This document shows positions 1 through 64,000 of a DNA stretch of 64,000 nt, piece after piece (positions within the stretch are counted from its first letter, which is position 1; each line of letters opens with the position of its first letter). The notes under the pieces were generated by a model, which saw only the letters and a list, made by a program, of their open reading frames with translations, searched no databases and had not been told where the DNA came from. The stretch lies in sequence record PQ471515.1; one strand, given 5' to 3'. The translations under genes and the position numbers were made by a program.

Positions 1-92
1 ACAATTCCACTACCACACACTATGTGCTATCAACCCAGATTATAATACATATAAACTGTACTACATTCTCGCCCTAATATATAGGTACTGAT

Positions 93-278
93 ATGCATAG
101 AGAATACTATATACAATTTGTTAAAGGGAACTACAAACACGCCGTCCCCGTAAACCCCTTAAATTCTAATGACCCAAGTACTATATTCTTGTTCCATGAC
201 GCAATACGTACAGTACTCAATACTAAAGATGAACAGGTGCAGTACGTATTCTTACTATTACTTATATACAGACACTAA
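93..278 (+). CDS. family A small paralog
   Basis: N-term (K/R)EYY motif, hydrophobic C-term, tandem with 4 paralogs. Confidence 0.75.
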   Translation: MHREYYIQFVKGNYKHAVPVNPLNSNDPSTIFLFHDAIRTVLNTKDEQVQYVFLLLLIYRH

Positions 279-283
279 CTAAT

Positions 284-493
284 ATGAATAAAGAACATAA
301 AGAATACTACTCCAAACACCTCAGCCCCTCAGAACAAATGTTTCTAAGGACTACAGCACCTTTAAGTACTGATACTTATTTCGGCAGAGTATGCTACAAT
401 AATTGTATTCAAATGACTTTAAACGCAAACGACAATAATAACAGTACTAACCTGTACTCAGGCATCATAGGTATACTATTTCTATATGAATAA
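284..493 (+). CDS. family A small paralog
   Basis: MNKEHKEYYSKHL start. Confidence 0.8.
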   Translation: MNKEHKEYYSKHLSPSEQMFLRTTAPLSTDTYFGRVCYNNCIQMTLNANDNNNSTNLYSGIIGILFLYE

Positions 494-668
494 AGAACAT
501 AAAGACTTCTATATAAGAAAACTAACATTCGTCCCCGTAAAAATATATAAAGAATGCGACCCAAGATTATACCTATGGCACTTCAATGAGTGCATAAAAG
601 ATTCTATATACCCTAAGAACTATAAAGAACAATTGATCTCAGTACTAACACTAGTACTATCATATTAA
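486..668 (+). CDS. family A small paralog
   Basis: MNKEHKDFYIRKL start. Confidence 0.8.
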   Translation: MNKEHKDFYIRKLTFVPVKIYKECDPRLYLWHFNECIKDSIYPKNYKEQLISVLTLVLSY

Positions 669-681
669 TAGAGATAATACT

Positions 682-873
682 ATGCATAAAGACTATAAAG
701 AGTACTATATAAGTAAACTAAAAGAAAACGAACAAGCATGGGTTAACAATTTAATCCCCCTGGCAATGACTCAATACGAATTTAATATGTGTACAAAGAT
801 TGTTTTAACTAGTAATGATATCTCTAATACGTACTACTTCCTATTAAGAGTACTATATGGTACTTTGAAATAA
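682..873 (+). CDS. family A small paralog
   Basis: KDYKEYYISKL motif. Confidence 0.85.
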   Translation: MHKDYKEYYISKLKENEQAWVNNLIPLAMTQYEFNMCTKIVLTSNDISNTYYFLLRVLYGTLK

Positions 874-884
874 TAAGGTATACT

Positions 885-1091
885 ATGCAGAACATAAAAA
901 ACTATAAAGAGTACTATATAAGTAAACTACCACCGACTGACCAAGCATGGATTAGATCTATAATAGTACTGGCATTTAATAGATATGCATTTAACAGATG
1001 TACCGAGATTGCTATAGACCCTTATAATATTAAAGAGAATGTACAGCATAATCAGTACTACTATATGTTAATGCTTATATATAGGAAGTAA
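885..1091 (+). CDS. family A small paralog
   Basis: KNYKEYYISKL motif, DNA near-identical to start of 682 gene. Confidence 0.85.
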   Translation: MQNIKNYKEYYISKLPPTDQAWIRSIIVLAFNRYAFNRCTEIAIDPYNIKENVQHNQYYYMLMLIYRK

Positions 1092-1398
1092 TTCAACATA
1101 TAGACAGGGGGAAGCTCCGCAGGGAAAGCATTGGACAGGCTTTAACATATGTTATATATGTTAAAATTCAGCCTGGACAAATGCGATCACTAGGATTCTC
1201 CCCAGGCTAAACCCCGTAATCATATGTAGTCATAAGTAATCATATATAAACATTTATATGAGCACCGTAGAATCACAGAATGATTATATATGATTCAGTA
1301 CTGATTAGTATAGACAAGATTACTCAATAATGCTAGGGAAGGATTCAGTACTGCCCCAAAAGTATTCAGTACTGAAGGTGTCGATATCCCACTAAGTA

Positions 1399-1424
1399 GG
1401 CAGAGGAAGTCTGCCGTACTTTTT
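1399..1424 (+). terminator. intrinsic terminator-like hairpin
   Basis: GGCAGA-GGAAG-TCTGCC followed by T-rich tract. Confidence 0.5.
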
Positions 1425-1531
1425 AGTTTCCAAGCTCCTTTTCCATTTTGCAAATTACATCAAATGTAATCAAAAGTAATCACGCAATGATTAGTACTGA
1501 ATTATTACTTTCACCTTAATTTCAATTACCC

Positions 1532-1551
1532 TTTTACCCTTCGGGGTAAAA
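1532..1551. terminator. UUCG hairpin, possibly bidirectional terminator
   Basis: TTTTACCC-TTCG-GGGTAAAA. Confidence 0.45.
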
Positions 1552-1758
1552 TTCCATTACCCCTTGAGGCTCCAGCAAAAAGTTGGTTAGTACTCCATCC
1601 TAAATCTCGATCCTAAAAATTTTGGAGTACCTATGAAATAAAAGTTGGATCTTCGAAAGTTGAAATTTACGTTGGGACGTTTATGATTTGTGGGATATAA
1701 TGATGTTTGTAGTCGAGTAGAGATGAGTATATCAGTACTGAATGGTGAAAGAAAGTTA

Positions 1759-1786
1759 TTGACATTATGATTCAGTACTGTATAAT
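1759..1786 (+). promoter_or_regulatory. sigma70-type promoter with no downstream ORF
   Basis: TTGACA-16 bp-TATAAT followed by GTTCTACAT like the other early promoters. Confidence 0.75.
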
Positions 1787-1791
1787 GTTCT

Positions 1792-2080
1792 ACATAGGGT
1801 GATGAGTTGCTGCGAACAATTCATTTACTCTACCTCCTGTCGTGAGACAGTACAGAAAAGATAGTTCCTCCTGTGGTGGTACATCTTTTTGAACCTCATA
1901 TGAAAATCGTAATAACAGTACTGATATTAACAGAATGGTGTCAGTACTGATTTTAATCTAAAGCATTATGCCACCAGCTTGTGCTGGTGGATTCCCTCTA
2001 ACAGTATTCAGTACTACATGATGGTCTTCATCCTCCTAGGGTAACATAGTGAGGGCTATGATGGCAGTACTGAATACTCC
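1792..2080 (+). ncRNA. candidate structured ncRNA
   Basis: Stems 1803-1823, 1837-1850 (GUGA GNRA loop), 1856-1889, 1971-1990, 2003-2078 downstream of the promoter; no ORF. Confidence 0.4.
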
Positions 2081-2161
2081 CTTTCAAAAGATAGATCTAT
2101 GGTATAGTACTGACGGATTTTGGGTGTAGTTACCCTGGATGGATTTTGGACGTAGATATGT

Positions 2162-2297
2162 CTAGCCCTCCAGAAGTCTGGAAGTAAAGATGGCTATCCA
2201 TCTAGACGGCTAAACGGCTAGATTTCTGGATGGCTAGACGTTTGGACGGCTAAACGGCTAGATGGTTACACGTCTGGAAGTATAGACGGCTAAATCA
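2162..2297. repeat. degenerate 8-bp tandem repeat (consensus about CTRGAYGG)
   Basis: GGCTA at 2192, 2208, 2216, 2232, 2248, 2256, 2288 (all spacings multiples of 8); GACGGCTAAA at 2205, 2245, 2285. Confidence 0.85.
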
Positions 2298-2459
2298 AAA
2301 TTTTATTTTGTTTTTTCCAATAGTTCCCCTACCGCGTGGGGATAGTTTCCCCGCAGTATCTGGAGTTAGATTTTTCTGAATCTGGAATCATTATCTTATA
2401 AACTGGGGGCAATGTCAACGGCCTGGACGGATATTTTTAAAAATTTTTTCAGTACTGAA

Positions 2460-2543
2460 TTTTGGGCGTAACTATGCACCCGGTGGGCTTGAGTCTTTCT
2501 CGACTTGATGGAACTATTATACAGTACTGAAAAAATAAAGCAA
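2460..2543 (-). ncRNA. promoter-driven ORF-less CCCA-NN-GGGTGC element
   Basis: TTGCTT-16-TATAAT on - strand; core GCCCACCGGGTGC 2476-2488. Confidence 0.55.
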
Positions 2544-2577
2544 TACCCTGGAAGCAAAAAAGTTTTAATTAATTTGC

Positions 2578-2660
2578 TTGCTATCCTGGGCCGGACTATG
2601 GTACTATATTTCAGTACTGAGAAAGTGCGTTTACCTGCTAGGGTGCGGGAGTGTATCCTT
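2578..2660 (+). ncRNA. degenerate CCCA-NN-GGGTGC element
   Basis: TTGCTA-18-TACTAT; TAGGGTGCGGGAGTGTATC shared with the 4571 copy. Confidence 0.4.
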
Positions 2661-2675
2661 TTTTTATATCTTGAA

Positions 2676-2759
2676 TTTTGGGCGTAATTCCGCACCCTCT
2701 GGGGTTTCCGCTTTCTCGCGTCTATGTAGTAATTATACGCTTTTTCAGGATCAAGTCAA
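2676..2759 (-). ncRNA. promoter-driven ORF-less CCCA-NN-GGGTGC element
   Basis: TTGACT-16-TATAAT on - strand; core CCCCAGAGGGTGC 2692-2704; TTACGCCCAAAATTC tail shared with the 2460 copy. Confidence 0.55.
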
Positions 2760-3118
2760 TACCTAAAAACAAAATAATTGAAAATAATTTAACGCGTTTA
2801 AACGGCCCGTAAAGCCCTGGAATGATTGGAATGGTGCAAATGTATAGCTTAGGTGTATTAATGCGTTAGAATGCGTCTGAGGCCGTTTTATGGGGTGTAG
2901 TAGTGATTTGGTTGATTCAGTACTGAATAATAGTACTACTATATAGAAAGATAGTTCCCCTGGATGGTTGCAGTACTGAATGATAGTTCCCCTATATAGA
3001 AAGAAAACTATTTTAAAAGTATTTGTAGAAAGTACTTGCAAACTATGTTTAAAGGCGTATAATGTTTTACATCGAGAGCGGGAACACTTCCTGCTACACA
3101 TTACGAGAGATTAAAACG

Positions 3119-3481
3119 ATGGCGACTCAAATCACTAAAATTATTGCTAACCTGGTTAACTTTCGCGACGAGATGAAAGATCTTCCGGCAGAAACGGTAA
3201 AAATTCACATTGCAGCTTATCGGGAACTTATTGCAATGTTACCTCTTAAGCGTGAACAATACGCCGCAACCGTGATGCTTGATGCGATGATCCATAAGAT
3301 GATCGCCAGTGATTTAACGATGGCTTATCAGTACATGGGCGAATTGTTCGCGGTGTATAGTAAACCAGTACCAGGAATGGAAAGTACAGAAGTATTACAC
3401 GGTTTAAATTTAAAACAAGATGCATGGGATAATATGCCTCGTTTCCTGGTATGGGCTGACAGTGGCAAAATTTACGAATAA
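3119..3481 (+). CDS. hypothetical early protein
   Basis: Own promoter, hairpin and RBS; start moved to MATQIT. Confidence 0.85.
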   Translation: MATQITKIIANLVNFRDEMKDLPAETVKIHIAAYRELIAMLPLKREQYAATVMLDAMIHKMIASDLTMAYQYMGELFAVYSKPVPGMESTEVLHGLNLKQDAWDNMPRFLVWADSGKIYE

Positions 3482-3574
3482 GTTTAATAAAGTACTTGCA
3501 AACTATGTTTAATGGCGTATAATGTTTTACATCAGGTGGGGAATAGTTCCCCACTATATAAGAGGATTAAAAAA

Positions 3575-3814
3575 ATGGCTAAATCAAAAATGTTCTTAGG
3601 TCACAAAAACAAAACTCATTGGAATGTAAGCCTTTGGATTAATAACGATGAGTCATTGTACCGGTTGGCTCAGGACTTTATTAACGATAGCACTAATCGC
3701 AATGATGCGGCCCGTCATATGATGTTATTTTTAGAACAGACTGGACAAGATAAAACACCGGACGGATTCAAATATAGCACTACTGCGATCCGTGCTGCAA
3801 TGGTTGGAATGTAA
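3575..3814 (+). CDS. conserved phage hypothetical (HWNVSLWINN), paralog of 5618
   Basis: Promoter and RBS; last ~60 nt nearly identical to the 5618 gene. Confidence 0.9.
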   Translation: MAKSKMFLGHKNKTHWNVSLWINNDESLYRLAQDFINDSTNRNDAARHMMLFLEQTGQDKTPDGFKYSTTAIRAAMVGM

Positions 3815-3899
3815 TAGAATTTATTTAAAGTACTATCATTTTTTGCGATAGTACTTTAAAATAGTGTTTTATTCATACACCAACGATAAGGGCAACAGC

Positions 3900-4166
3900 A
3901 TGAATATTAAGTATTTTGCGACGCGTGAACAAGCTCGGATCGCCGCACGCCAGGACGGGGTAACGTTTAAAGATATGGGCGTACAATCGGAACGTGGTAA
4001 ACGTTGGGCCATTGTAAAGCGTAGTACCGCCAGATCATTACAGTACTGGTTAGCGGCCTTAAAAAGTCCCGATAGTGTATCGCGACGAGTGGTAGAAATA
4101 AAGCTCGACCGAAAGGGCAACCGCGTGACCGTGTACCGTACTAAAAAGATTGCAGTACTTGAATAA
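3900..4166 (+). CDS. hypothetical, paralog of 16705
   Basis: FATRE.ARI.AR and DRKGNRVTVY motifs shared. Confidence 0.85.
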   Translation: MNIKYFATREQARIAARQDGVTFKDMGVQSERGKRWAIVKRSTARSLQYWLAALKSPDSVSRRVVEIKLDRKGNRVTVYRTKKIAVLE

Positions 4167-4253
4167 AAAGTACTTGCAAACTATGTTTAATGGCGTATAA
4201 TGTTTTACATCGAGAGCGGGAACTCTTCCCGCCTATAACCTGGAGTAATAAAA

Positions 4254-4484
4254 ATGACTAATATGTATATGACTGAAGTTAAAACCGTAAAAGATACTAC
4301 CACGAATAAAACTACTTACTTACAGCGGATCTGCGGTGTATGGCAACGTATCAGCAAATCAAAGTACTTTAAATTAACATCATATGCAAACCGTTCGGAT
4401 TCATTCAGTACTGAAATAAAAGGTAATAAAGTACACCAATACGGCACTTATTATTATTATAGCCTGGACGCGATTGCAGTATAA
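4254..4484 (+). CDS. hypothetical early protein
   Basis: Promoter, hairpin, GGAG RBS. Confidence 0.85.
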   Translation: MTNMYMTEVKTVKDTTTNKTTYLQRICGVWQRISKSKYFKLTSYANRSDSFSTEIKGNKVHQYGTYYYYSLDAIAV

Positions 4485-4517
4485 GCAGTTTTTGAAAAAT
4501 ATTTACAATTGCCAGTA

Positions 4518-4600
4518 TTGACTTATTTTGTCAGTACTGGCATAATGTATTCATTGGCAGATAAGCCGTAGCCCATAGGGTGCGGGAGTGTATCTATAGA
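4518..4600 (+). ncRNA. promoter-driven ORF-less CCCA-NN-GGGTGC element
   Basis: TTGACT-17-CATAAT; core GCCCATAGGGTGC 4571-4583. Confidence 0.55.
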
Positions 4601-4614
4601 AAAAGTAGTTTATT

Positions 4615-4690
4615 ACAGTTACAATTGTGCACCCGGTGGGTTAGCTGTTGTCATGGGGTATATTATGCCAGTACTTGATAATGCTGTCAA
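4615..4690 (-). ncRNA. promoter-driven ORF-less CCCA-NN-GGGTGC element, convergent with the previous copy
   Basis: TTGACA-17-CATAAT on - strand; core ACCCACCGGGTGC 4629-4641. Confidence 0.55.
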
Positions 4691-4771
4691 TACTTTTTTT
4701 TACTATTCAGTACTGAAAACTATTTTTAAAAAGTACTTGCAAACTATGTTTAAAGGCGTATAATGTTTTAC

Positions 4772-4846
4772 ATCAGGACGGGGAACGAAATAAGTAACTT
4801 CCCGTTAAGTAGCCCAGGAGTAAGGCACACGAAAAACTCCCCTGAT
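4772..4846 (+). ncRNA. three-way-junction leader/sRNA element, copy 1
   Basis: ATCAGG/CCTGAT closing stem; ACGGG/CCCGT and GGAGT/ACTCC stems; lies between two promoters. Confidence 0.5.
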
Positions 4847-4914
4847 AAAATAGTTTGACAAATGTTTTTAAAAGCGTATAATACTTACATCAACTACTGA
4901 ATGAGGGTTACAAA

Positions 4915-5526
4915 ATGAAAACTATCACTACTACTACTTATGTTATGGCTTTTTCTGAATTGAACGCAGAACAACAAACGTCAGCTATCGAACTGGTTCG
5001 GGAACGTGAAAAAAACTTAAACGATGATTATTTTTCTGAAAGTGAAATTGAATACTATAAAGAAACAGTACTACCGGAATATGGCATTAATGACGCTGAT
5101 TTACGTTTCAGTGGCTTTTGGTCCCAGGGTGACGGTGCATCAATCAGTACTGACCACGTTGACGCAGTGAAGTTTTTACGCAAGGTAAGAGCATTAACTA
5201 AGTATCGCTCAATCCGTCACCTTCTGAATGAAGATGATTTGGCGATGAGTGTAAAGCGTTCTCACTCCCACTACTCGCATGAGAATACTGTAAGCGGGTA
5301 CATTGAATCGGCTTACACTGATTTAACCGCAAAACAAGAAACGTTAGTTAATGAGCTTGAGGAACTACTCACTGAAACTATTCGTGAATTATCCCGCAAG
5401 TTGTACCGTGATTTAGAGAATGCATATGAGGATCAATTCACTACTGAAAACATTACGGCACTGATTGAGGGTAACGAATATCAATTCAATGTCATTGATG
5501 GTGTAGTAGAATCAATCGAATATTAA
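4915..5526 (+). CDS. acidic conserved phage hypothetical protein
   Basis: 203 aa ORF with promoter and GAGG RBS. Confidence 0.9.
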   Translation: MKTITTTTYVMAFSELNAEQQTSAIELVREREKNLNDDYFSESEIEYYKETVLPEYGINDADLRFSGFWSQGDGASISTDHVDAVKFLRKVRALTKYRSIRHLLNEDDLAMSVKRSHSHYSHENTVSGYIESAYTDLTAKQETLVNELEELLTETIRELSRKLYRDLENAYEDQFTTENITALIEGNEYQFNVIDGVVESIEY

Positions 5527-5617
5527 TTTAAAAAGTACTTGCAAACTAAGTTTAAAGGCGTATAATACTTTATATCGAGGCGGGGAGTGGTTCCCCGCTC
5601 AAACGAGGATTAAAAAA

Positions 5618-5857
5618 ATGGCTAGTACTAAAACTTACAACGGACACAAAAACAAAACTCATTGGAATGTTTCCTTATGGATTAATAACGGTGAGTCATT
5701 GTATCGGCTTGCTCAAAGTTGCATCGCACAAAGTAGAACTAAAGATATTGCAGCGGAATGTATGTACCGCAGATTAAAAGCCAACGGTACTACTACAACG
5801 CCGGACGGATTCAAGTATAGCACTACTGCGATCCGTGCTGCAATGGTTGGAATGTAA
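5618..5857 (+). CDS. conserved phage hypothetical (HWNVSLWINN), paralog of 3575
   Basis: Promoter, hairpin, RBS. Confidence 0.9.
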   Translation: MASTKTYNGHKNKTHWNVSLWINNGESLYRLAQSCIAQSRTKDIAAECMYRRLKANGTTTTPDGFKYSTTAIRAAMVGM

Positions 5858-5915
5858 TATTCAGTACTGTAACAATGGCGGGGAATGGTTCCCGCCTTTA
5901 TTGAGGGTTTATCTA

Positions 5916-6176
5916 ATGAGTAAAGTAATTAACTATACAGTACTAAGCAAGTCATTATCTATCAGTCATTGCACCGATGGTTATTGGCTATTTGATGAAA
6001 CGCGTGGAATGAATTTAGCTATGCGTGCAAAAACTGCTGAGGCGGCGTATCTTGAGGCACTGGAATACTACCAGGAACGTTTAACGGAAGTAGAAGAAGA
6101 TTATAAAAGCCTCAAAGCGAAAGTAGATCATTTCGTCGGTCAATTCATCGAGGAAGACGACGACAAACAATATTGA
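5916..6176 (+). CDS. hypothetical, acidic coiled-coil C-terminus
   Basis: GAGG RBS; start moved to MSKVIN. Confidence 0.8.
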   Translation: MSKVINYTVLSKSLSISHCTDGYWLFDETRGMNLAMRAKTAEAAYLEALEYYQERLTEVEEDYKSLKAKVDHFVGQFIEEDDDKQY

Positions 6177-6264
6177 AAAAAAGTACTTGCAATTAGTTTT
6201 CAGTACTGTATAATGGTTTACATCAAAGGGAGAAATGGTTCTCCCTGGTAATGAGGAAAATAAA

Positions 6265-6486
6265 ATGGCTAATATCACTACTCTTTCCCAACTGGAAGCA
6301 CTGGTTAAATCTATGCGGGAACATGCCGACAAAATCGGCGTACAAGATCCAGCCGTTTGCTTCTGCGACGAATTGAATGATGATACCCTGGTAATAGCAG
6401 AAGTCCAGGACGTTTCTAACTATTCCTCGCGTTACACTGGCGGCGTAGCAAATAAAGGTGACTTCTGTTTATACCTTACAAAATAA
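6265..6486 (+). CDS. hypothetical early protein
   Basis: Promoter, hairpin, GAGG RBS. Confidence 0.85.
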   Translation: MANITTLSQLEALVKSMREHADKIGVQDPAVCFCDELNDDTLVIAEVQDVSNYSSRYTGGVANKGDFCLYLTK

Positions 6487-6491
6487 CAACG

Positions 6492-6521
6492 CGGGGAGAT
6501 AATAACTCCCCGTTACTTTTT
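6492..6521 (+). terminator. intrinsic terminator
   Basis: CGGGGAG/CTCCCCG stem then TTACTTTTT. Confidence 0.55.
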
Positions 6522-6539
6522 CAGTACTGAATCATTTAA

Positions 6540-6621
6540 TAGACGGATCTCGGCACCCGGTGGGTTAGTGACTGTTTCGTCTTGATGTAGTAATTATGCC
6601 AGTACTGGATGCACTTGTCAA
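6540..6621 (-). ncRNA. promoter-driven ORF-less CCCA-NN-GGGTGC element
   Basis: TTGACA-17-CATAAT on - strand; core 6553-6565. Confidence 0.55.
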
Positions 6622-6729
6622 CAACTATTTTTCAAATACTTTTTATTAAAATACTTGCAATTAGTTTTTAAACGCGTATAATGTTTTGCATAGGGGGAGC
6701 GGTTCCCCTGGTAACTAAGGAATAAGAAA

Positions 6730-6966
6730 ATGGTCGAACAAATCAAATCAACGTCTTCGAATGTAACGGGAACGGTAGCACACTTTACTAGTGATGAATC
6801 GCGGGGCGTTCCCTATTGTGCTGTACATGTAAACACTGAGGGTAACTACTGGTTTACGGTTTACGGATCTTATTCATTTGGTCGCCCTGGACATCAAAAA
6901 ATTCTGGATAAAGTACAACCAACGGGTAAAAATATCACTGCCGAAATGTTTTATAAAAAATCATAA
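6730..6966 (+). CDS. hypothetical early protein
   Basis: Promoter, hairpin, AAGG RBS. Confidence 0.85.
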   Translation: MVEQIKSTSSNVTGTVAHFTSDESRGVPYCAVHVNTEGNYWFTVYGSYSFGRPGHQKILDKVQPTGKNITAEMFYKKS

Positions 6967-7050
6967 AGTACTTGCAATTAGTTTTTAGTACTGTATAATA
7001 TTTTACATCGCAAGGGGGAGCGGTTCCCCCTGGTAACTAAGGATAATCAA

Positions 7051-7350
7051 ATGAAAATTGCAATCATCGCCCTGGCTTTATCTGTTTCCTCTTTCGCTGT
7101 TAATGCGTCATTAGATGTAAGTAGTGAAAAATTCATTCAGTGCACTGTTGCAATGACCGATGAAAGAACTGGCGAGATTGTATTAAAGGATTTAGAGATC
7201 CAGCCGGAAGCATTTAAAAACGGCCCGTTCCATGAAGAAGACGAAAACGGTAGCACAACAATTTATTATGATGCCAGTACTAAACGCGGTTCGGTCACTG
7301 TTATGGATACTGAGAAAGTAACTCATACTGGCGTTATTAATTGCCGTTGA
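7051..7350 (+). CDS. hypothetical exported protein
   Basis: Signal-peptide-like MKIAIIALALSVSSFAVNA. Confidence 0.85.
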   Translation: MKIAIIALALSVSSFAVNASLDVSSEKFIQCTVAMTDERTGEIVLKDLEIQPEAFKNGPFHEEDENGSTTIYYDASTKRGSVTVMDTEKVTHTGVINCR

Positions 7351-7371
7351 TATATACTACGGGGTAACATC

Positions 7372-7602
7372 ATGACTAAGCGAATTGTTTTACTTAACGA
7401 AAGCAGTACTACACAACTACTTAACGCCGTGCATTATGATATTGAAACGAGCGTTAATCTTATCAGTACTGTAGTACTATTGGACACTGGAAAGGTCGCC
7501 AATGAAAAAGCTATTGCAGGTGTACTAACTGATCTCAAGCCTGGTAGCAGTACACCCATAACGTTAAATGATAAAGTGTTTAATGTTTTAATTACTGAAT
7601 AA
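7372..7602 (+). CDS. hypothetical protein
   Basis: ORF with RBS, followed by terminator. Confidence 0.8.
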   Translation: MTKRIVLLNESSTTQLLNAVHYDIETSVNLISTVVLLDTGKVANEKAIAGVLTDLKPGSSTPITLNDKVFNVLITE

Positions 7603-7608
7603 GTACAT

Positions 7609-7631
7609 AGCCCACCTGGTGGGCTTTTTTG
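7609..7631 (+). terminator. intrinsic terminator
   Basis: AGCCCAC/GTGGGCT stem and T tract. Confidence 0.85.
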
Positions 7632-7719
7632 TTTTTGTAGTATCGTAGTACTGAGATACTTTGAAAATAGTTTTAAAAAAGTAGTTGACATTACCGCAGA
7701 AAAGCGTAGAATGTATTAC

Positions 7720-7778
7720 ATCAAGACGGGGAGCACTAAGTAGACCGCCAGTAAGTCGAACGAAAAACTGGACACGTC
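7720..7778 (+). ncRNA. three-way-junction element, divergent copy in the 5' leader of the H-NS-like gene
   Basis: TAAGTAG linker and AAG-N4-ACGAAAA loop kept; stem is CCAGT/ACTGG. Confidence 0.4.
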
Positions 7779-7835
7779 GAGAAAACTTTGATACACTAAT
7801 AAACGTAAACTAAACTTTAATTGAGGATTTATAAA

Positions 7836-8318
7836 ATGGCTAATGTAAAATCATTCATCAAAGCACTGGTAGCAAATGAAACTAACGTCGCGGCAGAGAT
7901 CCTGGCTGAACTGGATAACGATACCATGAAAGCGGTACGCAATAATTTTAACATCGCGTACAGTACTGCGAAAGAACTACAAGCAAATAAAGCGGCAGAA
8001 ATTGAAGCGGCAAAGGCGGCCCGTGAAGCAGAACTACAAGCAACAATCGAAAGTATTCAGGCGGCAGTAGTTGGATTGGATCTGGAAGTAGTTACAGAGA
8101 TGGCACAAAAAGCCCTGGCGGTTAAGTATGGGGAAGACAAGCCAGAAGTAAAAGCCAAAAAATGGATTCAGGAACGCGTAGCGGTAGTACTGGACAACGG
8201 GGAAGAATATCTGATTCCGGTGCGTGGTAACTGCATTGCGGTAGTACTGGATGCGATTAACTCCAGTGGTATGACTCGCGAGGAATGGATCGAAGCTCAT
8301 CGCAAAGTTGAAGCATAA
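7836..8318 (+). CDS. H-NS-like protein with altered DNA-binding motif
   Basis: Coiled-coil N-term; C-term DNGEEYLIPVRGNCIAVVLDAINSSGMTREEWI aligns by eye with H-NS [33 protein letters not shown]. Confidence 0.55.
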   Translation: MANVKSFIKALVANETNVAAEILAELDNDTMKAVRNNFNIAYSTAKELQANKAAEIEAAKAAREAELQATIESIQAAVVGLDLEVVTEMAQKALAVKYGEDKPEVKAKKWIQERVAVVLDNGEEYLIPVRGNCIAVVLDAINSSGMTREEWIEAHRKVEA

Positions 8319-8339
8319 CAATTAAAGTACTGAATCACT

Positions 8340-8365
8340 AGCCCACTGTATAAGTGGGCTTTTTT
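8340..8365 (+). terminator. intrinsic terminator
   Basis: AGCCCACT/AGTGGGCT stem and T tract. Confidence 0.85.
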
Positions 8366-8602
8366 GTGTTTATCGTTTACCAGTCCACCAGCACCGCCTA
8401 GAATCGATTCTAACGCATTAAACTGATTATCTGATGCATTGCCCTAGCTGGTGGCGTTAAGGCTGTAAGAACGCGATTGAGTGCGTTTAAAGTATTTTGC
8501 AAAAAGTAATAAAAAGTACTTGCACGATTAAGAGATTAGCGTATAATGTTTTACATCGAGAGGGGGAAACGGTTCTCCTTCCAAATCAAAGGAATCAAAA
8601 CA

Positions 8603-8830
8603 ATGGCTATCGTAATCACTCGCGTATCTGGTACAGTTGGCAATGCGGCAGTAGTAGCGGTTATCACTAACAAGAAAGGTGCGGAACTACATTTTGCAAT
8701 GTATAACTGGTCAGTTGATGAGTTTGGTCAGTACGCTAGTGTAGAATACATTGAAACCTATCAAGTGCCGTCGATTAGTTTAACTGATTTGGGCGTTGAG
8801 CGTATCCTTTGCCTGGATGAATTAAATTAA
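8603..8830 (+). CDS. hypothetical early protein
   Basis: Promoter, hairpin, AGGA RBS. Confidence 0.85.
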   Translation: MAIVITRVSGTVGNAAVVAVITNKKGAELHFAMYNWSVDEFGQYASVEYIETYQVPSISLTDLGVERILCLDELN

Positions 8831-8916
8831 AAAAGTACTTGCAAAGTAAATCAGATAAAGTATAATACATTACATCAAGGGGAGAAATGGTTCTCCCTGA
8901 TAATGAGGAAACTAAT

Positions 8917-9060
8917 ATGAAAACTTGTCAATGTGGTAAAAAATCTATTACTGGTTTAAAGCGGGGCGTTGCTCTTTGTCAGTACCATTATAATTTACAA
9001 GTATGGGGTAAAGAATGGGCCGACCAGGTGGAAGCTGTAAAGAAAGCAAAAAGTAAGTAA
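8917..9060 (+). CDS. small putative zinc-finger protein (CxC...CxxH), 47 aa
   Basis: Own promoter, GAGG RBS; below ORF-track cutoff. Confidence 0.75.
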   Translation: MKTCQCGKKSITGLKRGVALCQYHYNLQVWGKEWADQVEAVKKAKSK

Positions 9061-9142
9061 AAATATTATCACAGTACTATTGACATAGTTTGATAGTACT
9101 GGCATAATAGATTTTATCAAGACAACTAAGAGGAAACAAAAA

Positions 9143-9355
9143 ATGGCTATCATTACTAAAATCAAAGTAAGTAAAACCCTGGTTAAACTTGAACAAGTGA
9201 AAGCAGGTTATAAAGTATCTTGGTGCGGTATGTATCGGATGTTCGCAGATATTGATGAAGCAATCAATTATTACAGCGACACGGTTAAAAACTTTGTTCG
9301 TGCTGATGTGGTTATGGCAGTGGCAACGCACAAAGCAGCGAAAGAAAGTAAGTAA
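9143..9355 (+). CDS. hypothetical early protein
   Basis: Class-II promoter and RBS. Confidence 0.85.
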   Translation: MAIITKIKVSKTLVKLEQVKAGYKVSWCGMYRMFADIDEAINYYSDTVKNFVRADVVMAVATHKAAKESK

Positions 9356-9444
9356 AAATATTATCACAGTACTATTGACATAGTTTGATAGTACTGGCAT
9401 AATAGATTTTATCAAGACAACATATTAATTTAAGGAATACAAAA

Positions 9445-9768
9445 ATGGCTAAAACTATCATTAACACCGTTTCCCTGGCTGCAATCCGTGCAATCAATGT
9501 TGACGGTAAACGTTGGACTGATTCATATGGCAATACTTATCATTCTTGTCATGTAAGCGTTGAACTGGATAACGGTTTGAATGATCTGGCGGTTGAATCA
9601 TTTACTTATGGCTATGAAGATGCATATCAACAAACGGCGTTATCTCTCTTAAAGGAATCAGTAGACGGGCTTAATACTGATGAAACCTCCCTTACTCGTG
9701 TGTGCAATGATCTTAATATCCCGTTGCATTGTACTGTACAGAATGTTAAACGCAAAAAAGATCTTTAA
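9445..9768 (+). CDS. hypothetical, paralog of 16286
   Basis: RWTD..GNTYHSC motif shared. Confidence 0.9.
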   Translation: MAKTIINTVSLAAIRAINVDGKRWTDSYGNTYHSCHVSVELDNGLNDLAVESFTYGYEDAYQQTALSLLKESVDGLNTDETSLTRVCNDLNIPLHCTVQNVKRKKDL

Positions 9769-9848
9769 TTAGCTTTACTTTATGCAGATACTTTGATATA
9801 GTGTCTGCATAGGGGAAAGAAATTAAATTAACTTAAGAGGATCGTATA

Positions 9849-10118
9849 ATGAAAAATATCAGTACTTTAATCGATGCAGGTACTCATGTTCGTCGGTCTA
9901 TGGTTGCAACCAGTACTACAAAACAAGTAGCGAGCGGTTATCTTGTATTTGTGCACGATGGTAAACTCCTGGAACGTTCAATCAATTTTGATGTTAAAAA
10001 CAATTGCCGTTTTATTATCTTTAAGCGTGAGCAATATAAAATTGATTTACCAGCAAAGCCCATTAGTGGGGCGTACAACGTGCAATCATTGTTTGAACGT
10101 CAACCATACACCTATTAA
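9849..10118 (+). CDS. hypothetical early protein
   Basis: Promoter and GAGG RBS. Confidence 0.8.
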   Translation: MKNISTLIDAGTHVRRSMVATSTTKQVASGYLVFVHDGKLLERSINFDVKNNCRFIIFKREQYKIDLPAKPISGAYNVQSLFERQPYTY

Positions 10119-10169
10119 TCAAAACATCGTTAGCGGTCGATTCAGGCCGCTTATATTGGGGATTATACC

Positions 10170-10442
10170 ATGAACGTTAATCAAGTACTGAATGAGATCG
10201 AAAGCATCATTAAACCGATGAAGCGTACTGATGCTATGTTAACACCGGAAGAATGCCGCCTTTATGAGCGTTACAGCGTCGAACAAGTCCAGGCAATGGC
10301 TATGGCTACCCCAGCCGTTAAACCGCCTGAGAATGCGTTACAGGACGTTACAGGGGATTATATCATCAATCCAGTACTAGGGAAGATGGCTGCAATCACC
10401 GAAGATCAACAAGACTACTTAAGCCAGTACTTAAAAGGTTAA
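10170..10442 (+). CDS. hypothetical protein
   Basis: ORF with GGGG RBS. Confidence 0.8.
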   Translation: MNVNQVLNEIESIIKPMKRTDAMLTPEECRLYERYSVEQVQAMAMATPAVKPPENALQDVTGDYIINPVLGKMAAITEDQQDYLSQYLKG

Positions 10443-10447
10443 TTAAT

Positions 10448-10657
10448 ATGCTTACTGTACAGGATAAGATCGACATCTTAAAGGTTAATATGTATGTGAT
10501 TGATGCCGTACCTGGTAAAGTATTTGCATACGATGACACTACTGTAAGCGATTTCTACTATAGCCAGGCCGTGGGGGATCTTTCTGTACAGTCGGTTATT
10601 GAAAACGTAGTTAATGCAGCGTATGAGCATTTACTTTCAAATAGTACTTGCAATTAG
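10448..10657 (+). CDS. hypothetical protein
   Basis: ORF directly after the previous gene. Confidence 0.75.
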   Translation: MLTVQDKIDILKVNMYVIDAVPGKVFAYDDTTVSDFYYSQAVGDLSVQSVIENVVNAAYEHLLSNSTCN

Positions 10658-10726
10658 TTTTTAAACGCGTATAATGTTTTACATGAAGGGGAGAAATGAT
10701 TCTCCCCACTAATTAAGGAATATGAA

Positions 10727-10873
10727 ATGAAAGCATCAAAAAAGAGTACTAACAAGAAAGCACGTTCAACCTTAGATGGGGTATTCCCTTTACGTTTTGT
10801 TGATGAAGTAGTTTCCTACCCGCCGGGCCTTACTCCTGAGATGGTAGAAAGTTTGCGTAAATCTAAAAAATAG
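10727..10873 (+). CDS. small basic protein, 48 aa
   Basis: Own promoter, hairpin, AAGG RBS. Confidence 0.7.
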   Translation: MKASKKSTNKKARSTLDGVFPLRFVDEVVSYPPGLTPEMVESLRKSKK

Positions 10874-10955
10874 TACTTGCAATTAGTTTTTAGTACTGTA
10901 TAATAGTTTACATGAAGGGGAAAACGTTCCCCTTACACCTAACGAGGAAAGTATA

Positions 10956-11207
10956 ATGGAAACAATTTTAATCAAAGACACTGCTACTACTGTAACTTAT
11001 GATAATGATTGCATTATCCCAGGGACTGAGTACGGCGAACGTGTACCCGTTCAAGTAGAGATTGATACCACATACATCGACAAGGCTGACCAGTGTATCA
11101 CTATTGTAATTGGTGAATATCGTTTTCTACCAGAAGAGATCCAAAAATGGCAGAATATGATTGACCGTGCGAAATTAGTCGCACAAAGTTTAAAATACAA
11201 AGTTTAA
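10956..11207 (+). CDS. hypothetical early protein
   Basis: Promoter, hairpin, GAGG RBS. Confidence 0.85.
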   Translation: METILIKDTATTVTYDNDCIIPGTEYGERVPVQVEIDTTYIDKADQCITIVIGEYRFLPEEIQKWQNMIDRAKLVAQSLKYKV

Positions 11208-11293
11208 AATAATACTTGCAATTAGTTTTTAAACGCGTATAATGTTTTACATGAAGGGGAGAAATGATTCTCCCCAATAACAGGAGAAACAAA

Positions 11294-11446
11294 ATGAAAC
11301 AATACAACGCTCGGTTTGATGTTACTATCGGTAACGGCAAAGGTCAATTCTCTTTCAGTACTCGCAAAAGTTATACAGAAAACTTCCTGCGTAATTGTGC
11401 ACTGACCGCCGCACAAATTAAACATTACTTTCAGGCTAAAAAATGA
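11294..11446 (+). CDS. small hypothetical protein
   Basis: Promoter, AGGAG RBS; start at MKQYNA. Confidence 0.75.
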   Translation: MKQYNARFDVTIGNGKGQFSFSTRKSYTENFLRNCALTAAQIKHYFQAKK

Positions 11447-11532
11447 AATCATTAGCTTATTACAGTTCGGCCCTGGTCGGTGCATTGATCGCGGCGTTGT
11501 TAGTAACCTATCTATTCTTTATGGTGATTTAA
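11443..11532 (+). CDS. 29 aa single-pass membrane peptide
   Basis: ATGA overlap; hydrophobic MKSLAYYSSALVGALIAALLVTYLFFMVI. Confidence 0.55.
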   Translation: MKSLAYYSSALVGALIAALLVTYLFFMVI

Positions 11533-11676
11533 ATGAATCCAACAGGTTTAAACTATAAAAGTTGTTCGGCGTTTACGAAAGCAAATAAAGCGAATGCACG
11601 TAAAGCGAAAGTAAAGGAGTACATCAAGCAAGGCATGACGCGAAAGGCGGCGATTCTAAAAGCTAAAAATAAATGA
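11533..11676 (+). CDS. small Lys/Ala-rich basic protein, 47 aa
   Basis: Abuts the previous stop codon. Confidence 0.6.
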   Translation: MNPTGLNYKSCSAFTKANKANARKAKVKEYIKQGMTRKAAILKAKNK

Positions 11677-11685
11677 AAAAAGTGG

Positions 11686-11770
11686 TTGACTCCGGTCAGC
11701 CATTTTGCTATTATATATTCATTGAGAGATAGCTCACTAGCCCACAGGGTGCATAAGTGTATCTATTATA
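11686..11770 (+). ncRNA. promoter-driven ORF-less CCCA-NN-GGGTGC element
   Basis: TTGACT-17-TATTAT; core 11740-11752; near-identical to the 18623 copy. Confidence 0.6.
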
Positions 11771-11886
11771 TAAGTATTGAGTACTGAAAACTATTTTAAA
11801 AAAGTACTTGCAAACTATCTCAATAAGCGTATAATGTTTTACATCGAAAGGGGAAACGGTTTCCCCTGGTAATAAGGAAACAAATC

Positions 11887-12228
11887 ATGACTATCTCAAT
11901 TGCTCAATCTAACTTTGAAAACGAAATCATCGCCCAGGCACTGCGTTTAAATGATGGTCGGGCCGAAATTAATTACGGTTTAAATTCAGGCGGTTGTGAA
12001 AAATATCAGTACTTTGTAACGGCTGATGGCGGTGTCCTGGGTATCAATACAGTTATTGTAAACATCCAAAAAATTAATTTCAATGATCCAGACGATAGCC
12101 AGTTTTACATCACTGGCGTAGACGTGAACTATGAGGATGACTCACTAACTGATGATCACACTGGCGAGCGGTTAGAAAGTGCATACGGTGAAGATGATTA
12201 TCAGTCCGGTCCAGAAGATTTCGAATAA
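11887..12228 (+). CDS. acidic conserved phage hypothetical protein
   Basis: Promoter, hairpin, RBS. Confidence 0.9.
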   Translation: MTISIAQSNFENEIIAQALRLNDGRAEINYGLNSGGCEKYQYFVTADGGVLGINTVIVNIQKINFNDPDDSQFYITGVDVNYEDDSLTDDHTGERLESAYGEDDYQSGPEDFE

Positions 12229-12324
12229 TATAAAAAAATAGTTTGACAATAGATTATAGTACTGTATAATAGTTTACATCAAGGGGAGAAAAACTTCTCC
12301 CCACTAACAGAGAGAGAAAACAAA

Positions 12325-12537
12325 ATGGCTAATATCCGGTCGAAATTAAAAAATGCAAAACAAGTTTTATTTTCAGATCATGAATACTTTAATAAAGATA
12401 TTACAGGAGTTACAAGTATCAAGGAAGTAAAAGAAAAAACCGGCGTTTTGTGTGATGTGCGATTAGTTGGGACATTTGGGAATAACGTGCTATATCGCTG
12501 CGGTGATTACAATTTTACACTGACTATCATTAACTAA
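12325..12537 (+). CDS. hypothetical early protein
   Basis: Promoter, hairpin, RBS. Confidence 0.8.
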   Translation: MANIRSKLKNAKQVLFSDHEYFNKDITGVTSIKEVKEKTGVLCDVRLVGTFGNNVLYRCGDYNFTLTIIN

Positions 12538-12620
12538 AAATATTATCACAGTACTATTGACATAGTTTGATAGTACTGACATAATAACTTTTATCAACTA
12601 CACTACTAAGGAATTAAAAA

Positions 12621-12800
12621 ATGGCTATCATCGCAAAAACTGAAATCGTTGGTCTGGATTCTATCATCATGACGTTTGAAGATCAAAAAGGTATGTATGT
12701 AGTTTCCTATGGTGATTATGTTCGGGAGTATGAAACGGTAGACGAAGCCTTTGAAAGTTATATTCGCCAGGTGAATAAAGCATACGACGACTACCGCTAA
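12621..12800 (+). CDS. small hypothetical protein, 59 aa
   Basis: Class-II promoter, AAGG RBS. Confidence 0.75.
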   Translation: MAIIAKTEIVGLDSIIMTFEDQKGMYVVSYGDYVREYETVDEAFESYIRQVNKAYDDYR

Positions 12801-12899
12801 AATATATTACCAGTACTATTAAATCTATTGACAACGTTTGATAGTACTGTATAATAAGTTTTATAAACAGTAGTTAACTTAACCTAAGAGAGAAATAAA

Positions 12900-13043
12900 A
12901 TGATCGCACTGGATTCATTCATCGACGCAGTACTGGCAAAAACTGGCGAGGATCTGACCGCAGAACAATACGCGATGATCGAGCAATGTCAGCAAAACGG
13001 TAAATCGGTGAAAGATACTGTTAAGATTATCCGCAAGATGTAA
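12900..13043 (+). CDS. small hypothetical protein, 47 aa
   Basis: Promoter and RBS. Confidence 0.7.
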   Translation: MIALDSFIDAVLAKTGEDLTAEQYAMIEQCQQNGKSVKDTVKIIRKM

Positions 13044-13148
13044 GATTATAGCCCACTGGTTAACGCTGGTGGGCTTTAATCATTTACCCTATACAATGCC
13101 AGTACTAAACCGTTTATCTCGTTAGAATGCGTTACAGGACGTTTAACA

Positions 13149-13346
13149 ATGATTAGCATGAAATCAGTACAAAAACAAATAGAAACATTATCAAAAATTA
13201 AACGTAAACAATACTCCTTAGAATATACAATCAATGGTAACTATCATCTAATGAAAGAAAATAATTTTATAGTCATTGATGAATCATTGCAAATTATTAG
13301 TATAGTACTGAAAGCATTAATCAATGACAGAAAAAAATTAAAATAA
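13149..13346 (+). CDS. hypothetical protein
   Basis: ORF with AGGA RBS. Confidence 0.6.
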   Translation: MISMKSVQKQIETLSKIKRKQYSLEYTINGNYHLMKENNFIVIDESLQIISIVLKALINDRKKLK

Positions 13347-13349
13347 TTG

Positions 13350-13432
13350 TTGACATACAATGCCAGTACTGGCATAATACTTACATCAAGACGAGAACGT
13401 CACCAACCCATAGGGTGCACAAATGTAACTAT
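13350..13432 (+). ncRNA. promoter-driven ORF-less CCCA-NN-GGGTGC element
   Basis: TTGACA-17-CATAAT; core ACCCATAGGGTGC 13406-13418. Confidence 0.55.
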
Positions 13433-13440
13433 ATAATATC

Positions 13441-13513
13441 GATCAATAAATGATCAAAAAAGTACTGGATCAATTTAGCATAAGGCGTATAATTCTGATC
13501 AATTCTTGATCAA
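13441..13513 (+). promoter_or_regulatory. GATC cluster overlapping a promoter
   Basis: GATCAA at 13441, 13452, 13468, 13497, 13508; TGGATC-16-TATAAT. Confidence 0.5.
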
Positions 13514-13674
13514 AGGCAATAAACGTAGTTGAAATTATATAGAAAGTACAAAGGCGTTACCATTCGTGGTAATGCTGGGGAATATGTAGTATCATACGGT
13601 TTGAATAAAATCAGTACTAGTAGTATAATCGTAGCATTGCAGTACTATAGTATTTTTATAATGAGGTTAAAATA

Positions 13675-13932
13675 ATGGCTGTTGGATTCGCGAAGGACGG
13701 GGCCGAGCAAGACGAGATTAACGCAGTGATTCAGGCCGCTGTAAACCACGCTAGAACGCAAATTAACGCACAAATAGAATCACTGATACATTGCCTCGAC
13801 TGTGGCGATAAAATCCCTGAGAATCGCCGCCAGGTCGTTAAGGGGTGTAAGTACTGTATCACTTGCCAGGAGGATCATGATAGTACTTTTAAACGTCAAC
13901 CGCGTAATTGTTGGCATAGATCTATGAGATAA
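13675..13932 (+). CDS. TraR/DksA-family C4 zinc-finger protein (YbiI-like)
   Basis: CLDCGDKIPENRR...GCKYCITCQ; N-term MAVGFAKDGAEQDEI. Confidence 0.9.
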   Translation: MAVGFAKDGAEQDEINAVIQAAVNHARTQINAQIESLIHCLDCGDKIPENRRQVVKGCKYCITCQEDHDSTFKRQPRNCWHRSMR

Positions 13933-13995
13933 AAAGTATTGACAGTACTGAAAGATAGTGTATAATGTTTTATATCTTGACTGAGGATTGAAATC

Positions 13996-14352
13996 ATGGG
14001 AATACAACATATCACGCGTACTACTGACAATGGCGAGATCACTGGCTATCAAGTACAGGGCAAAGTAGCACAATTGCAGTACTGGTTTGTTAAACGTGGA
14101 ATCATTGCACCGGATCTTGATTATGACCGTGTAGCGTTTATTGATTCTCTTTATGTTGATCCTGATAGTCGGGGGAATGGTGAAGGTAACGAATTAATGA
14201 ATGCCTTTATTGATGCCGCCGATGATTCAGATTGTATCATCTTAGAATGCGATACGGGTGAAGATAACGCCTTTAATCTTAAAGAATGGTATGAAGGTTT
14301 CGGATTCGAGGTACTGATCGATAGTGAATATCCTATCATGATTTTATCATAG
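13996..14352 (+). CDS. GNAT-family acetyltransferase
   Basis: Motif A LYVDPDSRGNGEG and motif B WYEGFGF. Confidence 0.85.
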   Translation: MGIQHITRTTDNGEITGYQVQGKVAQLQYWFVKRGIIAPDLDYDRVAFIDSLYVDPDSRGNGEGNELMNAFIDAADDSDCIILECDTGEDNAFNLKEWYEGFGFEVLIDSEYPIMILS

Positions 14353-14431
14353 TACTTGCATTTAGTTTTCAGTACTGTATAATAGTTTACATGAAGGGGA
14401 GAATAGTTCTCCCCACTACAAGGAAAGACAA

Positions 14432-14620
14432 ATGGAAAACTTATCAAGTATTTTAGTACAAGATGATTTCGGTAATCCTGGAAGTGCTATCATTGTTCGG
14501 GGTAATAAAGCAACGTTTGTTATTGCTGGTGGACCCTTACAGCGTAGCATTAAAAATAATGCTGTTACCATTAATAATGTACGCTATCGCTTAGATAAAG
14601 AATTAATTCATAAACTGTAA
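14432..14620 (+). CDS. hypothetical early protein
   Basis: Promoter, hairpin, RBS. Confidence 0.8.
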   Translation: MENLSSILVQDDFGNPGSAIIVRGNKATFVIAGGPLQRSIKNNAVTINNVRYRLDKELIHKL

Positions 14621-14706
14621 AAAAGTACTGGACAATAGATTATAGTACTGTATAATAAGTTACATGAAGGGGAGAAAATGATTCTCCCCACTAAGAGGAA
14701 AGAAAA

Positions 14707-14919
14707 ATGCAAGGTCAACTAATCGTTCGTAAATGGTCTGATACTAACGAAAAACCGTGGGATGTACAATACATCGCCCCCAATGGTGAATCCAGATATC
14801 AACCAGGTGTAACGCATAGTACTGAGCAATTCGCCGCCGCTCATCGTGAACGTCTGTTACAATCAATGCAGCAAGGTTTCGGTGAAAAATTCATTCAGGA
14901 TCATTGGCTGAAAGATTAA
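14707..14919 (+). CDS. hypothetical early protein
   Basis: Promoter, hairpin, GAGG RBS. Confidence 0.85.
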   Translation: MQGQLIVRKWSDTNEKPWDVQYIAPNGESRYQPGVTHSTEQFAAAHRERLLQSMQQGFGEKFIQDHWLKD

Positions 14920-15005
14920 AAAGTACTTGCACAGTACTGAATAAAGTGTATAATGTTTTATATCGAGAGGGGAATAGTTCCCCTCCTAACAAAAAGGAAA
15001 GTATA

Positions 15006-15179
15006 ATGATCCAAGTAGAATTATCAGTACTGAAAGATCTATTTTATCGGTTAGGTACTAATGGCGAGTATCCTAAAAGTGATACCGCAAAACTTTTTGT
15101 ATCACTCGACTTATGGCAACGCGAACAATTAGTAATGTCGTGGCGTAAAGGTAAAGCAGATCGCGAGGTGAAAGCATGA
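15006..15179 (+). CDS. small hypothetical protein
   Basis: Promoter, AAGG RBS; start at MIQVEL. Confidence 0.75.
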   Translation: MIQVELSVLKDLFYRLGTNGEYPKSDTAKLFVSLDLWQREQLVMSWRKGKADREVKA

Positions 15180-15325
15180 AAGAATTCTTATTTGAAGTAG
15201 TGTTTCAAGGTGTCGGTAGTAATCAACTGATTCGCTCAAGTGGTTACAATGTTAACCAGGCATGGAATAACATTAAACAAATGTACCCGAACGCTATCAC
15301 ATATCGCAACCCGAAAGAAGTTTAA
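15176..15325 (+). CDS. small hypothetical protein, 49 aa
   Basis: ATGA overlap, GAGG RBS. Confidence 0.7.
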   Translation: MKEFLFEVVFQGVGSNQLIRSSGYNVNQAWNNIKQMYPNAITYRNPKEV

Positions 15326-15343
15326 AAATAATTGAAAAAGGGA

Positions 15344-15420
15344 TTGACTCCGGTCAGTCCCTTTGCTATTATATACGCATAGAAACAAATTAGCCCACCG
15401 GGTGCATAAATGTATCTATT
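15344..15420 (+). ncRNA. promoter-driven ORF-less CCCA-NN-GGGTGC element
   Basis: TTGACT-17-TATTAT; core 15393-15405; Chi at 15425. Confidence 0.6.
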
Positions 15421-15507
15421 GTTTGCTGGTGGCTAGTACTATCAAGTACTGAAAACTATTTTTAAAAAGTACTTGCAAAGTATCACGATAAGCGTATAAT
15501 GTTTTAC

Positions 15508-15580
15508 ATCAGGACGGGGAACGAAACAAGTAACCCCGTTAAGTAGTCCAGGAGTAAGACATACGAAAAACTCCCCTGAT
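15508..15580 (+). ncRNA. three-way-junction element, copy 2
   Basis: Near-identical to 4772-4846. Confidence 0.5.
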
Positions 15581-15649
15581 AAAATAGTTTGACAATAGAA
15601 ATTAAACGAGTATAATACTTACATCAACCACTGATAAGGAAACATTAAA

Positions 15650-15925
15650 ATGCGGATTCTACTGACAGCTAACGAAATCGAACAAGTACTGACTACTAAC
15701 CTGGAAGACTGGAAACGTGAAGCAGATATCCAGGCGGTTCAATGGCTTAACGATAAGTTAACGCCGGATGACTTAAGCAAGATTGTAGATCCTCAATTCT
15801 ACGAAGATATCCACGACACCGCGTTAAGCGTCGAGGATGTACTTGATAAGCACTATATTGATACTGATTTACAGGTTTACGGTCGTAAAAACTTTATCAC
15901 TATTCACGACATTTACAATACTTAA
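15650..15925 (+). CDS. acidic hypothetical protein
   Basis: Promoter, AAGG RBS. Confidence 0.85.
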   Translation: MRILLTANEIEQVLTTNLEDWKREADIQAVQWLNDKLTPDDLSKIVDPQFYEDIHDTALSVEDVLDKHYIDTDLQVYGRKNFITIHDIYNT

Positions 15926-16013
15926 GTATTGACAAAGTATCTTAGTACTGTATAATAGTTTACATCAAGTGAGGGGAAACGGTTCCCCTCCTAACAAAGA
16001 GAGAGAAATAAAA

Positions 16014-16196
16014 ATGGCTAAGTGCACTATCTGCAAGAAAGAAATAGTATTAGTTCCAAGTGCCCGAGAACGTGCCGCTCGGTTTGGTGGCAAAGCGTCA
16101 GACTATACAAAAATGTTTACTGCCCATACAGCTTGCCAGGTAGCAAAACGTTCACAAGAAAGCGTAGAATTAATGCGTAAACTTTCCAAAAAATAA
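16014..16196 (+). CDS. small putative zinc-binding protein (CxxC...HxxC)
   Basis: Promoter and hairpin; start at MAKCTIC. Confidence 0.8.
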   Translation: MAKCTICKKEIVLVPSARERAARFGGKASDYTKMFTAHTACQVAKRSQESVELMRKLSKK

Positions 16197-16285
16197 GTAT
16201 TGACAAAGTATCTTAGTACTGTATAATAGTTTACATCAAGCGAGGGGAATGGTTCCCCTCCTAACAAAGAGAGAGAGAAATAAAA

Positions 16286-16609
16286 ATGGCTATGATCCTT
16301 ACCCAGAAAGTGGAACTGAAAATTGTAACCTCCTTTGACATTAAAGTTAATCGCTGGACTGATCGGAACGGCAATACTTACCACTCTTGCTACGTGTCAG
16401 CGTTAATTGGCGACCGCTGGGAAGACCTGGGACACGAAACCTTTACATACGGTTACGGTACACAAGGCGAATACACGGGCTTGGAGATCATTAAAGAAAC
16501 CGTTATAGGTTTCAACCCGAAAGAAAAAGTTATTCACCGCATCGAAAAAGAGATTAACAAAGAAATAACAGTTCGCTACTACGATGTAAAACGTAAGAAA
16601 GACATGTAA
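16286..16609 (+). CDS. hypothetical, paralog of 9445
   Basis: RWTDRNGNTYHSC motif. Confidence 0.9.
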   Translation: MAMILTQKVELKIVTSFDIKVNRWTDRNGNTYHSCYVSALIGDRWEDLGHETFTYGYGTQGEYTGLEIIKETVIGFNPKEKVIHRIEKEINKEITVRYYDVKRKKDM

Positions 16610-16704
16610 TAGAATCCATTTAAAGTACTATTTGACATTGCCCAGATAGTACTTTATAATAGACGCTAACTTGTAGTACTATCTCAACTAATAGGATGTA
16701 TACC

Positions 16705-17100
16705 ATGATTACTAAATTCTACGCTACCCGTGAAGCTGCCCGTATTGTTGCACGCGAGGAAGGAGCAGCATTTAAAGACATGGGCAAAGATGCACCGAAA
16801 GGTCAACGCTGGGCCGTACAGTTCAAAGAAATCTCTGATATTGTGAATTCACCTGAGCCAGTACTGACAGCAGCAGAACTAAAACGAGCGGATATGCTGG
16901 CGGCAATACTTGACGCACAAGATGAGTTTATCGCTGGTTCTGATATCAAAGTACAGGCAAACCATACCGCTTGGACTCACGCGGATCACCTGGCAAACCT
17001 TAAGCGTCCAAGTGAACTGATTCGCAACCAGAAAGAGATCCGACACGACCGTAAGGGTAATCGTGTAACAGTATACAGTAAACGCCGCCAGGTTATCTAA
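16705..17100 (+). CDS. hypothetical, paralog of 3900
   Basis: FYATREAARIVAR and DRKGNRVTVY. Confidence 0.85.
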   Translation: MITKFYATREAARIVAREEGAAFKDMGKDAPKGQRWAVQFKEISDIVNSPEPVLTAAELKRADMLAAILDAQDEFIAGSDIKVQANHTAWTHADHLANLKRPSELIRNQKEIRHDRKGNRVTVYSKRRQVI

Positions 17101-17122
17101 TAACTTGCAGTACTAACAACAC

Positions 17123-17147
17123 GGCGGGTTCAGTTCCCGCCTTTTTT
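17123..17147 (+). terminator. intrinsic terminator
   Basis: GGCGGG/CCCGCC stem and T6. Confidence 0.8.
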
Positions 17148-17161
17148 ATAGGACAAACAAA

Positions 17162-17416
17162 ATGATTAAGGTTCAACTATATAAAGATAACATCTTACGG
17201 GTACACTATAAAGCACCGAAGAGAATCATCACAAAGGCCGTACAGCTTGCTAATGAGTTTATTAATGGTAACCTATTACCAAGGAAGTTAAGCAACGGGA
17301 AACTGCGTGTAATCGATGTGGACACTAACAACAGAATAGTAATTGAGAACACAGGAAAGATAAACCTATATGAACACCAACAATATAATAAGAAAATAAA
17401 ACTAATATCACGTTGA
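17162..17416 (+). CDS. basic hypothetical protein
   Basis: AGGA RBS. Confidence 0.75.
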   Translation: MIKVQLYKDNILRVHYKAPKRIITKAVQLANEFINGNLLPRKLSNGKLRVIDVDTNNRIVIENTGKINLYEHQQYNKKIKLISR

Positions 17417-17469
17417 CAGTACTCAAATGTTTTAGTACTATGTACATATACCAACACGGGAGAAACAAA

Positions 17470-17688
17470 ATGAAATTATCTAAAATCGAAAAGAAAACTA
17501 TTGATGAAGCAGTTAAGCACGGTTATACCTTTCGTAATGATTCACATTTTACCAATTTTCAACAAGGGTATCGTACTATTAAAAAACTTATTGACAAAGG
17601 TTTATTAGTTGAAGTCAATAACGGCAATGGCATTGAGTATCAACCAACACAGGACGCATTTTATTTTAAGAAATATAATATTATCTAA
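17470..17688 (+). CDS. hypothetical, possibly small winged-helix-like
   Basis: Promoter shared in sequence with the next gene; start at MKLSKI. Confidence 0.75.
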   Translation: MKLSKIEKKTIDEAVKHGYTFRNDSHFTNFQQGYRTIKKLIDKGLLVEVNNGNGIEYQPTQDAFYFKKYNII

Positions 17689-17745
17689 TTGACAGTACTC
17701 AAATGTTTTAGTACTATATGTACATACCAACACGGGGAAAACAAA

Positions 17746-17988
17746 ATGATTACTTTAGAAAAACGTATCAAAGAAACTACATCGCTGGTGGAATTGTTAA
17801 CAGTACTGAAATGTAAAACAACACCATTCAGCACGCCGGACTTTATTAATATGGTTGATGTTAATGGTCGCTATCGTATCACGGTCGAACAAGGAGCGGC
17901 GAAAGTATTCAGTACTAAAAACACTAAGGAAGTGATCCACGCCGTTAATGTTAAAAAAGTAGTTGCAATTGATAGTAAAGTACTGTAA
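17746..17988 (+). CDS. hypothetical early protein
   Basis: Duplicated promoter/leader; start at MITLEK. Confidence 0.8.
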   Translation: MITLEKRIKETTSLVELLTVLKCKTTPFSTPDFINMVDVNGRYRITVEQGAAKVFSTKNTKEVIHAVNVKKVVAIDSKVL

Positions 17989-18019
17989 TATAGTTTCATT
18001 AACTCAAGGAGAACATGCA

Positions 18020-18604
18020 ATGCGTAATTATACTAAATTCATCCGTACCCTGTCAGAAATGGAAACTAACAAAGAGATCCTTTCAGCTTGTCGGTTAGCT
18101 GGACTGGAGATCATCGGGGCGGGATCTTCCCGTATAGTTTTCGCTTTAAATGATCGGTTAGTGATTAAGGTCGCCAATTGTGATGCGGGTGTAGAACAAA
18201 ATGAAACTGAATGTAAGGTATGGAATTTTTTAGACTATGACCGCCCTCAATTGAAACAGTACTTTGCTAAAGTGCATATGCATTTAAGCGATCCTGATAA
18301 TATGTTTATCGTTATGGATCGGTTGAGTACTGCAAGCAAAGGCAGTGTAAAGCACGTTAACGCGTGCAACGAATTAAAGTACAATATTAAACGTAATGCA
18401 ATTGAACGCCAGCACCGCTTTGCTGATGCACTACAACACGTTGATGATACACTGTCAACACTAACGATAAGAGATATCAGAAAACAGAATATCGGCCAGG
18501 ATCGCAACGGCCTTATTAAAGTACTTGATTACGGTTTAACCCGCAATATCTGGAATCAGTACTATAAAAAGCGGGATGTAAAAGCCGTAACTATAACACG
18601 ATAA
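18020..18604 (+). CDS. protein kinase-like (Ser/Thr kinase fold)
   Basis: GAGSSRIVF loop, VIK, alphaC Glu, DIRKQN catalytic loop, DYG. Confidence 0.85.
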   Translation: MRNYTKFIRTLSEMETNKEILSACRLAGLEIIGAGSSRIVFALNDRLVIKVANCDAGVEQNETECKVWNFLDYDRPQLKQYFAKVHMHLSDPDNMFIVMDRLSTASKGSVKHVNACNELKYNIKRNAIERQHRFADALQHVDDTLSTLTIRDIRKQNIGQDRNGLIKVLDYGLTRNIWNQYYKKRDVKAVTITR

Positions 18605-18622
18605 AAAAGATTAAAAAAGGGA

Positions 18623-18706
18623 TTGACTTCGGTCAGTCCCTTTTCTATTATATATTCATTGAGAGATAGCTCACTGACCCACAGGGTGCATAAATGTATC
18701 TATTAT
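18623..18706 (+). ncRNA. promoter-driven ORF-less CCCA-NN-GGGTGC element
   Basis: TTGACT-17-TATTAT; core 18677-18689. Confidence 0.6.
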
Positions 18707-18827
18707 ATAAGTATTCAGTACTGAAAACTATTTTTAAAAAAGTACTTGCATTGTACTTAGAATCAAGTATAATGTTTTATATCGAGAGGGGGAAATGGTT
18801 CTCCCTCAAAGAATAAGGAATAAAATC

Positions 18828-19049
18828 ATGACTACAATGACTTGCATTTACGCTTCCAATCTTCTGAATGATGCGGCCTTTAATGTTGATTCAGAATATC
18901 AATGTTATCGGGATGAAAATAAAAAAGTTTTTGTAGTTGATAATAATGGTTTCCATATTGAATTACAATCCGGTTTCACTGGTGTTGATGGTAAATCAGT
19001 GTGGGGCGTACAGGATGATAAAGGCACATATCATTTTAAACGTAATTAA
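18828..19049 (+). CDS. hypothetical early protein
   Basis: Promoter, hairpin, RBS. Confidence 0.8.
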   Translation: MTTMTCIYASNLLNDAAFNVDSEYQCYRDENKKVFVVDNNGFHIELQSGFTGVDGKSVWGVQDDKGTYHFKRN

Positions 19050-19135
19050 GTATTGACAAAGTATATCAGTACTGTATAATAGTTTACATCAAGGGGAGAA
19101 TAGTTCTCCCCACACCAATAAAAGGAAACAAAATT

Positions 19136-19408
19136 ATGTCCAGCTACTCCGCTACTATGATCATTAAAGATATGAACGGTAATCCTACTTCTGCTGGTGG
19201 ATCATTTGGAAACATTAATTTAGATGGTCGGTTATCCATGCAATCAGCCATCGATGCAGCGAAAGAAGTTTTTAAGAATGAATGTACTGTAAGTAAGCTG
19301 GATTATATGGGATTCGCTATCGAGAAAACTAATCGTTTTGTGAACTACAAAAATCCACTGATGATCGATACTAACCTGAAAGCAAACGAAGTGGAATACT
19401 TATTATGA
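19136..19408 (+). CDS. hypothetical early protein
   Basis: Promoter, hairpin, RBS. Confidence 0.85.
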   Translation: MSSYSATMIIKDMNGNPTSAGGSFGNINLDGRLSMQSAIDAAKEVFKNECTVSKLDYMGFAIEKTNRFVNYKNPLMIDTNLKANEVEYLL

Positions 19409-19596
19409 CAGTTGAAGAAGTTAAAAAAGTACTGGCAGTACTACGATATCATAATCATTGCAAGGTGAAGAATGATCCTGATTATGTTGATTCATCCCTG
19501 GAGGAAGACACCTTAAACGCGATAAGCCATATGCAAACATTAGCAAAGCGTATGACCGAAAAGAATAGGCCGGACTATATCGGAAATAAAATTTAA
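19405..19596 (+). CDS. hypothetical protein
   Basis: ATGA overlap. Confidence 0.75.
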   Translation: MTVEEVKKVLAVLRYHNHCKVKNDPDYVDSSLEEDTLNAISHMQTLAKRMTEKNRPDYIGNKI

Positions 19597-19683
19597 AAAG
19601 TACTTGCATTGTAGTTAGATTAACGTATAATGTTTTATATCGAGAGGGGGAAATGGTTTCCCCTCAAGTCCAGGAGATACACC

Positions 19684-19947
19684 ATGAACACTATCGAAAT
19701 CACTATCAATGCACACGTATACGACAACGTAGTACTGCAAACTACTATGACCGCTAATGATACCAGTACTTTGCGGAATACTGTTATTAGTGCCGTATGT
19801 GCTGCAATCGGTGATGTTGCCCTGGAAAATGCAGAACATATCAACAACGGTTTCACTATGTGCAAACGTGATAACGCAAAACATATCATCGTGGAAGGTT
19901 ACGGCGGTGTAGAATTTAATGTTTATATGAAAAAAGTACTTGCATAA
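19684..19947 (+). CDS. hypothetical early protein
   Basis: Promoter, AGGAG RBS; start at MNTIEI. Confidence 0.85.
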   Translation: MNTIEITINAHVYDNVVLQTTMTANDTSTLRNTVISAVCAAIGDVALENAEHINNGFTMCKRDNAKHIIVEGYGGVEFNVYMKKVLA

Positions 19948-20014
19948 TAACTAAAACAAAGTATAATGTTTTGCATAGGGGGAGATATCCTCCCCCACTA
20001 AAAGGAGTAATAAA

Positions 20015-20239
20015 ATGGCTAACTTTGATGAACTGATGCGGGAAGTAGCTAACCTGGCAGAAGAGAAGAAATCATTCGATTCTATCTATAACACCGCTCA
20101 CCGTGATTCAGTACTGGCATGTAACCAGGATCAAAAAGATGAACTAATCGCCACATATCATGAAGCATGGAAGTACTACCGACAATGGGAGAAAGAAGAA
20201 AGCGAGTCTACCATCGAAGGTATCAATAATCTAATCTAA
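20015..20239 (+). CDS. acidic hypothetical protein
   Basis: Promoter, hairpin, AGGAG RBS. Confidence 0.85.
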   Translation: MANFDELMREVANLAEEKKSFDSIYNTAHRDSVLACNQDQKDELIATYHEAWKYYRQWEKEESESTIEGINNLI

Positions 20240-20313
20240 AGTTTTATTTCAGTACTATTGACATAGCTTGATAGTACTGATGTAATAACTTTACTAACTA
20301 AAGGGGAAACATA

Positions 20314-20571
20314 ATGGAGCAGTTCACACAATATCGGGTAAATCCTCAAGCTATGGCCTACGTAGAAGACCATAAAACGTTACCAGTACTGCAACCAGTT
20401 AAAGGCCGTATCTATCGTGGCCTTGCCTGGGATACGGCCCAGGATGGATATAAAACCGTCGCCGTGGGGATGTATTGCGGGAATGGTGAATGGTTTGATC
20501 CTAGCAATCCGATTGCACTTGACAGTACTGAAAAAATGAAATGGGCCGACTACATCGAAGATATTTCATAA
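20314..20571 (+). CDS. hypothetical early protein
   Basis: Promoter and RBS. Confidence 0.85.
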   Translation: MEQFTQYRVNPQAMAYVEDHKTLPVLQPVKGRIYRGLAWDTAQDGYKTVAVGMYCGNGEWFDPSNPIALDSTEKMKWADYIEDIS

Positions 20572-20661
20572 AAACTATTTGACAGTACTAACCAGTAATG
20601 TATAATGTTTTACATAGAGCGGGGGAATAGTTCTCCCGCCAATAGTTTGGAGTTAAACATT

Positions 20662-20862
20662 ATGTCTATCGCTATCGCCCTGGTTGAAGTACTGAAAGAA
20701 GCTAAAGCCAACCTTATCGATGTACAGATTAAGGAATTGCAAAACGGCTTAATCGGCTGTACTTGTACCGCTGGTGGAGCGGCAGACTATCGAGAACACG
20801 AATCACTCGAATCACTGGTTCGGTATCTTACCATGATCGTTGATGATTGGAGAATCATCTAA
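20662..20862 (+). CDS. hypothetical early protein
   Basis: Promoter, GGAG RBS; start at MSIAIA. Confidence 0.8.
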   Translation: MSIAIALVEVLKEAKANLIDVQIKELQNGLIGCTCTAGGAADYREHESLESLVRYLTMIVDDWRII

Positions 20863-20885
20863 CAAAAAAAAGAATAAAAAAGGGA

Positions 20886-20960
20886 TTGACTCCGGTCAGT
20901 CCCTTTGCTATTATATACGCATAGACAAAAACTAGCCCACAGGGTGCATAGGTGTATCTA
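20886..20960 (+). ncRNA. promoter-driven ORF-less CCCA-NN-GGGTGC element
   Basis: TTGACT-17-TATTAT; core 20935-20947; Chi at 20994. Confidence 0.6.
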
Positions 20961-21109
20961 AAATATATAGTTAATAACGGTGAGTAACTATCTGCTGGTG
21001 GAGTGAAAACTATTAATAAAAAAACTATTGACAAAGTATATCAGTACTGCAATAATGTATCTCGTAGGGCGGCAATGGTGCGACGGCCCACAAAGTTAGG
21101 AGCTTCAAA

Positions 21110-21442
21110 ATGACTACTTCAATCGCTATCGTTAAAGCTTTCATCCGTACCAATGTTTCTTCTGTATTCATCGACGGACTGGATCGGGAAGTAGAATACT
21201 CAATCATTATCGCACAAACGGTAAACGGTGCTCGGTACATCCTGAATGATAGTGAAGCAAATCACTACTACTTCACTAAAGCCACTGGCTTTAAACGCAT
21301 CGATGCTGATGTAGTATACGCTAAGATGAATAAGCTGGTAGACAAGATTAACGCGAAAGGTACTATCGATTTACAGTACTGGACCGAAACCGATCCAGAA
21401 TATGGATCACACCGCTACCTGAATCCAGGTATCAAAATGTAA
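21110..21442 (+). CDS. hypothetical early protein
   Basis: Promoter, AGGAG RBS. Confidence 0.85.
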   Translation: MTTSIAIVKAFIRTNVSSVFIDGLDREVEYSIIIAQTVNGARYILNDSEANHYYFTKATGFKRIDADVVYAKMNKLVDKINAKGTIDLQYWTETDPEYGSHRYLNPGIKM

Positions 21443-21531
21443 AAAGTACTTGCATAGTACTTAGATTCATGTATAATGTTTTACATAGAGAGGGGGAAAT
21501 GGTTCTCCCTCCTAAATTAAGGAGTTTTATC

Positions 21532-21933
21532 ATGACCTTCTCAATCACTTCCTTCGCTGACGTTTTAGTACTGGCTCGGACTTTTGGTAAAGATGCACTG
21601 GAGTACGCTGTAAGTAATGGCACTATCCAACCGGAACAGTGCCGCATCATTGGAAACTGCAAACGTTGGGCGGTATCCAATACTATTGCACTGGAAAACT
21701 TCAACGATGGCAACAATGAATATTCTGTTGATGCAGTATTCGAAGCCGTAGACCTGGGCGGTATCTATAACACTAACCTGAATGATGTGCGTATCGTTCG
21801 CACGGGGTTCGGTGCTTATGATGTATCTATCCGTGAAGCTATGGACAATGGATACATTAGCAAGGACTTACTTGCTCACATCATGCAGCTATGGACGGAA
21901 CGTAACGAAGCACGCACTATCTTAGGGCTGTAA
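21532..21933 (+). CDS. hypothetical early protein
   Basis: Promoter, hairpin, AGGAG RBS. Confidence 0.85.
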   Translation: MTFSITSFADVLVLARTFGKDALEYAVSNGTIQPEQCRIIGNCKRWAVSNTIALENFNDGNNEYSVDAVFEAVDLGGIYNTNLNDVRIVRTGFGAYDVSIREAMDNGYISKDLLAHIMQLWTERNEARTILGL

Positions 21934-22001
21934 GCGTTACACATCACTAAACATCATAGGCCGCTCTCTAGCGGCCTTAACTATATCAGGAGGGCATACA
22001 T

Positions 22002-22211
22002 ATGTTCTATACAGTATATAGCGTTCTAGGCACTATTGCAGGCGTACATGATAACGTCGATAGTGCTATGCGTACAGTACTGCAACAGGTTCCACTAAAG
22101 CCTAAGACCATTAAGCAGATGACAGCACGACTAACCAGGGCGACGGCTGGCGTGGAAGTATGGCAGGACTATGGGGATACACAGATAATCGTAAGCGTAA
22201 CGAAGGATTAA
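22002..22211 (+). CDS. hypothetical protein
   Basis: AGGAGG RBS. Confidence 0.75.
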   Translation: MFYTVYSVLGTIAGVHDNVDSAMRTVLQQVPLKPKTIKQMTARLTRATAGVEVWQDYGDTQIIVSVTKD

Positions 22212-22235
22212 TGCGTAAAAGGATTTAGTACTGAA

Positions 22236-22318
22236 TCATAAAAAAGTCAAGGCATTTTTAAACTTCAGCGTTAAAAAAATGCATAGGTAATCCCTTGACT
22301 TTTATGAATAAAAAGGGA
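22236..22318. repeat. nested inverted repeat at the early-block boundary
   Basis: TCATAAAAAAGTCAAGG 22236-22252 vs CCTTGACTTTTATGA 22293-22307; inner GCATTTTTAAAC/GTTAAAAAAATGC. Confidence 0.7.
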
Positions 22319-22459
22319 TTGGACTATGGCAAAATGCGTAGGGGGCTAAAGGGCGGGTAACCTTAGCGACTTCGATAAAGGGGTATTACTTATAAAATGT
22401 TATTGACTTTTATATGAATCGTATATTATTGGATTGATATTATTTTTAATGGAGTCCCT

Positions 22460-22657
22460 ATGCGTATTTTAACTCAAGAAGAGCACAACCACACACTCAT
22501 ATCCAACATGGCATATATTCTACATATGTCACATATCCGTGGTATGGCATATAAGCGTGAATTGGTTATGAAACTTTTCATAGGAACTAACTATCAAGAA
22601 AAGTATATCGAACTATACTTACAAGAATTACGAAGGGACATAAAAGGAAGACGATGA
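22460..22657 (+). CDS. family B paralog
   Basis: FIGTNYQE. Confidence 0.9.
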   Translation: MRILTQEEHNHTLISNMAYILHMSHIRGMAYKRELVMKLFIGTNYQEKYIELYLQELRRDIKGRR

Positions 22658-22854
22658 AAATGCGTATTTTAAATAAAGAAGATTATCAAGAACTGTTACG
22701 TAAAAACATGGTAAAGATTTATAACACAGACACAAACTTAGAACGAATTGAGTTATACCTTTTGATTACATTGGGAACAAGCTATCAGGGAAGATGGGTG
22801 ATTCAATATATGGATGCATTGAAAAATGAAATATTATCCACGAGGAAACAATGA
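22654..22854 (+). CDS. family B paralog
   Basis: TLGTSYQG. Confidence 0.9.
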   Translation: MKMRILNKEDYQELLRKNMVKIYNTDTNLERIELYLLITLGTSYQGRWVIQYMDALKNEILSTRKQ

Positions 22855-23060
22855 AAACTATAACACGAACCCAATCATACGGTCTTATCTTGAGATACAT
22901 GGACTTAATGTTGGATATCAGAAAAGACCTTCCTAAAACTGCAATTGAAGTTGCAAGAGCAGAGATCCGCATGTTGGCTGTACTGAACACAAACCATCAG
23001 GAAGAGTATGTTGACGATTGGATTCGATTTTTAATAGAAGATATTAAGAGGAAACTATGA
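22851..23060 (+). CDS. family B paralog
   Basis: VLNTNHQE. Confidence 0.9.
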   Translation: MKTITRTQSYGLILRYMDLMLDIRKDLPKTAIEVARAEIRMLAVLNTNHQEEYVDDWIRFLIEDIKRKL

Positions 23061-23269
23061 TTTTTTTAACACCAGAAGAATATAAGATACGTTTTGTTTC
23101 TGTCCAGAATAAAATCTTAATTATATACAATTCAAATGCAGACCTTAACTTATCAAGGGTATTAGAAAAAGATTTACTTATGGGTGCATTTTTGGATACA
23201 GACTTTCAGGTGTATTATGTAGGGGAATACTTAATTGCACTCCAGAATTACATTAAGAGTAAACTATGA
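23057..23269 (+). CDS. family B paralog
   Basis: FLDTDFQV. Confidence 0.9.
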   Translation: MIFLTPEEYKIRFVSVQNKILIIYNSNADLNLSRVLEKDLLMGAFLDTDFQVYYVGEYLIALQNYIKSKL

Positions 23270-23478
23270 ATAGCATTAACTCAAATCTATATGCCGAACG
23301 CGTCGCTGCAAGACAACTTGAAATTCTCATAGTATATGAAGAGACTGATGATTTGAACTTAGCATTAGTATTGGAAAATGATATACTATTGGGTGCATTC
23401 CTCGGCACAGATTATCAGGAGCACTTCTTGAATGAGTATATAATTGCACTCCAGAAATACATTAAGAGCAAACTATGA
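23266..23478 (+). CDS. family B paralog
   Basis: FLGTDYQE. Confidence 0.9.
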   Translation: MNSINSNLYAERVAARQLEILIVYEETDDLNLALVLENDILLGAFLGTDYQEHFLNEYIIALQKYIKSKL

Positions 23479-23693
23479 AACATTTAAGTAATTACGAGAA
23501 GAATAAAATTATCGTTGCTGCAATAAACAAATATTTTACACTTCCTCACACAGAAGGTTTATGTGTAAGGGAACACAGGATAAACACCACCGATATACGC
23601 ATGATGGCTGTACTGGGGACGAACTTTCAGGAAGAGTATGTTGTTGCACACATAGTTGCCCTCACTGATTTAATAAGGGACAAATGCAAATGA
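23475..23693 (+). CDS. family B paralog
   Basis: VLGTNFQE. Confidence 0.9.
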   Translation: MKHLSNYEKNKIIVAAINKYFTLPHTEGLCVREHRINTTDIRMMAVLGTNFQEEYVVAHIVALTDLIRDKCK

Positions 23694-23908
23694 AAGACAT
23701 AAACACTCAAGAATATCTTAAACGATTAGAACAAGGGAAGAACTTTAGACTTCAAGTTTACGATGATGAATCACTAACATCCAATGAAAAGTATGTTATA
23801 CTAACAGACTCAACATTAATACCATTTGTAGGAACAAACTATCAGGAGGTTATGGTAGACAACCACATCACGGCCTTAAAATGTCATGTCAGGGATTTAG
23901 GTAAATGA
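23684..23908 (+). CDS. family B paralog
   Basis: FVGTNYQE. Confidence 0.9.
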   Translation: MQMKDINTQEYLKRLEQGKNFRLQVYDDESLTSNEKYVILTDSTLIPFVGTNYQEVMVDNHITALKCHVRDLGK

Positions 23909-24162
23909 AACACTTAACTGATGATGAATTTGAAACTATAATTCGTAAACTAACCCCCATCACAAGGATAGTCTACGGTGACCCCAGCCTTACATGGAAC
24001 CAAATGCGAGCTAAAGTTAATGAGCTATGGTTGCTGTACTTTATGGGGACTCAATATCAAGATAAGTTTTGCACAGAATATATCGAACAATTAACGAATG
24101 TTATACAGGATAAACTAGATGATTATTTGCTCACAAAACATGAAGACTTTATCAGGAGTTGA
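23905..24162 (+). CDS. family B paralog
   Basis: FMGTQYQD. Confidence 0.9.
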   Translation: MKHLTDDEFETIIRKLTPITRIVYGDPSLTWNQMRAKVNELWLLYFMGTQYQDKFCTEYIEQLTNVIQDKLDDYLLTKHEDFIRS

Positions 24163-24391
24163 GTATCAAACTGCCCTATTCTCTTTAATCCATACCCTTA
24201 GAAAAAACAATGCCTTACATGGTGCACCTGAAGTGGATGTTATCAACGGTGAACTTTATCTTATGAAATTCATTGGAACAAACTATCAAGATCTGTTCAT
24301 TCAACGATACTTATCAGCATTAAGAAACCAAATCCAATATAAAACCATCAAGGCCAAAAAAGAATGGAATAAACAATGCGACACAGACTAA
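24140..24391 (+). CDS. family B paralog
   Basis: FIGTNYQD; start at MKTLSG. Confidence 0.85.
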   Translation: MKTLSGVEYQTALFSLIHTLRKNNALHGAPEVDVINGELYLMKFIGTNYQDLFIQRYLSALRNQIQYKTIKAKKEWNKQCDTD

Positions 24392-24627
24392 ATCACAAAA
24401 TGTATTGTAAACTATTACAGACACTGGCACAGAAACACTATGACACGGTATCTGGAATATTACCCTATGATATCATGCGTTTACTTCACTGTGAGGCCGA
24501 GATGCTTGTACTGATGACTGGCACAGATAAAAACGCAATTGCCAAATCAATAGATATGTTCATCGAAGCACAATGTCAACACATTAGAACCGAGATATGG
24601 AGGCGAGAGAATGATAACCCTAAATGA
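24376..24627 (+). CDS. family B paralog (divergent)
   Basis: MTGTDKNA. Confidence 0.8.
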   Translation: MRHRLNHKMYCKLLQTLAQKHYDTVSGILPYDIMRLLHCEAEMLVLMTGTDKNAIAKSIDMFIEAQCQHIRTEIWRRENDNPK

Positions 24628-24826
24628 GTATCAGTATCATTGGAGGTTACAAGCTATAAGAAGGAAAGTTGTTAGTATTTCTTTAGACAAGTCTATTGCA
24701 CAAGAGGACAAATGTGTTATAATAGCTGAAATGAAGTTGGGTGCTTTCGTAGGAACAAACTATCAAAACATCTACACTGACGTATTGTTAAGTGCCTTAC
24801 GTAACAAGGTGATATCAAAAGAATGA
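24611..24826 (+). CDS. family B paralog
   Basis: FVGTNYQN. Confidence 0.9.
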   Translation: MITLNEYQYHWRLQAIRRKVVSISLDKSIAQEDKCVIIAEMKLGAFVGTNYQNIYTDVLLSALRNKVISKE

Positions 24827-25041
24827 GAAAATTACAAGGCTTTGAATACATCAGACTCCTGAAAACATGTGCCAACAGAAGAGTAAAGATTCAATCTGAT
24901 AAGAGCATCCCTGCCAACCTAAAACATGCAATGATAGCTGAACTCTATGCAGGGGCACTCATAGGGACAAACTATCAACAAATGTATATAGACATGTGGG
25001 TTGATGCATTAGTCAAGGAGATCCAAAGTAAATGCAAATGA
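24823..25041 (+). CDS. family B paralog
   Basis: LIGTNYQQ. Confidence 0.9.
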   Translation: MRKLQGFEYIRLLKTCANRRVKIQSDKSIPANLKHAMIAELYAGALIGTNYQQMYIDMWVDALVKEIQSKCK

Positions 25042-25250
25042 TTAATTTAAGTAAAGATGAATATTATGATCGTCTTGCAAAAACTTATCCAGCACGTAAC
25101 GCCGTTTATAATAGTAACATTATTGAACGCTCAAAGAAGTTGATTGTAGTGAATGAGATTAAGATGCTTTCAGTCTTAGGAACAAACTATCAAGAGAATG
25201 CTGTACTGTTGTTAATTGATGCCCTCCAGAGAGAGATACAAAGTAAATGA
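25032..25250 (+). CDS. family B paralog
   Basis: VLGTNYQE. Confidence 0.9.
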   Translation: MQMINLSKDEYYDRLAKTYPARNAVYNSNIIERSKKLIVVNEIKMLSVLGTNYQENAVLLLIDALQREIQSK

Positions 25251-25483
25251 TTAATTTATCTTTCCATGAATATCAAAAACGTTTAAATGCATCAAGGGAT
25301 ATAAGGATTCAAATCTTCAATAACAAAAAATTGAAACCTGACACCAGAAGAATCAAAATAATAGAAGCAGAGTTATGCAACTTCCTGGGGACGAACCATC
25401 AGGAAGGTAAGATAAAAAACTATCTTAGAGAACTAATGAATTGTATCGAAAATAAATGCGATGCTTTGGAGAATAAAAAATGA
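25247..25483 (+). CDS. family B paralog
   Basis: FLGTNHQE. Confidence 0.9.
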   Translation: MINLSFHEYQKRLNASRDIRIQIFNNKKLKPDTRRIKIIEAELCNFLGTNHQEGKIKNYLRELMNCIENKCDALENKK

Positions 25484-25737
25484 TCAATTTAAGTAAAGAT
25501 GAATATACCGAGCGTATGACAAAAATCTCACCTAAACGTAATGCAATCTATTACAGCCAAGAAATTCCACACAGTAAGAAGATGATTATGTATCGTGAGT
25601 TAAAGATGGGTATGTTCTTAGGAACAAACTATCAAGAACCAGAAGTAAATCGCTTAATAAATGAATTACTCATGGAAATCAGAGGTAAGCTGTACTTTCA
25701 TCAAATGACCCAGCCACTGAGGTGTACTAAGAAATGA
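25480..25737 (+). CDS. family B paralog
   Basis: FLGTNYQE. Confidence 0.9.
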   Translation: MINLSKDEYTERMTKISPKRNAIYYSQEIPHSKKMIMYRELKMGMFLGTNYQEPEVNRLINELLMEIRGKLYFHQMTQPLRCTKK

Positions 25738-25949
25738 TCAACATCACATTGCAAGAAAGATTCATCCGAATCAACTATGCAATTACCAAATTAGATGATA
25801 CTATAGGCAACCAAAGTTTACCGTTCAAAACAAGAATGATATTAGAGTGCGAAGCCAAGTTAGGTGTACTGTTAGGGACGCAACACCAACAACGATATGT
25901 GGAAATCTGGATTGATCTTTTAACCCAAAATGCACATGAGAGAATGTAA
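25734..25949 (+). CDS. family B paralog
   Basis: LLGTQHQQ. Confidence 0.9.
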   Translation: MINITLQERFIRINYAITKLDDTIGNQSLPFKTRMILECEAKLGVLLGTQHQQRYVEIWIDLLTQNAHERM

Positions 25950-26180
25950 ATGCAAAAGGAAATGATATACTTAACACATGATGAATTTCAAGAGAAGATG
26001 TTAAAAGCCAATAACATTACTCTTAAGTTCGTTCCAAATCAATCAATATATGAAATGTCTGCGAATGTATTGTTTCAGAAGCTACCATACGTTCTTGGAA
26101 CTGATAAACAAGAATTTATGGTTCAAAATATGATTGAGCATCTTGCAATGAGTATTATGGAAAAAGTAAATGCAAAATGA
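25950..26180 (+). CDS. family B paralog
   Basis: VLGTDKQE. Confidence 0.9.
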   Translation: MQKEMIYLTHDEFQEKMLKANNITLKFVPNQSIYEMSANVLFQKLPYVLGTDKQEFMVQNMIEHLAMSIMEKVNAK

Positions 26181-26430
26181 AATGATATACTTAACCTATA
26201 ATGAATACGTCGAGAGATTAGTTCGTGCCAAGAGATATACCAATAAACGTCCAATTGACCTAAACCAAACCCCAGCAGAAAGGAGTGCAGAAGTATTATT
26301 CCAATCACTACCATATCTTCTGGGAACTGATAGACAAGAGGAATATGTTGCACGTATGATTAGATATCTTAAAATCACTATTAAGGAAAAAGTAAATGCA
26401 AATGCAAATGAAATACTTAACAGACGATGA
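26170..26430 (+). CDS. family B paralog
   Basis: LLGTDRQE. Confidence 0.9.
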   Translation: MQNEMIYLTYNEYVERLVRAKRYTNKRPIDLNQTPAERSAEVLFQSLPYLLGTDRQEEYVARMIRYLKITIKEKVNANANEILNRR

Positions 26431-26653
26431 GTTAAAAGAACGATTAATTAAATCCAGAAAACTTACAAATCAACTTCCAAACGACACAAACAAGTCACAT
26501 GCCGAAAGGAGTGCAGAAGTTTTATACATTCAACTCCTGTACTTTCTTGGAACTGACAGACAAGAGTATTACATTGAAAGTATGCTTCGATATCTTAAAT
26601 TTTCTATAAAGGAAAAGGTACATGCTCAAGAATTTAAAAATCCTAACAGTTAA
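26396..26653 (+). CDS. family B paralog
   Basis: FLGTDRQE. Confidence 0.9.
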   Translation: MQMQMKYLTDDELKERLIKSRKLTNQLPNDTNKSHAERSAEVLYIQLLYFLGTDRQEYYIESMLRYLKFSIKEKVHAQEFKNPNS

Positions 26654-26864
26654 TGAATATCATAAGATTGTAATGAAAACTAATAGTGCAATTTCTAAAA
26701 AATCAAACCCAAAGTACATACTGGAACACACATTTGAAGAACGTCAATTAGCTTTAGTTGAAGCAAAACTTCTTGCACTCCTAGGAACAAACTATCAGGA
26801 AGAATACATCAGAAAACTAATATACCTTTTAACTAAACACATCAGGAAAAGAAAAAAAGCATGA
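26622..26864 (+). CDS. family B paralog
   Basis: LLGTNYQE. Confidence 0.9.
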   Translation: MLKNLKILTVNEYHKIVMKTNSAISKKSNPKYILEHTFEERQLALVEAKLLALLGTNYQEEYIRKLIYLLTKHIRKRKKA

Positions 26865-27091
26865 AGCACTTGACAGATGATGAACATGGGCTTATAGTAA
26901 TGGATGTAATCAACATCGAATACAAAAAGTTGATACGCTACCGTTGTTATGAAGATAAGCAACTCGTTCTAGAAGAACAGAAGTTGTTTCGACTCTTAAA
27001 CACAAACTACCAAGCACAATACGAAGAATCGTATATGTACCTTTTGGCGAGGAAAGCAAAAAGAGATTATGAAAATTTTAAGCCACAGTGA
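26861..27091 (+). CDS. family B paralog
   Basis: LLNTNYQA. Confidence 0.9.
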   Translation: MKHLTDDEHGLIVMDVINIEYKKLIRYRCYEDKQLVLEEQKLFRLLNTNYQAQYEESYMYLLARKAKRDYENFKPQ

Positions 27092-27284
27092 ACAAACAGA
27101 ATTGTTAATCTTTAATACAAGTAAATTCTTAAACATAACATTGTCTGATATAGATGATGATGAAAAAGAGTTACTTAGAGCAGATTTAAGAGTTCTTTTA
27201 TATATTGGAACTAACTTCCAAGAGCAATTCGTTGAGGACTACATCGATGAACTTAAAGAATCTGTACTGAGAACATGCAAATGA
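27069..27284 (+). CDS. family B paralog
   Basis: YIGTNFQE. Confidence 0.9.
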   Translation: MKILSHSEQTELLIFNTSKFLNITLSDIDDDEKELLRADLRVLLYIGTNFQEQFVEDYIDELKESVLRTCK

Positions 27285-27517
27285 AAATCCTTTCACCAAG
27301 TGAATACCACGAACTATTAAGTAGTTTAATTCTAAAATTGTATATAGCAAAGACCACAGATTTACCTGATGAAGAAAAAAATATTCTAATGAGTGAAATC
27401 TATGTTAATTCTACCCTAGGGACTAACTATCAAGAATGTAATATTAATGATTACATCAAAGAACTAAAAAGGTTTATCCAATGCAAATGCGAATCATTAC
27501 CGAAACAGAATACCTAA
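27275..27517 (+). CDS. family B paralog
   Basis: TLGTNYQE. Confidence 0.9.
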   Translation: MQMKILSPSEYHELLSSLILKLYIAKTTDLPDEEKNILMSEIYVNSTLGTNYQECNINDYIKELKRFIQCKCESLPKQNT

Positions 27518-27723
27518 CAATCTTAAATGGACTGTTTTTGAAGTTATTTGCCATTAACACATCAAAACTACCAGATACTGATAAAATTATTAAGTTAAAT
27601 GAAATCTATGTTCAAGCTACACTGGGAACTAACTATCAAGAAGCCAATGTGTATAATTACATTAATACACTCAAAAGGGTAATAAAATTAAAATGCACAA
27701 ACAGCCAATACACAAACCCCTAG
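27481..27723 (+). CDS. family B paralog
   Basis: TLGTNYQE. Confidence 0.9.
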   Translation: MQMRIITETEYLTILNGLFLKLFAINTSKLPDTDKIIKLNEIYVQATLGTNYQEANVYNYINTLKRVIKLKCTNSQYTNP

Positions 27724-27923
27724 GAACAGCAGAATACATTGAACTAATGGCTGCAAACTTCTCATCCTTTAAGAAACTGATGCAAGAATCAAATAATGAT
27801 TTAGAATATCATATCAAAAGTTCAGATTTAAGATTACTACTCACTCTAGGAACAGACAGTCAGTACAAATTCGTACAGGAGCATATTAGAGCACTTTTAA
27901 ATGGCATCAGGGATAAACTATGA
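27693..27923 (+). CDS. family B paralog
   Basis: TLGTDSQY. Confidence 0.85.
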   Translation: MHKQPIHKPLGTAEYIELMAANFSSFKKLMQESNNDLEYHIKSSDLRLLLTLGTDSQYKFVQEHIRALLNGIRDKL

Positions 27924-28135
27924 AGGAAATATCAAATCAAGAGTACTTGGCACTGTTCAGAAAAAATAGTCAAGAATTTCTGAATATTGATACAAGGACT
28001 GATATAAGTGAACTTCAGAAAAATCTTTTGCGTTCAGAGATGATAGTACTGACACTCTTAGGAACACAGCATCAAGAGAGAACTGTTAATTCACACATAG
28101 GTATTCTTATACAGATTGTACAGGAAAAGATATGA
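27920..28135 (+). CDS. family B paralog
   Basis: LLGTQHQE. Confidence 0.9.
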   Translation: MKEISNQEYLALFRKNSQEFLNIDTRTDISELQKNLLRSEMIVLTLLGTQHQERTVNSHIGILIQIVQEKI

Positions 28136-28353
28136 GAATCATAACACAACAAGATATTCTTAAGTTCACAAGGGTTCATGCATCTGAATTTGATGCTATA
28201 TTATCAAAAAGTTACAACAACCCTTATACAGAAGATGTACACTACAATGAATTATGGGTGTATATACTTTTAGGTACAGATCATCAAGAGCAAGCCGTAC
28301 AGAAGTATTTGACAGCTTTACGTGATGCTACAGCTAATGGAGTACATGTTTAA
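28132..28353 (+). CDS. family B paralog
   Basis: LLGTDHQE. Confidence 0.9.
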   Translation: MRIITQQDILKFTRVHASEFDAILSKSYNNPYTEDVHYNELWVYILLGTDHQEQAVQKYLTALRDATANGVHV

Positions 28354-28354
28354 T

Positions 28355-28606
28355 ATGAAAGTACTGACAGAATTAGAAATGTATCATAGATTTAACAAGT
28401 ACTATCATTTACTTAAACCTATACAGAGGATTAAGTGTCCCTTTGTAGTGAAACAGGTATTAATTTATGAGCATAAGTTATTTGTATCATTAGGTACGAA
28501 TGAACAAGAGTATTATTTGAAGTTGTACTTAATTACATTAATAGATTTAATTCACTATAAAACCACACAATCTAAACAAGCTAATAAAGAGAAATATGAA
28601 AACTAA
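28355..28606 (+). CDS. family B paralog
   Basis: SLGTNEQE; start at MKVLTE. Confidence 0.85.
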   Translation: MKVLTELEMYHRFNKYYHLLKPIQRIKCPFVVKQVLIYEHKLFVSLGTNEQEYYLKLYLITLIDLIHYKTTQSKQANKEKYEN

Positions 28607-28934
28607 TATACAACTCAAGGTTTATAAATCATTTGCAAGTACATACATCAAATGCTATACATGTAACTATGTAATGGACTACAAAGGTAAGCCATTTACA
28701 CTTACTTACGATAATACAAGAGGTTTTTATATATCTTTTGCTGATTACAAATATAACATATACGAACACATTGACATTGAAGATTTAAGTACTTTATCAC
28801 AAGAAGAATACTTTCAAGAATCATTAGTATGGGATTTAGAGTTCCCTATGTCATTAGTACATAAAATGATAGTACTAATAAAAGAAACTAAGCCTGTACC
28901 TAATGGTTATGAAGATCACATTATTGAGTATTAA
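28596..28934 (+). CDS. family C, short type
   Basis: LSQEEYFQESLVWD; close paralog of 28949. Confidence 0.9.
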   Translation: MKTNIQLKVYKSFASTYIKCYTCNYVMDYKGKPFTLTYDNTRGFYISFADYKYNIYEHIDIEDLSTLSQEEYFQESLVWDLEFPMSLVHKMIVLIKETKPVPNGYEDHIIEY

Positions 28935-28948
28935 TATATAAGGTAACT

Positions 28949-29290
28949 ATGAAAACTAATATACAACTCAACGTATACAGTTCAGAAGAACATACATATA
29001 TCAAATGCAGTCTATGTAAAGATGTAATGGACTACAAAGGTAAGCCATTCACAATTACTTATGATTCTGATGTTAATGATTTATATATATCATTTCTTAA
29101 TTACGAAAATAAAATATACAAGCACGTTGATATTAAAGATTTAAGTACTTTATCACCAGAGGAATACTTTCAGGAATCGTTAGTATGGGATTTGGAGTTT
29201 CCTATGCCATTAGTACATAAAATGGTAGTCCAAATGAAAGAAGCTAAACCGGAGTTTAACGGTTATGAAGAACACACAATTGAGTATTAA
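28949..29290 (+). CDS. family C, short type
   Basis: LSPEEYFQESLVWD. Confidence 0.9.
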   Translation: MKTNIQLNVYSSEEHTYIKCSLCKDVMDYKGKPFTITYDSDVNDLYISFLNYENKIYKHVDIKDLSTLSPEEYFQESLVWDLEFPMPLVHKMVVQMKEAKPEFNGYEEHTIEY

Positions 29291-29521
29291 ATGAAAAGAT
29301 TATCATACGAAGATTACACCAATCTTATCAGGACTTTACAACCACAAATACAACAAATAAATTCTCTTCCTATACCCCAAGAAGAACGTGCAGTACTGAA
29401 AGATGAGTTAATTTTAAAATGCACAGTAGGAACAAACTATCAAGCTGATAGTGTTCGATATTTAATTTGGGGTTTAATGAGTATAATAGAGAACAAAGCA
29501 GTTGACAGTACTCTATTGTAG
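29291..29521 (+). CDS. family B paralog
   Basis: TVGTNYQA. Confidence 0.85.
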   Translation: MKRLSYEDYTNLIRTLQPQIQQINSLPIPQEERAVLKDELILKCTVGTNYQADSVRYLIWGLMSIIENKAVDSTLL

Positions 29522-29530
29522 TGCTATAGT
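29502..29530 (+). promoter_or_regulatory. sigma70-type promoter at the left edge of the ACT-depleted block
   Basis: TTGACA-17-TATAGT with extended -10 TG. Confidence 0.75.
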
Positions 29531-29561
29531 ACATGAACGTTAATCATTAGGGTAGAAAATT

Positions 29562-29807
29562 ATGTTGAATTTTTTAAATTTCCTTATCGTCTTGTGTATT
29601 GTTCTTGGGATTGCACCATTTGTATTGTATTTCATGGATTCAGATGAAATGCAGAAGATGAATTGTACAAGGACAGGACAGAGTAGAGTAGAGACGATTC
29701 TTATGCCTGTTACGGTTATTGTTAACAACATGCCCATTACCAACATGGTCCCTACCCTAACGACAACGTACCAGTACTCTTGTACAGACGGAGAGAGGTG
29801 GAGATAA
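29562..29807 (+). CDS. membrane-anchored hypothetical protein
   Basis: N-terminal TM helix, two Cys in the C-terminal domain. Confidence 0.8.
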   Translation: MLNFLNFLIVLCIVLGIAPFVLYFMDSDEMQKMNCTRTGQSRVETILMPVTVIVNNMPITNMVPTLTTTYQYSCTDGERWR

Positions 29808-30130
29808 TGCGTAAGTTCAATTGTATTGTACGTAAGAATTCTTGTTACATTGTAGTAGCTGATTTTAATACGGGTTCTGGGTTGAAGATATTTGAGTACA
29901 GAAAATGCAATAATTCTTTTCATTGGAAATTAGGTGCAAGAAAAACAAATACAATTTCAGTACCGAATTTATGTTCTATCTCTGAAGAAGAAGAGTTTCA
30001 GTACTTGTTAGTACATGATGATTCTTTAGGATTTACATTTGTAGATATGAAGGAAGTACAAAAGCAGATGATTGCACATTGTCATCTTCCAAAGAATTTT
30101 GTTCAACGCGTATGTGAATTCTACATATAA
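29807..30130 (+). CDS. family C, short type
   Basis: ISEEEEFQYLLVHD; start at MRKFNC. Confidence 0.85.
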   Translation: MRKFNCIVRKNSCYIVVADFNTGSGLKIFEYRKCNNSFHWKLGARKTNTISVPNLCSISEEEEFQYLLVHDDSLGFTFVDMKEVQKQMIAHCHLPKNFVQRVCEFYI

Positions 30131-30139
30131 GAGAAGAAT

Positions 30140-30451
30140 ATGAAATTTAATATAGCAAAAACATCGAGTATATGTATTTTTGGTTATGCAGAAGAGTTAG
30201 GTGATATTGACATTCTTTTGTACAAAAAGGATGGTGTTATGCATTTCAAGTACCAGGATGAAGAGGCAGACAATTATCTTTTACCTAATTTAGTACAAAT
30301 GCAGGAAGAGGAATTATTCCAGTACAGCTTAATATACGACATTGATATTTGCACGATGCCAGTATTAATTAATATACAAAAAGTTATGCTCGATATGTAT
30401 GATAAGCTAATACAAGGTATGTCAGGGAGGATCATTGAAATCGATATATAA
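30140..30451 (+). CDS. family C, short type
   Basis: MQEEELFQYSLIYD. Confidence 0.9.
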   Translation: MKFNIAKTSSICIFGYAEELGDIDILLYKKDGVMHFKYQDEEADNYLLPNLVQMQEEELFQYSLIYDIDICTMPVLINIQKVMLDMYDKLIQGMSGRIIEIDI

Positions 30452-30647
30452 GAATTTACCTAATGAATATATGTTGAAGTACAAAGAGTTTATTAAAGAT
30501 GTATATGTAGATCCTTTCAATATCAAATTTGCAGAGTTCGAAGTATCATTTTATCTAGGGACAATAGTACAGGACCAATACGTTGATAATCTAATAAGGT
30601 GTTTGAAAAAGGAGATACAATGCAGACCCAAAGGTATAAAAAGGTAG
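30435..30647 (+). CDS. family B paralog (divergent)
   Basis: YLGTIVQD. Confidence 0.8.
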   Translation: MKSIYKNLPNEYMLKYKEFIKDVYVDPFNIKFAEFEVSFYLGTIVQDQYVDNLIRCLKKEIQCRPKGIKR

Positions 30648-30892
30648 ATTCTTTATTGTACGCTTCAAAGTACAGGGATTTTTGTTTACGCGGTTCTGGA
30701 GGGGGAGAGGAAGATTTCGCTCTGAGATTATCAGAATTCAATATGTTATTTTATCTTGGTACAAAAGAACAAGAAGATACAGTACAGAAATTTCTCAATC
30801 ACCTTGTACAAAAAATTAATATGCAAATTTTGATGCTTGAGTTACAGAATGAGATAAATGAATATGAATCCAGAAATAGTTCAGGATCTTAA
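30620..30892 (+). CDS. family B paralog (divergent)
   Basis: YLGTKEQE; start at MQTQRY. Confidence 0.8.
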   Translation: MQTQRYKKVDSLLYASKYRDFCLRGSGGGEEDFALRLSEFNMLFYLGTKEQEDTVQKFLNHLVQKINMQILMLELQNEINEYESRNSSGS

Positions 30893-31253
30893 AAAAGTAA
30901 TATTTCTTTTGAATACAAGAAGCTCTTTATATAAGGAGTTCCAAGATAAGGATGGTTCTTTTAAACCATTATGTATAGAATTCAATGATTTAATTACAGA
31001 TGCATTGTTTGAATTTTCAGAGAAATATCAAGATACAGTGTTCGGTGTTAAGAATGCTATTAATCCAAGGACAGGTACAAGGAAGATAACGTTATCTCAT
31101 TTTGCATTTGACAATAAAGATTTTTTCAGTTATAATCCCAGTACATCTTTATATTTTATTCCAAAAGGAGACAAGAATAGTCCTATTCATTACGGATGGA
31201 TTATATCTTATGTAGTGCAAGGGAAGGAGTATCCTATTAAATGGCACGATTAG
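30858..31253 (+). CDS. hypothetical protein
   Basis: 131 aa ORF in operon. Confidence 0.8.
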   Translation: MNMNPEIVQDLKKVIFLLNTRSSLYKEFQDKDGSFKPLCIEFNDLITDALFEFSEKYQDTVFGVKNAINPRTGTRKITLSHFAFDNKDFFSYNPSTSLYFIPKGDKNSPIHYGWIISYVVQGKEYPIKWHD

Positions 31254-31392
31254 GGAGTGAAGATTATAATATGAATATATTATTAAGAAATATTAATGCA
31301 GATTATTGTGTATGGGTTAAGAATAGAGATATGATGTATTATGATTTTTATTTAGATTGTGCCATTAAGCGTTTTTTAAGAGAAGAACATTA

Positions 31393-31575
31393 ATGAAAGA
31401 CGTTAATACAAAAGCAATAAATGATTTAAATGATTCTTTATTAGTAAGTATCAAGATGTATTACAATATACATTTAAAGGGTGGTATAGATAATTACAAT
31501 TATTATCTTTCATTAGTTACAATAGAACATTTAAATTATCTAGATCATTTATTACATCCAAATCCTCCATATTAA
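31393..31575 (+). CDS. small hypothetical protein
   Basis: ORF in operon. Confidence 0.6.
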   Translation: MKDVNTKAINDLNDSLLVSIKMYYNIHLKGGIDNYNYYLSLVTIEHLNYLDHLLHPNPPY

Positions 31576-31586
31576 GGAATACCAAT

Positions 31587-31916
31587 ATGAATAAAATTAT
31601 TTTAGCTCTAACATTTATTTTATCAATGTTCGCTAATACCGTACAGGCCGCTGCACATGATGTATATCAATTTGATTGCAGATTACAAAACAATGACAAA
31701 ATCGACATTTATTTGCACAATACAGAAGTTCCGTATTTGCAGATTGAGTCCACAAAGTACATTTATTTTGGTGAGAATTCAGTACAGGAATTTTTATTCA
31801 AGCACACATCAGAAGATGTGATTATTTCTTTGCAGTTCGTTGATAGTTCATTAACGCTGATGCATTTCAAAAATGAAAAAGGTTTAGTTACCGTGCTTAA
31901 ATGCACAAGGGTATAA
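31587..31916 (+). CDS. hypothetical exported protein
   Basis: Signal-peptide-like N-term, AAGGA RBS. Confidence 0.85.
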   Translation: MNKIILALTFILSMFANTVQAAAHDVYQFDCRLQNNDKIDIYLHNTEVPYLQIESTKYIYFGENSVQEFLFKHTSEDVIISLQFVDSSLTLMHFKNEKGLVTVLKCTRV

Positions 31917-31917
31917 T

Positions 31918-32478
31918 ATGAATGATATTGAGTTATTGGTACATAAGATTTGCACAATATCGTTAGTGCTGAACAATGCGAATACAGTACAGAGTTCCCT
32001 TTTAAGAATTAATAAAGTTGGGAGTAGTTTATATTTGGAAGTAAAAGCTGGTTTTGCAGGTCAGTACAATGATAAAATCAAAGAAGAAGTTAAGGGAAGT
32101 GAAGATGCTTTCATTGAGGTTTGTGCAACAGTTGGTTCAAATCCAATTTCAGTATCACCTTTAATGCGAAATGAAAATTCAGAATTTGATTCCAGTTTTG
32201 AAGGTTATTTGTGGTATAATTATGGTGATGATTATTTTATATATCAGAATTCCAAAACGGATTACAGTGAAGAAGGTATAAAATTCATTGATCCTTACAA
32301 TGAAGCAGAAGTATTTCAGACATCCCTAATATACAATACAAATCAAATGAAGTATCTTATGTTGTTTAGTACAATGCATTTGAATCCATTGAAAGATAAT
32401 TTAAAATTTTTCATTCGTTTAGAATTAGTTGATATTGCTTATGATCTTTTAATGCAAGGATATAGTTATGAAGTATAA
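31918..32478 (+). CDS. family C, long type
   Basis: NEAEVFQTSLIYN; paralog of 32555. Confidence 0.9.
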   Translation: MNDIELLVHKICTISLVLNNANTVQSSLLRINKVGSSLYLEVKAGFAGQYNDKIKEEVKGSEDAFIEVCATVGSNPISVSPLMRNENSEFDSSFEGYLWYNYGDDYFIYQNSKTDYSEEGIKFIDPYNEAEVFQTSLIYNTNQMKYLMLFSTMHLNPLKDNLKFFIRLELVDIAYDLLMQGYSYEV

Positions 32479-32548
32479 AATGCTGTATACAAAAGATATG
32501 ATTTATGTTGAATTAGAAGTCAATGACGATGTATCCATCAATAGGTAA
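32468..32548 (+). pseudogene. 26 aa stub of the 33051-type gene
   Basis: MKYKMLYTKDMIYVELE then early stop; shares a 36-bp junction repeat with 33032-33067. Confidence 0.65.
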
Positions 32549-32554
32549 TAATAT

Positions 32555-33061
32555 ATGAATGAGATAGAATTATTAGCACACAAGATTAGTACAGTAATGC
32601 TTATGCTCAAGAATAATCATTCTATGCATAAGTACATTTTTATAGGTGATTTACGCATAGAAGATAGATATGATAAATTATCGTTTATGTTTAAAGATGA
32701 AAGTAATGCAAAAGTTTGTTTTGCAGCATTTACCCAAGGCAATCCAGAACAAGCATCTCCTGTTATATACGAAAATAGTGAAGGGTATTTGTGGGTCAAC
32801 ACAAACGATTATTTCTTTTATGTTTTGAAACAAGATGATGAAGTAGAAGCACGAATTGATTTAATTGATATTAGTTCAGATTGTAGTGCTGAATTATTTC
32901 AGAAATCGTTATTATACAGTCCTCGTCAAATACATTATCTAAAGTTATTCAGTTCATTGTACGCGAATCCTTTAATTAAGGGTTTTAAATTTTATATCAA
33001 AATTCCGCACCTTTCAAACGTTTATGATATGTTAATGCAAGGATATAGTTATGAAGTATAA
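32555..33061 (+). CDS. family C, long type
   Basis: SAELFQKSLLYS. Confidence 0.9.
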   Translation: MNEIELLAHKISTVMLMLKNNHSMHKYIFIGDLRIEDRYDKLSFMFKDESNAKVCFAAFTQGNPEQASPVIYENSEGYLWVNTNDYFFYVLKQDDEVEARIDLIDISSDCSAELFQKSLLYSPRQIHYLKLFSSLYANPLIKGFKFYIKIPHLSNVYDMLMQGYSYEV

Positions 33062-33362
33062 AATGCTTTATACATTAACATTAATATATGTAGAATTAGA
33101 ATCCGATTCAGATGCATGGAATTTGGTTAAAGAGGTCGATACCAATCAATGGTACATGGCAAATTTAGACGCACAGGTTGTTACGGATTATTTTATAGAT
33201 TTTAATACATTATCTGAAGAAGAATTTTTCCAAATGCAATTGGTGGTTGACATGTACGGACATGACATGGTAACATTAAGAAATATACAGAAAGTAGTTA
33301 ATGAATTCCAAAGCAAGAAAGATTATGAGGTAGGAGCGTATTATGACATCGACGTACAGTGA
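33051..33362 (+). CDS. family C, short type
   Basis: LSEEEFFQMQLVVD. Confidence 0.9.
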   Translation: MKYKMLYTLTLIYVELESDSDAWNLVKEVDTNQWYMANLDAQVVTDYFIDFNTLSEEEFFQMQLVVDMYGHDMVTLRNIQKVVNEFQSKKDYEVGAYYDIDVQ

Positions 33363-33382
33363 AAGCAATGAGTACAATAGTT

Positions 33383-33709
33383 ATGAAGTATAAAATGCTT
33401 TATACATTATCAGGGATATATGTAGAATTAGAACCCGATTATCCAGATGGATGGAATTTTATTAAACGCTCCGAAAGAAATACATGGCACATGGCACATT
33501 TGGATAATGACGTAATATTAGACAATTTTGTGGATTTTAATACATTATCAGAAGAAGAATTCTTCCAAATGCAATGTGTGCTTGACACAAAAGGATTTGA
33601 TGTGCTATTATTAAAGAATATACAAAAAGCTGTTAACGAATTAATATCCAATGACGAGTTAGGCAAAGTGAGGCTGTTCCATGATCTCGAAGTACCGTAC
33701 CAGCAATGA
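33383..33709 (+). CDS. family C, short type
   Basis: LSEEEFFQMQCVLD; start at MKYKML. Confidence 0.9.
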   Translation: MKYKMLYTLSGIYVELEPDYPDGWNFIKRSERNTWHMAHLDNDVILDNFVDFNTLSEEEFFQMQCVLDTKGFDVLLLKNIQKAVNELISNDELGKVRLFHDLEVPYQQ

Positions 33710-34250
33710 AATTCAGTACACCTACGCTAATGCAATCCTAATGGGACAAAAGTTAGCTTGTATTGTTGCAGCCTTATATAATGTACAGAAAGCAGCACAT
33801 AATAAAAAACCATATACAAGAATCATTAACGCATTCATGGGGTTTAAACCATCTGATTTTGATTCACATATTGCGTGCACAAGTTATTTTGACAAACGAT
33901 TCAATACACCTGATACCCAAAATGCCCGTAGTGTTATTAGTCTTTTACAGTTTAATCCAACACCAGTTATATCAAAGAATGATTTGGATTACACATGGTA
34001 CAATTCAAATCAAGATTCATTTTATTCTAATGATCAATCGATTGAATATAATAAAATTAAATCAGAGGAAGCATTTTTTCAGGAATCATTATTTACACAT
34101 GAACGTTCTTTGTTTTATAGTGTTATGTTGAGTACAGTATACAATAGTCCATTACACAAGAATAACAAAATTAATTTCAGTTTTTGTGCTTATGCGATTG
34201 ATGGTGTTTATGAGTGCTTAATGGAGGTATTGAGTTATGAAGCTGAATAA
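33681..34250 (+). CDS. family C, long type
   Basis: KSEEAFFQESLFTH. Confidence 0.85.
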   Translation: MISKYRTSNEIQYTYANAILMGQKLACIVAALYNVQKAAHNKKPYTRIINAFMGFKPSDFDSHIACTSYFDKRFNTPDTQNARSVISLLQFNPTPVISKNDLDYTWYNSNQDSFYSNDQSIEYNKIKSEEAFFQESLFTHERSLFYSVMLSTVYNSPLHKNNKINFSFCAYAIDGVYECLMEVLSYEAE

Positions 34251-34578
34251 TACATTTGATATTAAGAAGTTAAGAGAATGGTTTTATAGTATTGAAATTG
34301 AAGCCATTCCTTATCATAGATATGAACAAAGTGATTTACAAAGTATTGATATCAGAGAGTTGTACAAATATTATCAGAGTGCATTAGAGATGCATAAGTT
34401 ATTTTTGAGTACAAATTTCATTTTGAATTACAATTTTGAGGAATTTAATAATTATAATTTAGTACAGAAATATGTAGTAGCAAAGTACATGTACAATCAA
34501 GGTATCAAAGGTTGCCTCGAATTCAATACCGTTCTTATTTTAGTTGAGGTAATTTTATGCACCGCATGTCTGATTTAG
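34237..34578 (+). CDS. hypothetical protein
   Basis: GGAGG RBS, in operon. Confidence 0.8.
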   Translation: MKLNNTFDIKKLREWFYSIEIEAIPYHRYEQSDLQSIDIRELYKYYQSALEMHKLFLSTNFILNYNFEEFNNYNLVQKYVVAKYMYNQGIKGCLEFNTVLILVEVILCTACLI

Positions 34579-35054
34579 AGTTCAGTTTAGATGCAGCCTT
34601 TAAATTTGTTCACAAAATAGAAACAATATATCGTACATTATGTGCAATAACATCAGTATCAAAAGAGTTTGATGTTGGTGAAAGGTATCAGGTGTGGAAT
34701 AATTCATTTTATAATAAAGAACATTCTGCGACGGCATTTTATATTTTAGCATTTAATCCCAGCAATTGTTACCCAGAGAAGCATGAACGTTATCCAAATG
34801 ACGACATGTGGTTTGAGTACAAAGAAGATGCTGATATGTCGTCAATTGTAGTTCCTGATGATTTTAATGCACAAGATTTAACAGAAGAGTGGTGGTTCCA
34901 GCAGAATTTAGTACATGATGATATTGATTTATTTTTCTATATTGCATTTAAAATGCTTTATCACAACAATATAGTTAAAGAAAGTTTATCGTTTTCATGT
35001 CTATATATTGATGATTTGTACAATGAAATTCAAATAAACATGCCTGTATCGTAA
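34566..35054 (+). CDS. family C, long type
   Basis: LTEEWWFQQNLVHD. Confidence 0.9.
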   Translation: MSDLEFSLDAAFKFVHKIETIYRTLCAITSVSKEFDVGERYQVWNNSFYNKEHSATAFYILAFNPSNCYPEKHERYPNDDMWFEYKEDADMSSIVVPDDFNAQDLTEEWWFQQNLVHDDIDLFFYIAFKMLYHNNIVKESLSFSCLYIDDLYNEIQINMPVS

Positions 35055-35070
35055 GATATGGGCTTTTTTT
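35042..35070 (+). terminator. intrinsic terminator
   Basis: GCCTGTATC-GTAA-GATATGGGC and T7. Confidence 0.75.
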
Positions 35071-35072
35071 GT

Positions 35073-35101
35073 TTGACACGAGTACAAATGCATGGTACAA
35101 T
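35073..35101 (+). promoter_or_regulatory. sigma70-type promoter
   Basis: TTGACA-17-TACAAT with extended -10. Confidence 0.8.
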
Positions 35102-35127
35102 GTGTAATCATTTTTAAGGAGATACCT

Positions 35128-35703
35128 ATGGAAAATTTTAAAATACCAGATGATTTCAATTCAGTACAAGAGATTGTACACAAGGTTCATTATATTTTTA
35201 ATGAATTAATTATTGCCAATTCATCCGGTATGCAAATTGAGTTAAAGGATATTGATAGAGAAGAAGTTTTTTTGGGTTCCCCAAATTCAATCATTCCTTT
35301 TTATGGACAAGATCGTTTATGGTTCATGAGAGATACCCCAATTGACAAATACAAAATACAAAACAAATCAGAGTTTTATTATATTTTTGATTGTCTTAAT
35401 ATTACATTACAAACACAAGATATAAATGCAATGAGTGCCATGAGTGCAGAGGATTATTTTCAGTACAGTACAGTGTATAGTCCAGAAGAAATCTTTGTTG
35501 TTATGCTCGTTGCAAAATTGAGTACAGTTAATTTTGGGACGTACCCAAATAAATCATTCAAGATTATTATTCCTGCATTCGTTGATCTTTATGATTTCAT
35601 TGTGCACAAGAAAGAAAGTACAGTGTACGATATGTATCGTTCAAATATCAGTTTATTTGCATCAAGTGCAGTAAATGCAGTGATTACAGGGGAATTAAAA
35701 TGA
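35128..35703 (+). CDS. family C, long type
   Basis: MSAEDYFQYSTVYS; AAGGAG RBS. Confidence 0.9.
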   Translation: MENFKIPDDFNSVQEIVHKVHYIFNELIIANSSGMQIELKDIDREEVFLGSPNSIIPFYGQDRLWFMRDTPIDKYKIQNKSEFYYIFDCLNITLQTQDINAMSAMSAEDYFQYSTVYSPEEIFVVMLVAKLSTVNFGTYPNKSFKIIIPAFVDLYDFIVHKKESTVYDMYRSNISLFASSAVNAVITGELK

Positions 35704-36308
35704 ACATAGACCAATTAATGAAGTACAGTACAAATACAATTCCAGTGCTAAGTAAAGCATTAGATGCATTCAATGCTAAGTACCCTGAAGGTTCCGAGTT
35801 AAATATTCCTTTTACCACAGAAGGGATTGTTGATACGTACATTGTAAACATCAGTAGTACAGGTATTGTTTTGAAGCAAAAGTACGGCGAAAGTGAATAT
35901 TATGGATTGAAGCTGGATAATATTTCAGGAGAGAAGACACCTTATGAGTTTTGGGTTCCGAATAACATTGAGTCATGGAAAACAAATATTAATAAGAGAG
36001 ACGAAAGAAATTTACCTCTTGTACAAAATAATGAAAAAAGAATTGACGTATTTTATTATTACAGTACAGCCCAGTTTCCAGAAGAGATTTATTTAAATTC
36101 AGAGGTGCATGAAGATATTGAATCATTTTTCTTTCAGTTATCATTGGTACAGGATATCATGCCTGTGCAAATGTTCAGGGATGAAATAAATTTAGCGAAA
36201 GAGATTTCGGATATGTTACCTGAATTTAGTGTTCTTTATGGTAGTAGAGCTTTACCTGAAAATGTATACAAAGAATTTATTTCCATTGTTAAAGGGTTGA
36301 ATATATAA
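35700..36308 (+). CDS. family C, long type
   Basis: DIESFFFQLSLVQD. Confidence 0.85.
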   Translation: MNIDQLMKYSTNTIPVLSKALDAFNAKYPEGSELNIPFTTEGIVDTYIVNISSTGIVLKQKYGESEYYGLKLDNISGEKTPYEFWVPNNIESWKTNINKRDERNLPLVQNNEKRIDVFYYYSTAQFPEEIYLNSEVHEDIESFFFQLSLVQDIMPVQMFRDEINLAKEISDMLPEFSVLYGSRALPENVYKEFISIVKGLNI

Positions 36309-36309
36309 T

Positions 36310-36504
36310 ATGACCGCCTATGATATCAAACAAAGGCATACGAAGTTTGATTTGTTCACATACCAATTCCACAATGATATAGTGAATTTTAACATCAATG
36401 CGTCCTTGCATCCTACATCACAAGATGATTTTGACAACAGAGTGCTTAACATCGTGGTGCTTTTGTGTTATAATCATTTCAGTGAATATTTTAACGCCAA
36501 ATGA
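36310..36504 (+). CDS. small hypothetical protein
   Basis: ORF in operon. Confidence 0.65.
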   Translation: MTAYDIKQRHTKFDLFTYQFHNDIVNFNINASLHPTSQDDFDNRVLNIVVLLCYNHFSEYFNAK

Positions 36505-36520
36505 GGCAGATGAGGCACAC

Positions 36521-37039
36521 ATGTATCAGGCCAAGTACAATACATCATATGAGTATGGGCACAACATTTTGAAGATCATCAAAGCGTTAGAGGGTGGATT
36601 GCTTAGTCATAAGTACACCAGAGTAGGTGACAATTGGTTCAGAAATGATGATGAGTTCAGAAGTCATAAGATTGTTTACAGCAATAATTACAGTGCCAAT
36701 TACCTTCAGGATGTTGCTATGTGCTTCGAATACGTGTTACAGTTCAGGGGTTCCATCAGTCCTGAGCTAAGAGAACACATGTACATTCGATACCTACCAA
36801 TGCTTAAGGATGAGAAAACAATATTCAATTCAGTACATCAAAGAGTACGAGAGAGATCATTCAGGGATATTTTAGAAGATGAAGCTGCCTATTTTCAGCA
36901 ATCATTGATTGATGCTCCTGATGTGTTACAGATGCAGAATTTGTATAATGTATTAGATGCGAACATCGATACGGATATCTTTTTTTCCTTAAGTGATTAT
37001 GAAACATTTTTGGAAGATTTAAAGGAAATAGGATTATGA
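36521..37039 (+). CDS. family C, long type
   Basis: EDEAAYFQQSLID; start at MYQAKY. Confidence 0.85.
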   Translation: MYQAKYNTSYEYGHNILKIIKALEGGLLSHKYTRVGDNWFRNDDEFRSHKIVYSNNYSANYLQDVAMCFEYVLQFRGSISPELREHMYIRYLPMLKDEKTIFNSVHQRVRERSFRDILEDEAAYFQQSLIDAPDVLQMQNLYNVLDANIDTDIFFSLSDYETFLEDLKEIGL

Positions 37040-37380
37040 GTAGATTTTCAGTTTATATAGTAAACGTCAGTAAAGATGGTAGTTTAATTGAATTTGATGT
37101 AGTTGATGACAATGATAATTCATATTGTATTAAGGTACAGGACAATGATGTACAGTTCAGTACAAGGACAAATTTTGAGAATCCAGTCCAAGTTCCGAAT
37201 TTCATAGAAGATGAAGCTGCACGATTCCAATACGAAACGGCCTTTGATAATTTAGCGATGCATATTATTATGCAACAGAGTTTAGTTCAATTGCTTCAGG
37301 TATTCAGACAAAATATATATGTACATGAAGTGTCGATTAATGGTATTCAAAGTTCCGTTTTGTTCGGTACAAATATGTAA
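37036..37380 (+). CDS. family C, short type
   Basis: EDEAARFQYETAFD. Confidence 0.85.
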   Translation: MSRFSVYIVNVSKDGSLIEFDVVDDNDNSYCIKVQDNDVQFSTRTNFENPVQVPNFIEDEAARFQYETAFDNLAMHIIMQQSLVQLLQVFRQNIYVHEVSINGIQSSVLFGTNM

Positions 37381-37390
37381 GGAAAGTACA

Positions 37391-37945
37391 ATGAGTTCAA
37401 TGAGTTTATTAGATACATTAGAAAAAGACAGAAGTGCCATTAAGAGATTAAAAAATCTTGTCCAGAACATTGCGAACAACGCTGAGAAGTTCAGTGACAA
37501 TCTTAGTATAGGTGATATAACCAGTACAGGAATAAAATCCCTGAAGTCAGATTTATTAATTCATAAGGAAGATAAATTATTATTTGTATTGAGTTCAGAT
37601 TTAATGGTTGCAAGTAATGGTTTCAATTCGATATCAACACAAGATGGTAGTACAGGATTATATCTATCACAGGGTGTCCAGACGAACGATCAGAAGTGTT
37701 TTAGTTCAGGAGTACAGAATCCCTTTAAGTTCAGTACAGAACAAGCTACAGAGCTTTTAGATGCATCAGAAGAGATGTTATTTCAGTACAAAACGGTTCA
37801 TACAGATTTTGAATTACGATGCATGTACGCTGTTAAGCATTATGTTCAGGAGTTCGAGGATTTAAGTTATCTTTTAGTTCGAACGAATACAAAGAACATT
37901 GGTGCATTAGAAGATTACATTTCAAAAGTTGTTAAAGGGTGCTGA
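37391..37945 (+). CDS. family C, long type
   Basis: ASEEMLFQYKTVHT; start at MSSMSL. Confidence 0.85.
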   Translation: MSSMSLLDTLEKDRSAIKRLKNLVQNIANNAEKFSDNLSIGDITSTGIKSLKSDLLIHKEDKLLFVLSSDLMVASNGFNSISTQDGSTGLYLSQGVQTNDQKCFSSGVQNPFKFSTEQATELLDASEEMLFQYKTVHTDFELRCMYAVKHYVQEFEDLSYLLVRTNTKNIGALEDYISKVVKGC

Positions 37946-38106
37946 TGAAAGAATTATTTGAAGAACAGTTCGATACATATGTGGATAATATTCTTTATTC
38001 TAGTCGTGCTAGTCAACGAGGAAATCGTGCTTACAACATAGATTACCTATTAACGGTGCTGAGTTCACAGTACACCTACGCTGTGCAGAGGACATATTAT
38101 GGATAA
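37945..38106 (+). CDS. small hypothetical protein, 53 aa
   Basis: TGATG overlap; fills the operon gap. Confidence 0.55.
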   Translation: MKELFEEQFDTYVDNILYSSRASQRGNRAYNIDYLLTVLSSQYTYAVQRTYYG

Positions 38107-38302
38107 TTTTAGAGATGTTGCAAAGGAGAAGTTCAAGTGCAGTTTAGATTACGGTTTAAATGATTTTCTTACATGCACAATGTACAGGAATGATGATTAT
38201 GAGCAATCCGTAATTTCGTTGCACAGATATTTCGAAATAATTTATGCAAGATATCTTAGAAGGTTAGATGGGATAGGGGATTGGAATTATGATTACGTTT
38301 GA
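38099..38302 (+). CDS. small hypothetical protein
   Basis: GAGG RBS. Confidence 0.7.
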   Translation: MDNFRDVAKEKFKCSLDYGLNDFLTCTMYRNDDYEQSVISLHRYFEIIYARYLRRLDGIGDWNYDYV

Positions 38303-38504
38303 AGAGCCGGAAGTAGTATATTGCTATAGTGTGAAAGGTTTTGAATACATGATGGATTCGATTTTGAAGGATACATATTTGGTTCAGATTGCAGTTGCAG
38401 ATAATGCAGTACAACGAGTATTGAATATATACGAGAGGACGAGTCGAAGGCTTTGTGCAATGAAAAGGATTGAAGAAATCAAGCTTTCTAGGCTGAATAA
38501 ATAG
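38289..38504 (+). CDS. small hypothetical protein
   Basis: Overlapping ORF in operon. Confidence 0.7.
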   Translation: MITFEEPEVVYCYSVKGFEYMMDSILKDTYLVQIAVADNAVQRVLNIYERTSRRLCAMKRIEEIKLSRLNK

Positions 38505-38520
38505 AGACGTTTCATTTTCA

Positions 38521-38660
38521 CAGGCCGCTGGGGGGGGGTCAAAAAAATTTTCGCTGAAAAACATGTTAAGGTATATGTTTAATATAAAGTTTTAAAATGT
38601 GTTCACAGAGTACAGTTCATGTTTCCTGAAACAAAAAATACCCCGCCGCGAACGTTCTCC
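38521..38660. other. GC-rich intergenic element with a G9 run
   Basis: CAGGCCGCT-G9-TC-A7-TTTTCGCT at 38521 and AAAAAATACCCCGCCGCG at about 38633-38650. Confidence 0.6.
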
Positions 38661-38701
38661 TTATATTGGAGTTTACCTTATTAATTACAGTAGAGATTAA
38701 G

Positions 38702-39079
38702 ATGCAAATAAAATATAATGAATTTTGTATAGGGACATGGATGTACACGGGTGAGTTGATTACGTGTTGTAATTTGTACAAAGGTGATTTAAACTACACA
38801 AGGGGCAAGGTTATAAAGTTCTGGAATTCACAATTTTATTTAATGGATCTTGGTACTGGATTTAGTTGTAAAGCAACCGATATGCTGGACTATACCTTAA
38901 TGGATGATGCTGCACTATTTCAGGAGTCATTAGTATTTGACAAGAAGTACATCTGTACATTAGAAGAGATTGTTGAAATCCAGCGTAGAATTAAATGCAT
39001 TCACAGGGAATGTATAGATAAATGGTGTAAAACTGGTGAAACTAATTTTAGTAATCATTTCAATCTAGGGGAAGAGTGA
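38702..39079 (+). CDS. family C, short type (CNLxKGD subfamily)
   Basis: MDDAALFQESLVFD. Confidence 0.9.
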   Translation: MQIKYNEFCIGTWMYTGELITCCNLYKGDLNYTRGKVIKFWNSQFYLMDLGTGFSCKATDMLDYTLMDDAALFQESLVFDKKYICTLEEIVEIQRRIKCIHRECIDKWCKTGETNFSNHFNLGEE

Positions 39080-39240
39080 TGGAATTTGATTTTGTAATAT
39101 CAGTACATTCTTTTAAGAACAGTTTTCAGTACTTTTGTAATTTAAACAAAGGTGATTTGATTATGGATACAGATACAGAGGCTGTATACAGTTCTAATAT
39201 TCTGTACAAATTCAGTACTAATCTGAAGGAGATTTTATGA
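39079..39240 (+). pseudogene. truncated duplicate of the 39608 gene
   Basis: First ~83 nt differ from 39608 at about 5 positions, then diverges and lacks the FQ module. Confidence 0.7.
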
Positions 39241-39608
39241 AAAAAGAAATTAGAATTCAATTCGGTATGAGGAAAAAAGAGGTCATCTGTACACTGAATC
39301 ATGCGGTCGTGGAAAGCCTTGGTGGTGCATTACAAAAATTCTCCCATTTTGTTCTTGTACTATATGAAAATGGGTCTTTTAAAATCTTCACATATGATGA
39401 TTCAAAAAATTACCGTAATGATTTTGTAAATCTGACAGTACTGTCAGAAGAGGAATTCTTTCAGGAAAGTACTGTCTGGAATTTACCAGGAGCACCAATT
39501 GAATACGTCCGTGCTACACAGGCAGAAATGATCAAAGTAATGCAGAACTATCCAGAAGATTATATGACTAAGTTTCCTGAATCTATTTATGTAGAGGTTG
39601 AGTACTGA
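39237..39608 (+). CDS. family C, short type
   Basis: LSEEEFFQESTVWN. Confidence 0.9.
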   Translation: MKKEIRIQFGMRKKEVICTLNHAVVESLGGALQKFSHFVLVLYENGSFKIFTYDDSKNYRNDFVNLTVLSEEEFFQESTVWNLPGAPIEYVRATQAEMIKVMQNYPEDYMTKFPESIYVEVEY

Positions 39609-39964
39609 TGGAATTTGATTTTTTAATATCAGTACATACTTTCAAGCACAGTTATCAGTACTTTTGTAATTTAAACAAAGGTGATTTGATGCACAGTGCA
39701 AATGAGTATATTCATTTTACGGATGGTAAATTCACATTCATTGATTACAATTCATTACAGTATCCACATCAGGATATGCCGGATTATACAGTAATGGATG
39801 CCGCTGAACTATTTCAGGAGTCATTAGTATTTGATAAGAAGTACTTGTGTACATTTGAAGAAGTTATTGCAATACAAAATGAAATGAAAGAGTATGACTC
39901 TTTGAATAAAGGCAATGTCAGTATTAATCAAGAATACAAATTCAATATAGGAATACCAGAATGA
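39608..39964 (+). CDS. family C, short type (CNLxKGD subfamily)
   Basis: MDAAELFQESLVFD. Confidence 0.9.
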   Translation: MEFDFLISVHTFKHSYQYFCNLNKGDLMHSANEYIHFTDGKFTFIDYNSLQYPHQDMPDYTVMDAAELFQESLVFDKKYLCTFEEVIAIQNEMKEYDSLNKGNVSINQEYKFNIGIPE

Positions 39965-40326
39965 CATATGATTATTCAATGTACGTTTGTAAGTCCAGAA
40001 CGGGGTGGGATTTGTGCTGTAATCTTGTCAAGGGTGATTCGGAACATGAGTTGAGTTTATATATTCAGTACTCGGATTTGTGTTTTAATTTCATTGATGT
40101 ATTACATGATGACTTCGACTATAACTCTGAAAGTATTACAGATTATACAGTACTGGATGATGTTGAACTATTTCAAGCTTCTTTGGTGTTTGACAAGAAT
40201 AAGTACTCATGTACAATAGAAGATATGATTTTTATACAAAATGAAATGAAGAGATATGTTAAAGAAAACACCTTTGATACATCTACACCAACAACAAGTA
40301 ATTATTATTTCAATACAGGTGAGTAA
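39961..40326 (+). CDS. family C, short type (CNLxKGD subfamily)
   Basis: LDDVELFQASLVFD. Confidence 0.9.
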   Translation: MTYDYSMYVCKSRTGWDLCCNLVKGDSEHELSLYIQYSDLCFNFIDVLHDDFDYNSESITDYTVLDDVELFQASLVFDKNKYSCTIEDMIFIQNEMKRYVKENTFDTSTPTTSNYYFNTGE

Positions 40327-40327
40327 T

Positions 40328-40672
40328 ATGGAATATGATTTTTCTATGTTTATACCTAAGATTAGTACTTCACTGGAAGTGTATTGCAATCTTAACAAAG
40401 GTGATTATGAACACAAAATGGATCAGTACATTAAATTTAATGGTTCTTACTTTAGCTTCATTGATTATCAGGCCAAAGGAACAGTTGTAGAAAATATGAA
40501 AGACTATACAACTGTACAGGGTGAGGCTGAAATATTTCAAGAGTCATTAATATTTGACAAGAAGTACTTGTGTACACTAGAGGAAGTAATTGAACTCCAA
40601 CAGAAGATGAAAGAATATAGAAGAATCTGTATAGAGACTGATTCCAAAGATAGGTATCGTTTTAAGCTATGA
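40328..40672 (+). CDS. family C, short type (CNLxKGD subfamily)
   Basis: GEAEIFQESLIFD; start at MEYDFS. Confidence 0.9.
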   Translation: MEYDFSMFIPKISTSLEVYCNLNKGDYEHKMDQYIKFNGSYFSFIDYQAKGTVVENMKDYTTVQGEAEIFQESLIFDKKYLCTLEEVIELQQKMKEYRRICIETDSKDRYRFKL

Positions 40673-40854
40673 ATAAAAAAGAACAAATGGAATCATTCAT
40701 GAATACAATACTTCGACGATTCGTAATTGATATTAGACATAACAACAGCATTAGGAATGACATGTACTTCGGTACATATGATATTAGTGAATTGTATATA
40801 GCTAATATTCACATGGTGTACCGAGATTATATCAAGACACAACACAGGAGTTGA
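40669..40854 (+). CDS. small hypothetical protein
   Basis: ATGA overlap. Confidence 0.7.
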   Translation: MNKKEQMESFMNTILRRFVIDIRHNNSIRNDMYFGTYDISELYIANIHMVYRDYIKTQHRS

Positions 40855-40855
40855 T

Positions 40856-41326
40856 ATGAGTTTTTCAAGAGCATTAGAAATTGCTAAGTTAATTGATTTA
40901 TGTAAAAAGGAAATAGTACTCAATCAACTCAATGGGTATCTATTCAAGGAAGGTAAAGCTTATTGTCGAATGATATACGATGACAGTAGTGAGTACATTC
41001 ACATGTATGAAGAAAACTTAGATTCTTCTGAAACAACACTCAATGGGTGTGATGTTAATTTGGAAGATAATTACATGTACTTCTGTCGTGATGCTGATAT
41101 TTTAATACAAGATTCTGACATTATAACTGGTGCAGCAGAGCAACATCTCCCGTATTCAGTACTGGATAATGACTGGGGAAGTGAAGAGTTCTACTTCCAG
41201 CAGAATACTATCTACGAGGAAGATGTACTTGACAAGCTTGTCATTCTGTGGTACTTTAATAATACCGATTGTCCTAGCTTCTATCTGGACTTGGATCTAC
41301 TACGAGTTATTAAAGAGGATATATGA
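40856..41326 (+). CDS. family C, long type (MSLxxAL subfamily)
   Basis: WGSEEFYFQQNTIYE. Confidence 0.9.
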   Translation: MSFSRALEIAKLIDLCKKEIVLNQLNGYLFKEGKAYCRMIYDDSSEYIHMYEENLDSSETTLNGCDVNLEDNYMYFCRDADILIQDSDIITGAAEQHLPYSVLDNDWGSEEFYFQQNTIYEEDVLDKLVILWYFNNTDCPSFYLDLDLLRVIKEDI

Positions 41327-41763
41327 GTTTAGCAAGTGCACTTAAACTGGCACACAAAATACATCACTTCCACGATAACATAAAAAGTGGTTTCTATGGT
41401 GATAAAGTAAGTGCATTTGGTAATGAGTATTATCTATCAGGTATAAAGACATACTCTGATGATATTTTACTTATGGGCCATGATAAAGACAATACTATAC
41501 AGTACTCTTCATGTAGTCAATATACTAGTTTTTTTGTATATATTCCAGGTACTAAGATTACTTTTGACACATCAAATACACCTGTTGACTTCGGGGTACT
41601 TGATGGGCCGTGGGGTACTGAAGAGTATTACTTCCAACAGAGTCTTATTTTTAACCAAGAAATGCTTGATTCCTTGGTTGTTTTGTGGTACTTTAAGGAA
41701 TTGAATTTTGAACCCTTCTTCCTTGACTGGGGAGCATGTGAATATTTAAGTACAGGGGATTAG
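41323..41763 (+). CDS. family C, long type (MSLxxAL subfamily)
   Basis: WGTEEYYFQQSLIFN. Confidence 0.9.
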   Translation: MSLASALKLAHKIHHFHDNIKSGFYGDKVSAFGNEYYLSGIKTYSDDILLMGHDKDNTIQYSSCSQYTSFFVYIPGTKITFDTSNTPVDFGVLDGPWGTEEYYFQQSLIFNQEMLDSLVVLWYFKELNFEPFFLDWGACEYLSTGD

Positions 41764-41765
41764 TA

Positions 41766-42254
41766 ATGTCATTACAAAGTGCATTGAAAGAAGCAAAGAA
41801 GATTCATGAGTACATGATTATGGTACAAGAAGGTTCAGTGCCTGGTGTGTATAAAACATCTGATACTGAATTTTTTGTAAAAGACCGCGACGATTATGAT
41901 GAGTCAGAGATACATGCAGAAACGTTAGTACTACACACTGATACGGGTGATACTGATGACTGTGAATATCATATGTACAATCAATACATTAGTTATTGTA
42001 GAGATGAAGATATTATAATTTACAGCCCTGATTACGATGATTATGACACAATTATTCCGTATTCAGTACTGGAAGGTCCGTGGGACAGTGAGGAATATTA
42101 CTTCCAGAACAGTACTGTGTACAATGAAGAAGAATTAGATGTTATTGTAATTATGTGGTACTTTAAAAGTATTGGTTCTGGTAGTTTCTATTTCGATTAT
42201 GAATACGTAGAGAATACTGTAGGGGAAGATAATGTCATTACGAAGTGCTCTTGA
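41766..42254 (+). CDS. family C, long type, very acidic
   Basis: WDSEEYYFQNSTVYN. Confidence 0.9.
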   Translation: MSLQSALKEAKKIHEYMIMVQEGSVPGVYKTSDTEFFVKDRDDYDESEIHAETLVLHTDTGDTDDCEYHMYNQYISYCRDEDIIIYSPDYDDYDTIIPYSVLEGPWDSEEYYFQNSTVYNEEELDVIVIMWYFKSIGSGSFYFDYEYVENTVGEDNVITKCS

Positions 42255-42675
42255 TAAAGCAAAAGAACTACAGGCATATATTGAAGATATTAAGGCTGGG
42301 AAGTTCGAAGAAGTATACAAAGCCGAGAATGGTAACTACTACAAGGATTGTGATTTTGCTACAACTACAGTTATTCTTGGGTTGAATTCCAAAAGTCCCG
42401 CAGATTTTTCACAATACAATCCAGATGCAGAATTTATCAGTTATGCTTATGGTGGTGAAATCCGTTTTTATAATCGCAGCAGACCTTTAAAATTGAACTT
42501 TGAAGTACTGAAAGGTCCGTGGGATAGTGAAGAGTATTACTTTCAGAATAGTACTTTGTATGATAATGAAGTACTAGATACTTTAGTTATTATGTGGTAC
42601 TTTAAAAGTATTGATAGCACAAGATTTTATTTGGATTATGAATATGTACGTGAAGCATATAAGGGTAAACGATGA
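42232..42675 (+). CDS. family C, long type (MSLxxAL subfamily)
   Basis: WDSEEYYFQNSTLYD. Confidence 0.9.
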   Translation: MSLRSALDKAKELQAYIEDIKAGKFEEVYKAENGNYYKDCDFATTTVILGLNSKSPADFSQYNPDAEFISYAYGGEIRFYNRSRPLKLNFEVLKGPWDSEEYYFQNSTLYDNEVLDTLVIMWYFKSIDSTRFYLDYEYVREAYKGKR

Positions 42676-42986
42676 AATTCTTATACAGTATTCAGTACAT
42701 TCCTGGTACAATTAGTTTAATGTATTTCTTCGATCATGATAATTTCCAGCACCTTGCCGTTAGAAGATGTAATGAATCTTTAATGATTGAATATCTTCAC
42801 GATTGTGATTATATTCCTGACTTCCTTGAATGTGATTACAGAGATGATCATGAAACATTTCTTTTTCAGGAATCACTTATATGGGATAAGAGAATTAATT
42901 TTCATGCCTTAATTGAGATACAAAAACAAGTGAAGTACTACTGGGATTACTTAATTACCCAAGAATATATAGAGATTGAAATATAA
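42672..42986 (+). CDS. family C, short type
   Basis: DHETFLFQESLIWD. Confidence 0.9.
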   Translation: MKFLYSIQYIPGTISLMYFFDHDNFQHLAVRRCNESLMIEYLHDCDYIPDFLECDYRDDHETFLFQESLIWDKRINFHALIEIQKQVKYYWDYLITQEYIEIEI

Positions 42987-43429
42987 TGTACGAAAGTGAT
43001 CTTAAGCACGCTGAGGAATTAGTTAATATAGTAAAGTTCTTTCAAAATAATGTAAAGTACTTAGACTATAAAGGGGCATATATTAGTACTATAAGTGTTG
43101 GAACAGATATTCTAGGATTAGGTAATGAATATAAGTACGAGTCACATGATTATGATTTGGAATTCAAGTACTTCGTATGGGATTCTGGAACTTTCTATTC
43201 TATAGAGGAAGATGGCAAATATTTTGAATTCACAGAAGAAGAAGTACTATTTTTAAATTCAGAAGATGCTTACTTCCAGTACAGTACTATATACCCAAAT
43301 GGGGCGTTAAGAGCTTTAGTAGTTTTTAATGCATTCCTGAAAGAGAACTTTAATAATTCTATATTCATTGATTTAGATTATGTATATGAACTAAATCAGG
43401 TGATATATATGGAGTCCAGAAAAAAATGA
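42986..43429 (+). CDS. family C, long type
   Basis: NSEDAYFQYSTIYP. Confidence 0.9.
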   Translation: MYESDLKHAEELVNIVKFFQNNVKYLDYKGAYISTISVGTDILGLGNEYKYESHDYDLEFKYFVWDSGTFYSIEEDGKYFEFTEEEVLFLNSEDAYFQYSTIYPNGALRALVVFNAFLKENFNNSIFIDLDYVYELNQVIYMESRKK

Positions 43430-43872
43430 GTTACGAAAGTGCAATCAAGAAAGCAAATGATATTCTAAAAGTTGTTAAGTTCTTCAAAGAAAATCCTGAA
43501 TACGTAGATGATGAACGAAGAGAAGTTTCTAATGGTACGAAGATTACAATTGATTCTTTATTTGACACTAGCAACAACAACTGTAGTACTATTGAATTAG
43601 CATACGATTATATTTCATTGAACAGAAAATATGATGAAGTTACGATAGAGCGTCATGAGAATGAAGAATCTTTTAAAATTTCTGATATTTTATCTCTGAG
43701 TACAGAAGAAGGGTACTTCCAGGGAAGTACTGTTTATAATGAAGGAACACTAGACAATCTATGTACATTTAGTGTACTATATCAGAAGTCAGTATTGGAT
43801 ATATTTTATCTAGACACTGAAAAACTTGATAGGTTAGTTGATTTCGTTACTATAGAAGAGGCATCCGTTTGA
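43426..43872 (+). CDS. family C, long type
   Basis: STEEGYFQGSTVYN. Confidence 0.9.
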   Translation: MSYESAIKKANDILKVVKFFKENPEYVDDERREVSNGTKITIDSLFDTSNNNCSTIELAYDYISLNRKYDEVTIERHENEESFKISDILSLSTEEGYFQGSTVYNEGTLDNLCTFSVLYQKSVLDIFYLDTEKLDRLVDFVTIEEASV

Positions 43873-44405
43873 GAAAAATTAACATTAATGATTATGATGC
43901 ATTACAAGATTTATCAAAAAAGATTCGCACTATCGTACCAGTACTGAAGAAATGCAGTACTGGATTAATCGATCCTAGTACTGTTGTTAATGAGAAGTAC
44001 AATTTTCATTATGTATTACAGGGTACTGGGGCATTCCAGAAGTGTGAGGTGCGTGAGAAACACGTAATTGATACATCATTGTTTTCTATTGGTGCACCTA
44101 TGTCGAATAATACTATTTTCCTGGATGACGCAGGAAATATTCAACAATTAACATTTAAGAAAAGGAAAAAGAACAATAACATTGGTGTGTACGCGATGAA
44201 GTGGGGTCAACCTGATTTGAAGCGTGAAATTCACATCCCTAAGTACAATTACAATTCATTTGAAGAACAGTGCTTTCAACTATCTTGTACTGATCCTGAC
44301 TATGCTATTATTCAGTTCTATATGGAATTGCAGATTGCATTTAACAGTAATTTGTATATTAACTTATTGGCGATGAACATCGATGAAGTATTCAAAAACA
44401 TTTAA
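43869..44405 (+). CDS. family C, long type
   Basis: SFEEQCFQLSCTD; TTG start with GAGG RBS. Confidence 0.8.
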   Translation: MRKININDYDALQDLSKKIRTIVPVLKKCSTGLIDPSTVVNEKYNFHYVLQGTGAFQKCEVREKHVIDTSLFSIGAPMSNNTIFLDDAGNIQQLTFKKRKKNNNIGVYAMKWGQPDLKREIHIPKYNYNSFEEQCFQLSCTDPDYAIIQFYMELQIAFNSNLYINLLAMNIDEVFKNI

Positions 44406-44601
44406 TCGAATTGAATACATGAGAACTGTGAGTGCAGTGTGGGACATATGGTTCACTACTAAACCAAAAATGGATTACCATGACTTTAAGCTATTGTTCT
44501 TCGTTGGTTCTAATAAACAGGACGTTGCAATGAAGGGTTATATTGAGCACTTACAGGAACTAATACAGAAGAGGATTTATGAAAATAATAGACCAAAGTG
44601 A
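44383..44601 (+). CDS. family B paralog (outlier)
   Basis: FVGSNKQD. Confidence 0.8.
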   Translation: MKYSKTFNRIEYMRTVSAVWDIWFTTKPKMDYHDFKLLFFVGSNKQDVAMKGYIEHLQELIQKRIYENNRPK

Positions 44602-44773
44602 CATTGATAAACTCTTCGGTATATACTCTAAAAGAATGATGCAAATATCAGACTCATTTAGTACTGAATTCAAAGAGTTAAAAGTACTGATGTATTTGGG
44701 TACACAGTATCAGGAACAAGTTGTTAAAGAATATATTGATTCTTTACAGAAGGATATTCGTTATGTACAATGA
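44579..44773 (+). CDS. family B paralog (outlier)
   Basis: YLGTQYQE. Confidence 0.85.
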   Translation: MKIIDQSDIDKLFGIYSKRMMQISDSFSTEFKELKVLMYLGTQYQEQVVKEYIDSLQKDIRYVQ

Positions 44774-45317
44774 ACTTGACTTAGCATTTGAGCGTGTAAA
44801 AATCTTCATTGAAACTTATCTTATGCATGAAACTATACTGAAAACAAAAGGAATATGGTTCACTGATAAATTTCTTACTATGGCTATGAGAGGTGGAATG
44901 AAACATCTGTACTGCACAGATAATGCAAGAATTTCAGTACTGAATTATGATGAAAGTGTAGCATCCAGTACCAGTTTAATTTCTACATACAATGATAATG
45001 TTATTAGTATTATGTGCAATATGAATGTCCCATCTATTTCTGTATATAAAAACTGTGATAGTTCATTGGAGTACAAGATTGAGCAGTACTTATATCCTAA
45101 CACAGAAGAAAACATCTTTCAAAATAGTCTTATGTGGGATGATACATCTACTAAGTGCATATATCTTTATAATAAATTAAAAGAGTACATTGTTGATAGT
45201 TCAATTAGTACTGCTGTATTCAGTGTTACTGTTTTTAATGATAATCGTGAAGATATGAGTTATTACAGAGACATTGTAAGAATACATGCAAAGTATAAGG
45301 AACTACTATGTTATTAA
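44763..45317 (+). CDS. family C, long type
   Basis: NTEENIFQNSLMWD; start at MYNELD. Confidence 0.85.
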   Translation: MYNELDLAFERVKIFIETYLMHETILKTKGIWFTDKFLTMAMRGGMKHLYCTDNARISVLNYDESVASSTSLISTYNDNVISIMCNMNVPSISVYKNCDSSLEYKIEQYLYPNTEENIFQNSLMWDDTSTKCIYLYNKLKEYIVDSSISTAVFSVTVFNDNREDMSYYRDIVRIHAKYKELLCY

Positions 45318-45910
45318 ATGCAAATAAATGTTGTAGTACTGAGGTTCATTTGTATTTTAAGAAATTAGTAAATGATATTATCTATATGCAAGAAATCATT
45401 TATCACAAAAGAATGGACTTAGAAAAAGCATTAGTTCAGTTCTCTTTTAATCTCGATGGTGATATATCGTTAGATGGTGATGGATTGCGTATAGCATTTG
45501 ACGGTAATACAAATAGGGTTTTCTTTTGGATAGATAATAAATTATGTTCATCAATATGTCGTACTTTTTATAACCCTATTTCGGACTTATATCAATTGGT
45601 GTATTCTAAAGGTGCAGTTGAAGCATCATACGGTGATAGCTTTGCACTAGGGAAGAGTATCCCATATATGCAATCATTTGATATTGAATTAGTCAGTACT
45701 GATGAAGATGCGATGTTCACAAATGATATAACAATGCAGCGTGAATCTGCAATGAGATATATTACAAATTCTATGCATACATTCTTCGAAAGAACAGAAT
45801 TTGATAATGTGTATATAGCAAATGTAAATATTTTTACTGACCTTTGTCAGTTCTTGAGAAGTATTTTTGATTTCGATGAAAGCTATTGTAAGCTTTATAC
45901 TGAGGTTTAA
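45308..45910 (+). CDS. hypothetical, degenerate family C
   Basis: TDEDAMFTNDI at the motif position. Confidence 0.8.
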   Translation: MLLNANKCCSTEVHLYFKKLVNDIIYMQEIIYHKRMDLEKALVQFSFNLDGDISLDGDGLRIAFDGNTNRVFFWIDNKLCSSICRTFYNPISDLYQLVYSKGAVEASYGDSFALGKSIPYMQSFDIELVSTDEDAMFTNDITMQRESAMRYITNSMHTFFERTEFDNVYIANVNIFTDLCQFLRSIFDFDESYCKLYTEV

Positions 45911-45915
45911 ATGCC

Positions 45916-46275
45916 ATGAATACCATTAGTATTACGTACTACACAACGAAAAAATACGTTTGTTGTTTACTTTCGTTAAAGACAAATGATGATATGTTTG
46001 AAATGGCGGCATATACATTAGAATTGTCAGAAGATGGATTTCAATGTCATGAAGCGTACTCAAATACACGTGAAGATACAATTGATACTACGCTAATGCA
46101 AGAAGATGAGTTATTTCAAGAAAGTTTAGTATGGGATAAAAAATACTATTGTGATTTTGATTTTCTTTGTTTAATCCAGAAAGAAATGAAAAGGATCTTC
46201 GACAATTATCCGGTGAAGAGATTGAGTACTAAGCCGGAGCAGTACAGGAGAATTTTATTCCGTTATGAAGACTGA
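45916..46275 (+). CDS. family C, short type
   Basis: MQEDELFQESLVWD. Confidence 0.9.
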   Translation: MNTISITYYTTKKYVCCLLSLKTNDDMFEMAAYTLELSEDGFQCHEAYSNTREDTIDTTLMQEDELFQESLVWDKKYYCDFDFLCLIQKEMKRIFDNYPVKRLSTKPEQYRRILFRYED

Positions 46276-46603
46276 ATTAGTAAAAATAATGTACGCAACT
46301 CACACCAAGTTATTATTGGTTAAAATGGATTACAACAGAAAACATAATGAATTCTGTACATTAATCCGAAATGAGGAATCATTTACATTGCGTACAAATG
46401 ATAAGCCAATGCTAACTATAAATGATTTTTCATGTTTAGATACAGGTGAATTGTTCCAGGAGTCATTAGTACTGGATAGTAGTATACATTTGGAAATTGA
46501 AGTACTACAACAGTACCAGATACTTTTGAATCGTATTATGGAAAATTATCCATGTGAAGTTGGTGGACCAATGCAATTCAAATCAAAGATGTATGAACTA
46601 TGA
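46265..46603 (+). CDS. family C, short type
   Basis: LDTGELFQESLVLD. Confidence 0.9.
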   Translation: MKTELVKIMYATHTKLLLVKMDYNRKHNEFCTLIRNEESFTLRTNDKPMLTINDFSCLDTGELFQESLVLDSSIHLEIEVLQQYQILLNRIMENYPCEVGGPMQFKSKMYEL

Positions 46604-46610
46604 GGTTAGT

Positions 46611-47144
46611 ATGTTAGATAAAATAAAGAACGAGGGAACTCTATACAATCATCTTAAGTTGGATACGTTCGAGGCAGCAATCAGTACTGCACAAGATATA
46701 ATTGATATTATCAAGTACATTAAAGAAAATAAGTTAAAATGTGTGAAAACGCCAGAACGTACAATGTACAAAGATGACGACCTTCACGTATCAGTTGTTA
46801 AGCCAAAAGATAAGGATGGTAATAGAGATTTCTATAATAACAGTGGACAGTATGAATGTGAATATGATCCCGAATTTAGAGGTGGATTCATGTGCTTCAG
46901 TAAAACAGATACTTCACATGTTGAGATACGTACATTAAAAGGTCTAGGTAGATTTGAGTTCATGGATATAGAACTAAATGAAGAAAACTACTTCCAACAA
47001 TCATTACTTAATACTGAATACAATTTAGGTGTACTATTCATGTACAAGTACTTATATGAGCACTTAAATGAAGACTTCTATCTGGACTTAGAAGATTACC
47101 ATTTAGTATGGAAAGAAATGGTAGAACTTCGTGAGAACTCTTGA
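46611..47144 (+). CDS. family C, long type
   Basis: LNEENYFQQSLLNT; GAGG RBS before MLDKIK. Confidence 0.85.
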   Translation: MLDKIKNEGTLYNHLKLDTFEAAISTAQDIIDIIKYIKENKLKCVKTPERTMYKDDDLHVSVVKPKDKDGNRDFYNNSGQYECEYDPEFRGGFMCFSKTDTSHVEIRTLKGLGRFEFMDIELNEENYFQQSLLNTEYNLGVLFMYKYLYEHLNEDFYLDLEDYHLVWKEMVELRENS

Positions 47145-47170
47145 CACCCTCCAAATCTTTGTGATATAAT
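47141..47170 (+). promoter_or_regulatory. sigma70-type promoter
   Basis: TTGACA-18-TATAAT with extended -10. Confidence 0.7.
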
Positions 47171-47203
47171 CTCTTTATATTAATTGTAAAGGGTTATATC
47201 ACA

Positions 47204-47686
47204 ATGTCCAAAGACCTATCATTTAGCAATGCACAAAAAATCGCACAAAATATCATTAAACTTCATAAGTTCCTTTTAACAGTTAAAGAGAATATAATTC
47301 TCCCACGATGCACACTTTATGCGTACAAAAATTATTTGTCAATGAATAGCAATTTGTTGTATACTACAGATGAGAATTTCTGTGGTATTCGTGTACTTGA
47401 CGATGCACCAACAGGGGATTTTATCTCATATTGTTTCCATACATCTGATAGTTTTAAGTACTATCATCCTAGATTTAATGATGATGAATATGAATATGAC
47501 ACATTTAATGTTAGATCAGAAGAAGAATTCTTCCAGTACAGTACTTTGTACAATGAGAGAATCGTGTTTAGTTCTACAATTTTTACAGTACTTAAAGATG
47601 AACTCAATGACGCAGATGATAGATTCTATATGGATTTAAACTTCGTAGATGAAATCATTGAGTACATGGAGAAAAATGGTCTATGA
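47204..47686 (+). CDS. family C, long type
   Basis: RSEEEFFQYSTLYN. Confidence 0.9.
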   Translation: MSKDLSFSNAQKIAQNIIKLHKFLLTVKENIILPRCTLYAYKNYLSMNSNLLYTTDENFCGIRVLDDAPTGDFISYCFHTSDSFKYYHPRFNDDEYEYDTFNVRSEEEFFQYSTLYNERIVFSSTIFTVLKDELNDADDRFYMDLNFVDEIIEYMEKNGL

Positions 47687-48165
47687 TTACAACAGAATAT
47701 GATTACGATGGTGTTTTAGAATTTGCATCTAACATTCATCGCATTGCAAAGGAGTTCAGAAGTCCCCAACCTTTCGGTGGAATGCCTTTTGGTGGAATGT
47801 TCCAATATGACCAATTCAGTTCAACCAAAGGAAGACTTGCCTTTAAAAATAATAGGGACAATCAAGTATATGCTGAGTACTTTGACGATAATGACTTTCA
47901 TTACAGAGGTGAATATATTTCATATTGCCAAGGGTCCGATTTGAAGATTAACATTGATACATTTAGAGATTCAGTGCTTATCCCTTACAATGAGTTAGTT
48001 TTCATGACTGAAGAAATGTACTTCCAAGGGTCTTGTATTCATGATGCAAAAGTACTTAATGCTATATTACTTTATGGTGCACTACTTCATCATTACAAAT
48101 ACAAACAACGATTCTTTTTAGATTTAGATGTATACCATAAATGCGTGGATTATTTGAATGCATAA
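47683..48165 (+). CDS. family C, long type
   Basis: MTEEMYFQGSCIHD. Confidence 0.9.
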   Translation: MITTEYDYDGVLEFASNIHRIAKEFRSPQPFGGMPFGGMFQYDQFSSTKGRLAFKNNRDNQVYAEYFDDNDFHYRGEYISYCQGSDLKINIDTFRDSVLIPYNELVFMTEEMYFQGSCIHDAKVLNAILLYGALLHHYKYKQRFFLDLDVYHKCVDYLNA

Positions 48166-48520
48166 TACAACAACAATTCAGTACATGACGGATGGCAATG
48201 ATTGCTTTGCTTCAAGATATGAATTCATCAAGAACCATTTCGTAACCTATATCCCTGAATATAATCAGTTTTATCTACAGATTTACCAAAATGATTCATA
48301 TATGAATGAGATATATTCTGAAATAAAAATCCCTGATTATAGTACTTTATCAGAAGAGGAATTGTTTCAGGAGAGCACTGTCAATACTGAAGATGTGTAC
48401 GAACTAATGGAATACCAGAAGGTACTTAAATATTTCCATGACGTTCAGGATATACAAATGGATAGTGTTAAAACGTGGAATTATAACACATACGAGGTAA
48501 ATTATGTTCGAAATGATTAA
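48158..48520 (+). CDS. family C, short type
   Basis: LSEEELFQESTVN. Confidence 0.9.
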   Translation: MHNTTTIQYMTDGNDCFASRYEFIKNHFVTYIPEYNQFYLQIYQNDSYMNEIYSEIKIPDYSTLSEEELFQESTVNTEDVYELMEYQKVLKYFHDVQDIQMDSVKTWNYNTYEVNYVRND

Positions 48521-48917
48521 AATTATGCAACGATGCATTGTTGACCAACATGGAATATATGGATATAGTTTAAGTGCAGCTATTGACAAAAACAAAACAA
48601 CCTATGTAAGCTATAATTCAGTACTTGGATTTGATATATTCATTGATGCCAACAATAAAATCAAACAAGCCAAGGATGTATCTATAATGACCCCTGATGA
48701 GCTATTTCAGTACAGCTTAGTTCTGCCCACCTGTATTGATTTACAACGCCTAGGAGCTATACAGAAGGTTTTACGCGAACATAAAGTACAACCAAATAAA
48801 ATTACACACATTCCAGAAACATTCTACAAACCCATAGAAGTAGAAACACCTGATTATATGTTAAGTGATGATGAGTTCTACAAGAAACACTTCCCTGGTA
48901 AAGTTTGGAGAGACTAA
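48504..48917 (+). CDS. family C, short type
   Basis: MTPDELFQYSLVL. Confidence 0.85.
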   Translation: MFEMIKIMQRCIVDQHGIYGYSLSAAIDKNKTTYVSYNSVLGFDIFIDANNKIKQAKDVSIMTPDELFQYSLVLPTCIDLQRLGAIQKVLREHKVQPNKITHIPETFYKPIEVETPDYMLSDDEFYKKHFPGKVWRD

Positions 48918-49399
48918 TGAACCGAAAGTACAGAGAAACTATGAAGTTCGCTAAGGAGTGTTTAGAGACAGTTGATTTCATTTTCGATAACAAAGACTCA
49001 TTGGGTCGCCACTTCGTAATTACAAAGAAAGAAGATAAGAGATACAAGTGTCAAAGATTAGGATACAGTATTGAGTTCTCCTTAATGATTGATGGAATGA
49101 TAAACTCCTTATATGAATGTGGTAAGACTGATTACATTTCATTTAGATCTTGGAGTGAACGTGTCATGTTCTTGACTCCAAATGGAGTTGTATATCCTTT
49201 TCTTGATGATTTATCAGAAGAAAGTTACTTTCAAAATAGTTTAATTTACACAGAAAAAGAACTCAAAATGCTATTCATTATGTCGTACTTTAAAAAGTAC
49301 TGCAATTTTAAATCATTATCTTTTGAGATCTCTGCAATGAAAGTATTCATTAAAAATGTAAAAGAATTAAAGAGGATTTACGATGTACATAGAAAATGA
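48917..49399 (+). CDS. family C, long type
   Basis: LSEESYFQNSLIYT; start at MNRKYR. Confidence 0.85.
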   Translation: MNRKYRETMKFAKECLETVDFIFDNKDSLGRHFVITKKEDKRYKCQRLGYSIEFSLMIDGMINSLYECGKTDYISFRSWSERVMFLTPNGVVYPFLDDLSEESYFQNSLIYTEKELKMLFIMSYFKKYCNFKSLSFEISAMKVFIKNVKELKRIYDVHRK

Positions 49400-49925
49400 T
49401 AATGTAAAATGCATTGCCGACATTTGTATAAAATTAATGAAAATTTTCATTAACCCAAAATACAAGACTCGTTCTTTACGTCATAATATTGATGATCATT
49501 GTGTAATTACTATTCTAGGTAGTATGCTTGATGTAAAGTACGATGGTAAATTGTTATTCGGTGTCCGAGAAGAGAAGATAGATGATGTCTTCTTTTCTCC
49601 TAAAGATAAGTTTGAACCTTCTGATTATAAAGTAATTATTCGTGATGATAGTATCTACATTAGTAGTGACTATTCAAATTACGTCGAACAGATATACACT
49701 GAAAATGTTGACTACAACCATGAACTACTAGATTTACCAACATCAGACATAGATATGGAGAGAATCAAATTTTCATTATCAAATAATGAGTACTTAGGTA
49801 TACAAACATATTATGCACTTCAGGGAAAGATTCCACCTGCGATGTATATAAGAATTGAGATTGGTAATGTATTCAGTGATAAGGTTATATCAATTGCTGA
49901 TAAAATATTGAAGGTACAATTATGA
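49383..49925 (+). CDS. hypothetical, degenerate family C
   Basis: Similar size and C-terminal pattern; FQ motif eroded. Confidence 0.8.
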   Translation: MYIENDNVKCIADICIKLMKIFINPKYKTRSLRHNIDDHCVITILGSMLDVKYDGKLLFGVREEKIDDVFFSPKDKFEPSDYKVIIRDDSIYISSDYSNYVEQIYTENVDYNHELLDLPTSDIDMERIKFSLSNNEYLGIQTYYALQGKIPPAMYIRIEIGNVFSDKVISIADKILKVQL

Positions 49926-50479
49926 ATTTTACTAATTATAATTTACATAGACTTGAATTACGTCATTGTATTGCATTTGCAAAAACATTAATGTGCATCA
50001 TTGATACACTATCATCTAAAACTTTTCGAAAGGATAATGATTTATGCCTTAAAAAAGGTAAAGTACAAAAATACGATTATACAGATGAAACGTATTTTGA
50101 TATCTTTTTGGGAACAAATGATAGTACAAGAGTAGGATGTTTGGGAACAGTTGGGACACATTGCTTTACATGGAATCCAAATTCAAGTACAGTACGAATT
50201 GACACCAACGATACATGTTATGCTGACCTTAGTACTGAATCTGATTTAGAATCAGTTATGTTCCAACACATGTTAATCCATAAACCAAATGAATTTCTTT
50301 ACATTGTTGCTTTTAGTTATCTCTTACAAAATTATAAATCAGGTTTTACTATTGAAACTGATATCGATGAGATTATGGATGAGATTCCTAGTTTAAAAGA
50401 TATTCTTGAAGAAAAAGATTTCTATCAGGACTTTAGAGATTTATACAACATGCACAGGGAGTTATCTGATAATGAATAA
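49922..50479 (+). CDS. family C, long type
   Basis: DLESVMFQHMLIH. Confidence 0.85.
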   Translation: MNFTNYNLHRLELRHCIAFAKTLMCIIDTLSSKTFRKDNDLCLKKGKVQKYDYTDETYFDIFLGTNDSTRVGCLGTVGTHCFTWNPNSSTVRIDTNDTCYADLSTESDLESVMFQHMLIHKPNEFLYIVAFSYLLQNYKSGFTIETDIDEIMDEIPSLKDILEEKDFYQDFRDLYNMHRELSDNE

Positions 50480-50990
50480 AGATGATATTCTAATCAGACT
50501 AATCAACAGTCTGTTAAAATTCGTGAATAGTGATAGTGATACACACAATGTAGGTGACATTGAATTCAAATCATTTGGAATGTACGGTGAGGACAAAACA
50601 TATTATGCATCAATGAAATTCCAAGATTATTATGAAATGTTAATTGCGTTAACATACGAAGATGTGGACCCAAGATGGAGTTCCAGTATTTCTCTGTCGA
50701 GAATGGTAATTCGTAGTAAACATCGTTACATTTCGTCAAAGAATACTCCTAATTTGTTTGATATTGTTTTGAATGAAAATACCAACCCCCCATCTAAACA
50801 TGATATCGTACCTTTAACTGATGAAGTACAGTTTCAATTGAGTACCATTTGTGATGAAGATGTGATATCATGTATGAAAATTTACGAGAAGATTGGTAGT
50901 GATATCCCTAAGAACTATTACATAACAATAGATGGAACGTACCTCCGAGATGAGGCTCTAGCGTACATTGACAGCGTTTTACCAAAATAA
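50472..50990 (+). CDS. family C, long type
   Basis: LTDEVQFQLSTICD; start at MNKDDI. Confidence 0.85.
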   Translation: MNKDDILIRLINSLLKFVNSDSDTHNVGDIEFKSFGMYGEDKTYYASMKFQDYYEMLIALTYEDVDPRWSSSISLSRMVIRSKHRYISSKNTPNLFDIVLNENTNPPSKHDIVPLTDEVQFQLSTICDEDVISCMKIYEKIGSDIPKNYYITIDGTYLRDEALAYIDSVLPK

Positions 50991-51010
50991 AGACCCTTAT
51001 GGGTCTTTTT
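50989..51010 (+). terminator. intrinsic terminator
   Basis: AAAGACCC-TTAT-GGGTCTTTTT. Confidence 0.8.
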
Positions 51011-51021
51011 GTGTTTAGTGC

Positions 51022-51050
51022 TTTACATGAGCATTCAGGTGTGTTATAAT
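51022..51050 (+). promoter_or_regulatory. sigma70-type promoter
   Basis: TTTACA-17-TATAAT with extended -10. Confidence 0.75.
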
Positions 51051-51077
51051 CGCTTTTAACAGAGTACAGGAGAAGAT

Positions 51078-51641
51078 ATGAGTACTGAATTAATTAAAGA
51101 AATCACATTGTTGGTAAAGCATTGTTTTAAGTTCATTGATGATAATGGTTCACGCCAGTACATTAAAGTTAATGAGAAATATAACATTAACGTCCTAAAG
51201 AATGAAACCGTTAACAGTTATGCAAACATTGAGTTAGATGTTGAGGACAAATACACAGCATTACACATCATTTCGTCCGGCGATAGAAAACAAGATTATC
51301 GTTCTACATTTTATGATGATAGTGTTACTGTTGGTTATAACTTTCATAAAAATAAAATTGCTTATAAGAATACATACACACATGAAGTAATTGAAGAGTA
51401 CAATTATAAAATTAAAAAAGACGAGTACGATGTACTTTTATTCAATGCGAACCTCATACACAACGCTGGTACTGTTCGCAATCTTATGTTAGCATATGAA
51501 ATTCCAAAGATTATAGAAAGAAATGAATTGATAATCTTTAAAACTATATTAAAATTCAGTACAGAAGAATTAGAAGATCTAATACTGGCTCTTAAGACGT
51601 TCATCAATGAACATGTACCTGTTAAATTAGAGGACTTATAA
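51078..51641 (+). CDS. hypothetical, degenerate family C
   Basis: AGGAG RBS; DEYDVLLFNANLIHN. Confidence 0.85.
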   Translation: MSTELIKEITLLVKHCFKFIDDNGSRQYIKVNEKYNINVLKNETVNSYANIELDVEDKYTALHIISSGDRKQDYRSTFYDDSVTVGYNFHKNKIAYKNTYTHEVIEEYNYKIKKDEYDVLLFNANLIHNAGTVRNLMLAYEIPKIIERNELIIFKTILKFSTEELEDLILALKTFINEHVPVKLEDL

Positions 51642-52225
51642 TGCAAGCTGAACACATTCAAATTATGAAATTGATGCATGACATTGCAGAACTATCTGAA
51701 AAGCACAACATTACTGAACATGAGCCTATTGGAAATTATCGTCTTAAAGTTGAATGCAAATCACCATATCGTTTTGGTTCAGTAGTACTGGAGTCTTATA
51801 AAGTTTACGATTATGGAACGACGAAAAAAGGTTCATGGGATACTATGGCAATGTATATCCGAACATCAAGACATAGTGAGCAAATCGGTTCCATTACTCC
51901 AAACATGATATTTGTCAATGCTTTACACGAAGATATTAATCGAATTGTTGAATCTAATTTTGATGACGTAGAGAATGATACATATTTGGAAATTCCACCA
52001 GAACTAGATCAAAGTGAAGACATTCGTGAAGCATACATTTTCCAGAGATCAGTACTTGACAACTTCAAGGAATTTGAGTACATGATGCTTTGCTATGAAA
52101 CTGCAAAAGCTATTGACACTGGCGAATTGGTAATGTATAGTAAGTTCATTAACTGTGAATCCGATACATTAAAAGAGCTACACGCGGCAATCAAAAACAT
52201 CAAGGATACATATGAACGCTTATAG
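51641..52225 (+). CDS. family C, long type
   Basis: DIREAYIFQRSVLD. Confidence 0.85.
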   Translation: MQAEHIQIMKLMHDIAELSEKHNITEHEPIGNYRLKVECKSPYRFGSVVLESYKVYDYGTTKKGSWDTMAMYIRTSRHSEQIGSITPNMIFVNALHEDINRIVESNFDDVENDTYLEIPPELDQSEDIREAYIFQRSVLDNFKEFEYMMLCYETAKAIDTGELVMYSKFINCESDTLKELHAAIKNIKDTYERL

Positions 52226-52790
52226 TTATATGACAGCCCGACACCAACAGCTATATGATATCAGTACAAAAATGTTATCCATTGTTGGTAGTGCCAAAGA
52301 AATTAACAAACATTACCTCATTCGTGATGTGAGATTTTCATCTAAATGTATGTCCAAAGAATATTACGATCACGGTATTCTTACTATTTCTGGTGCCAGG
52401 AATATTTGTATTGTAAAAAATAATAGTAAAAGTAATGAAGAGTGCGAGATTAGATCCGATATCCAAATTAATGATGATGGAAGTTTTTCACACCATCCAT
52501 TTCATATTAGTACTGTTGGTGTTTTATATAATATTAAAGTACTATTCGGTGATAAAGAGTATGAGTTAAAAGCTATCAATCCAGAATCAAGTACAGTTGA
52601 TGAAGAACTGTTTCAGATGAGCACCGTTATACCTGAAGAGGTTCTTAGTACTGTTGTTTTTTGTAGTTTAATTTATCACACATACAAAAAGAACCAATTC
52701 GATTTCCACATTTTAGGAACGTACATCTTCAATACTTTGAATGTTGATCGTTTAAAAGCATTAAATGCAGCAATGGATAAGGTGCTATAA
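52212..52790 (+). CDS. family C, long type
   Basis: VDEELFQMSTVIP. Confidence 0.9.
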   Translation: MNAYSYMTARHQQLYDISTKMLSIVGSAKEINKHYLIRDVRFSSKCMSKEYYDHGILTISGARNICIVKNNSKSNEECEIRSDIQINDDGSFSHHPFHISTVGVLYNIKVLFGDKEYELKAINPESSTVDEELFQMSTVIPEEVLSTVVFCSLIYHTYKKNQFDFHILGTYIFNTLNVDRLKALNAAMDKVL

Positions 52791-53218
52791 TGACAAGAGA
52801 TGAATGCTTATACATATGGGATATAATTGAAACTACACTTTCAAATCCAGAAAATTATAAAACACAAAAAAGACAACGACACAAAACATGGATAGATTTG
52901 TTTGTTGATGAAAAACATGTACTAACAATTTGGGATTCACAAAGGGCATCTGCATCTACACTGTTGGACAATCAATGCATTGATTGCATTAATTCCACTT
53001 TTCATCTTCACGGTACTACAATTTTCGGCACATTTCTAGATATTGAAAGTAAAGATGATATTGATTCACTTGCTTTACAATACGGAGTACTATATAATAC
53101 TAAATTAATTTACGATTTAGTACTAGCTTCTTATGTGTATAAATTAATGATGAAATATAATCATATTTCTGTTTCAGTTTATACTAAGGATATTATTTCA
53201 TTAAGAGACAAATCATGA
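52790..53218 (+). CDS. hypothetical, degenerate family C
   Basis: DIDSLALQYGVLYN. Confidence 0.8.
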   Translation: MTRDECLYIWDIIETTLSNPENYKTQKRQRHKTWIDLFVDEKHVLTIWDSQRASASTLLDNQCIDCINSTFHLHGTTIFGTFLDIESKDDIDSLALQYGVLYNTKLIYDLVLASYVYKLMMKYNHISVSVYTKDIISLRDKS

Positions 53219-53721
53219 GTTTATTAAATGCACTAGAGTTGGTTGAGATGTATGAGATTTTGTCTTCATATAAAAATTCACCAAAAGATGTAATTCTCAA
53301 CAAAAAGTTCCATGTCAGTGTTGAACATATAACAAATATAGATATGATTTCTTTGGTGGAAAGTAATAAGTCAGGTCTGGAGCGTGATATCATGCGTTTG
53401 ATTTATATTCCTAAACCATCATATACTAATGATAGTTCAATTAGTAATGAGACATTCATGTATAGTCCTGGTACGGATTCTACTATAGTATCGCTGTCCA
53501 AACAATCAATGGATACTTTCAAATTCGGATATACCAGTACTGATAACACCGAAGAAGTTGAATTCCAATTTAACACAGTAAGTTCGCATGGAAATATTAT
53601 TGCATTCATGTCATACTTATGGACTATTAAATCAAATTATATTGTATATAGTTCTAATTACACACAAGATAGTATTGTTGAATCATTTAAAGTTCTAAAG
53701 GAATACTATGAAAATAACTAA
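53215..53721 (+). CDS. family C, long type
   Basis: NTEEVEFQFNTVS. Confidence 0.85.
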   Translation: MSLLNALELVEMYEILSSYKNSPKDVILNKKFHVSVEHITNIDMISLVESNKSGLERDIMRLIYIPKPSYTNDSSISNETFMYSPGTDSTIVSLSKQSMDTFKFGYTSTDNTEEVEFQFNTVSSHGNIIAFMSYLWTIKSNYIVYSSNYTQDSIVESFKVLKEYYENN

Positions 53722-54289
53722 TGATTTTATTAGAAGCTTAGTGCACCCTATGCTTGGTGTTATGAAAAAATTACAAACTCTACCTGAAGACAACGATTAC
53801 AAGTTTAATCGTTTTGATTCAGATGTGTTTTGTATTGAAATGGAAATTAATAACAATCGTTATTTTCATTTAAAATTCAAAGAATCGTCGAGTTCGCACT
53901 ACAACTTTGACATGAATTTTAAAATAAGCAATGATATTGAAGAAAACGCAATATCAAATCATATTAGCAGAAATGGTTTCATGCATAGAACTAATATGTT
54001 CAATAATAAAAACAGTATTATATCTAAATGGAATCATCAATTCACTAAAATTTGTGATATTGATTGCAGTACATTTGGTGAAGAACAATACTTTCAGTTA
54101 AGTACAATACATGAACTTCCACCATATGATTGTGTAAAAACATGGTTTGATATTCATAATATAATTGATGATGCAATCGTACTTCCATTTGGGTTGTCAA
54201 TATCATATACTGCACCTAAAACGTTTGTTTTTACTGAAGATATGATTATGAAAAAGATATGGGCGATGATGCCACTTATGCTTGATTAA
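53708..54289 (+). CDS. family C, long type
   Basis: FGEEQYFQLSTIHE. Confidence 0.9.
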   Translation: MKITNDFIRSLVHPMLGVMKKLQTLPEDNDYKFNRFDSDVFCIEMEINNNRYFHLKFKESSSSHYNFDMNFKISNDIEENAISNHISRNGFMHRTNMFNNKNSIISKWNHQFTKICDIDCSTFGEEQYFQLSTIHELPPYDCVKTWFDIHNIIDDAIVLPFGLSISYTAPKTFVFTEDMIMKKIWAMMPLMLD

Positions 54290-54300
54290 CGGAGAACTAC

Positions 54301-54852
54301 ATGAATCAAAGTCATGATCTTTTTAAATTATGTGCATCCAAAGATGTGGAAGGATGGGCAGATAAAATCAATACAATTATCAACCGTTATCTTGGCTTCT
54401 GTGCACGATCACGAAGTGAAGGTTCAATGCGTTTCCAAATAACCATGACAATCGATGGTGTTACGATTTATGTCAACGAAGAACGTCTTGGTATTAATCT
54501 ATATGATAGTTGTGTCTTTGCTATTCACCAGAAAATGGGGGCAGGTTGGGGTTGTAATAATATGAACACCAATGCTTTTTTCTGGGTAGGTCATAGCAAC
54601 ACAGTACTTGATCCTTCAACTAAATCAAACCTATTAGTTGATAATATCGTATATGATTTAGCTTACTCTGAAGAACAACATTTTCAGTTAAGTACATTGC
54701 ATAATTTAGTCAAATATGAAGATTGTATCAAAGCATTAGAATTATGTCATTCACTTGAACTTAAAGAAAAATTGATACAAATTTACCCGTTGTTCTTCCA
54801 TGAAGAAGTACAATGCACACTAGATCATATTTTATATGGGTACGACAAATGA
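54301..54852 (+). CDS. family C, long type
   Basis: YSEEQHFQLSTLHN. Confidence 0.9.
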   Translation: MNQSHDLFKLCASKDVEGWADKINTIINRYLGFCARSRSEGSMRFQITMTIDGVTIYVNEERLGINLYDSCVFAIHQKMGAGWGCNNMNTNAFFWVGHSNTVLDPSTKSNLLVDNIVYDLAYSEEQHFQLSTLHNLVKYEDCIKALELCHSLELKEKLIQIYPLFFHEEVQCTLDHILYGYDK

Positions 54853-55451
54853 GAAAAAGTTATCAAGAAGCTATTGACCTAATTCGAGAAGTTATTAAGG
54901 TGGCTCCAGGTGCGATAGCATTCAAGAAGTCCCTATATAAAAAGTATGGTTCCATGTCAAGTATGTGCTGTCAAAAGAAACGTAGTAAATTCACTACGCA
55001 GTACTGGCACGATTCTATTATCCTGAGTAATGAACATCAGCGTATTTTAACAATCGAATCAGTAGATAATCAATATGGTGAAGGAATGATTTGTGTTCCT
55101 GACTATGATGAAATTAATTTCAATTGTGGAGATTATGAGACTACATTATTATTACACGAGGGTTACCCTGAAGGTGATGTAATGGCAGAGTATAATCCAA
55201 AAACCAAAATACTGAAACGTGGTATGCAGTTCAAAATCAATAACAAAGATGATGTGGAAGCAGCACTAATGCAACTTAGTACTAGTGAACCTATCACTAT
55301 TGATGTAGAAGAGTTATGGGGCATCATTTCAGTACTTAATGAGTGTTATAAAATTAAATCATTACATAAGTACTCTATCATTTTACATACTAATTGTGCA
55401 ATGATAAAATGCAAGAACATACAAGAGATGGTGGTTCCAGATGAACTTTAA
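54849..55451 (+). CDS. hypothetical, degenerate family C
   Basis: DVEAALMQLSTSE; start at MRKSYQ. Confidence 0.85.
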   Translation: MRKSYQEAIDLIREVIKVAPGAIAFKKSLYKKYGSMSSMCCQKKRSKFTTQYWHDSIILSNEHQRILTIESVDNQYGEGMICVPDYDEINFNCGDYETTLLLHEGYPEGDVMAEYNPKTKILKRGMQFKINNKDDVEAALMQLSTSEPITIDVEELWGIISVLNECYKIKSLHKYSIILHTNCAMIKCKNIQEMVVPDEL

Positions 55452-56025
55452 AGAAATAGAAAGTAAAATTAAGTACTTCAAAGATATTAAAAAACTTTGG
55501 GAAAAGTATAAAATTGATTATCAGTTCCAAGATGATGATACGGTTCAAAGCATTGATATTAATATTCGTGTGAAGTTCAAGAATGGCAATTATGGCGAAG
55601 TTAAATTGAATGCTATTGGTGTATTCCTTAAGGATTATGATGGTTCTTCACTCGCTCAATTCGATTTCACACCTGATCCTGATGATATGTTATTGAGTGA
55701 AGTCAATGCATATGACCTTGAGATGTTTAATGGTAAGCCTTTACTATTCCGCTTATCAGATGAATGGGATGAGATTTACTACACATACAAAGATGGTGTG
55801 ATTCGAGACGTAAATGATGAAGTAGTAAATGATATGGAAGAACGTCTATTTCAAGAATCATGTGTGTCATCGGAGTCATATACATATCAATATCTACTTG
55901 ACATGTTCGATTTGTATAGTAAAATAGATTCAGAAATGAGTACATTGGGTATTCATTATCTTACAATCAACGACTTTGCACAACTTGAAACAGCGGTTAA
56001 AGCCCTGGTCAAAGTACTGAAATAG
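55441..56025 (+). CDS. family C, long type
   Basis: DMEERLFQESCVS. Confidence 0.9.
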   Translation: MNFKEIESKIKYFKDIKKLWEKYKIDYQFQDDDTVQSIDINIRVKFKNGNYGEVKLNAIGVFLKDYDGSSLAQFDFTPDPDDMLLSEVNAYDLEMFNGKPLLFRLSDEWDEIYYTYKDGVIRDVNDEVVNDMEERLFQESCVSSESYTYQYLLDMFDLYSKIDSEMSTLGIHYLTINDFAQLETAVKALVKVLK

Positions 56026-56034
56026 GAATGAATA

Positions 56035-56448
56035 ATGAAACTGTATCATGCGAGTACTGTAAAAATTGATAACTTTTATATCCCGTATGGTGGCCTTCAT
56101 ATGGGTGGCAAACACAGTGCTTTAGAAGCTGCATTACGCAAGCTGAGAAGCCCACTAAACGTCGTTGACGCTGATACAGTATACTTGCATACCTTAGAAG
56201 TTGATGTTGATAACGTGCTTCTATGGACGGATATGGGCAGTGATGATGAATGGCGTGGAGTGATTGAGTACTGCGAAATTAACGGCTATGATGCAGTTCA
56301 GTACCAAAACGATTACGAACCAGATACAGTTCCTAGCTATATGATTTGGGATACGTCTAAGGTTCGCATTATTGAAGTTGATGCGATGCATATGGATGAA
56401 GCTGAAATGATCATCGAAGATTTCCTTGATGAATATGAAGGTGTATAA
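56035..56448 (+). CDS. ADP-ribosyltransferase-like fold protein
   Basis: LYHAS, GLHMG...A...A, GYDAVQYQNDYE...SYMIW match the H-Y-E class/ART-PolyVal-like pattern. Confidence 0.6.
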   Translation: MKLYHASTVKIDNFYIPYGGLHMGGKHSALEAALRKLRSPLNVVDADTVYLHTLEVDVDNVLLWTDMGSDDEWRGVIEYCEINGYDAVQYQNDYEPDTVPSYMIWDTSKVRIIEVDAMHMDEAEMIIEDFLDEYEGV

Positions 56449-56966
56449 TGATTGAACCTATGACAGTACTAGCACGTACTAAATTATTATTGAAGATTGG
56501 TGAGATATTCACTGATATTTTGTACAGTGGGATTGATATACATGAATTAGGCATTAAGCAACCGTGGGAAATAACCAAGTTCTCTGCGTTCTATCGTTTA
56601 TCATATAAAGGGGAAACGGTTCTGGACTGGAACCCCAAAGCCAAATTCATGGAATATGCGGCGTTATATGGAAGCAATGGTGGTATAACAAATAATTTTA
56701 AAGAAATTAAAGTCCTAATTGGGTCAAAGGAATTTAATGATCTACTATATCCAGAATTTAAGTTAACAGAAGAATTAATATTTCAGTACTCTTTGATTTT
56801 AAAAGATCTTAATGATTTAGAGTACTACAAAGAGTTAGTAGATATTTTTATTAATACTCGACTTTCAAAAGATATTGTGATATTCTGGTATGTTGAGTAT
56901 GTTACAGAGGAATTGCTTGAAGAATTTCTTCTAAATATGACAGCAATCAAGGAGAAGTTATGTTAG
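56448..56966 (+). CDS. family C, long type
   Basis: LTEELIFQYSLIL. Confidence 0.9.
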   Translation: MIEPMTVLARTKLLLKIGEIFTDILYSGIDIHELGIKQPWEITKFSAFYRLSYKGETVLDWNPKAKFMEYAALYGSNGGITNNFKEIKVLIGSKEFNDLLYPEFKLTEELIFQYSLILKDLNDLEYYKELVDIFINTRLSKDIVIFWYVEYVTEELLEEFLLNMTAIKEKLC

Positions 56967-57433
56967 ACATTTTAGGAAACATCGATACAGCAAATTATTT
57001 TATTCAAGATGCACTGTTCAATACAGTACAGAAAGGGTTGGATGTACGATGTAATATCCATCAGGGAGATGGGTATTTTGTTGATATCACTGAAACACGC
57101 AAGAACGTGTTCAATTTAAACATTACAACATTAGCACGTCAGAACATTGCACGTATTTTGGTCAATAAAGATGAAGTAGTTCTTCGTTATAATTCCAAAT
57201 TCTTGTTCACATACAAGAAGAAGACTGACATGTTCAGTACTAATTTGTTTGATGAACCCTTCAATCTAGAAGACTTAGAAGCAACTTTCTTTACACAGAA
57301 CACTATGCTGAAATTCAATGATGTTGAATTTTCATCAGAAGTAATGTCTGAAACACTACAAATGGTTAAGGTAGTATTCTATGCTTTTCAACAGTTTAAC
57401 GAAGAACGAAACAAGGTTAACAACAACAGATGA
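56960..57433 (+). CDS. hypothetical, degenerate family C
   Basis: DLEATFFTQNTML. Confidence 0.8.
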   Translation: MLDILGNIDTANYFIQDALFNTVQKGLDVRCNIHQGDGYFVDITETRKNVFNLNITTLARQNIARILVNKDEVVLRYNSKFLFTYKKKTDMFSTNLFDEPFNLEDLEATFFTQNTMLKFNDVEFSSEVMSETLQMVKVVFYAFQQFNEERNKVNNNR

Positions 57434-57794
57434 ACTAATCGCGGCGATGGGAGCCAATGAGAAATACTTCAATGGGATTCATTTTTTTAAAACAGATCTT
57501 AGTGAAAGTAAAGTACTATATGTGTATGGTTCCCAGTACTGCATTGTTACAAAGCACCCCGACGCGATTTCACTAAAATTTAATACTTATTCAAAAAACT
57601 TCTTGACGATTAATAAAAGCAATGTTACTATGTCTGGTATAGGGAATCAGGTTGTTGAGATTCCTTTGGACTCAATTGATTCTATTGAGTTCTTTCAATA
57701 CGAGTGCTTAGGTGTTGATTTTGGTACTGTCAGTACTGAATCTATGCGAACATTAATTAATTTACTTAAAGGTAAAGTTCATGCTTTTAACTAA
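57381..57794 (+). CDS. family C, short type (start uncertain)
   Basis: IDSIEFFQYECLG. Confidence 0.75.
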   Translation: MLFNSLTKNETRLTTTDELIAAMGANEKYFNGIHFFKTDLSESKVLYVYGSQYCIVTKHPDAISLKFNTYSKNFLTINKSNVTMSGIGNQVVEIPLDSIDSIEFFQYECLGVDFGTVSTESMRTLINLLKGKVHAFN

Positions 57795-58281
57795 TTCTAT
57801 GAAGTATTCATTTAAAATTATCAAAGAAATACTAAATGGATCTAAAAATCATAGTGGGTCTTCCTTTACTAGTGACCAGATCCAACACAGTACAAAGGAT
57901 TGTACTGTAATCTTTGGGTTACATAGTCTGCGTTTGACAATAGTAAATAATATTGATAACACAGCAATTGTAATCACCCCATGTCATATTCAGAATGAAA
58001 CTGGTGTATACTTACACCACATGGGGACTGTATTCTACATCTTCAATACTGAAGAAAACATTGTTAAAGAATACAACACACTCAATGTTGATGCGGGTGA
58101 GTTATTTCAATTGAGTACTGTCAATGATTGTAACTTCAGTGACAATGCAGAAGTACTTCCATTGTTTCTAAGTCTTCTCAATAACATGGAAAAACTAACC
58201 ACGGCATACAACAAAAGTGACGTACCGCAAGCAGTATTGAATATCACCGAAGCAATGGAGAAATACAAAGCTGTGACCTAA
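57781..58281 (+). CDS. family C, long type
   Basis: VDAGELFQLSTVND. Confidence 0.85.
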   Translation: MLLTNSMKYSFKIIKEILNGSKNHSGSSFTSDQIQHSTKDCTVIFGLHSLRLTIVNNIDNTAIVITPCHIQNETGVYLHHMGTVFYIFNTEENIVKEYNTLNVDAGELFQLSTVNDCNFSDNAEVLPLFLSLLNNMEKLTTAYNKSDVPQAVLNITEAMEKYKAVT

Positions 58282-58323
58282 TATATGTGCACATGGAGTG
58301 CCTTTGAAGATCAAGGATAGATC

Positions 58324-58797
58324 ATGGAGATTAAAACTGTTGAGAATGGAAAGATAGATGACATTTTAGAGTTGGACGCATTCAAAGTTCATGATATAAT
58401 GTTCAATGTAAAGGACATAATTCAGTGCTTGTTTTTATGCAGTAAAACTATGCACGACTTCTTTCACAATCCAAATACTAATGTTTTTATACTAACAATC
58501 AGTACTAGTAATTCGTTTATCATGGGTATGCCTATGAGTACAAATGACGAGTACATTGATTGTGTTATTCGTAACAATGATAATATTACCCCACAATCTG
58601 AAGTACGTAAGAAAAAGAATACATACACTATCAAAGATGATAAAATCATGATGTGTTGTAGTAAAGGGTTTATTTTGGATAATTTTAAAGTGAAAGATAG
58701 TTATCATGATTTTAAAGTATCAGAGACACAAACTAATGTAGTTCTTTACGCAAGTGATATTGAAAGCCTAACAGTTAAAGATCCCGATTTGGAGTAA
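58324..58797 (+). CDS. hypothetical protein
   Basis: AAGGA RBS, 157 aa. Confidence 0.8.
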   Translation: MEIKTVENGKIDDILELDAFKVHDIMFNVKDIIQCLFLCSKTMHDFFHNPNTNVFILTISTSNSFIMGMPMSTNDEYIDCVIRNNDNITPQSEVRKKKNTYTIKDDKIMMCCSKGFILDNFKVKDSYHDFKVSETQTNVVLYASDIESLTVKDPDLE

Positions 58798-58799
58798 GT

Positions 58800-58931
58800 A
58801 TGGCTAAAAATGTAAACAACTTTGTACAAAAGCATATGAATGAGTTTAATAAACCTCAAACACATGTGGACCGTAAAAAAGCAATGAAGAATGGTAAAGT
58901 AAAACACAAGTCGAGATTTATTCTCGACTAA
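58800..58931 (+). CDS. small basic phage protein, 43 aa
   Basis: GGAG RBS; NFVQKH..EFNKP..H.DRKK..K.G..KHK pattern; terminator hairpin 58909-58938. Confidence 0.75.
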   Translation: MAKNVNNFVQKHMNEFNKPQTHVDRKKAMKNGKVKHKSRFILD

Positions 58932-58960
58932 TTTTTTGTCCAAATTTATGGAGATTGTAT

Positions 58961-59812
58961 ATGTTAGATAGCACTGACTTTCGCAATTTTAAAAAGTATT
59001 CAGTACTTGAACATATCAACGAATTTCTAAATTCCCCAACACCATTTGGCATCAGTACATCAGATACATACGATGGATATAGAATCTTCCCATGCAATGA
59101 CTTTCAAATTTCTGTCAAAAAAGGTACTTCAAAAGAAGTTGCAATTCGTGATGTAGTACTGTATAGCGATTCTTCTATTTCTTACTGTCATGATGTGAAC
59201 AATTTTGAATCTCTTTCAACACCTAATTGTTCATACTACAAATCCAATGACACTATGATGTACAAAGAAGAACACATCAATGGGGTTTCGTTTTATAAAA
59301 CCGCCAGTGATAAATCATATACATCTAGAGATGATTTTGGAAAATATACATGCACTATGTATACGGATGATGAAAAATCAAATCGTATTCATTCATTCGA
59401 ATCCAAATTCAAAGAGAGTGAAGTTTCAAATATCACTATACAAGAAAAGGTTACCGAAGATGGTGTTGTGTATCGTAGTACTGCATTCTTCCGAATGAAA
59501 GATATTGCAACTGGTCGCCCAATGATGTATAATATTGACATATTCATGAAAGGTGAAACATCGGAAGTGGTGATTAGTACTGGTTATCGTGCCAACTACA
59601 CATTTACAATGCATTCACCTGATGCATCGTTGGTACATCTATTCAACAATTTATATACTTTCCAATTCGAACTTGGTTTCGAAACAAATGAATATCAAAT
59701 ATTTGAGATATTAAAAAGTAATATTATTAAGAAATTGGAATATTACTTCCAGTTAGGCGGGAAGATGAACATAGTTAATACTATGTTGTGCAACATAAAA
59801 GAAACAATGTAA
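58961..59812 (+). CDS. hypothetical beta-rich protein
   Basis: GGAG RBS; possible degenerate family C tail. Confidence 0.85.
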   Translation: MLDSTDFRNFKKYSVLEHINEFLNSPTPFGISTSDTYDGYRIFPCNDFQISVKKGTSKEVAIRDVVLYSDSSISYCHDVNNFESLSTPNCSYYKSNDTMMYKEEHINGVSFYKTASDKSYTSRDDFGKYTCTMYTDDEKSNRIHSFESKFKESEVSNITIQEKVTEDGVVYRSTAFFRMKDIATGRPMMYNIDIFMKGETSEVVISTGYRANYTFTMHSPDASLVHLFNNLYTFQFELGFETNEYQIFEILKSNIIKKLEYYFQLGGKMNIVNTMLCNIKETM

Positions 59813-59828
59813 TTATGGAGGATTTGGT

Positions 59829-60122
59829 ATGGATACTAAATTCAAACTTATTTTCAAAACAGAACCGTATATCCCTTATACTGGTGAACGTTTTATTCCA
59901 CCTGGTGCTGTGGAGATTGAGCATCCTGATGGAACAAAATTGTATCTCAGCCCATGTTCGTATGAACGTGCAGTTGAAATGCTAATTATGAATAGCAAAC
60001 ACTGTAGTAATAAGTACATTAGCTACTTATACAATGAACATATTCTAGAATTTAATGATGAGAATATGTTTATGCTGGCTATTAACGATTTCAATAACTG
60101 GCACGAAAGTTTGACTATTTGA
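59829..60122 (+). CDS. hypothetical protein
   Basis: GGAGG RBS. Confidence 0.8.
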   Translation: MDTKFKLIFKTEPYIPYTGERFIPPGAVEIEHPDGTKLYLSPCSYERAVEMLIMNSKHCSNKYISYLYNEHILEFNDENMFMLAINDFNNWHESLTI

Positions 60123-60132
60123 TAAAATATTG

Positions 60133-60160
60133 TGGACATAACAATTCCTTGCGATATAAT
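60133..60160 (+). promoter_or_regulatory. sigma70-type promoter
   Basis: TGGACA-16-TATAAT. Confidence 0.6.
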
Positions 60161-60193
60161 GTTCACATCTTTTTTTGATAAATGGAGATATAG

Positions 60194-60580
60194 ATGAATA
60201 CAAGTTCTGTTCTAAAAGCGATTGGTGGTGTACTTCTGATTGAAGTCCAGGGTGAACCTAAGCTATGTTGCTTAGAAGACATGAAGAATACTAAACACTT
60301 CAGTACTGGACAGATTTTCAATGCTATTCGTGTTCTTAACGACAAATCAGTACAAGACTATGGAAAGGTATGGCCTTCGTATGTAAATCCTGAAGGTGAA
60401 ATTAGTGCTGATTGGAAAACAATTGAAGCAGTACGTGTGAGTTGTGAGAGCGATTGGGATTTCATCGTTGAAGTATGTGACCAACTGCAAGAAGATGTGC
60501 CAGAGATTGTAGAACGTAAAGAAGTTCTTGCACAACTTGATAAATTCCGTCACGGTACTCTACCGTATGACGTAATCTAA
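60194..60580 (+). CDS. hypothetical protein
   Basis: GGAG RBS. Confidence 0.85.
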   Translation: MNTSSVLKAIGGVLLIEVQGEPKLCCLEDMKNTKHFSTGQIFNAIRVLNDKSVQDYGKVWPSYVNPEGEISADWKTIEAVRVSCESDWDFIVEVCDQLQEDVPEIVERKEVLAQLDKFRHGTLPYDVI

Positions 60581-60631
60581 TCTGATTTATTAAAAACTAT
60601 CTAACTAACATTATATAAAAAGGAATTTAAA

Positions 60632-60937
60632 ATGGAAGACAACGGAATGAAATTTGATATGTTTGAAGGTGTACCAGAGTTCGATTTCAATAAACTTGAA
60701 AATGGTGAAGAATCAGAACTAGTAAGTGTTACACTAAAATCAGATACCAAAAAGAAATATTCCCCATCAGTTCGTTCACGTTCTCAAGAAGAATATGAAA
60801 CCTTCATTGAGAGTATTCATTACGAAACGTTCCATCATGCAGATGGTACTCCGTATGAAGTTCGTGTTACAGTACTGAAGCCTGAAGTAAATCAAATGGA
60901 AAATCTACGTCCTGTTTACTGCTGGGCAAGCCACTAA
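60632..60937 (+). CDS. acidic hypothetical protein
   Basis: AAGGA RBS. Confidence 0.85.
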   Translation: MEDNGMKFDMFEGVPEFDFNKLENGEESELVSVTLKSDTKKKYSPSVRSRSQEEYETFIESIHYETFHHADGTPYEVRVTVLKPEVNQMENLRPVYCWASH

Positions 60938-60943
60938 TAAACC

Positions 60944-60977
60944 AAAGGACGGGATATAATATCTCGTCCTTTTTTTT
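60944..60977 (+). terminator. intrinsic terminator
   Basis: AAAGGACGGGAT/ATCTCGTCCTTT stem and T tract. Confidence 0.8.
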
Positions 60978-60989
60978 GTCTGGAGATAT

Positions 60990-61847
60990 ATGAAACTTTA
61001 TCTAATTGTTGACTACAGTAAGGGTTATTATGACTACACAGAAGATTCTGAAGGGTATTGCTCGTCTACTAATGTAAATGTACGCAGCAGTAGTACACAT
61101 GAGCATGAATCTATTACAAATCTAAAAGATTTTATTGCATACCGAGCATTTGAAAAGAATTTCTGTCGTAGTAGATATTCGAAGTTTGAGTACCCGTTGA
61201 TTGATGTTCCTGATGAATTGATGTTCCAGTTAATGCTCACTGGAGTACAAGATTATGATTACATCGCGTACAATCACATTACTAAGAAAATTTATATCGG
61301 TACGTCAACACATGACATTTCTATGTATGCATCATGCCCTGATGATCGAATGAAGGATAGAAATTCACGAAATTCATACAGTAGTGGTTCAGTTGGTTTA
61401 AATGATGCATTAAATAAAAATTTATTCTTTGAGTACGAGTTTGATAATCATCGAGGGAAAAAAGACCGAGAAGATTATTGTACTGAAATTGATAGTTCAA
61501 ATGGATATGAAGAAGTGAAAGAAGCGATAATGCCATATATCCTTGACAAGTACTACAAAGATTTTCAGTACTGTAGTAATTTTCTAATCCGAAATTCTAT
61601 CATAATCGGTCGTCAAAGTACTGCATTCTCTAAGTACTACAATGATTCCCCTGTTGCTGAAAATGAAAACTGTAATGTTCTCTCAATCCCACGTGAAGAT
61701 ATGGTATTCATGTTCACATCTTTCATTGAAGATGATGAGTTGTATGTAAAAAACAAGCACAGGTTCATGCCAAGTAAGATTGAGGTTATGAGAAGCTTAA
61801 GTGCAGATATCTTAACGAATTTCACTGAAAAAACAGAATACAACTGA
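60990..61847 (+). CDS. hypothetical with internal family-C-like motif
   Basis: VPDELMFQLMLT at an internal position; GGAG RBS. Confidence 0.85.
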   Translation: MKLYLIVDYSKGYYDYTEDSEGYCSSTNVNVRSSSTHEHESITNLKDFIAYRAFEKNFCRSRYSKFEYPLIDVPDELMFQLMLTGVQDYDYIAYNHITKKIYIGTSTHDISMYASCPDDRMKDRNSRNSYSSGSVGLNDALNKNLFFEYEFDNHRGKKDREDYCTEIDSSNGYEEVKEAIMPYILDKYYKDFQYCSNFLIRNSIIIGRQSTAFSKYYNDSPVAENENCNVLSIPREDMVFMFTSFIEDDELYVKNKHRFMPSKIEVMRSLSADILTNFTEKTEYN

Positions 61848-61877
61848 GACATACCATAAGTTTATGATATAATGTAA

Positions 61878-61909
61878 GGTGACAGCAGAATATGTTGTCA
61901 CCTTTTTTT
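61878..61909 (+). terminator. intrinsic terminator
   Basis: GGTGACAGCA/TGTTGTCACC stem and T7. Confidence 0.75.
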
Positions 61910-62440
61910 AATCCTGAAAGGTTCCATATGGAAATGATTGAAGCCTAATCCACTCGAAAAGTAGAGGGTAGATGAGTAGTCCTTTCAGTACGAACAGCAA
62001 ATGAAACCCGTTAGATGATGGCATAGTTTGAACCACTCACGGCAATGCGGCTGTATAAAGAACTCCAATAGGATAAAGAGAGTTCCTCGATAGACATATA
62101 AGGATCGCACCTTACCAATTATCTAAGGGAGATTTCATGAGAAATTTGCGGTCGTAATTTATACAAAATAGTTGCGTCCAAAATTCGTGAAATCAAATAC
62201 AAGTACTGGTCATATGGTATTTGTATTATGTGTCGGGATGTTTAAGACCGACGACCGTTGCTACAAGAACCGCGATAGAGAGAAACAGAGCAACCCGCTT
62301 TCGCCTCGTAAGAGAATTCGTGATATGAACTATGTGAAGGCCACCAGCGTCAAACTTTTTTGTTCTTTCCCCTGCGGGGGGATGAAATATGCTCAAGCAA
62401 ACCCCGTCAATATTAATTAAAACAAATCATAGTACTTTCG
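61910..62440. ncRNA. candidate large structured ncRNA region
   Basis: About 530 nt with no credible CDS, GC higher than flanks, several stems. Confidence 0.35.
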
Positions 62441-62469
62441 TTGAATTAGACATGCGAAGCGTGTATAAT
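62441..62469 (+). promoter_or_regulatory. sigma70-type promoter
   Basis: TTGAAT-17-TATAAT. Confidence 0.55.
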
Positions 62470-62527
62470 TCGACTGGTGTTGATGAAGTCAACGCCATGT
62501 ACAGTCATTGATGTTTCCATAGGAATA

Positions 62528-63073
62528 ATGATGTCATTTATTAAAAAATCTAAAAGCGTCACTTATAAAACACTAGAATTTGTTGATTCAGACAATCAGA
62601 ACCAAGACCAAGAGAATTTTACTGGTTTTGTTGTGATTAAAGAAAAGGGATGTATTTCGTACATCAAAGAGTTGCAGTGCGGTTTTGAATTAACTTCCAT
62701 TAAGTTATTCCCAACCAAGAAGCCTACAATTCTTAAAGCTCGTTATGGGAACTACTACGAAGAGCGTTATAGTAATAATCTAATCAGTGCGAAAGCACAT
62801 ATCGTCAATGGAGAACTAGAAGGAGAATATAGAAAATTCAACCCACAAGGAAAATGTGTTTGGGTTAAATACTTCAATTCAGGAAATGATGTAACATCAG
62901 AAATTATTGAGTTTTTAGGTTTAACATGTACCCTTGAAACTCTTCATGATTACAAATTTAATACTGAAGAAGAGTTTAATCTGATGATGCGTTATGGATC
63001 ACATTTTAAATTTTTATATGAATACAACATTGACAGTAGTACTTTTGATGACATAGTACTTAACTGTCTATAA
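62528..63073 (+). CDS. MORN-variant repeat protein with family-C-like tail
   Basis: NGELEGEYRKFNPQGK repeat pattern; NTEEEFNLMMRYG; AGGA RBS. Confidence 0.75.
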   Translation: MMSFIKKSKSVTYKTLEFVDSDNQNQDQENFTGFVVIKEKGCISYIKELQCGFELTSIKLFPTKKPTILKARYGNYYEERYSNNLISAKAHIVNGELEGEYRKFNPQGKCVWVKYFNSGNDVTSEIIEFLGLTCTLETLHDYKFNTEEEFNLMMRYGSHFKFLYEYNIDSSTFDDIVLNCL

Positions 63074-63089
63074 TCAAAGGAAATTATGT

Positions 63090-63614
63090 ATGTCGAAGAA
63101 GGATGCTTCGAAGAAAAAACAATCAGTACATTTCAGTACTGGAAAAGATAACTGGACTACTCCAAAGGATTTCTTTGAAGATTTGGATGAACTCTGGGAA
63201 TTTACACTAGATGCAGCATGTGTTAAAGAAACAGCATTGTGTGATAATTTCTTTACACCAGAAGATAATTCACTTGAACAGGACTGGGGAAACAATATCG
63301 TGTGGCTCAACCCACCGTACAGTGATTTGAAAACGTGGTTATCTAAGGCAGTTGATGCATATAACAAAGGTGCTACAGTACTGATTCTCGTACCATCAAG
63401 AACTGATACTATTGCGTTCCAGGACTATGCGTCTAAGTTATGCGACTGTATTTGTTTTATAAAAGGTCGCTTAAAGTTCGGTATCCCTGAAGAACCAGAT
63501 AAAAAGACGGATAGTGCTCCATTCCCTAGTTGTTTAATAGTACTGGATAAGTATTTGACTCCAGCTAAAATCAACTATCTTAAATCTATTGGTCAGGTGA
63601 TGAAGAACATATGA
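63090..63614 (+). CDS. phage DNA N6-adenine methyltransferase (Dam-like family)
   Basis: DNWTTP, FTLDAAC, WLNPPYS, LVPSRTDT, IKGRLKF, SAPFPS motifs. Confidence 0.9.
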   Translation: MSKKDASKKKQSVHFSTGKDNWTTPKDFFEDLDELWEFTLDAACVKETALCDNFFTPEDNSLEQDWGNNIVWLNPPYSDLKTWLSKAVDAYNKGATVLILVPSRTDTIAFQDYASKLCDCICFIKGRLKFGIPEEPDKKTDSAPFPSCLIVLDKYLTPAKINYLKSIGQVMKNI

Positions 63615-64000
63615 AAGAAACATGCGTAGTGACATTCGGAAGAATTAACCCAGTACATCGTGGTCATGGTTTAGTATTTGAAAAAGCTCAAGCACTACAA
63701 GAACAGTACAATGCGGATTTGAAAATATTCCTTAGCACCAGTACTGATGCCGTCAAAAACCCATTACCTCCTGAACTGAAAATGTACTATACAGAAGGAT
63801 TTTACCCATCTGTACAAGAAAATATCTATACAGAAGATAATCTGTTTGATATAATGAGAGAACTGGATGGAAAGTACTTAGATGTTCTTTTCATATGTGG
63901 TTCAGACAGACTTGAACCATTCCAAAAAACGCTTGACACGTACAATGGGAAGTTATATAATTTTTGTTCAATCAAGGCAGTTCAAGCTGGAATTGATCGA
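63611..64000 (+). CDS. HxGH-type (cytidylyltransferase-like) nucleotidyltransferase, cut by window end
   Basis: TFGRINPVHRGH and ICGSDR motifs. Confidence 0.8.
   Translation, partial: MKETCVVTFGRINPVHRGHGLVFEKAQALQEQYNADLKIFLSTSTDAVKNPLPPELKMYYTEGFYPSVQENIYTEDNLFDIMRELDGKYLDVLFICGSDRLEPFQKTLDTYNGKLYNFCSIKAVQAGIDR

Follow-up and report, generated by a model that had tools for sequence, protein, structure and literature searches.

HIP1 (GCGATCGC) of cyanobacteria is a short palindrome whose copy number exceeds expectation by one to two orders of magnitude (PMC4390886, PMC5861425, PMC13756078). It occurs in every coding frame as well as in non-coding DNA, is selected beyond codon usage, is lineage-specific and co-occurs with orphan DNA methyltransferases, and its function has stayed open for thirty years. 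The palindrome AGTACT of Escherichia phage Turkey3, a virulent Rak2-like jumbo myovirus of E. coli with a 361 kb genome (Asteriusvirus), resembles HIP1 in all these molecular traits. The HIP1 analogy drawn in an earlier note on this DNA is apt, and a comparable signal is now available in a small, fast and genetically tractable virulent coliphage. The two cases differ in the word itself and in its carrier, which is here a 361 kb virulent phage and not a cellular genome. They also differ in that the phage motif lacks quasi-periodic spacing, that a subset of its sites is fixed in early promoters and at the terminal-repeat boundary, and that the rest of the phage genome is purged of palindromes, with zero GCGC. 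Beyond what HIP1 offers, the phage provides fixed sites in about 40 early promoters and a cluster at a mapped genome end, two motif-free internal blocks that can serve as natural controls, and close relatives of which some carry the trait and others lack it.

Bacillus phage SPO1 encodes TF1, a protein that prefers phage over host DNA. Its preferred sites overlap strong early promoters in the terminal redundancy, where the host-takeover genes lie; TF1 represses these promoters, and it recognises phage DNA via hydroxymethyluracil. The genome layout of Turkey3 and the logic proposed below match this system, with an iterated word instead of hydroxymethyluracil as the recognised feature; the likeness concerns a possible mechanism only and not family membership. 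Other phages separate their own DNA from that of the host by base modification, as in T4, or by a protein shell, as in nucleus-forming phages. Our finding raises the question of how a jumbo phage with ordinary bases, such as those of the Rak2-like group, does so. Staphylococcus phage K, which is known to lack GATC, is an example of restriction-site avoidance. Extreme avoidance is also found in the Turkey3 genome (GCGC and 24 palindromic hexamers), whereas the selection on AGTACT is opposite in sign; avoidance is ruled out as the cause of an 8-fold excess. Finally, the sites of SlmA (SBS; PMC3020112), Noc (NBS) and MatP (matS) are likewise palindromes, of 12-14 bp and scattered over a chromosome, that dimeric nucleoid-associated proteins read; they mark a whole DNA domain and do not serve the regulation of single genes. 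They number tens per several megabases, compared with one core site per 370 bp here, and the specificity of SlmA does not fit the phage motif.

Excess of AGTACT and selection on the DNA

In the window (bases 1-64000 of Turkey3, that is the whole stretch of 64,000 bp analysed), AGTACT occurs 264 times, compared with 18.3 ± 4.4 in 100 dinucleotide-preserving shuffles (32 in the top shuffle). GTAC reaches 627 copies versus about 200 under order-0 or order-1 models, with z = 16.7 under a maximal-order Markov model, and the extended words CAGTACTG and TCAGTACTGA are present 62 and 16 times. Genome-wide, 981 copies of AGTACT are found where 122 are expected (8.0-fold), and the 226 copies of CAGTACTG compare with 3.8 expected (60-fold). 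The excess is about 140-fold for TCAGTACTGA, and TTCAGTACTGAA has 21 copies versus 0.04 expected. The 60- and 140-fold words surpass the minimum of roughly 15-fold over composition that characterises a HIP1-type palindrome, and the excess of GTAC is mostly that of AGTACT and CAGTACTG. Since AGTACT is a palindrome, it reads identically on both strands. Recounting reproduced exactly the 12 AGTACT in 1297-2111 and the 14 GTAC in 35401-36120 on which the earlier note had based its claim of saturation (composition expects about 0.33/kb and 3.1/kb, respectively), and this saturation is stronger than first reported.

The spread over three frames, together with synonymous and codon-order shuffles, rules out a codon artefact. 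Within the genes of the window, GTAC is distributed over the phases as 177/155/173 and AGTACT as 60/43/67, in line with the note's statement that all reading frames carry the motif. Synonymous-codon shuffles of the coding DNA of the window leave 334 ± 12 GTAC (512 observed) and 52 ± 6 AGTACT (170 observed; z = 19.7), and codon-order permutation yields z = 23-32 for motif words (30.9 for AGTACT). A roughly 3.5- to 4-fold excess over synonymous shuffles is found in all seven genome regions tested, early and late and on both strands. Non-coding DNA of the window is also enriched, with 9.2 AGTACT/kb versus 3.15/kb in coding DNA, and the motif thus shows the HIP1-type presence in all coding frames and in non-coding DNA beyond codon usage. 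As the excess survives codon- and dinucleotide-preserving shuffles and extends to non-coding DNA, neither of the outcomes that the note had named as contrary to its claim, namely loss of enrichment upon such shuffling and absence from intergenic DNA, was found. Selection on the DNA rather than on codons is borne out by the frame balance and the codon shuffles, by the symmetric flanks, and by the retention and gain relative to control words and the conserved site number described below: (C)AGTACT(G) is maintained by DNA-level selection.

The full consensus is TTCAGTACTGAA, made of two independent half-sites. Position -1 is C in 45% of the 981 sites and position +1 is G in 47%, with 17-19% expected, and both flanks are jointly present in 226 versus 206 expected under flank independence. 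Coding sites outside the repeat keep this preference (44-46%), which is not a promoter effect, and non-coding sites add T at -3/-4 and A at +3/+4. The footprint widens the motif to a symmetric 8-12 bp, in coding sites too. Near-cognate words in which one AGTAC half is intact show an enrichment of about 2.2-fold, a gradation as expected for a binding-energy landscape. AGCACT/AGTGCT stand at 1.6-fold and AGTATT/AATACT at 1.1- to 1.3-fold expectation (1.14-1.30). Half-site variants are strand-balanced in most 10 kb bins. A palindrome with strand-balanced variants misfits the Chi-like signal invoked by the note and polar motifs such as Chi or KOPS in general, and only the block at 30.0-39.1 kb is polar.

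Early promoters, repeat boundary and scattered sites

The direct terminal repeat of Turkey3, of which the record holds one copy, is predicted at 1395..22363 by homology to that of phage fEgEco12, whose repeat of 20,993 bp was confirmed experimentally (PMC13070987). This region of about 21 kb is the early-gene region, with promoters of the sigma-70 type, and contains 138 AGTACT (6.6/kb). Three near-perfect sites occupy positions 1294..1376 (TTCAGTACTGAt at 1294, TTCAGTACTGcc with AGTACT at 1347, and TTCAGTACTGAA at 1365). All three lie outside the left repeat boundary, from which their cores are 98, 48 and 27 bp away. The mapped end at 1395 falls within no motif copy, and the right repeat end has a single site, 130 bp away. 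No gene is annotated in 1092-3061, and the ORF-free leader on the left side of the repeat carries 17 AGTACT sites at 1493..3036, several of them matching 11 or 12 of the 12 bases of TTCAGTACTGAA.

About 40 promoters carry the motif at a fixed place beside the -35 and the -10, AGTACT starting 27 nt or 7-8 nt upstream of the -10 hexamer. In a perfect TTGACA-16-TATAAT promoter at 1759..1786 (+ strand), TTCAGTACTG fills the spacer beside the -10. In the type A early promoter at 3031..3063 (+ strand), the first base of the -35 falls within AGTACT (AGTACTTGCAA, 16 nt, TATAAT); the 13 promoters of this type are all on the + strand, within 3-17 kb. A dual-site early promoter at 6182..6214 (+ strand) has AGTACT both 5' of the -35 (6182) and 5' of the -10 (6202), 20 bp apart. 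Genome-wide, a distance of 20-23 bp between two sites is about 3-fold over-represented. In total, 13 + strand promoters have the upstream site, 26 the downstream site and 10 both, nearly all in the terminal repeat. A palindrome at a fixed overlap with the -35 or -10 in many promoters of the same temporal class is the arrangement characteristic of dimeric-repressor operators. Since AGTACT is present in 28 of the 31 repeat intergenic regions with a -10-like hexamer, versus 4 of the 15 intergenic regions elsewhere in the window, the claim that the motif sits in most promoter spacers holds for early promoters within the terminal repeat but not for the rest of the window.

Outside these positioned sites, AGTACT is spread evenly at about 2.5/kb. 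The packed genes at 39128..64000 contain 100 sites (4.0/kb), nearly all within coding sequence, and the AGTACT profile is flat near the starts and stops of genes. The intervals from site to site are near-Poisson or near-exponential (CV 0.91), with a sole spacing peak at 20-23 bp that comes from the dual promoter sites; gap analysis along the genome revealed no HIP1-type quasi-periodic spacing. Outside the early region, the motif is no denser in non-coding than in coding DNA, so that the promoter sites and the scattered sites might differ in cause.

Two blocks are free of AGTACT. The first, of 5.7 kb (22233..27941), starts 130 bp before the right repeat end, comprises an array of paralogous genes of about 70 codons and displays no clear GTAC excess. 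In the second, of 9.1 kb (30006..39127, + strand), a strand-specific GTACA variant takes the place of AGTACT. Indeed, A is the next base after 74 of the 87 GTAC, GTACT is found once versus 8 expected and AGTACAG 21 times versus 0.6 expected, AGTACA is present in all three frames (17/19/18), and the pattern is conserved in phage PBECO4. The segment 35401-36120, offered by the note as an example of the motif, lies in this block; its count stands, but what it exemplifies is the strand-specific variant. This variant misfits a symmetric dimer, and the two AGTACT-free blocks likewise count against the reading that we favour below.

Conservation and distribution among phages

Between Turkey3 and PBECO4, AGTACT is retained in 82% of cases versus 22-71% for control words of the same composition, and one-off neighbours become AGTACT in 5.3% versus 0-3.1% for controls. 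Sites are thus kept or regained above control words between relatives, as in HIP1-type systems, with a conservation of single sites that just moderately exceeds that of the controls. Differences at sites between the two phages include every substitution type, the commonest partner being AGTTCT. In the comparison with Yersinia phage fHe-Yen9-04 (72% identity), 51 and 52 sites are found over the same 28.5 kb, of which 15 are shared: between genera, the number of sites is conserved while their positions turn over.

The motif is present in four genera of enterobacterial jumbo phages, Asteriusvirus, Alcyoneusvirus, Mimasvirus and Eneladusvirus. It is absent from Vibrio phage 2.275.O, PA5oct and Atu_ph07, relatives from Vibrio, Pseudomonas and Agrobacterium, and from the unrelated coliphage JLBYU50, which has the same host and a similar G+C content. 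All motif-positive phages infect Enterobacterales, with one Mimasvirus record naming a Xanthomonas host. In a 100 kb sample of E. coli K-12, AGTACT occurs at 0.06/kb versus 2.7/kb in the phage, and is therefore about 45-fold rarer in the host.

Candidate readers and the palindrome purge

A motif retained by selection on the DNA itself is probably a signal for a phage protein. We consider (C)AGTACT(G) to be a cis-acting signal and, with a probability of about 0.4, the binding site of a putative two-fold symmetric, phage-encoded reader of duplex DNA. What the data show is that selection acts at the DNA level, that the consensus is extended and symmetric, that sites are placed at promoters and at the boundary, that the trait is confined to one clade, and that site number is conserved while positions turn over; protein binding, the identity of the protein and the effect of binding are inferred. 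The earlier note's proposal of recognition by a phage protein holds as the most likely reading and fits the restriction to one clade and the absence from JLBYU50, but no reader emerged when 20 candidate ORFs, early or regulatory, were scanned against Pfam and PHROGs: no DNA-binding domain was recognisable in them. Among the candidates listed in that note, a nucleoid or genome-marking protein fits best. A methylase-marked self signal is possible, a conserved PF05869 adenine methyltransferase gene being present in the window. A primase fits poorly, as the signal is an 8-12 bp palindrome and known primases recognise trinucleotides.

Such a reader could act in two layers. The first would consist of strong extended sites at fixed places, 5' of or overlapping the -35, 5' of the -10 and in the cluster at the repeat boundary. 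A dimer bound at early promoters would compete with RNA polymerase, and these sites would therefore act as operators, timing early transcription or shutting it off. The second layer would comprise about 850 weaker core sites running through all genes, roughly one per 400 bp, for which number would matter and position would not. Through them, the reader of the first layer would also coat, organise or mark the whole phage chromosome and distinguish it from host DNA.

The main rival to a binding protein, possible though on balance unlikely, is that a phage DNA methyltransferase targets the motif and that its mark protects the sites. The most plausible enzyme is a PF05869 (Dam-type) N6-adenine DNA methyltransferase acting on GTAC or AGTACT. 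The gene (63090..63614, + strand), deposited as hypothetical, makes this enzyme a candidate for modifying the motif. It lies in synteny with a cytidylyltransferase gene and was found in every motif-positive genus examined, with none among the PA5oct group at E <= 1e-25. A search for a solved relative of the enzyme returned none. Dam-like regulatory methylation would place clusters of the methylated word in promoters and at replication or packaging control regions, alongside a cognate adenine methyltransferase; the genome has AGTACT clusters and an adenine methyltransferase that may act on this word. A DNMT3-like C5 enzyme encoded at 281036-281896 (genome coordinates) is a second orphan methyltransferase. 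In a genome from which most palindromes are purged, 981 unprotected ScaI-type sites would be a liability, and the under-representation of GATC, the usual Dam target (0.52), argues that GATC is not what the PF05869 enzyme protects. The restriction results of the RaK2 authors are consistent with methylated DNA (PMC3622015), and HIP1 sets a precedent as a palindrome that contains sites of two orphan methyltransferases (PMC4390886, PMC13756078). Moreover, the conserved orphan adenine methyltransferase could itself be the reader, which counts against a separate binding protein. The methyl group could in addition label the DNA as self or, in the manner of Dam sites in E. coli and phage P1, switch early promoters in step with replication. 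However, protection accounts for tolerance and not for an 8-fold to 60-fold excess, so that a reader of the mark would still be required, and the selected 8-12 bp exceed the usual specificity of a methyltransferase. In addition, fEgEco12 DNA was cut as predicted by 10 of 10 enzymes, a set without ScaI and RsaI (PMC13070987), and the association of the methyltransferase with the clade is phylogenetically confounded.

The dense perfect sites flanking the mapped repeat boundary, the phage genes for T4-type topoisomerase subunits, primase and large terminase, and a uniform scatter suited to genome-wide action would all agree with the motif being where a DNA-processing enzyme prefers to act (terminase or its small subunit, type II topoisomerase, nicking enzyme or primase); a topoisomerase cutting A/GTAC/T would yield a symmetric 4-base stagger. 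We nevertheless find this distinctly unlikely: the end at 1395 lies outside any motif copy, the right end has one site at a distance, known primases read trinucleotides, known topoisomerase II sites are loosely defined, and a fixed -35/-10 placement in about 40 promoters is not expected for any of these enzymes. It is improbable, too, that the motif is functionless and stems from biased mutation or repair, as proposed for very-short-patch repair word biases and for HIP1. The raised gain of AGTACT from one-off neighbours could also come from biased conversion, and positions turn over freely between genera. Yet the transition neighbours AGTATT/AATACT are not depleted, and with AGCACT/AGTGCT in excess as well, the depletion one transition away that marks a very-short-patch-type bias is not found. 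Furthermore, all substitution types occur at Turkey3-PBECO4 differences, existing sites outlast control words, strong extended sites are fixed at promoters and at the repeat boundary, and two motif-free blocks in the same genome are unexpected for a genome-wide process. Most improbable of all is a reader from the Enterobacterales host, be it another regulator or SlmA, with phage DNA then blocking cell division. The host range of the motif-positive phages, apart from the Xanthomonas-labelled record, would suit it, but the Vibrio relative lacks the motif though Vibrio possesses SlmA, and so does JLBYU50, which shares the host. The SlmA site GTGAGTACTCAC does have an AGTACT core within a 12 bp palindrome, each half consisting of G, T, purine, A, G, pyrimidine (PMC3020112). 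SlmA requires the first five of these bases, including the purine at position 3 (PMC3020112), where the phage has C in 45% and G in only 9%, purines being depleted. With no match to GTRAGYRCTYAC in 361 kb, the phage sites are not SlmA binding sites.

The purge of other palindromes is extreme: GCGC is absent from the genome versus 357 expected, 24 of the 64 palindromic hexamers do not occur at all, and their observed/expected ratios have a median of 0.42 over the full set. In a 50 kb sample of E. coli, GCGC is the most over-represented 4-base palindrome (about 7/kb). The motif and zero GCGC are found together in six genomes of four genera, and neither trait in four controls; the link of the motif with the clade represents a single phylogenetic event. 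Saturation with (C)AGTACT(G) and absence of GCGC might, although this is rather unlikely, form a two-word self/host code without base replacement. Phage enzymes, such as a chromosome-destroying nuclease, could attack host DNA via GCGC, and a reader of AGTACT could confine protection, control of transcription or packaging to phage DNA. For anyone mapping or engineering these therapy-candidate phages, the restriction-site profile matters in its own right: the genome has zero HhaI, KpnI, PstI, BamHI, SalI, XhoI, SacI and NcoI sites, together with 981 ScaI and 2694 RsaI sites.

A DNA word under selection and its extended consensus

The sequence from 1 to 64000 is an exact match to Escherichia phage Turkey3 (PQ471515.1, genome of 361,208 bp), which groups with PBECO4, 121Q and phAPEC6 in the genus Asteriusvirus, a member of the Rak2-like jumbo myoviruses. 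All annotated genes of the window are on the + strand and nearly all were deposited as hypothetical. GTAC occurs there 627 times against about 200 expected under order-0 and order-1 models, and its z-score under the maximal-order Markov model (16.7) is the highest of all 4-mers. AGTACT is present 264 times, while dinucleotide-preserving shuffles yield 18.3 ± 4.4 copies; a dinucleotide artefact is ruled out by these models and shuffles. A codon or dipeptide artefact is also ruled out: in the window, as in seven regions of the genome, the frames are balanced and the excess outlasts both synonymous shuffling and permutation of codons. Within the window genes, GTAC is distributed over the three phases as 177/155/173, shuffling of synonymous codons gene by gene leaves 334 ± 12 GTAC and 52 ± 6 AGTACT for 512 and 170 observed, and permutation of the codon order results in z = 23-32. 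These frame tests were based on our own ORF calls, which closely agree with the deposited annotation over the compared part of the window. The density of AGTACT reaches 9.2 per kb in non-coding and 3.15 per kb in coding DNA of the window, for 0.33 expected. The earlier note had proposed that selection acts on the DNA and not on codons, and our results corroborate this view: disappearance of the excess upon codon and dinucleotide shuffling and its absence from non-coding DNA were both tested, and neither was seen. The two local counts on which it relied (12 AGTACT in 1297-2111 and 14 GTAC in 35401-36120) were exact on recount.

At the scale of the whole genome, whose sequence was assembled from eight pieces for these counts, GTAC is found 2694 times (1177 expected) and AGTACT 981 times (122 expected), the excess of the former being chiefly that of the latter. 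Longer words are even more contrasted, with 226 copies of CAGTACTG for 3.8 expected, 56 of TCAGTACTGA for 0.4 and 21 of TTCAGTACTGAA for 0.04. CAGTAC, GTACTG and AGTACT occupy the top three ranks for over-representation among the 4096 hexamers, and words retaining one AGTAC half are about 2.2-fold enriched. AGTACT is preceded by C in 45% and followed by G in 47% of the sites (17-19% expected), whereas G on the 5' side and C on the 3' side are avoided. These flanks are independent of each other (226 joint occurrences for 206 expected) and the preference is also seen in the 685 coding sites outside the early region, while non-coding sites display additional T at -3/-4 and A at +3/+4. The symmetric and independent flanks, the half-site enrichment and the wider non-coding footprint therefore define a graded, two-fold symmetric site of 8-12 bp with the consensus TTCAGTACTGAA.

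This site stands out in a genome purged of palindromes. GCGC is totally absent from the 361 kb of Turkey3 (357 expected). Of the 64 palindromic hexamers, 24 are missing altogether, among them the KpnI, PstI, BamHI, SalI, XhoI, SacI, NcoI and SphI sites. Across these hexamers, observed counts are at a median of 0.42 times expectation, with AGTACT (8.0) as the sole large outlier. GTGCAC and GCAC/GTGC are slightly enriched. We found no description of the AGTACT motif or of the GCGC gap in the literature, including papers on CBB, RaK2, phAPEC6, Sharanji and fEgEco12, although the incomplete coverage of this literature leaves room for an earlier report.

Positioned sites in the terminal repeat and even scatter elsewhere

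Phage fEgEco12, which shares 96-98% identity with the window over the compared parts, has a direct terminal repeat of 20,993 bp confirmed by PhageTerm and digestion (PMC13070987). By homology, the ends of the corresponding repeat of ∼21 kb were mapped to 1395-22363 in Turkey3, which was deposited as circular with a single repeat copy. Exactly at the left boundary, a small hairpin precedes a T-run (1399-1415). The repeat constitutes the early region, with small genes each preceded by a host-type promoter, and contains 138 AGTACT (6.6 per kb). At these promoters, one site is placed directly 5' of the -35 box with a one-base overlap (AGTACTTGCAA) and another directly 5' of the -10 box (AGTACTGTATAAT or AGTACTGGCATAAT). 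Promoters of the + strand comprise 13 with the -35 site, 26 with the -10 site and 10 with both, the dual copies being 20-22 bp apart; the spacing between AGTACT sites has a single peak in the genome, at 20-23 bp. The motif is present in 28 of the 31 early intergenic regions having a -10-like hexamer. Three near-perfect sites are also found outside the left repeat boundary, at 98, 48 and 27 bp, and 17 further AGTACT in the ORF-free leader just within it, for which a search for structured RNA (window 1-5000) gave no Rfam match at E <= 0.1.

Several other features were observed. Iteron-like repeats (GACGGCTAAACGGCTAGA and related) occupy 2173-2340, 780-945 bp into the terminal repeat. Their matches are located close to the record ends of unrelated phages (T5-like Vibrio pVp-1, Aeromonas AhSzq-1, Klebsiella KPV811, Vibrio Pontus and several Rak2-like phages), and they may be a genome-end-associated element or an origin. 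An early promoter cassette with AGTACT (AAAAGTACTTGCAAACT...GCGTATAATG; window 3020-3100, and 11920-12075 of sequence L021) shares 89% identity with Justusliebigvirus and Phapecoctavirus phages devoid of the genome-wide motif, which suggests that promoter-gene cassettes are exchanged between phage families. Good leftward promoter matches of the AGTACTGGCATAAT type on the - strand (4675, 6606 and 2528) run against the direction of all genes and adjoin a repeated GC-rich element, GCACCCGGTGGG; they may drive antisense or small RNAs, and Rfam returned no match. The genome carries 23 copies of the E. coli Chi sequence GCTGGTGG on the + strand and 12 on the - strand, where 1.3 would be expected on each. 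Of the + strand copies, nine are inside the repeat (1982, 8446, 13064, 14524, 15424, 17783, 19192, 20769 and 20993), two window copies are on the opposite strand (1970 and 8384), and a hairpin at 1970-1989 combines both orientations. Three unannotated small ORFs (93-278, 284-493 and 486-668) are paralogous to annotated genes at 682-873 and 885-1091; all start with MNKEHK.../MHKDYKEYY-like residues, and AGTACT sits within their shared K-E-Y-Y codons. Finally, the window has 9 copies each of TATTTA and TAAATA, for which the maximal Markov model predicts 45 and 30; this strong avoidance fits an exclusion from early DNA of ATAAATA, the motif reported for late promoters of Rak2-like phages.

Outside the repeat, AGTACT is evenly scattered at 2.5 per kb. 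Its profile near gene starts and stops is flat, its gaps are near-Poisson (CV 0.91), and apart from the promoter pairs at 20-23 bp no helical or long-range periodicity was detected. Away from the early region, the motif is no more frequent in non-coding than in coding DNA. The excess over synonymous shuffles is ∼3.5- to 4-fold in each of the early, replication, head and tail regions and in the minus-strand paralogue array. Right of the repeat, two blocks are free of AGTACT and may be modules of another origin or under another regime. In the first (22233-27941), a GTAC excess is not clear. The second (30006-39127) displays a strand-specific GTACA variant: the base following GTAC is A in 74 of 87 cases, GTACT occurs once for 8 expected, AGTACAG 21 times for 0.6 expected, and AGTACA is present in all three frames. 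A matching pattern is found in the homologous block of PBECO4 (∼80% identity). The 35401-36120 segment put forward in the earlier note as an example of the palindrome, correctly counted for GTAC, belongs to a block with the GTACA variant and no AGTACT.

Turnover of sites and restriction to one phage clade

Between Turkey3 and PBECO4 (45 kb aligned, 86.5% identity), 152 and 145 sites were aligned, of which 115 or 124 are shared according to two counting methods. AGTACT is retained in 82% of cases for 22-71% with thirteen words of the same composition, and 5.3% of its one-off neighbours were converted into AGTACT for 0-3.1% with control words. Over 28.5 kb of late genes in synteny with Yersinia phage fHe-Yen9-04 (72% identity), the numbers are nearly equal (51 and 52), with 15 sites in common. 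Since site number is kept while positions turn over, these alignments suggest that many sites, or their total number, are under weak selection, and not a set of essential loci. A repair bias of the very-short-patch type is not supported, because words one transition away from AGTACT are not depleted and gained and lost sites result from substitutions of mixed type.

Among relatives, each sampled by one stretch of 24-50 kb, six genomes from four genera (Turkey3, PBECO4, RaK2, GAP32, XbC2 and fHe-Yen9-04) contain AGTACT at 6-15 times expectation and no GCGC (30-53 expected). The gap was seen in 40-50 kb samples of the five genomes besides Turkey3 (pieces L009, L011, L012, L013 and L017; four genera), and it always accompanies the AGTACT excess in the sampled genomes. 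Vibrio phage 2.275.O, PA5oct and Atu_ph07 have AGTACT at 0-0.6 times expectation and normal GCGC. The capsid protein of the Vibrio phage is 79% identical to that of Turkey3, as near as that of RaK2; 89 phages have this capsid gene in common. Coliphage JLBYU50 (37.5% G+C), which has one early promoter cassette in common with Turkey3, shows no AGTACT excess, GTAC at 0.82 and GCGC at 1.76 times expectation. In 100 kb of E. coli K-12, we counted 6 AGTACT (0.06 per kb) and 715 GCGC (7.15 per kb); in the initial 50 kb sample, no other 4-base palindrome exceeded its expectation as strongly as GCGC. AGTACT and GCGC are the words with the strongest contrast between phage and host DNA. JLBYU50 and the Vibrio, Pseudomonas and Agrobacterium relatives rule out a feature common to low-G+C coliphages at large or stemming from the host; the trait thus belongs to one phage clade and not to the host or base composition.

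Putative readers of the palindrome

Our preferred but tentative interpretation (probability of roughly 0.4) is that a symmetric reader of duplex DNA, encoded by the phage, recognises the palindrome. The strong sites would act as operators at early promoters and at the repeat boundary, while the weak scattered sites would mark or organise the whole chromosome. Such a reader agrees with half-sites that are symmetric yet independent, with near-cognate words enriched in a graded manner and with a footprint that widens where coding constraint is absent. It also agrees with the operator-like positions, with a site number kept despite turnover and with the confinement of the trait to one clade. Neutral bias would be a quite improbable origin of the excess, and a host-protein site is the least probable of the explanations considered. 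Processing of the site by an enzyme is improbable too, if less so than these two. The main rival, although rather unlikely, is that the reader is a methyltransferase whose mark, rather than a bound protein, carries the function; a mark-borne role is likewise suspected for HIP1, the iterated palindrome of cyanobacteria. A candidate is a Dam-type adenine methyltransferase gene of family PF05869 (63090-63614, deposited as hypothetical), which is syntenic and found in every motif-positive genus, and of which none was seen in the PA5oct group. Its co-occurrence with the motif and the GCGC gap comes from one clade and counts as one evolutionary event. No solved relative of this enzyme was found.

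Another adenine methyltransferase, the N6_N4_Mtase of the Yersinia phage, is missing from the syntenic position of Turkey3 and so cannot be the common factor. No DNA-binding domain was detected in ten of the larger terminal-repeat ORFs (Pfam and PHROGs) or in ten others neighbouring the phage sigma factor and the rI.-1-like locus (Pfam). The scanned ORFs include a DUF5856/ferritin-like (Dps-like) protein adjoining the rI.-1-like gene (Turkey3 112853-113293; 12853-13293 of piece L003), possibly a non-specific DNA-coating protein, from which sequence specificity would not be expected. SlmA was also considered, its site GTGAGTACTCAC having a core in common with the phage motif. Positions 1-5 of that site are required to be G, T, purine, A and G (PMC3020112). 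It was discarded since position 3 of the phage motif favours C and avoids purines, and the genome contains zero full matches. Finally, Turkey3 encodes a C5 cytosine methyltransferase (281036-281896; 31036-31896 of piece L006) that appears DNMT3-like: all its 286 residues align to the catalytic domain of DNMT3A/3B (E = 1e-23), better than to bacterial M.HhaI or M.HaeIII. This resemblance fits the CpG methylation reported for RaK2 (PMC3622015).

Follow-up and report, generated by a model that had tools for sequence, protein, structure and literature searches.

The early region of Escherichia phage Turkey3, a Rak2-like jumbo phage, carries eleven copies of a real multicopy, promoter-coupled family. 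The family constitutes a conserved 'start module' in the immediate-early regions of such phages: a strong host sigma-70 promoter is joined to an RNA element of about 50 nt at the 5' end of the transcript. The DNA analyzed here (the window) comprises positions 1–64000 of the Turkey3 sequence. The core pattern of the module has nine exact matches in this 64-kb window against 0.01 expected, and 0 of 100 shuffled sequences reached nine. Together with 2634(+) and 2692(-) these are the eleven cores listed by the first-pass annotation. A covariance model, built on 43 copies from four phages and run with the filters off, returned the identical list of 11 matches (E-values 1e-11 to 1e-6) and none besides, all confined to 2454–20969. 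The copy 2634(+), which had been called degenerate, is hence a real member, as is 2692(-) in the covariance model.

Promoter coupling

A sigma-70-type promoter (score 8–12 of 12) with A/T runs upstream precedes all 11 window copies, which bears out the earlier claim of a dedicated promoter ahead of each core. The core begins 20–27 nt past the -10 hexamer, and the distance from the hexamer end to GGGTG is 27–35 nt. Among 89 copies from 17 sources, almost all promoters score at least 9 of 12 and the corresponding distance is 31–35 nt, or 27–28 nt in a short-leader subclass. This near-fixed spacing is kept although the promoters differ in type. The distance to the start site falls into two modes, which makes a mechanism strictly dependent on distance unlikely. 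The early region holds ≈50 sigma-70 promoters within 18 kb, and 22 gene promoters share a promoter-plus-5'-hairpin design from which the core is absent.

Placement and gene context of the copies

Six of the eleven copies are orphan or antisense units without a gene downstream, and one third of the window copies are antisense. Copy 1 (2454–2543, minus strand; -35 at 2538–2543, -10 at 2516–2521, module 2454–2513, core 2476–2488, 48.7 bits) is directed leftwards, towards a CDS-free region in which iterons are found at 2203, 2243, and 2283. Copy 2 (2578–2668, plus strand; promoter 2578–2607, module 2609–2668, degenerate core 2634–2646, 39.1 bits) and copy 3 (2670–2759, minus strand; promoter 2732–2759, module 2670–2729, degenerate core 2692–2704, 44.3 bits) are convergent partners with 58 bp between their cores. 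In copy 2 the H3 helix described below is terminator-like, with a run of seven T behind it. A second convergent pair is formed by copy 4 (4518–4605, plus strand; promoter 4518–4546, module 4548–4605, core 4571–4583, 48.5 bits) and copy 5 (4607–4690, minus strand; promoter 4662–4690, module 4607–4666, core 4629–4641, 40.8 bits), the latter belonging to the short-leader subclass without H1 and lying antisense to the gene module upstream. Both orientations and both convergent pairs had been noted in the first-pass annotation and were found again here. Copy 6 (6480–6621, minus strand; promoter 6593–6621, module 6531–6590, core 6553–6565, 51.7 bits) is back to back with the promoter of gene 6730, shares a bidirectional terminator at 6491–6513, and is predicted to yield a stand-alone RNA of ≈105 nt.

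The other five copies, all on the plus strand, are located 120–260 nt upstream of genes with a second promoter intervening. Copy 7 (11679–11774; promoter 11686–11714, module 11715–11774, core 11740–11752, 60.3 bits) leads the gene module beginning at 11887 and has its -35 within the terminator hairpin of the upstream unit (11679–11706). Copy 8 (13350–13440; promoter 13350–13378, module 13381–13440, core 13406–13418, 49.8 bits) belongs to a 317-bp cassette (13347–13664) that is absent from phage G17. The promoter is likewise overlapped by a terminator hairpin in copy 9 (15337–15427; hairpin 15337–15364, promoter 15344–15372, module 15368–15427, core 15393–15405, 53.9 bits), a member of the short-leader subclass, in copy 10 (18615–18711; hairpin 18615–18644, promoter 18623–18651, module 18652–18711, core 18677–18689, 58.2 bits) and in copy 11 (20879–20969; hairpin 20879–20906, promoter 20886–20914, module 20910–20969, core 20935–20947, 57.1 bits), the last copy, which is close to where the terminal repeat is inferred to end on the right. 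The -35 is thus placed within the 12–13 bp terminator-like hairpin of the preceding unit in four plus-strand copies; the core hairpin itself, with 4 bp only, does not resemble a terminator. An annotated 40-aa CDS (18694–18816) that starts within the module of copy 10 is probably no real gene.

Single minus-strand copies are found directly after bidirectional terminators, and a terminator 35–40 nt past the module defines predicted sRNA-like units of ≈95–105 nt in the window and in RaK2, CBB, fHe-Yen9-04, and Serratia BF. A promoter and terminator of their own for a discrete short RNA were identified for 6553(-), for 2634(+) and for the single minus-strand copies of RaK2, CBB, fHe-Yen9-04, and BF, but no such terminator was found for the five gene-leading plus-strand copies. 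The original description of the elements as lacking an RBS or ORF therefore holds for the ≈60-nt module but not for its surroundings, as these five copies are upstream of genes. Similarly, a class of 'ORF-less' sRNA genes agrees with the six orphan or antisense copies, but ≈60% of the copies lead gene modules, several plus-strand copies in relatives are the sole promoter ahead of the next CDS, and a terminator for a ≈100-nt RNA is seen mainly in the minus-strand singles.

Genes lacking a promoter come immediately after the hairpin or terminator-like sites at 5877 and 17123, which makes read-through necessary in the early region. No N-, Q-, or NusG-like protein was recognized among ten neighboring proteins, whose matches were limited to a GNAT domain, a weak kinase hit and uncharacterized phage families.

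Folding of the leader RNA

Three helices could be identified in the leader. H1 is a hairpin of 3–5 bp whose stem sequence varies between copies, while a purine-rich loop of mostly 6–8 nt is kept. It was found in 67 of 77 distinct copies with 33 different stem sequences, and ten copies lack any H1 hairpin. Changes on both sides of the stem occur in 128 cells compared to 53 ± 5 in shuffles, and 71% vs. 38% of these are paired. Among 68 loops, sizes of 6–8 nt are seen in 41, 12, and 7 copies, 4 nt in four, 5 nt in one and 9 nt in three. H1 was also considered as a boxB (5-bp stem with a purine-rich pentaloop, the target of an arginine-rich N peptide), which was rejected given these loop sizes and the hairpin-free copies.

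A linker of 3–4 nt separates H1 from H2, the near-invariant core hairpin, whose 4-bp stem and 3-nt loop are as originally described. In H2 98% of the cells are paired, and there are two independent C:G to U:A double changes. The 13-bp core also contains a CCC/GGG dyad, limited to three base pairs. The continuation (A/G)TGTATCTA reported after the core was seen again, and an AT-rich stretch follows the core (columns 62–67). The alternative helix, H3, is formed by GGGUG with a pyrimidine-purine-pyrimidine-pyrimidine-pyrimidine stretch 7–8 nt downstream. As H2 and H3 compete for one GGGUG they are mutually exclusive. The first five pairs of H3 are paired in 92–100%, and its 3' columns show 78 transitions and 15 transversions, whereas the six columns that follow have 44 and 142. 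Only about half of the copies have a GGA triplet in the H3 loop.

Counted on the transcribed sense, G-U outnumbers A-C by 43 to 1 in H2 and by 229 to 0 in H3. With G-U pairs confined to the transcribed sense, folding is assigned to the sense strand. The substitution patterns show that the family is under the constraints of a folded single strand of the transcribed sense, and the earlier idea of a transcription-exposed hairpin or small RNA fits both the covariation of the H1 stem and the G-U pairing in H2 and H3. The two folds are nearly equal in stability, with mean energies of -3.7 kcal/mol for H2 and -2.9 kcal/mol for H3, and H3 is the better fold in 42 of 86 copies; single copies fold no better than shuffled sequence (z of -0.3 and +0.5). 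A U-tract follows H3 in only ≈10% of the copies, and H3 is therefore not a general terminator.

Conservation and database searches

About a dozen copies per genome are present in six genomes from five genera, and the carrier phages infect Escherichia, Klebsiella, Cronobacter, Pectobacterium, and Erwinia/Yersinia/Serratia. In phages with mapped termini the unit lies within the ≈20-kb terminal repeat together with immediate-early genes. GAP32 and CBB have 13 and 12 copies, respectively, which are collinear. The core is nearly unchanged over the five genera while the flanks diverge freely, indicating selection on the core itself rather than shared descent. Orphan and antisense copies, ≈one third of all copies, are kept in every genus, and the convergent pairs are also conserved. 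Similarity between the window and its relatives breaks at promoters and modules (positions ≈3018, 4709, 15634, 18834, and 20960).

The first-pass annotation recognized no known family, and Rfam 15 likewise gave no match in the window at gathering scores, and none over any copy within 1000–22000 at E-values up to 5. A blastn search with the 51-nt module against 5,426 E. coli genomes gave no match at E-values up to 10, although the short query weakens this search. An exact 20-base pattern had one match, a non-member, in 185,579 bacterial and archaeal species. With no counterpart in either set, the module is no copy of a host RNA, and the suggestion that it mimics CRISPR or type III antitoxin RNA found no support. 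The unit was not found described in the literature searched.

Comparison with known systems

The HK022 put RNA acts in cis on the polymerase and a phage protein is unnecessary; it is ≈70 nt long with two longer stems. Like put, the module is a nascent RNA with two stem-loops just past early promoters, but its stems are of 3–5 bp and the second can switch partner, so the likeness is one of logic only. Compared by description, the module also resembles lambda-type nut sites, which consist of the linear boxA and the boxB hairpin. In either case the signal resides in early RNA close to the promoter and has a small hairpin of free stem sequence, a kept purine-rich loop and an adjoining conserved element; both are located upstream of terminators needing read-through, and both have copies in both directions. 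Unlike nut, the module has its two parts in reversed order, the conserved part is itself a hairpin, ≈12 copies are present rather than 2, many have no genes downstream, and no N-like protein was found among the ten neighbors. RAT/BglG-type and other attenuators share with the module a leader with mutually exclusive helices using one strand in common and, for ≈10% of the copies, a U-tract behind the 3' helix. As most copies lack this tract, the module is not generally a terminator switch. CsrB-type sponges, pseudo-antitoxin RNAs and RNA anti-CRISPRs are likewise non-coding with many copies of a small hairpin, and strong expression is predicted for the module. Its hairpins are, however, on separate transcripts with their own promoters, non-tandem and without host similarity.

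The closest known kind is the PeSL (promoter-early stem-loop) cassette of T4-type phages (Arbiol et al., 2010, PMC2839356). Both combine a strong sigma-70-like promoter after an AT-rich stretch with a stem-loop that overlaps the -35 or is placed past the -10, and are repeated many times across a hyperplastic early region rich in small orphan genes. PeSLs mark insertions, deletions or replacements between close relatives; among the modules, the cassette with copy 8 is missing from G17 and several similarity breaks fall at modules, but the copies of GAP32 and CBB are collinear and stable. By definition a PeSL includes the gene it expresses, and its stem-loop is a terminator, often of the G-run/C-run type and variable in sequence, that can end or attenuate upstream transcription (PMC2839356). 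In contrast, the Turkey3 leader has a near-invariant 13-nt core and a second, covarying hairpin, and no window copy is directly ahead of an expressed gene: over half of the window copies drive none, and the other five are separated from theirs by a promoter. One third are antisense, and convergent pairs are conserved. The true PeSL look-alikes are the ordinary gene promoters of the early region, which lack the core.

Proposed function

As a first choice, tentatively held, we propose that the nascent RNA controls early elongation and termination in cis. The promoters presumably fire, and the RNA would fold in the cell into H1 and either H2 or H3. The working part would be this RNA as it emerges, or the non-template DNA strand of identical sequence, acting in cis on the RNA polymerase that just made it. 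The element may be a sequence-specific handle for a putative conserved partner, which could be an early protein of the phage or the host polymerase together with elongation factors, and the H2/H3 exchange might govern pausing, termination or read-through. In this way the early region would be punctuated by the modules: plus-strand copies would restart and condition transcription right past the terminator of the preceding unit, and minus-strand copies and convergent pairs would send polymerases so conditioned into the ends of units upstream. For the six copies without a downstream gene a cis effect could only be on antisense or colliding transcription, so that the cis reading has to be stretched ad hoc to include them.

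The conservation of such copies in every genus would suit a trans-acting, abundant immediate-early RNA that titrates or recruits a conserved host RNA-binding protein or defense component as a decoy or sponge, which we rank second and consider rather unlikely. Here the terminal repeat would double a dozen or so strong promoters, and the cell would be filled with RNAs that all show the core hairpin and purine-rich loop, no matter whether a short RNA or an mRNA 5' end carries the module. The terminated minus-strand singles, the absence of an ORF or RBS in the module and a core near-invariant among phages of different hosts all agree with this, but the plus-strand copies have no defined 3' end and are often the sole promoter of a gene, and the kept positions and stable copy number in GAP32 and CBB exceed the needs of a pure dosage role. 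Furthermore, nothing alike was found in the E. coli genomes or bacterial species searched, and the loops match no known binding motif consistently, as the GGA triplet illustrates.

Less probable still, the RNA fold could be incidental to PeSL-type regulatory or recombination cassettes, acting as promoter/terminator linkers homogenized by duplication and recombination, or to a DNA operator, with the 13-bp core as the double-stranded site of an early repressor blocking promoters at ≈+20 to +33. The density and common design of promoters in this hyperplastic region, the terminator hairpins over the -35 of four copies, a PeSL subclass (PMC2839356), the similarity breaks, the cassette missing from G17 and the CCC/GGG dyad are all in line with this. 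Yet the core is stable while its flanks are free, H1 covaries, and H2 and H3 vary within the limits of G-U pairing on the sense strand only, a pattern not expected of a duplex DNA site. The dyad also stops at three base pairs, and the gene promoters of the region lack the core, which is thus no general shut-off site. Only a few origins are known in T4, and a dozen copies within 20 kb are far above this number, so the transcription-primed origins of the first-pass annotation fit poorly. In such T4-type R-loop origins the transcript, hybridized in the AT-rich stretch past the core, would prime the leading strand. The order of promoter, G-containing core and AT-rich stretch, the copies in both orientations and the adjoining CDS-free region with its iterons would accord with this, as would the distant relationship of Rak2-like phages to T4 (PMC5259590). 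Convergent pairs would, however, aim primers at each other, many copies are mRNA leaders, and an R-loop needs neither H1 covariation nor an H2/H3 exchange, which makes origins highly improbable.

With regard to cis-acting control, a put-like action without a protein would account for conservation across hosts with one common polymerase. It is possible, if doubtful, that the module forms the RNA component of an early control system not described so far. It would then be a two-state 5' handle that either loads a conserved factor onto host RNA polymerase, nut- or put-like but without any relative by sequence, or traps a host protein, RNA-binding or defense-related, in the first minutes of infection, and its ≈12 copies in both orientations may time and bound early transcription.

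The early region of the source phage

The window is identical to positions 1–64000 of Escherichia phage Turkey3 (PQ471515.1), a 361-kb Rak2-like jumbo myovirus near the Asteriusvirus phages 121Q, PBECO4, G17 and fEgEco12. The promoter and leader RNA module is found in the left part of this genome, where a CDS-free stretch (1091–3062) is followed by ≈55 small genes that all lie on the + strand, nearly all of them annotated without a function. The early region holds ≈50 strong sigma-70-type promoters. Pfam and PHROG scans of 10 neighbouring proteins gave no RNA-binding or antitermination candidate among the ten; what they returned was a GNAT domain, a weak match to a kinase and phage families without a name. 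A scan of the window for tRNA and tmRNA genes found none.

Twenty-two gene promoters (repeat family D1; window 3023–21514) share one cassette design, consisting from 5' to 3' of an A-run or A-rich stretch, AGTAC with the -35, the -10, a GC-rich 5' hairpin, an RBS and the gene. The same layout has been described for T4-type hyperplastic regions and promoter/stem-loop (PeSL) cassettes (PMC2839356), and these D1 promoters are the true PeSL look-alikes of Turkey3. Long, tightly packed arrays of paralogous small genes (repeat families D7–D15 and D20) with few sigma-70 promoters occupy 22000–50000 and begin just where the modules cease and the inferred terminal repeat ends. Megablast matches to 2000–22000 include 13 Campylobacter phage records as well as some Phapecoctavirus, Justusliebigvirus, Acinetobacter and Erwinia phage records.

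Module copies and their surroundings

The first-pass annotation had placed eleven ORF-less elements with a common core behind dedicated promoters, at 2476(−), 2634(+), 2692(−), 4571(+), 4629(−), 6553(−), 11740(+), 13406(+), 15393(+), 18677(+) and 20935(+). The core pattern has nine exact matches at these coordinates and strands (0.01 expected), and the two copies taken as degenerate are genuine members, as both are matched by a covariance model. This model, R1, was built from alignment A2 (43 copies from four phages); over the whole window with filters off it gave 11 matches (39–60 bits) and no others. A promoter does precede each copy, with 27–35 nt between the end of the -10 and GGGTG. The lack of an ORF holds for six of the eleven copies and fails for the five gene-leading (+) copies. 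These (11740, 13406, 15393, 18677 and 20935) lie 120–260 nt ahead of a gene, from which a gene-type promoter separates them, and for all except 13406 the -35 is found inside a 12–13-bp terminator-like hairpin closing the preceding unit. In the phages RaK2, GAP32 and CBB several (+) copies are the only promoter before the next CDS, which makes the module a genuine mRNA leader as well.

Copy 6553(−) is followed after ≈40 nt by a bidirectional terminator that it has in common with gene 6235–6486, giving a predicted RNA of ≈105 nt. Single (−) copies in RaK2, CBB, fHe-Yen9-04 and BF have the same terminator arrangement. Transcripts of paired copies run into the complement of the partner, where a long hairpin is possible (z −3.7 to −4.1). 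Copy 2476(−) is directed into the CDS-free region.

Genes 5916–6176 and 17162–17416 begin ≈20 nt past hairpin or terminator-like sites at 5877 and 17123 with no promoter in between, and must be expressed by read-through. The annotated 40-aa CDS XMR00951.1 (18694–18816) starts inside the tenth copy and spans the next promoter; its frame ends within a few codons in paralogous and orthologous module copies, and it is probably not a gene. A 317-bp cassette (13347–13664), made up of a promoter, the eighth module copy, a second promoter and a 48-aa ORF, is present in 121Q and missing from G17, with a 12-bp overlap at the junction.

Predicted fold of the leader RNA

The predicted transcription start is the A of a conserved CAT, 6–8 nt past the -10. 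The 5' hairpin, H1, begins 4–6 nt further on with a stem of 3–5 bp, and is present in 67 of 77 distinct copies with 33 different stem sequences. Its loops are purine-rich, GCGAAA (14), GAGAAA (12), AGATAA (7) and AGAACAA (7) being the commonest. The H1 hairpin score was observed in 86%, against 30% of shuffled trials reaching the same score. When 86 distinct copies were aligned to the model, H1 was paired in 71% (38% in shuffles) and changes on both sides of the stem were seen in 128 cells (53 ± 5 in shuffles); this alignment is fitted to the model, yet the effect is also seen in the ungapped alignment A2. A short-leader subclass of 10 copies, including 4629(−), 15393(+) and 20935(+), is without H1 and retains an A-rich stretch.

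The core hairpin, H2, follows after a linker of 3–4 nt and has four pairs (98% paired) and a loop of 3 or 4 nt. At the first pair, 41 copies have A-U and 40 have G-U, and two independent double changes from C:G to U:A were found. An alternative helix, H3, can form from the same GGGUG(C) and a partner stretch 7–8 nt downstream. The five partner columns vary almost only by transitions that preserve pairing (92–100% paired), with 78 transitions and 15 transversions compared to 44 and 142 in the next six columns. H2 (−3.7 kcal/mol) and H3 (−2.9 kcal/mol) are about equally stable, H3 being the better one in 42 of 86 copies, and in 2634(+) a U-run comes directly after H3. The ratio of G-U pairs to A-C "pairs" is 43 to 1 in H2 and, in H3, 229 to 0. 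If these helices form, they do so on the transcribed sense, in the RNA or the non-template strand. Conservation fades ≈50 nt past the start. The signs that an RNA fold is under selection in the module are clear.

Other candidate features were rejected. Pairing of the H1 loop with the 3' strand of H3 as a pseudoknot fits only copies with one loop type, and an outer helix around H2, predicted in single copies, is not common to the copies. Neither a CsrA-type GGA loop nor an SD-like GGAG can define the module, each being present in about half of the copies. In about half of the copies a start codon can be read in the three columns that follow the H3 loop. A small conserved ORF from within the module was nevertheless rejected, as the frames stop after 3–40 codons at differing places and are not properly spaced to a ribosome-binding site.

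Conservation and distribution

The module is kept in RaK2 (Klebsiella), GAP32 (Cronobacter), CBB (Pectobacterium) and the coliphages 121Q and G17, and is also found in Yersinia phage fHe-Yen9-04, Serratia phage BF, Erwinia phage pEa_SNUABM_50 and several uncultured jumbo contigs. Where the region was fully read there are 11 copies in the window, 10 in RaK2, 13 in GAP32, 12 in CBB and 12 in the Erwinia phage, while the incomplete G17 locus has 9. In this way the module marks, in each genome, roughly a dozen sites where immediate-early transcription is predicted to start. Roughly one third of the copies are oriented against the genes. The number of convergent pairs ranges from one to three per genome, with two in the window and three in both GAP32 and CBB, and the left end always has at least one; paired cores are usually 56–58 bp apart. 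The copies of GAP32 and CBB are collinear, one for one.

In CBB the annotated terminal repeat is 22,456 bp long and contains all copies (982–20934); the 12.5 kb that follow have none. A terminal repeat of 20,993 bp has been mapped and confirmed by digestion in the close relative fEgEco12 (PMC13070987), and alignment offsets suggest that the window copies (2454–20969) lie within the equivalent stretch. The pattern search of IMG/VR returned 94 DNA stretches, mostly chance single matches in unrelated contigs, from which the model picked the true members; exact-pattern matches in complete IMG/VR genomes are all within this same early region. Rfam gave no match over any copy at gathering or permissive thresholds, and blastn of the module against 5,426 E. 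coli genomes gave none either. A pattern scan of 185,579 bacterial and archaeal species found no member, the single match being due to chance, and the motif is not described in the papers searched.

Comparison with known systems

The PeSL cassette is the closest described kind. It shares the promoter and the genomic setting with the module and, in part, the stem-loop and an association with insertions and deletions, as in the cassette missing from G17. However, the defining link of a PeSL to the gene that it drives is not seen for the module, and PeSLs have no invariant leader core. The nut and put elements and leader switches, compared by description, are alike in logic, but none of their tested defining features was found in the module. 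We therefore do not place it in a named family and file it as a promoter-proximal RNA module of the phage early region that no named family claims.

Other repeated elements

The palindrome CAGTACTG occurs 62 times in the whole window (0.87 expected) and AGTACT 264 times (21 expected). AGTACT is in 12–17-fold excess in every Rak2-like genus sampled (loci including L002 of RaK2, L099 of G17, L003, L004, L025 and L015). Its sites lie in promoters (before the -35 or into the -10), terminator stems and coding regions, and also 25–35 nt past many modules. No description of this enrichment was found in the papers searched.

The 2-kb CDS-free stretch (1091–3062) at the left edge of the early genes contains 13 TCAGTACTGA palindromes (spanning 1296–2978), a 12-mer repeated with 40-bp spacing at 2203, 2243 and 2283, and other short repeats. 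The sign of the GC skew switches near 2 kb, and equivalent gaps exist in RaK2 (L002 9601–11115) and G17 (L099 8121–10015). The stretch looks like an origin, terminus or control region. A strong leftward promoter at 2390–2418 (−; 11/12), just left of the first module copy, is directed into it; its leader is ORF-less and contains two GC hairpins. A second ORF-less, promoter-driven family is found at 4737–4850, 7685–7800 and 15473–15585 (all +). Its leaders of ≈100 nt have two GC-rich hairpins and a common ACGAAAAACT stretch, and two of the three copies come directly after a module of the main family. G17 has this family too, and none of the three copies has an Rfam match.

Possible modes of action

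The fold and its position speak for an element that is single-stranded, of the sense strand and always at the very start of a transcript. It may be recognised by a factor that is conserved either in Enterobacterales or in this group of phages. We rank first, as a tentative reading, that the module would act in cis on the polymerase making the RNA, by control of pausing, termination or read-through. This ranking is based on the coupling to promoters of differing types, the placement directly after terminators, the read-through needed from 5877 into 5916 and from 17123 into 17162, the two-state H2/H3 design and the positional stability of the copies. A U is conserved in 94% of copies, with G-G ≈10–11 nt before it, a G next in 59%, and H2 just upstream. 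From what is generally known of elemental pause signals, this pattern together with H2 would fit a hairpin-stabilised pause ≈35–40 nt past the start, which we regard as a lead only. The cis reading is weakest for the orphan and antisense copies.

These orphan copies would be well explained by a decoy or sponge RNA acting in trans, a reading that accounts less well for the gene-leading copies and that we hold to be doubtful. It is unlikely that the module is a PeSL-like relic or a duplex DNA operator, as this would leave both the H1 covariation and the strand-specific G-U pattern unexplained. R-loop origins fit poorly with the copy number, the convergent pairs and the use as leader, and seem very improbable.

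Rak2-like phages (Asteriusvirus, Alcyoneusvirus, Mimasvirus, Eneladusvirus) are collected as candidates for therapy and biocontrol. To our knowledge their early programme is unstudied, and no transcriptome of the group was found in the papers searched. The module, confined to the long terminal repeat where phage termini are mapped, gives a concrete and testable handle on this programme, and recognising it should prevent spurious small CDS calls such as 18694–18816. If control of the polymerase is the true function, the module would add a new case to the RNA-based control of transcription in phages; as a decoy, it would represent a new phage–host interaction. Under either reading it deserves a covariance-model entry in the RNA family catalogues.

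Follow-up and report, generated by a model that had tools for sequence, protein, structure and literature searches.

A tandem array of 28 PHROG 4148 genes beside the terminal repeat of Escherichia phage Turkey3

The window analysed here, 64,000 nucleotides of record PQ471515.1, is the left end of the genome of Escherichia phage Turkey3 (Asteriusvirus, 361 kb). From 22460 to 28606 on the plus strand it carries 28 back-to-back genes of a single family (family B), which has 33 members in all; the other five are outliers opening at 29291, 30435, 30599, 44383 and 44579 (Table 1). The first-pass annotation had placed the same genes at the same positions, and the outlier start that it gave as 30620 is an in-frame ATG of the ORF opening at GTG 30599. 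An HMM seeded with the 28 array genes and searched against all ORFs of at least 35 amino acids on both strands recovered exactly 33 proteins, with the outliers at E values of 1.5e-14 to 2.5e-6 and the next match at 0.76. All ten members tested independently matched PHROG 4148 (E 4e-26 to 9e-6), which is annotated as of unknown function, and searches of Pfam, NCBIfam, PADLOC and PDB gave no match. PHROG 4148 is thus the sole match, in keeping with the earlier statement that no known domain could be recognised, and a characterised relative, which had been named as grounds for rejecting a maintained repertoire, was not found. In a set of 1.84 billion representative proteins the family accounts for only 101 clusters when grouped at 50% identity.

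Table 1. Features of the array, its upstream region and the outlying members. HMM E values come from a model whose seed held all 28 array genes; the outliers were not in the seed.
Feature	Coordinates	Strand	Remarks
Conserved block across inferred right DTR boundary	22310..22385	+	boundary ~22362/22363: ...GCGGGTAACC / TTAGCGACTTCGA...
Candidate sigma-70-type promoter	22403..22429	+	-35 TTGACT 22403-22408, -10 TATTAT 22424-22429
Shine-Dalgarno GGAG of first array gene (GGAGTCCCTATG)	22451..22454	+	invariant in 7/7 aligned phages
Array, 28 consecutive PHROG 4148 genes, no intergenic gap	22460..28606	+	probably one operon
Member 1, 65 aa	22460..22657	+	E 4.6e-19
Member 2, 66 aa, alternative start 22660	22654..22854	+	E 1.1e-18
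Member 3, 69 aa	22851..23060	+	E 2.1e-22; tree sister Turkey5 13725
Member 4, 70 aa	23057..23269	+	E 2.3e-23; nearest paralog adjacent 23266, 51%
Member 5, 70 aa, acidic pI 4.4	23266..23478	+	E 6.9e-21
Member 6, 72 aa	23475..23693	+	E 3.3e-25; PHROG 4148 E 7e-14
Member 7, 74 aa, alternative start 23690, strain-variable	23684..23908	+	E 9.7e-25
Member 8, 85 aa	23905..24162	+	E 6e-27; PHROG 4148 E 9e-21
Member 9, probable start 24140, 83 aa	24119..24391	+	E 9.9e-21; match begins 24140
Member 10, 83 aa	24376..24627	+	E 4.5e-19; most aberrant motif: TGTDKN, 2-aa insert
Member 11, 71 aa	24611..24826	+	E 7e-24
Member 12, 72 aa	24823..25041	+	E 5.4e-27; PHROG 4148 E 1.5e-19
Member 13, 72 aa, alternative start 25038	25032..25250	+	E 1e-24; 56% identity with member 15
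Member 14, 78 aa	25247..25483	+	E 2.1e-26; PHROG 4148 E 8e-22
Member 15, 85 aa, modelled protein	25480..25737	+	E 1.5e-27
Member 16, 71 aa, variable	25734..25949	+	E 6.9e-23; EcMJ and ph0011 without ortholog
Member 17, 76 aa, alternative start 25962	25950..26180	+	E 9.3e-22; in tandem-duplicate clade 25962/26182/26408
Member 18, 86 aa, alternative start 26182	26170..26430	+	E 8.1e-23
Member 19, 85 aa, alternative start 26408	26396..26653	+	E 8.1e-25; Turkey5 ortholog 63-64% identity
Member 20, 80 aa, most basic (pI 10.0)	26622..26864	+	E 7.9e-22
Member 21, 76 aa	26861..27091	+	E 4.4e-18
Member 22, 71 aa, most acidic (charge -7.4)	27069..27284	+	E 5.3e-24
Member 23, 80 aa, alternative start 27281	27275..27517	+	E 1.9e-26; PHROG 4148 E 1e-17
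Member 24, 80 aa, alternative start 27487	27481..27723	+	E 1.7e-24; 51% identity with member 23
Member 25, 76 aa, best-conserved across clades	27693..27923	+	E 4.6e-22; Turkey5 ortholog 79-80%
Member 26, 71 aa	27920..28135	+	E 2.2e-22
Member 27, 73 aa	28132..28353	+	E 2.5e-22; sister Turkey5 17078
Member 28, probable start 28355, 83 aa	28322..28606	+	E 3.9e-21; match begins 28355
Outlier, 76 aa	29291..29521	+	E 1.5e-14; PHROG 4148 E 1e-12
Outlier, 70 aa, TTG start	30435..30647	+	E 1.5e-8; PHROG 4148 E 9e-6
Outlier, 97 aa, GTG 30599 or ATG 30620	30599..30892	+	E 3.2e-7
Outlier, 72 aa, GS replaces GT	44383..44601	+	E 2.5e-6; sister Turkey5 22646, strong support
Outlier, 64 aa	44579..44773	+	E 2.9e-12; PHROG 4148 E 1.6e-16

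All 27 junctions within the array overlap or lie no more than 1 nt apart, 14 of them as ATGA overlaps, and at most of them a purine-rich stretch resembling a Shine-Dalgarno site lies within the upstream gene. Because the junctions overlap and no gap of more than 40 nt occurs between 22460 and 29521, the 28 genes probably form one operon. The tight geometry behind the earlier claim of translational coupling was confirmed; coupling itself is what that geometry suggests. For two genes the start probably lies downstream of that of the longest ORF, at 24140 instead of 24119 and at 28355 instead of 28322, and several starts of the form MQM... are ambiguous by 2–4 codons. The outlier at 29291 is preceded by two genes of an unrelated 112-aa family.

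In phage vB_Ec-M-J the annotated DTR spans 1–21525 and the first array gene runs from 21624; aligning this gap maps the Turkey3 boundary to ~22362, so that about 98 nt separate the direct terminal repeat from the start of the operon. The block across the boundary is nearly invariant in all seven aligned phages, including the divergent Turkey5. The candidate promoter has a spacer of 15 nt in Turkey3, and the site reads TTGACT-N16-TAAAAT in phAPEC6, G17, ph0011 and Turkey5. In the alignment the promoter and the Shine-Dalgarno site of the array are kept across clades, and consensus sigma-70 promoters are densely clustered in the adjoining terminal repeat. The Turkey3 spacer is suboptimal and the site was missed by both consensus scans, which allowed spacers of 16–18 nt, so the early timing of the array stays putative and its promoter a candidate deduced from sequence.

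The earlier observation that most pairs are highly diverged holds (median paralog identity 28%, maximum 58%). The nearest paralog is the adjacent gene for 12 of the 33 members, against 2.0 expected and a maximum of 9 in 2000 shuffles, which demonstrates that the array arose by tandem duplication. In the tree, members from Turkey3 are intermixed with those from Turkey5, and no fewer than nine sister pairs are both supported and collinear; core genes of the two phages differ by a dS of ~1.4, synonymous sites being saturated at this clade split. Since no paralog pair exceeds 58% identity and collinear orthologs span the saturated split, the expansion is older than the split from the Turkey5 clade and took place long before the sequenced Asteriusvirus phages diverged. 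It is specific to the Asteriusvirus lineage: the copy-number comparison that had been suggested gives 26–32 matches, nearly all full-length, in each good-quality relative, but only ~5 weak, scattered members in RaK2, which stands for the RaK2-type Klebsiella phages.

The array genes are genuinely coding and evolve under purifying selection: pooled ortholog dN/dS is 0.34–0.37 in five genome pairs, above the 0.23–0.31 of flanking genes. The claim that none is broken agrees with full-length HMM matches for all 28 in Turkey3, and five good-quality relatives each have an intact array alongside one to three truncated remnants; the frequent pseudogenes and neutral evolution held to speak against a maintained repertoire were not seen, and the collinear Turkey5-clade orthologs likewise point to maintenance. 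It is highly improbable that the array is functionless duplicated DNA subject to neutral drift or selfish persistence. Such a reading could draw on a dN/dS somewhat above that of the neighbours (0.35 versus 0.27) and on the few truncated copies in relatives, but each of five independent genome pairs gives a dN/dS far under 1, the genes are mostly full-length, orthologs have outlasted the saturated split, and core and motif columns are under constraint; the selection data largely refute it.

The repertoire nevertheless varies between strains, with members gained, lost and swapped. Of 36 phage records with the array, only 7 hold an ortholog of member 7 (at least 96% identical) and 11 hold one of the outlier at 29291; EcMJ lacks member 7, though its core DNA is 98% identical. 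Within a single genome pair, orthologs form a mosaic of identities from 100% down to 55%.

An AF2 model of member 15 (pLDDT 95.6, pTM 0.78) is a single four-helix domain (helices 6–15, 17–24, 31–45 and 52–77). The structural check proposed in the first-pass annotation was thus made on member 15, and Foldseek found no significant neighbour in PDB (best E 3.5, TM scores <0.5); family B is predicted to be a small soluble four-helix protein with a fold lacking a significant structural neighbour. The start motif and the E...LGT...Q motif described earlier are borne out by the family alignment, in which conservation reaches at least 90% at G48, T49, Q52 and L63 and is strong at L4, E8, E40, I60 and I67. 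These positions make up the hydrophobic core and two helix-start motifs, at the starts of helices 1 and 4; in the model T49 forms a beta-bridge with residue 2, N/D50...E53 is a helix-cap pattern, and T/S5...E8 is a cap pattern on helix 1. Motif columns have the lowest pN/pS, and mean entropy is 1.76 bits for 14 hydrophobic columns versus 2.91 for the remainder, reaching ~3–3.8 bits outside the conserved columns. With pI from 4.4 to 10.0 and net charge from -7.4 to +9.8, the proposal of a constant scaffold with a variable surface fits well.

This diversity bears on whether the paralogs are a repertoire of nucleic-acid-binding regulators, in which a helix-loop-helix would act like a helix-turn-helix and each paralog would have its own DNA or RNA site. 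Basic members (pI >8) number 19 of 33, the 'L-G-T-x-x-Q' junction of helices 3 and 4 bears a superficial likeness to the turn of a helix-turn-helix, the best Foldseek match in PDB, though not significant, is a TetR-type regulator, and Bacillus phage G offers a precedent in a ~35-copy zinc-ribbon expansion, for which Iyer et al. made a comparable proposal (PMC7824862). However, 12 of 33 members are acidic, Pfam and NCBIfam give no helix-turn-helix or other DNA-binding match, the structural matches are poor, and in the model T49 is bridged to residue 2 and N/D50...E53 shows a helix-cap pattern; we regard this reading as rather improbable.

G48, T49 and Q52 are closer to invariance than a fold signal requires and may point to a single binding site held in common, a feature that would fit two other readings better than the host-binding reading taken up below. 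In the first, the paralogs would be subunits of one hetero-oligomer inside the cell, a structure or scaffold joined through the conserved core or the motif face, with coupling supplying them together. The overlapping junctions would favour co-production, an assembly of many subunits would also be well served by 28 genes expressed together at similar levels, L63 is nearly invariant as well, and one natural in-frame fusion, P0127, joins two adjacent members. The fusion is a single case on a 3.1-kb contig, though, and its model lacks confident domain packing (pLDDT 70, pTM 0.50); moreover, members come and go between close strains, charges are very heterogeneous, and no member appears in the phAPEC6 virion proteome, so we consider co-assembly unlikely. 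In the second, the paralogs would be adaptors whose invariant face would dock on one machine (for instance ClpP-type proteases of the phage, or else a protease or chaperone of the host), while the variable face would recruit different host proteins to it. Three annotated ClpP-type subunits in the Turkey3 genome and an adaptor-like SPO1 protein for ClpCP (PMC6873191) lend this some appeal, as does the conservation of G48 and the polar T49 and Q52 beyond that of core positions; yet the idea is speculation of low probability, and a fold signal could account for the motif.

Virion data come from phAPEC6, for which 62 virion proteins were identified by mass spectrometry, including one of 4.66 kDa; none of the members gp462c–gp489c is among them (PMC7247149). 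This published proteome, used for the virion check suggested earlier, speaks against the very unlikely reading that the paralogs are packaged internal proteins like the T4 IPs, with MKxL(T/S)xxEY as a capsid-targeting signal and a variable body injected with the DNA against host nucleases. Such a role would account for a conserved N-terminal motif ahead of a variable body and for variable gene content, as in the T4 IP region, and phAPEC6 capsids hold an inner body whose components are unassigned in the passages covered (PMC7247149). In the model, however, the N-terminus belongs to the fold, and the candidate promoter is of sigma-70 type, unlike the late promoters of related phages, which are described as ATAAATA.

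We tentatively favour the reading that the array is an old Asteriusvirus-specific expansion whose products are made together early, each paralog binding a different host partner, though we hold it at somewhat under an even chance. The suggestion of binders or decoys of host defence proteins would rest on analogy, together with the likely early promoter, the non-detection in virions and the strain-to-strain variation in gene content. The analogy is with SPO1, whose host-takeover module consists of small early proteins, each with its own host target, among them RNA polymerase, HU and ClpCP (PMC8208478, PMC8892312, PMC6873191). Against host binding, there is no sequence-level arms-race signature: the position-wise analysis proposed earlier gave no column with pN/pS >1 and no sign of ongoing positive selection, and within the genus the array diverges no more than core DNA (86–88% versus 84% nucleotide similarity). 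Other 'hypothetical' core genes diverge equally fast between clades (27–63% amino acid identity), so fast divergence is not peculiar to family B.

Judging from the sequence, host RNA polymerase would transcribe the 28 genes as one long mRNA from a conserved sigma-70-type promoter placed just inside unique DNA beside the terminal repeat, and chain translation through overlapping stop and start codons would yield all 28 proteins together soon after infection. On the host-binding reading, each paralog's own surface may then engage a different partner in the infected cell, whether a target of host takeover or an immunity protein, which would be blocked, diverted or decoyed. Other large lytic phages carry host-takeover gene clusters at their terminal repeats, and the Turkey3 array would be an enlarged, single-fold version of such a cluster.

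The array consists of 28 consecutive plus-strand ORFs of 65-94 aa and, with five outliers, makes up family B, the largest paralog group of the window by plain BLAST clustering. When a profile built from the array was run against every window ORF of 35 aa or more on either strand, it recovered the 28 array genes and exactly five others (E 1.5e-14 to 2.5e-6), the next match lying at E 0.76, so that the array and outliers listed in the first-pass annotation stand as a family; a search of a further 71 kb of Turkey3 DNA found no additional members. The 33 genes of the family are about 5% of those of the phage, which has 617 annotated features. The high divergence claimed for most pairs was likewise seen, with a median pairwise identity of 28% and a maximum of 58%. 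All 27 junctions within the array are overlaps or gaps of at most 1 nt, 14 of them ATGA, and at most of them the last codons of the upstream gene contain a purine-rich run like a Shine-Dalgarno site; from 22460 to 29521 no gap is longer than 40 nt. All ten members tested matched PHROG 4148 (E 4.2e-26 to 9.3e-6, covering profile positions of about 1-72 of 74), an entry of 'unknown function' that describes neither function, structure nor tandem organisation, and no description of the family was found in the searchable literature.

Coordinates of the family-B array and of other features of Turkey3 (L002, a segment of the Turkey3 record; L004, a segment of Turkey5)
Feature	Window	Turkey3 record (L002)	Turkey5 (L004)
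Small, promoter-led genes of the terminal repeat	1-22211		
Second tandem family, about 60 aa	93-1091	357727-359491 (21728-23492)	
Stretch without tiled plus-strand ORF	1092-2577		
Perfect TTGACA-16-TATAAT within that stretch	1759		
Terminal-repeat segment compared with Turkey5	9143-22211		351-13183
Conserved block over the inferred repeat boundary	22310-22385		
Family-B array, 28 genes, plus strand	22460-28606		
Array member modelled with AlphaFold2	25480-25737		
Family-B outliers (starts)	29291, 30435, 30599, 44383, 44579		
Region of further paralog groups	28596-48520		
10-member group	28596, 28949, 38666 … 48158		
6-member group	40856 … 48905		
Tandem genes of 300-450 aa, minus strand		337098-357400 (1099-21401)	

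By the same plain BLAST clustering, 70 of the 164 tiled genes of the window belong to some paralog group. After the array come groups of 10 and of 6 members, the latter of 146-164 aa, along with several pairs and triplets, and two genes of about 112 aa stand ahead of each of the outliers at 29291 and 30435. Another tandem family, with at least 14 copies (M..EYY..KL … Y.EVLKLI), extends across the origin of the circular record; it was rejected as a relative of family B on profile-profile comparison (hhalign probability 0.3%). Elsewhere in the record, about 19 tandem genes are annotated as RCC1, 'HERC1' or 'NS1A-binding' repeat proteins. Products named 'DNA condensation protein', which are virion components of phAPEC6 (PMC7247149), may be counterparts of these RCC1/'HERC1' genes.

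The first-pass annotation had recognised no known domain in family B, and none emerged here: searches of Pfam, NCBIfam and PADLOC returned nothing consistent across members, just scattered single-member chance matches, and a profile search of PDB sequences gave nothing below E 0.48. The AlphaFold2 model of one array member, built with the 33-paralog alignment as input (pLDDT 95.6, pTM 0.78), has helices at residues 6-15, 17-24, 31-45 and 52-77 and a one-residue beta-bridge from residue 2 to T49; the domain is all-helical, without metal ligands or conserved cysteines. Foldseek with this model found no significant neighbour in the PDB (best E 3.5, TM below 0.5), and its matches in BFVD were limited to paralogs of 121Q, PBECO4, slurp01 and UB. 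In the family alignment, fourteen hydrophobic columns (L4, L13, I23, I36, L41, L43, F46, L47, V56, I60, L63, I67, L71 and M1) have a mean entropy of 1.76 bits against 2.91 elsewhere, and positions outside the core and motifs are close to maximally variable, in agreement with the constant scaffold and variable surface that had been proposed. Helix 1 opens exactly on the signature T/S5-x-x-E8 and helix 4 on N/D50-x-x-E53; by the textbook account of N-capping boxes and hydrophobic staples in helices, both motifs are read as fold signals. GRAVY is negative in 31 of the 33 members (highest +0.22), which suggests that the proteins are soluble. A protein of 1368 aa with six matched stretches (P0077) was rejected as a family member; it is repeat-rich and tape-measure-like, and its matches were put down to helical-repeat bias.

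One rival explanation is that the members are nucleic-acid-binding regulators, a role for which the more basic of them might be suited, since members span net charges of -7.4 to +9.8 and pI values of 4.4 to 10.0. The surface is not uniformly basic or DNA-compatible, however, with pI below 6.5 in 12 of 33 members. No HTH family of Pfam was matched at E up to 1, NCBIfam gave a single-member chance match alone (Sar family, E 0.019), and the best structural superposition on an HTH protein of the PDB, the TetR-like regulator 2qtq_D, reached E 3.5, probability 0.23 and TM 0.41. Among solved anti-defence proteins (DNA mimics like Ocr/ArdA, Acr proteins and nucleotide sponges of the Tad/Acb kind) there was no PDB profile match below E 0.48, and Foldseek against the PDB found no anti-defence fold below E 3.5, T4 Vs.4 at E 6.9 and TM 0.45 not being significant.

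Bases 22000-30000 are 100% identical to Escherichia phage Turkey3 (PQ471515.1), with unchanged coordinates, and thirty-five further records of PBECO4/121Q-like jumbo phages (genus Asteriusvirus), with E. coli and Salmonella as hosts, match them at 83-96%. The array has the same position in vB_Ec-M-J, 121Q, phAPEC6, G17 and ph0011, where each array region gave 26-32 profile matches, mostly full-length, and 1-5 partial ones, a few of which are clear truncated remnants. The record of CMSTMSU (L008, MH494197.1), with frameshift-like breaks in most array genes and 24 annotated CDS in 15.8 kb, was left out; being flagged UNVERIFIED_ORG and frameshifted throughout, it is unfit as evidence of pseudogenes, and its 'broken' copies are most likely sequencing errors. 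Ortholog dN/dS, as pooled pairwise Nei-Gojobori estimates over five genome pairs, was 0.34-0.37, and that of non-family genes on both flanks 0.23-0.31. By column, constraint was strongest at motif and core positions; positive selection on single columns was dropped as an explanation, pN/pS exceeding 1 in none. Both the copy-number comparison and the position-wise dN/dS had been named as checks, and the maintained repertoire that the first-pass annotation had proposed is borne out by the dN/dS and the mostly full-length copies. A reading of the array as neutral DNA would accommodate the truncated remnants, but with these values it is the sole rival to be largely excluded.

Identity between Turkey3 and phAPEC6 orthologs forms a mosaic along the array (56, 83, 87, 89, 73, 99, none, 100, 65, 95% and so on). 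Of 36 phage records, 7 contain a true ortholog of the member at 23684, which vB_Ec-M-J lacks even though its core DNA is 98% identical, and 11 contain the outlier at 29291. Hypervariability within the genus was considered and dropped, the array being 86-88% identical at the nucleotide level to phAPEC6 and G17, against 84% for a core block.

Tandem duplication is visible in the array. For 12 of the 33 members the closest paralog is a direct neighbour (2.0 expected, with a maximum of 9 in 2000 shuffles), and mean paralog identity is 34% at a gene distance of 1 against 28% at a distance of 6 or more; no duplicate is recent, no pair exceeding 58% identity. Both marks of a tandem birth-and-death family were found, namely likeness between neighbours and the gain, loss and pseudogenisation of copies. 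The Turkey5/JNE01 clade, which is 76% identical to the Turkey3 clade at the nucleotide level in the ligase-ClpP core block (core dS between Turkey3 and Turkey5 about 1.4), carries a separate array there, with about 20 members. In a maximum-likelihood tree, the members of Turkey3 and Turkey5 are completely intermixed (17 label changes; shuffled mean 15), and at least nine well-supported sister pairs across the two phages follow the same order in both arrays, so the expansion of family B predates the split. Most family-B orthologs on the two sides of this split share 36-46% identity, and their dN, about 0.5-0.8, is 7-10 times that of annotated enzymes (0.05-0.09, at 84-93% amino acid identity); other 'hypothetical' genes of the core block diverge like family B (27-63%). 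Family B is a real, ancient and selectively maintained tandem family with a constant core, a variable surface and birth-and-death turnover.

Further afield, Klebsiella phage RaK2 holds about five weak, scattered members and no array in the 24 kb examined. A profile search of 1.84 billion representative proteins returned 101 clusters alone, whose named sources are all E. coli or Salmonella phages, or 'E. coli' drafts containing a phage contig of ~350 kb, and no member was found in complete RefSeq E. coli genomes. In public drafts, the proteins P0131, P0136, P0137, P0143 and others are encoded on contigs of 344-359 kb that bear the label 'Escherichia coli'; such contigs are whole jumbo-phage genomes co-assembled with bacterial isolates. 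Two natural fusions involve the family. In P0092 (AXC36995.1 of Escherichia phage UB, 269 aa, seen on 13 contigs), a family-B domain is joined to an unrelated C-terminal region of 200 aa; an origin from the 44579 gene and its downstream neighbour was rejected, there being no BLAST similarity and no homolog of the C-terminal 200 aa in the window. In P0127 (154 aa, from an ENA contig, seen once), the orthologs of 26622 and 26861 are fused in frame at the ATGA junction between them. A second rival explanation holds that the members are subunits that co-assemble, in which case neighbouring paralogs might pack against each other; the model of P0127, which bears on such packing, was of poor quality (pLDDT 70, pTM 0.50).

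The array lies outside the terminal redundancy: about 98 nt separate the inferred repeat boundary from the start of the first array gene to its right. The annotated direct terminal repeat (DTR) of vB_Ec-M-J, of 21,525 bp, ends about 100 bp before the first array gene, and DTRs of about 21 kb have been verified via restriction mapping in fEgEco12 (PMC13070987). Within the window the DTR (the first 22.2 kb) has about 40 intergenic gaps, most with a near-consensus sigma-70 promoter, and these are of two recurring types, TTGACA-16-TATAAT (12/12) and TTGCAA-16-TATAAT. With about 45 small genes and such a promoter ahead of nearly each, its layout resembles that of a host-takeover or pre-early module, and a comparable promoter-rich region of the related phage CBB has been proposed to be early (PMC5259590). 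The 248-nt gap ahead of the array, conserved across seven phages with Turkey5 among them, holds three elements, a DTR-boundary block, a promoter and an invariant GGAG, the candidate promoter being TTGACT-N16-TAAAAT in most phages and N15 with TATTAT in Turkey3. From this conserved gap, the promoter-rich DTR and the proposed early region of CBB, we infer that the array would be transcribed early, as one operon, by host RNA polymerase; no Asteriusvirus transcriptome was found in the literature.

Several other observations concern the repeat itself. About 75 nt over the inferred boundary (…AGGGATTGGACTATGG…GCGGGTAACC/TTAGCGACTTCGA…, with the slash at the boundary) are nearly invariant, even in Turkey5, and are a candidate terminase or end-formation signal. 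Terminal-repeat proteins of Turkey3 and Turkey5 are 88-100% identical, with one pair at 84%, whereas core DNA is about 76% identical, and the drop in identity lies precisely at the repeat boundary. The pattern suggests that the whole repeat may have been exchanged recently between the two clades, which were isolated in one study. Amid the otherwise tight packing of the genome lies a stretch of 1.5 kb without a tiled plus-strand ORF. G+C is 0.38-0.42 over most of the repeat and 0.30-0.35 from the array onwards.

The hyperplastic IP locus of T4 is variable in content and encodes small proteins with a short conserved N-terminus in common. The array shares its variable content, small proteins and common conserved N-terminus, features that would suit a third rival explanation, in which the products are internal proteins packaged into the virion. 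In family B, however, the modelled N-terminus is part of the fold, which argues against a cleaved N-terminal targeting peptide, and the candidate array promoter is of the early type. Virion proteomics, a further check named in the first-pass annotation, is available in the literature for phAPEC6: mass spectrometry detected 62 virion proteins, one of 4.66 kDa among them, and none is gp462c-gp489c, the array orthologs (PMC7247149), data that concern the phAPEC6 ortholog set rather than Turkey3 itself.

Functionally, the array compares best with the host-takeover module of SPO1, in which every small early protein has a host target of its own (PMC8208478, PMC8892312, PMC6873191). This module and other terminal-repeat clusters of large lytic phages (Herelleviridae, T5 pre-early) are dense groups of small genes at the terminal redundancy with host-type promoters; the array is a comparably dense group beside the repeat with a candidate promoter of host type, and the Turkey3 terminal repeat (1-22.3 kb) is itself SPO1-module-like, with one consensus promoter per gene. 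In contrast, SPO1 genes are mutually unrelated and form many single-gene units, whereas the 28 array genes are built on one fold and form what is probably one operon of overlapping genes just outside the repeat. For the scale of expansion, the nearest published analogue is the lineage-specific zinc-ribbon expansion of ~35 copies in the Bacillus jumbo phage G (Iyer et al. 2021, PMC7824862). In each case a jumbo phage carries about 30 copies of a single, very small and functionally uncharacterised protein, although the Turkey3 fold is all-helical and lacks metal ligands, the phage lineages differ and no homology is detectable. Among eukaryotic viruses, the MGF110/360 families of ASFV and the terminal families of poxviruses consist of tandem paralogs near a terminus, with birth-and-death turnover and differences in content between strains. 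The array has the same tandem paralogs by a terminus, turnover and strain differences in copy number and content, but there is no sequence or structural relation, the host is bacterial, the proteins are much smaller and the array gives no evidence of recent 'accordion' amplification.

The products of the array are small accessory proteins, probably made early by this large lytic phage and expanded on one previously undescribed fold, and we infer that they would be co-expressed early and bind diverse partners in the infected cell. A further rival explanation makes them adaptors that share a handle. G48, T49 and Q52 are more nearly invariant than helix capping requires, and the G-T-x-x-Q face might dock on a shared machine, for example the phage's own ClpP-type proteases, while the hypervariable face would capture different host proteins; a single operon could then remove about thirty host factors or immunity proteins together. 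We regard such an adaptor repertoire as a long shot. The weaker form, thirty independent inhibitors of thirty defence proteins, would if true be the largest single-fold counter-defence set known to us from a phage.

Jumbo phages consist mostly of 'hypothetical proteins', and here one uncharacterised fold has long been kept by selection. Family B is small, probably soluble and easily testable in K-12, and the comparative data distinguish universal from strain-variable members. If its members co-assemble or have one docking partner, they would point to an unknown intracellular structure or proteolytic takeover mechanism. If they are target-specific binders, they would provide about thirty ready probes or inhibitors of E. 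coli proteins on a tiny, well-folding scaffold, and would also explain the broad host ranges of such phages.
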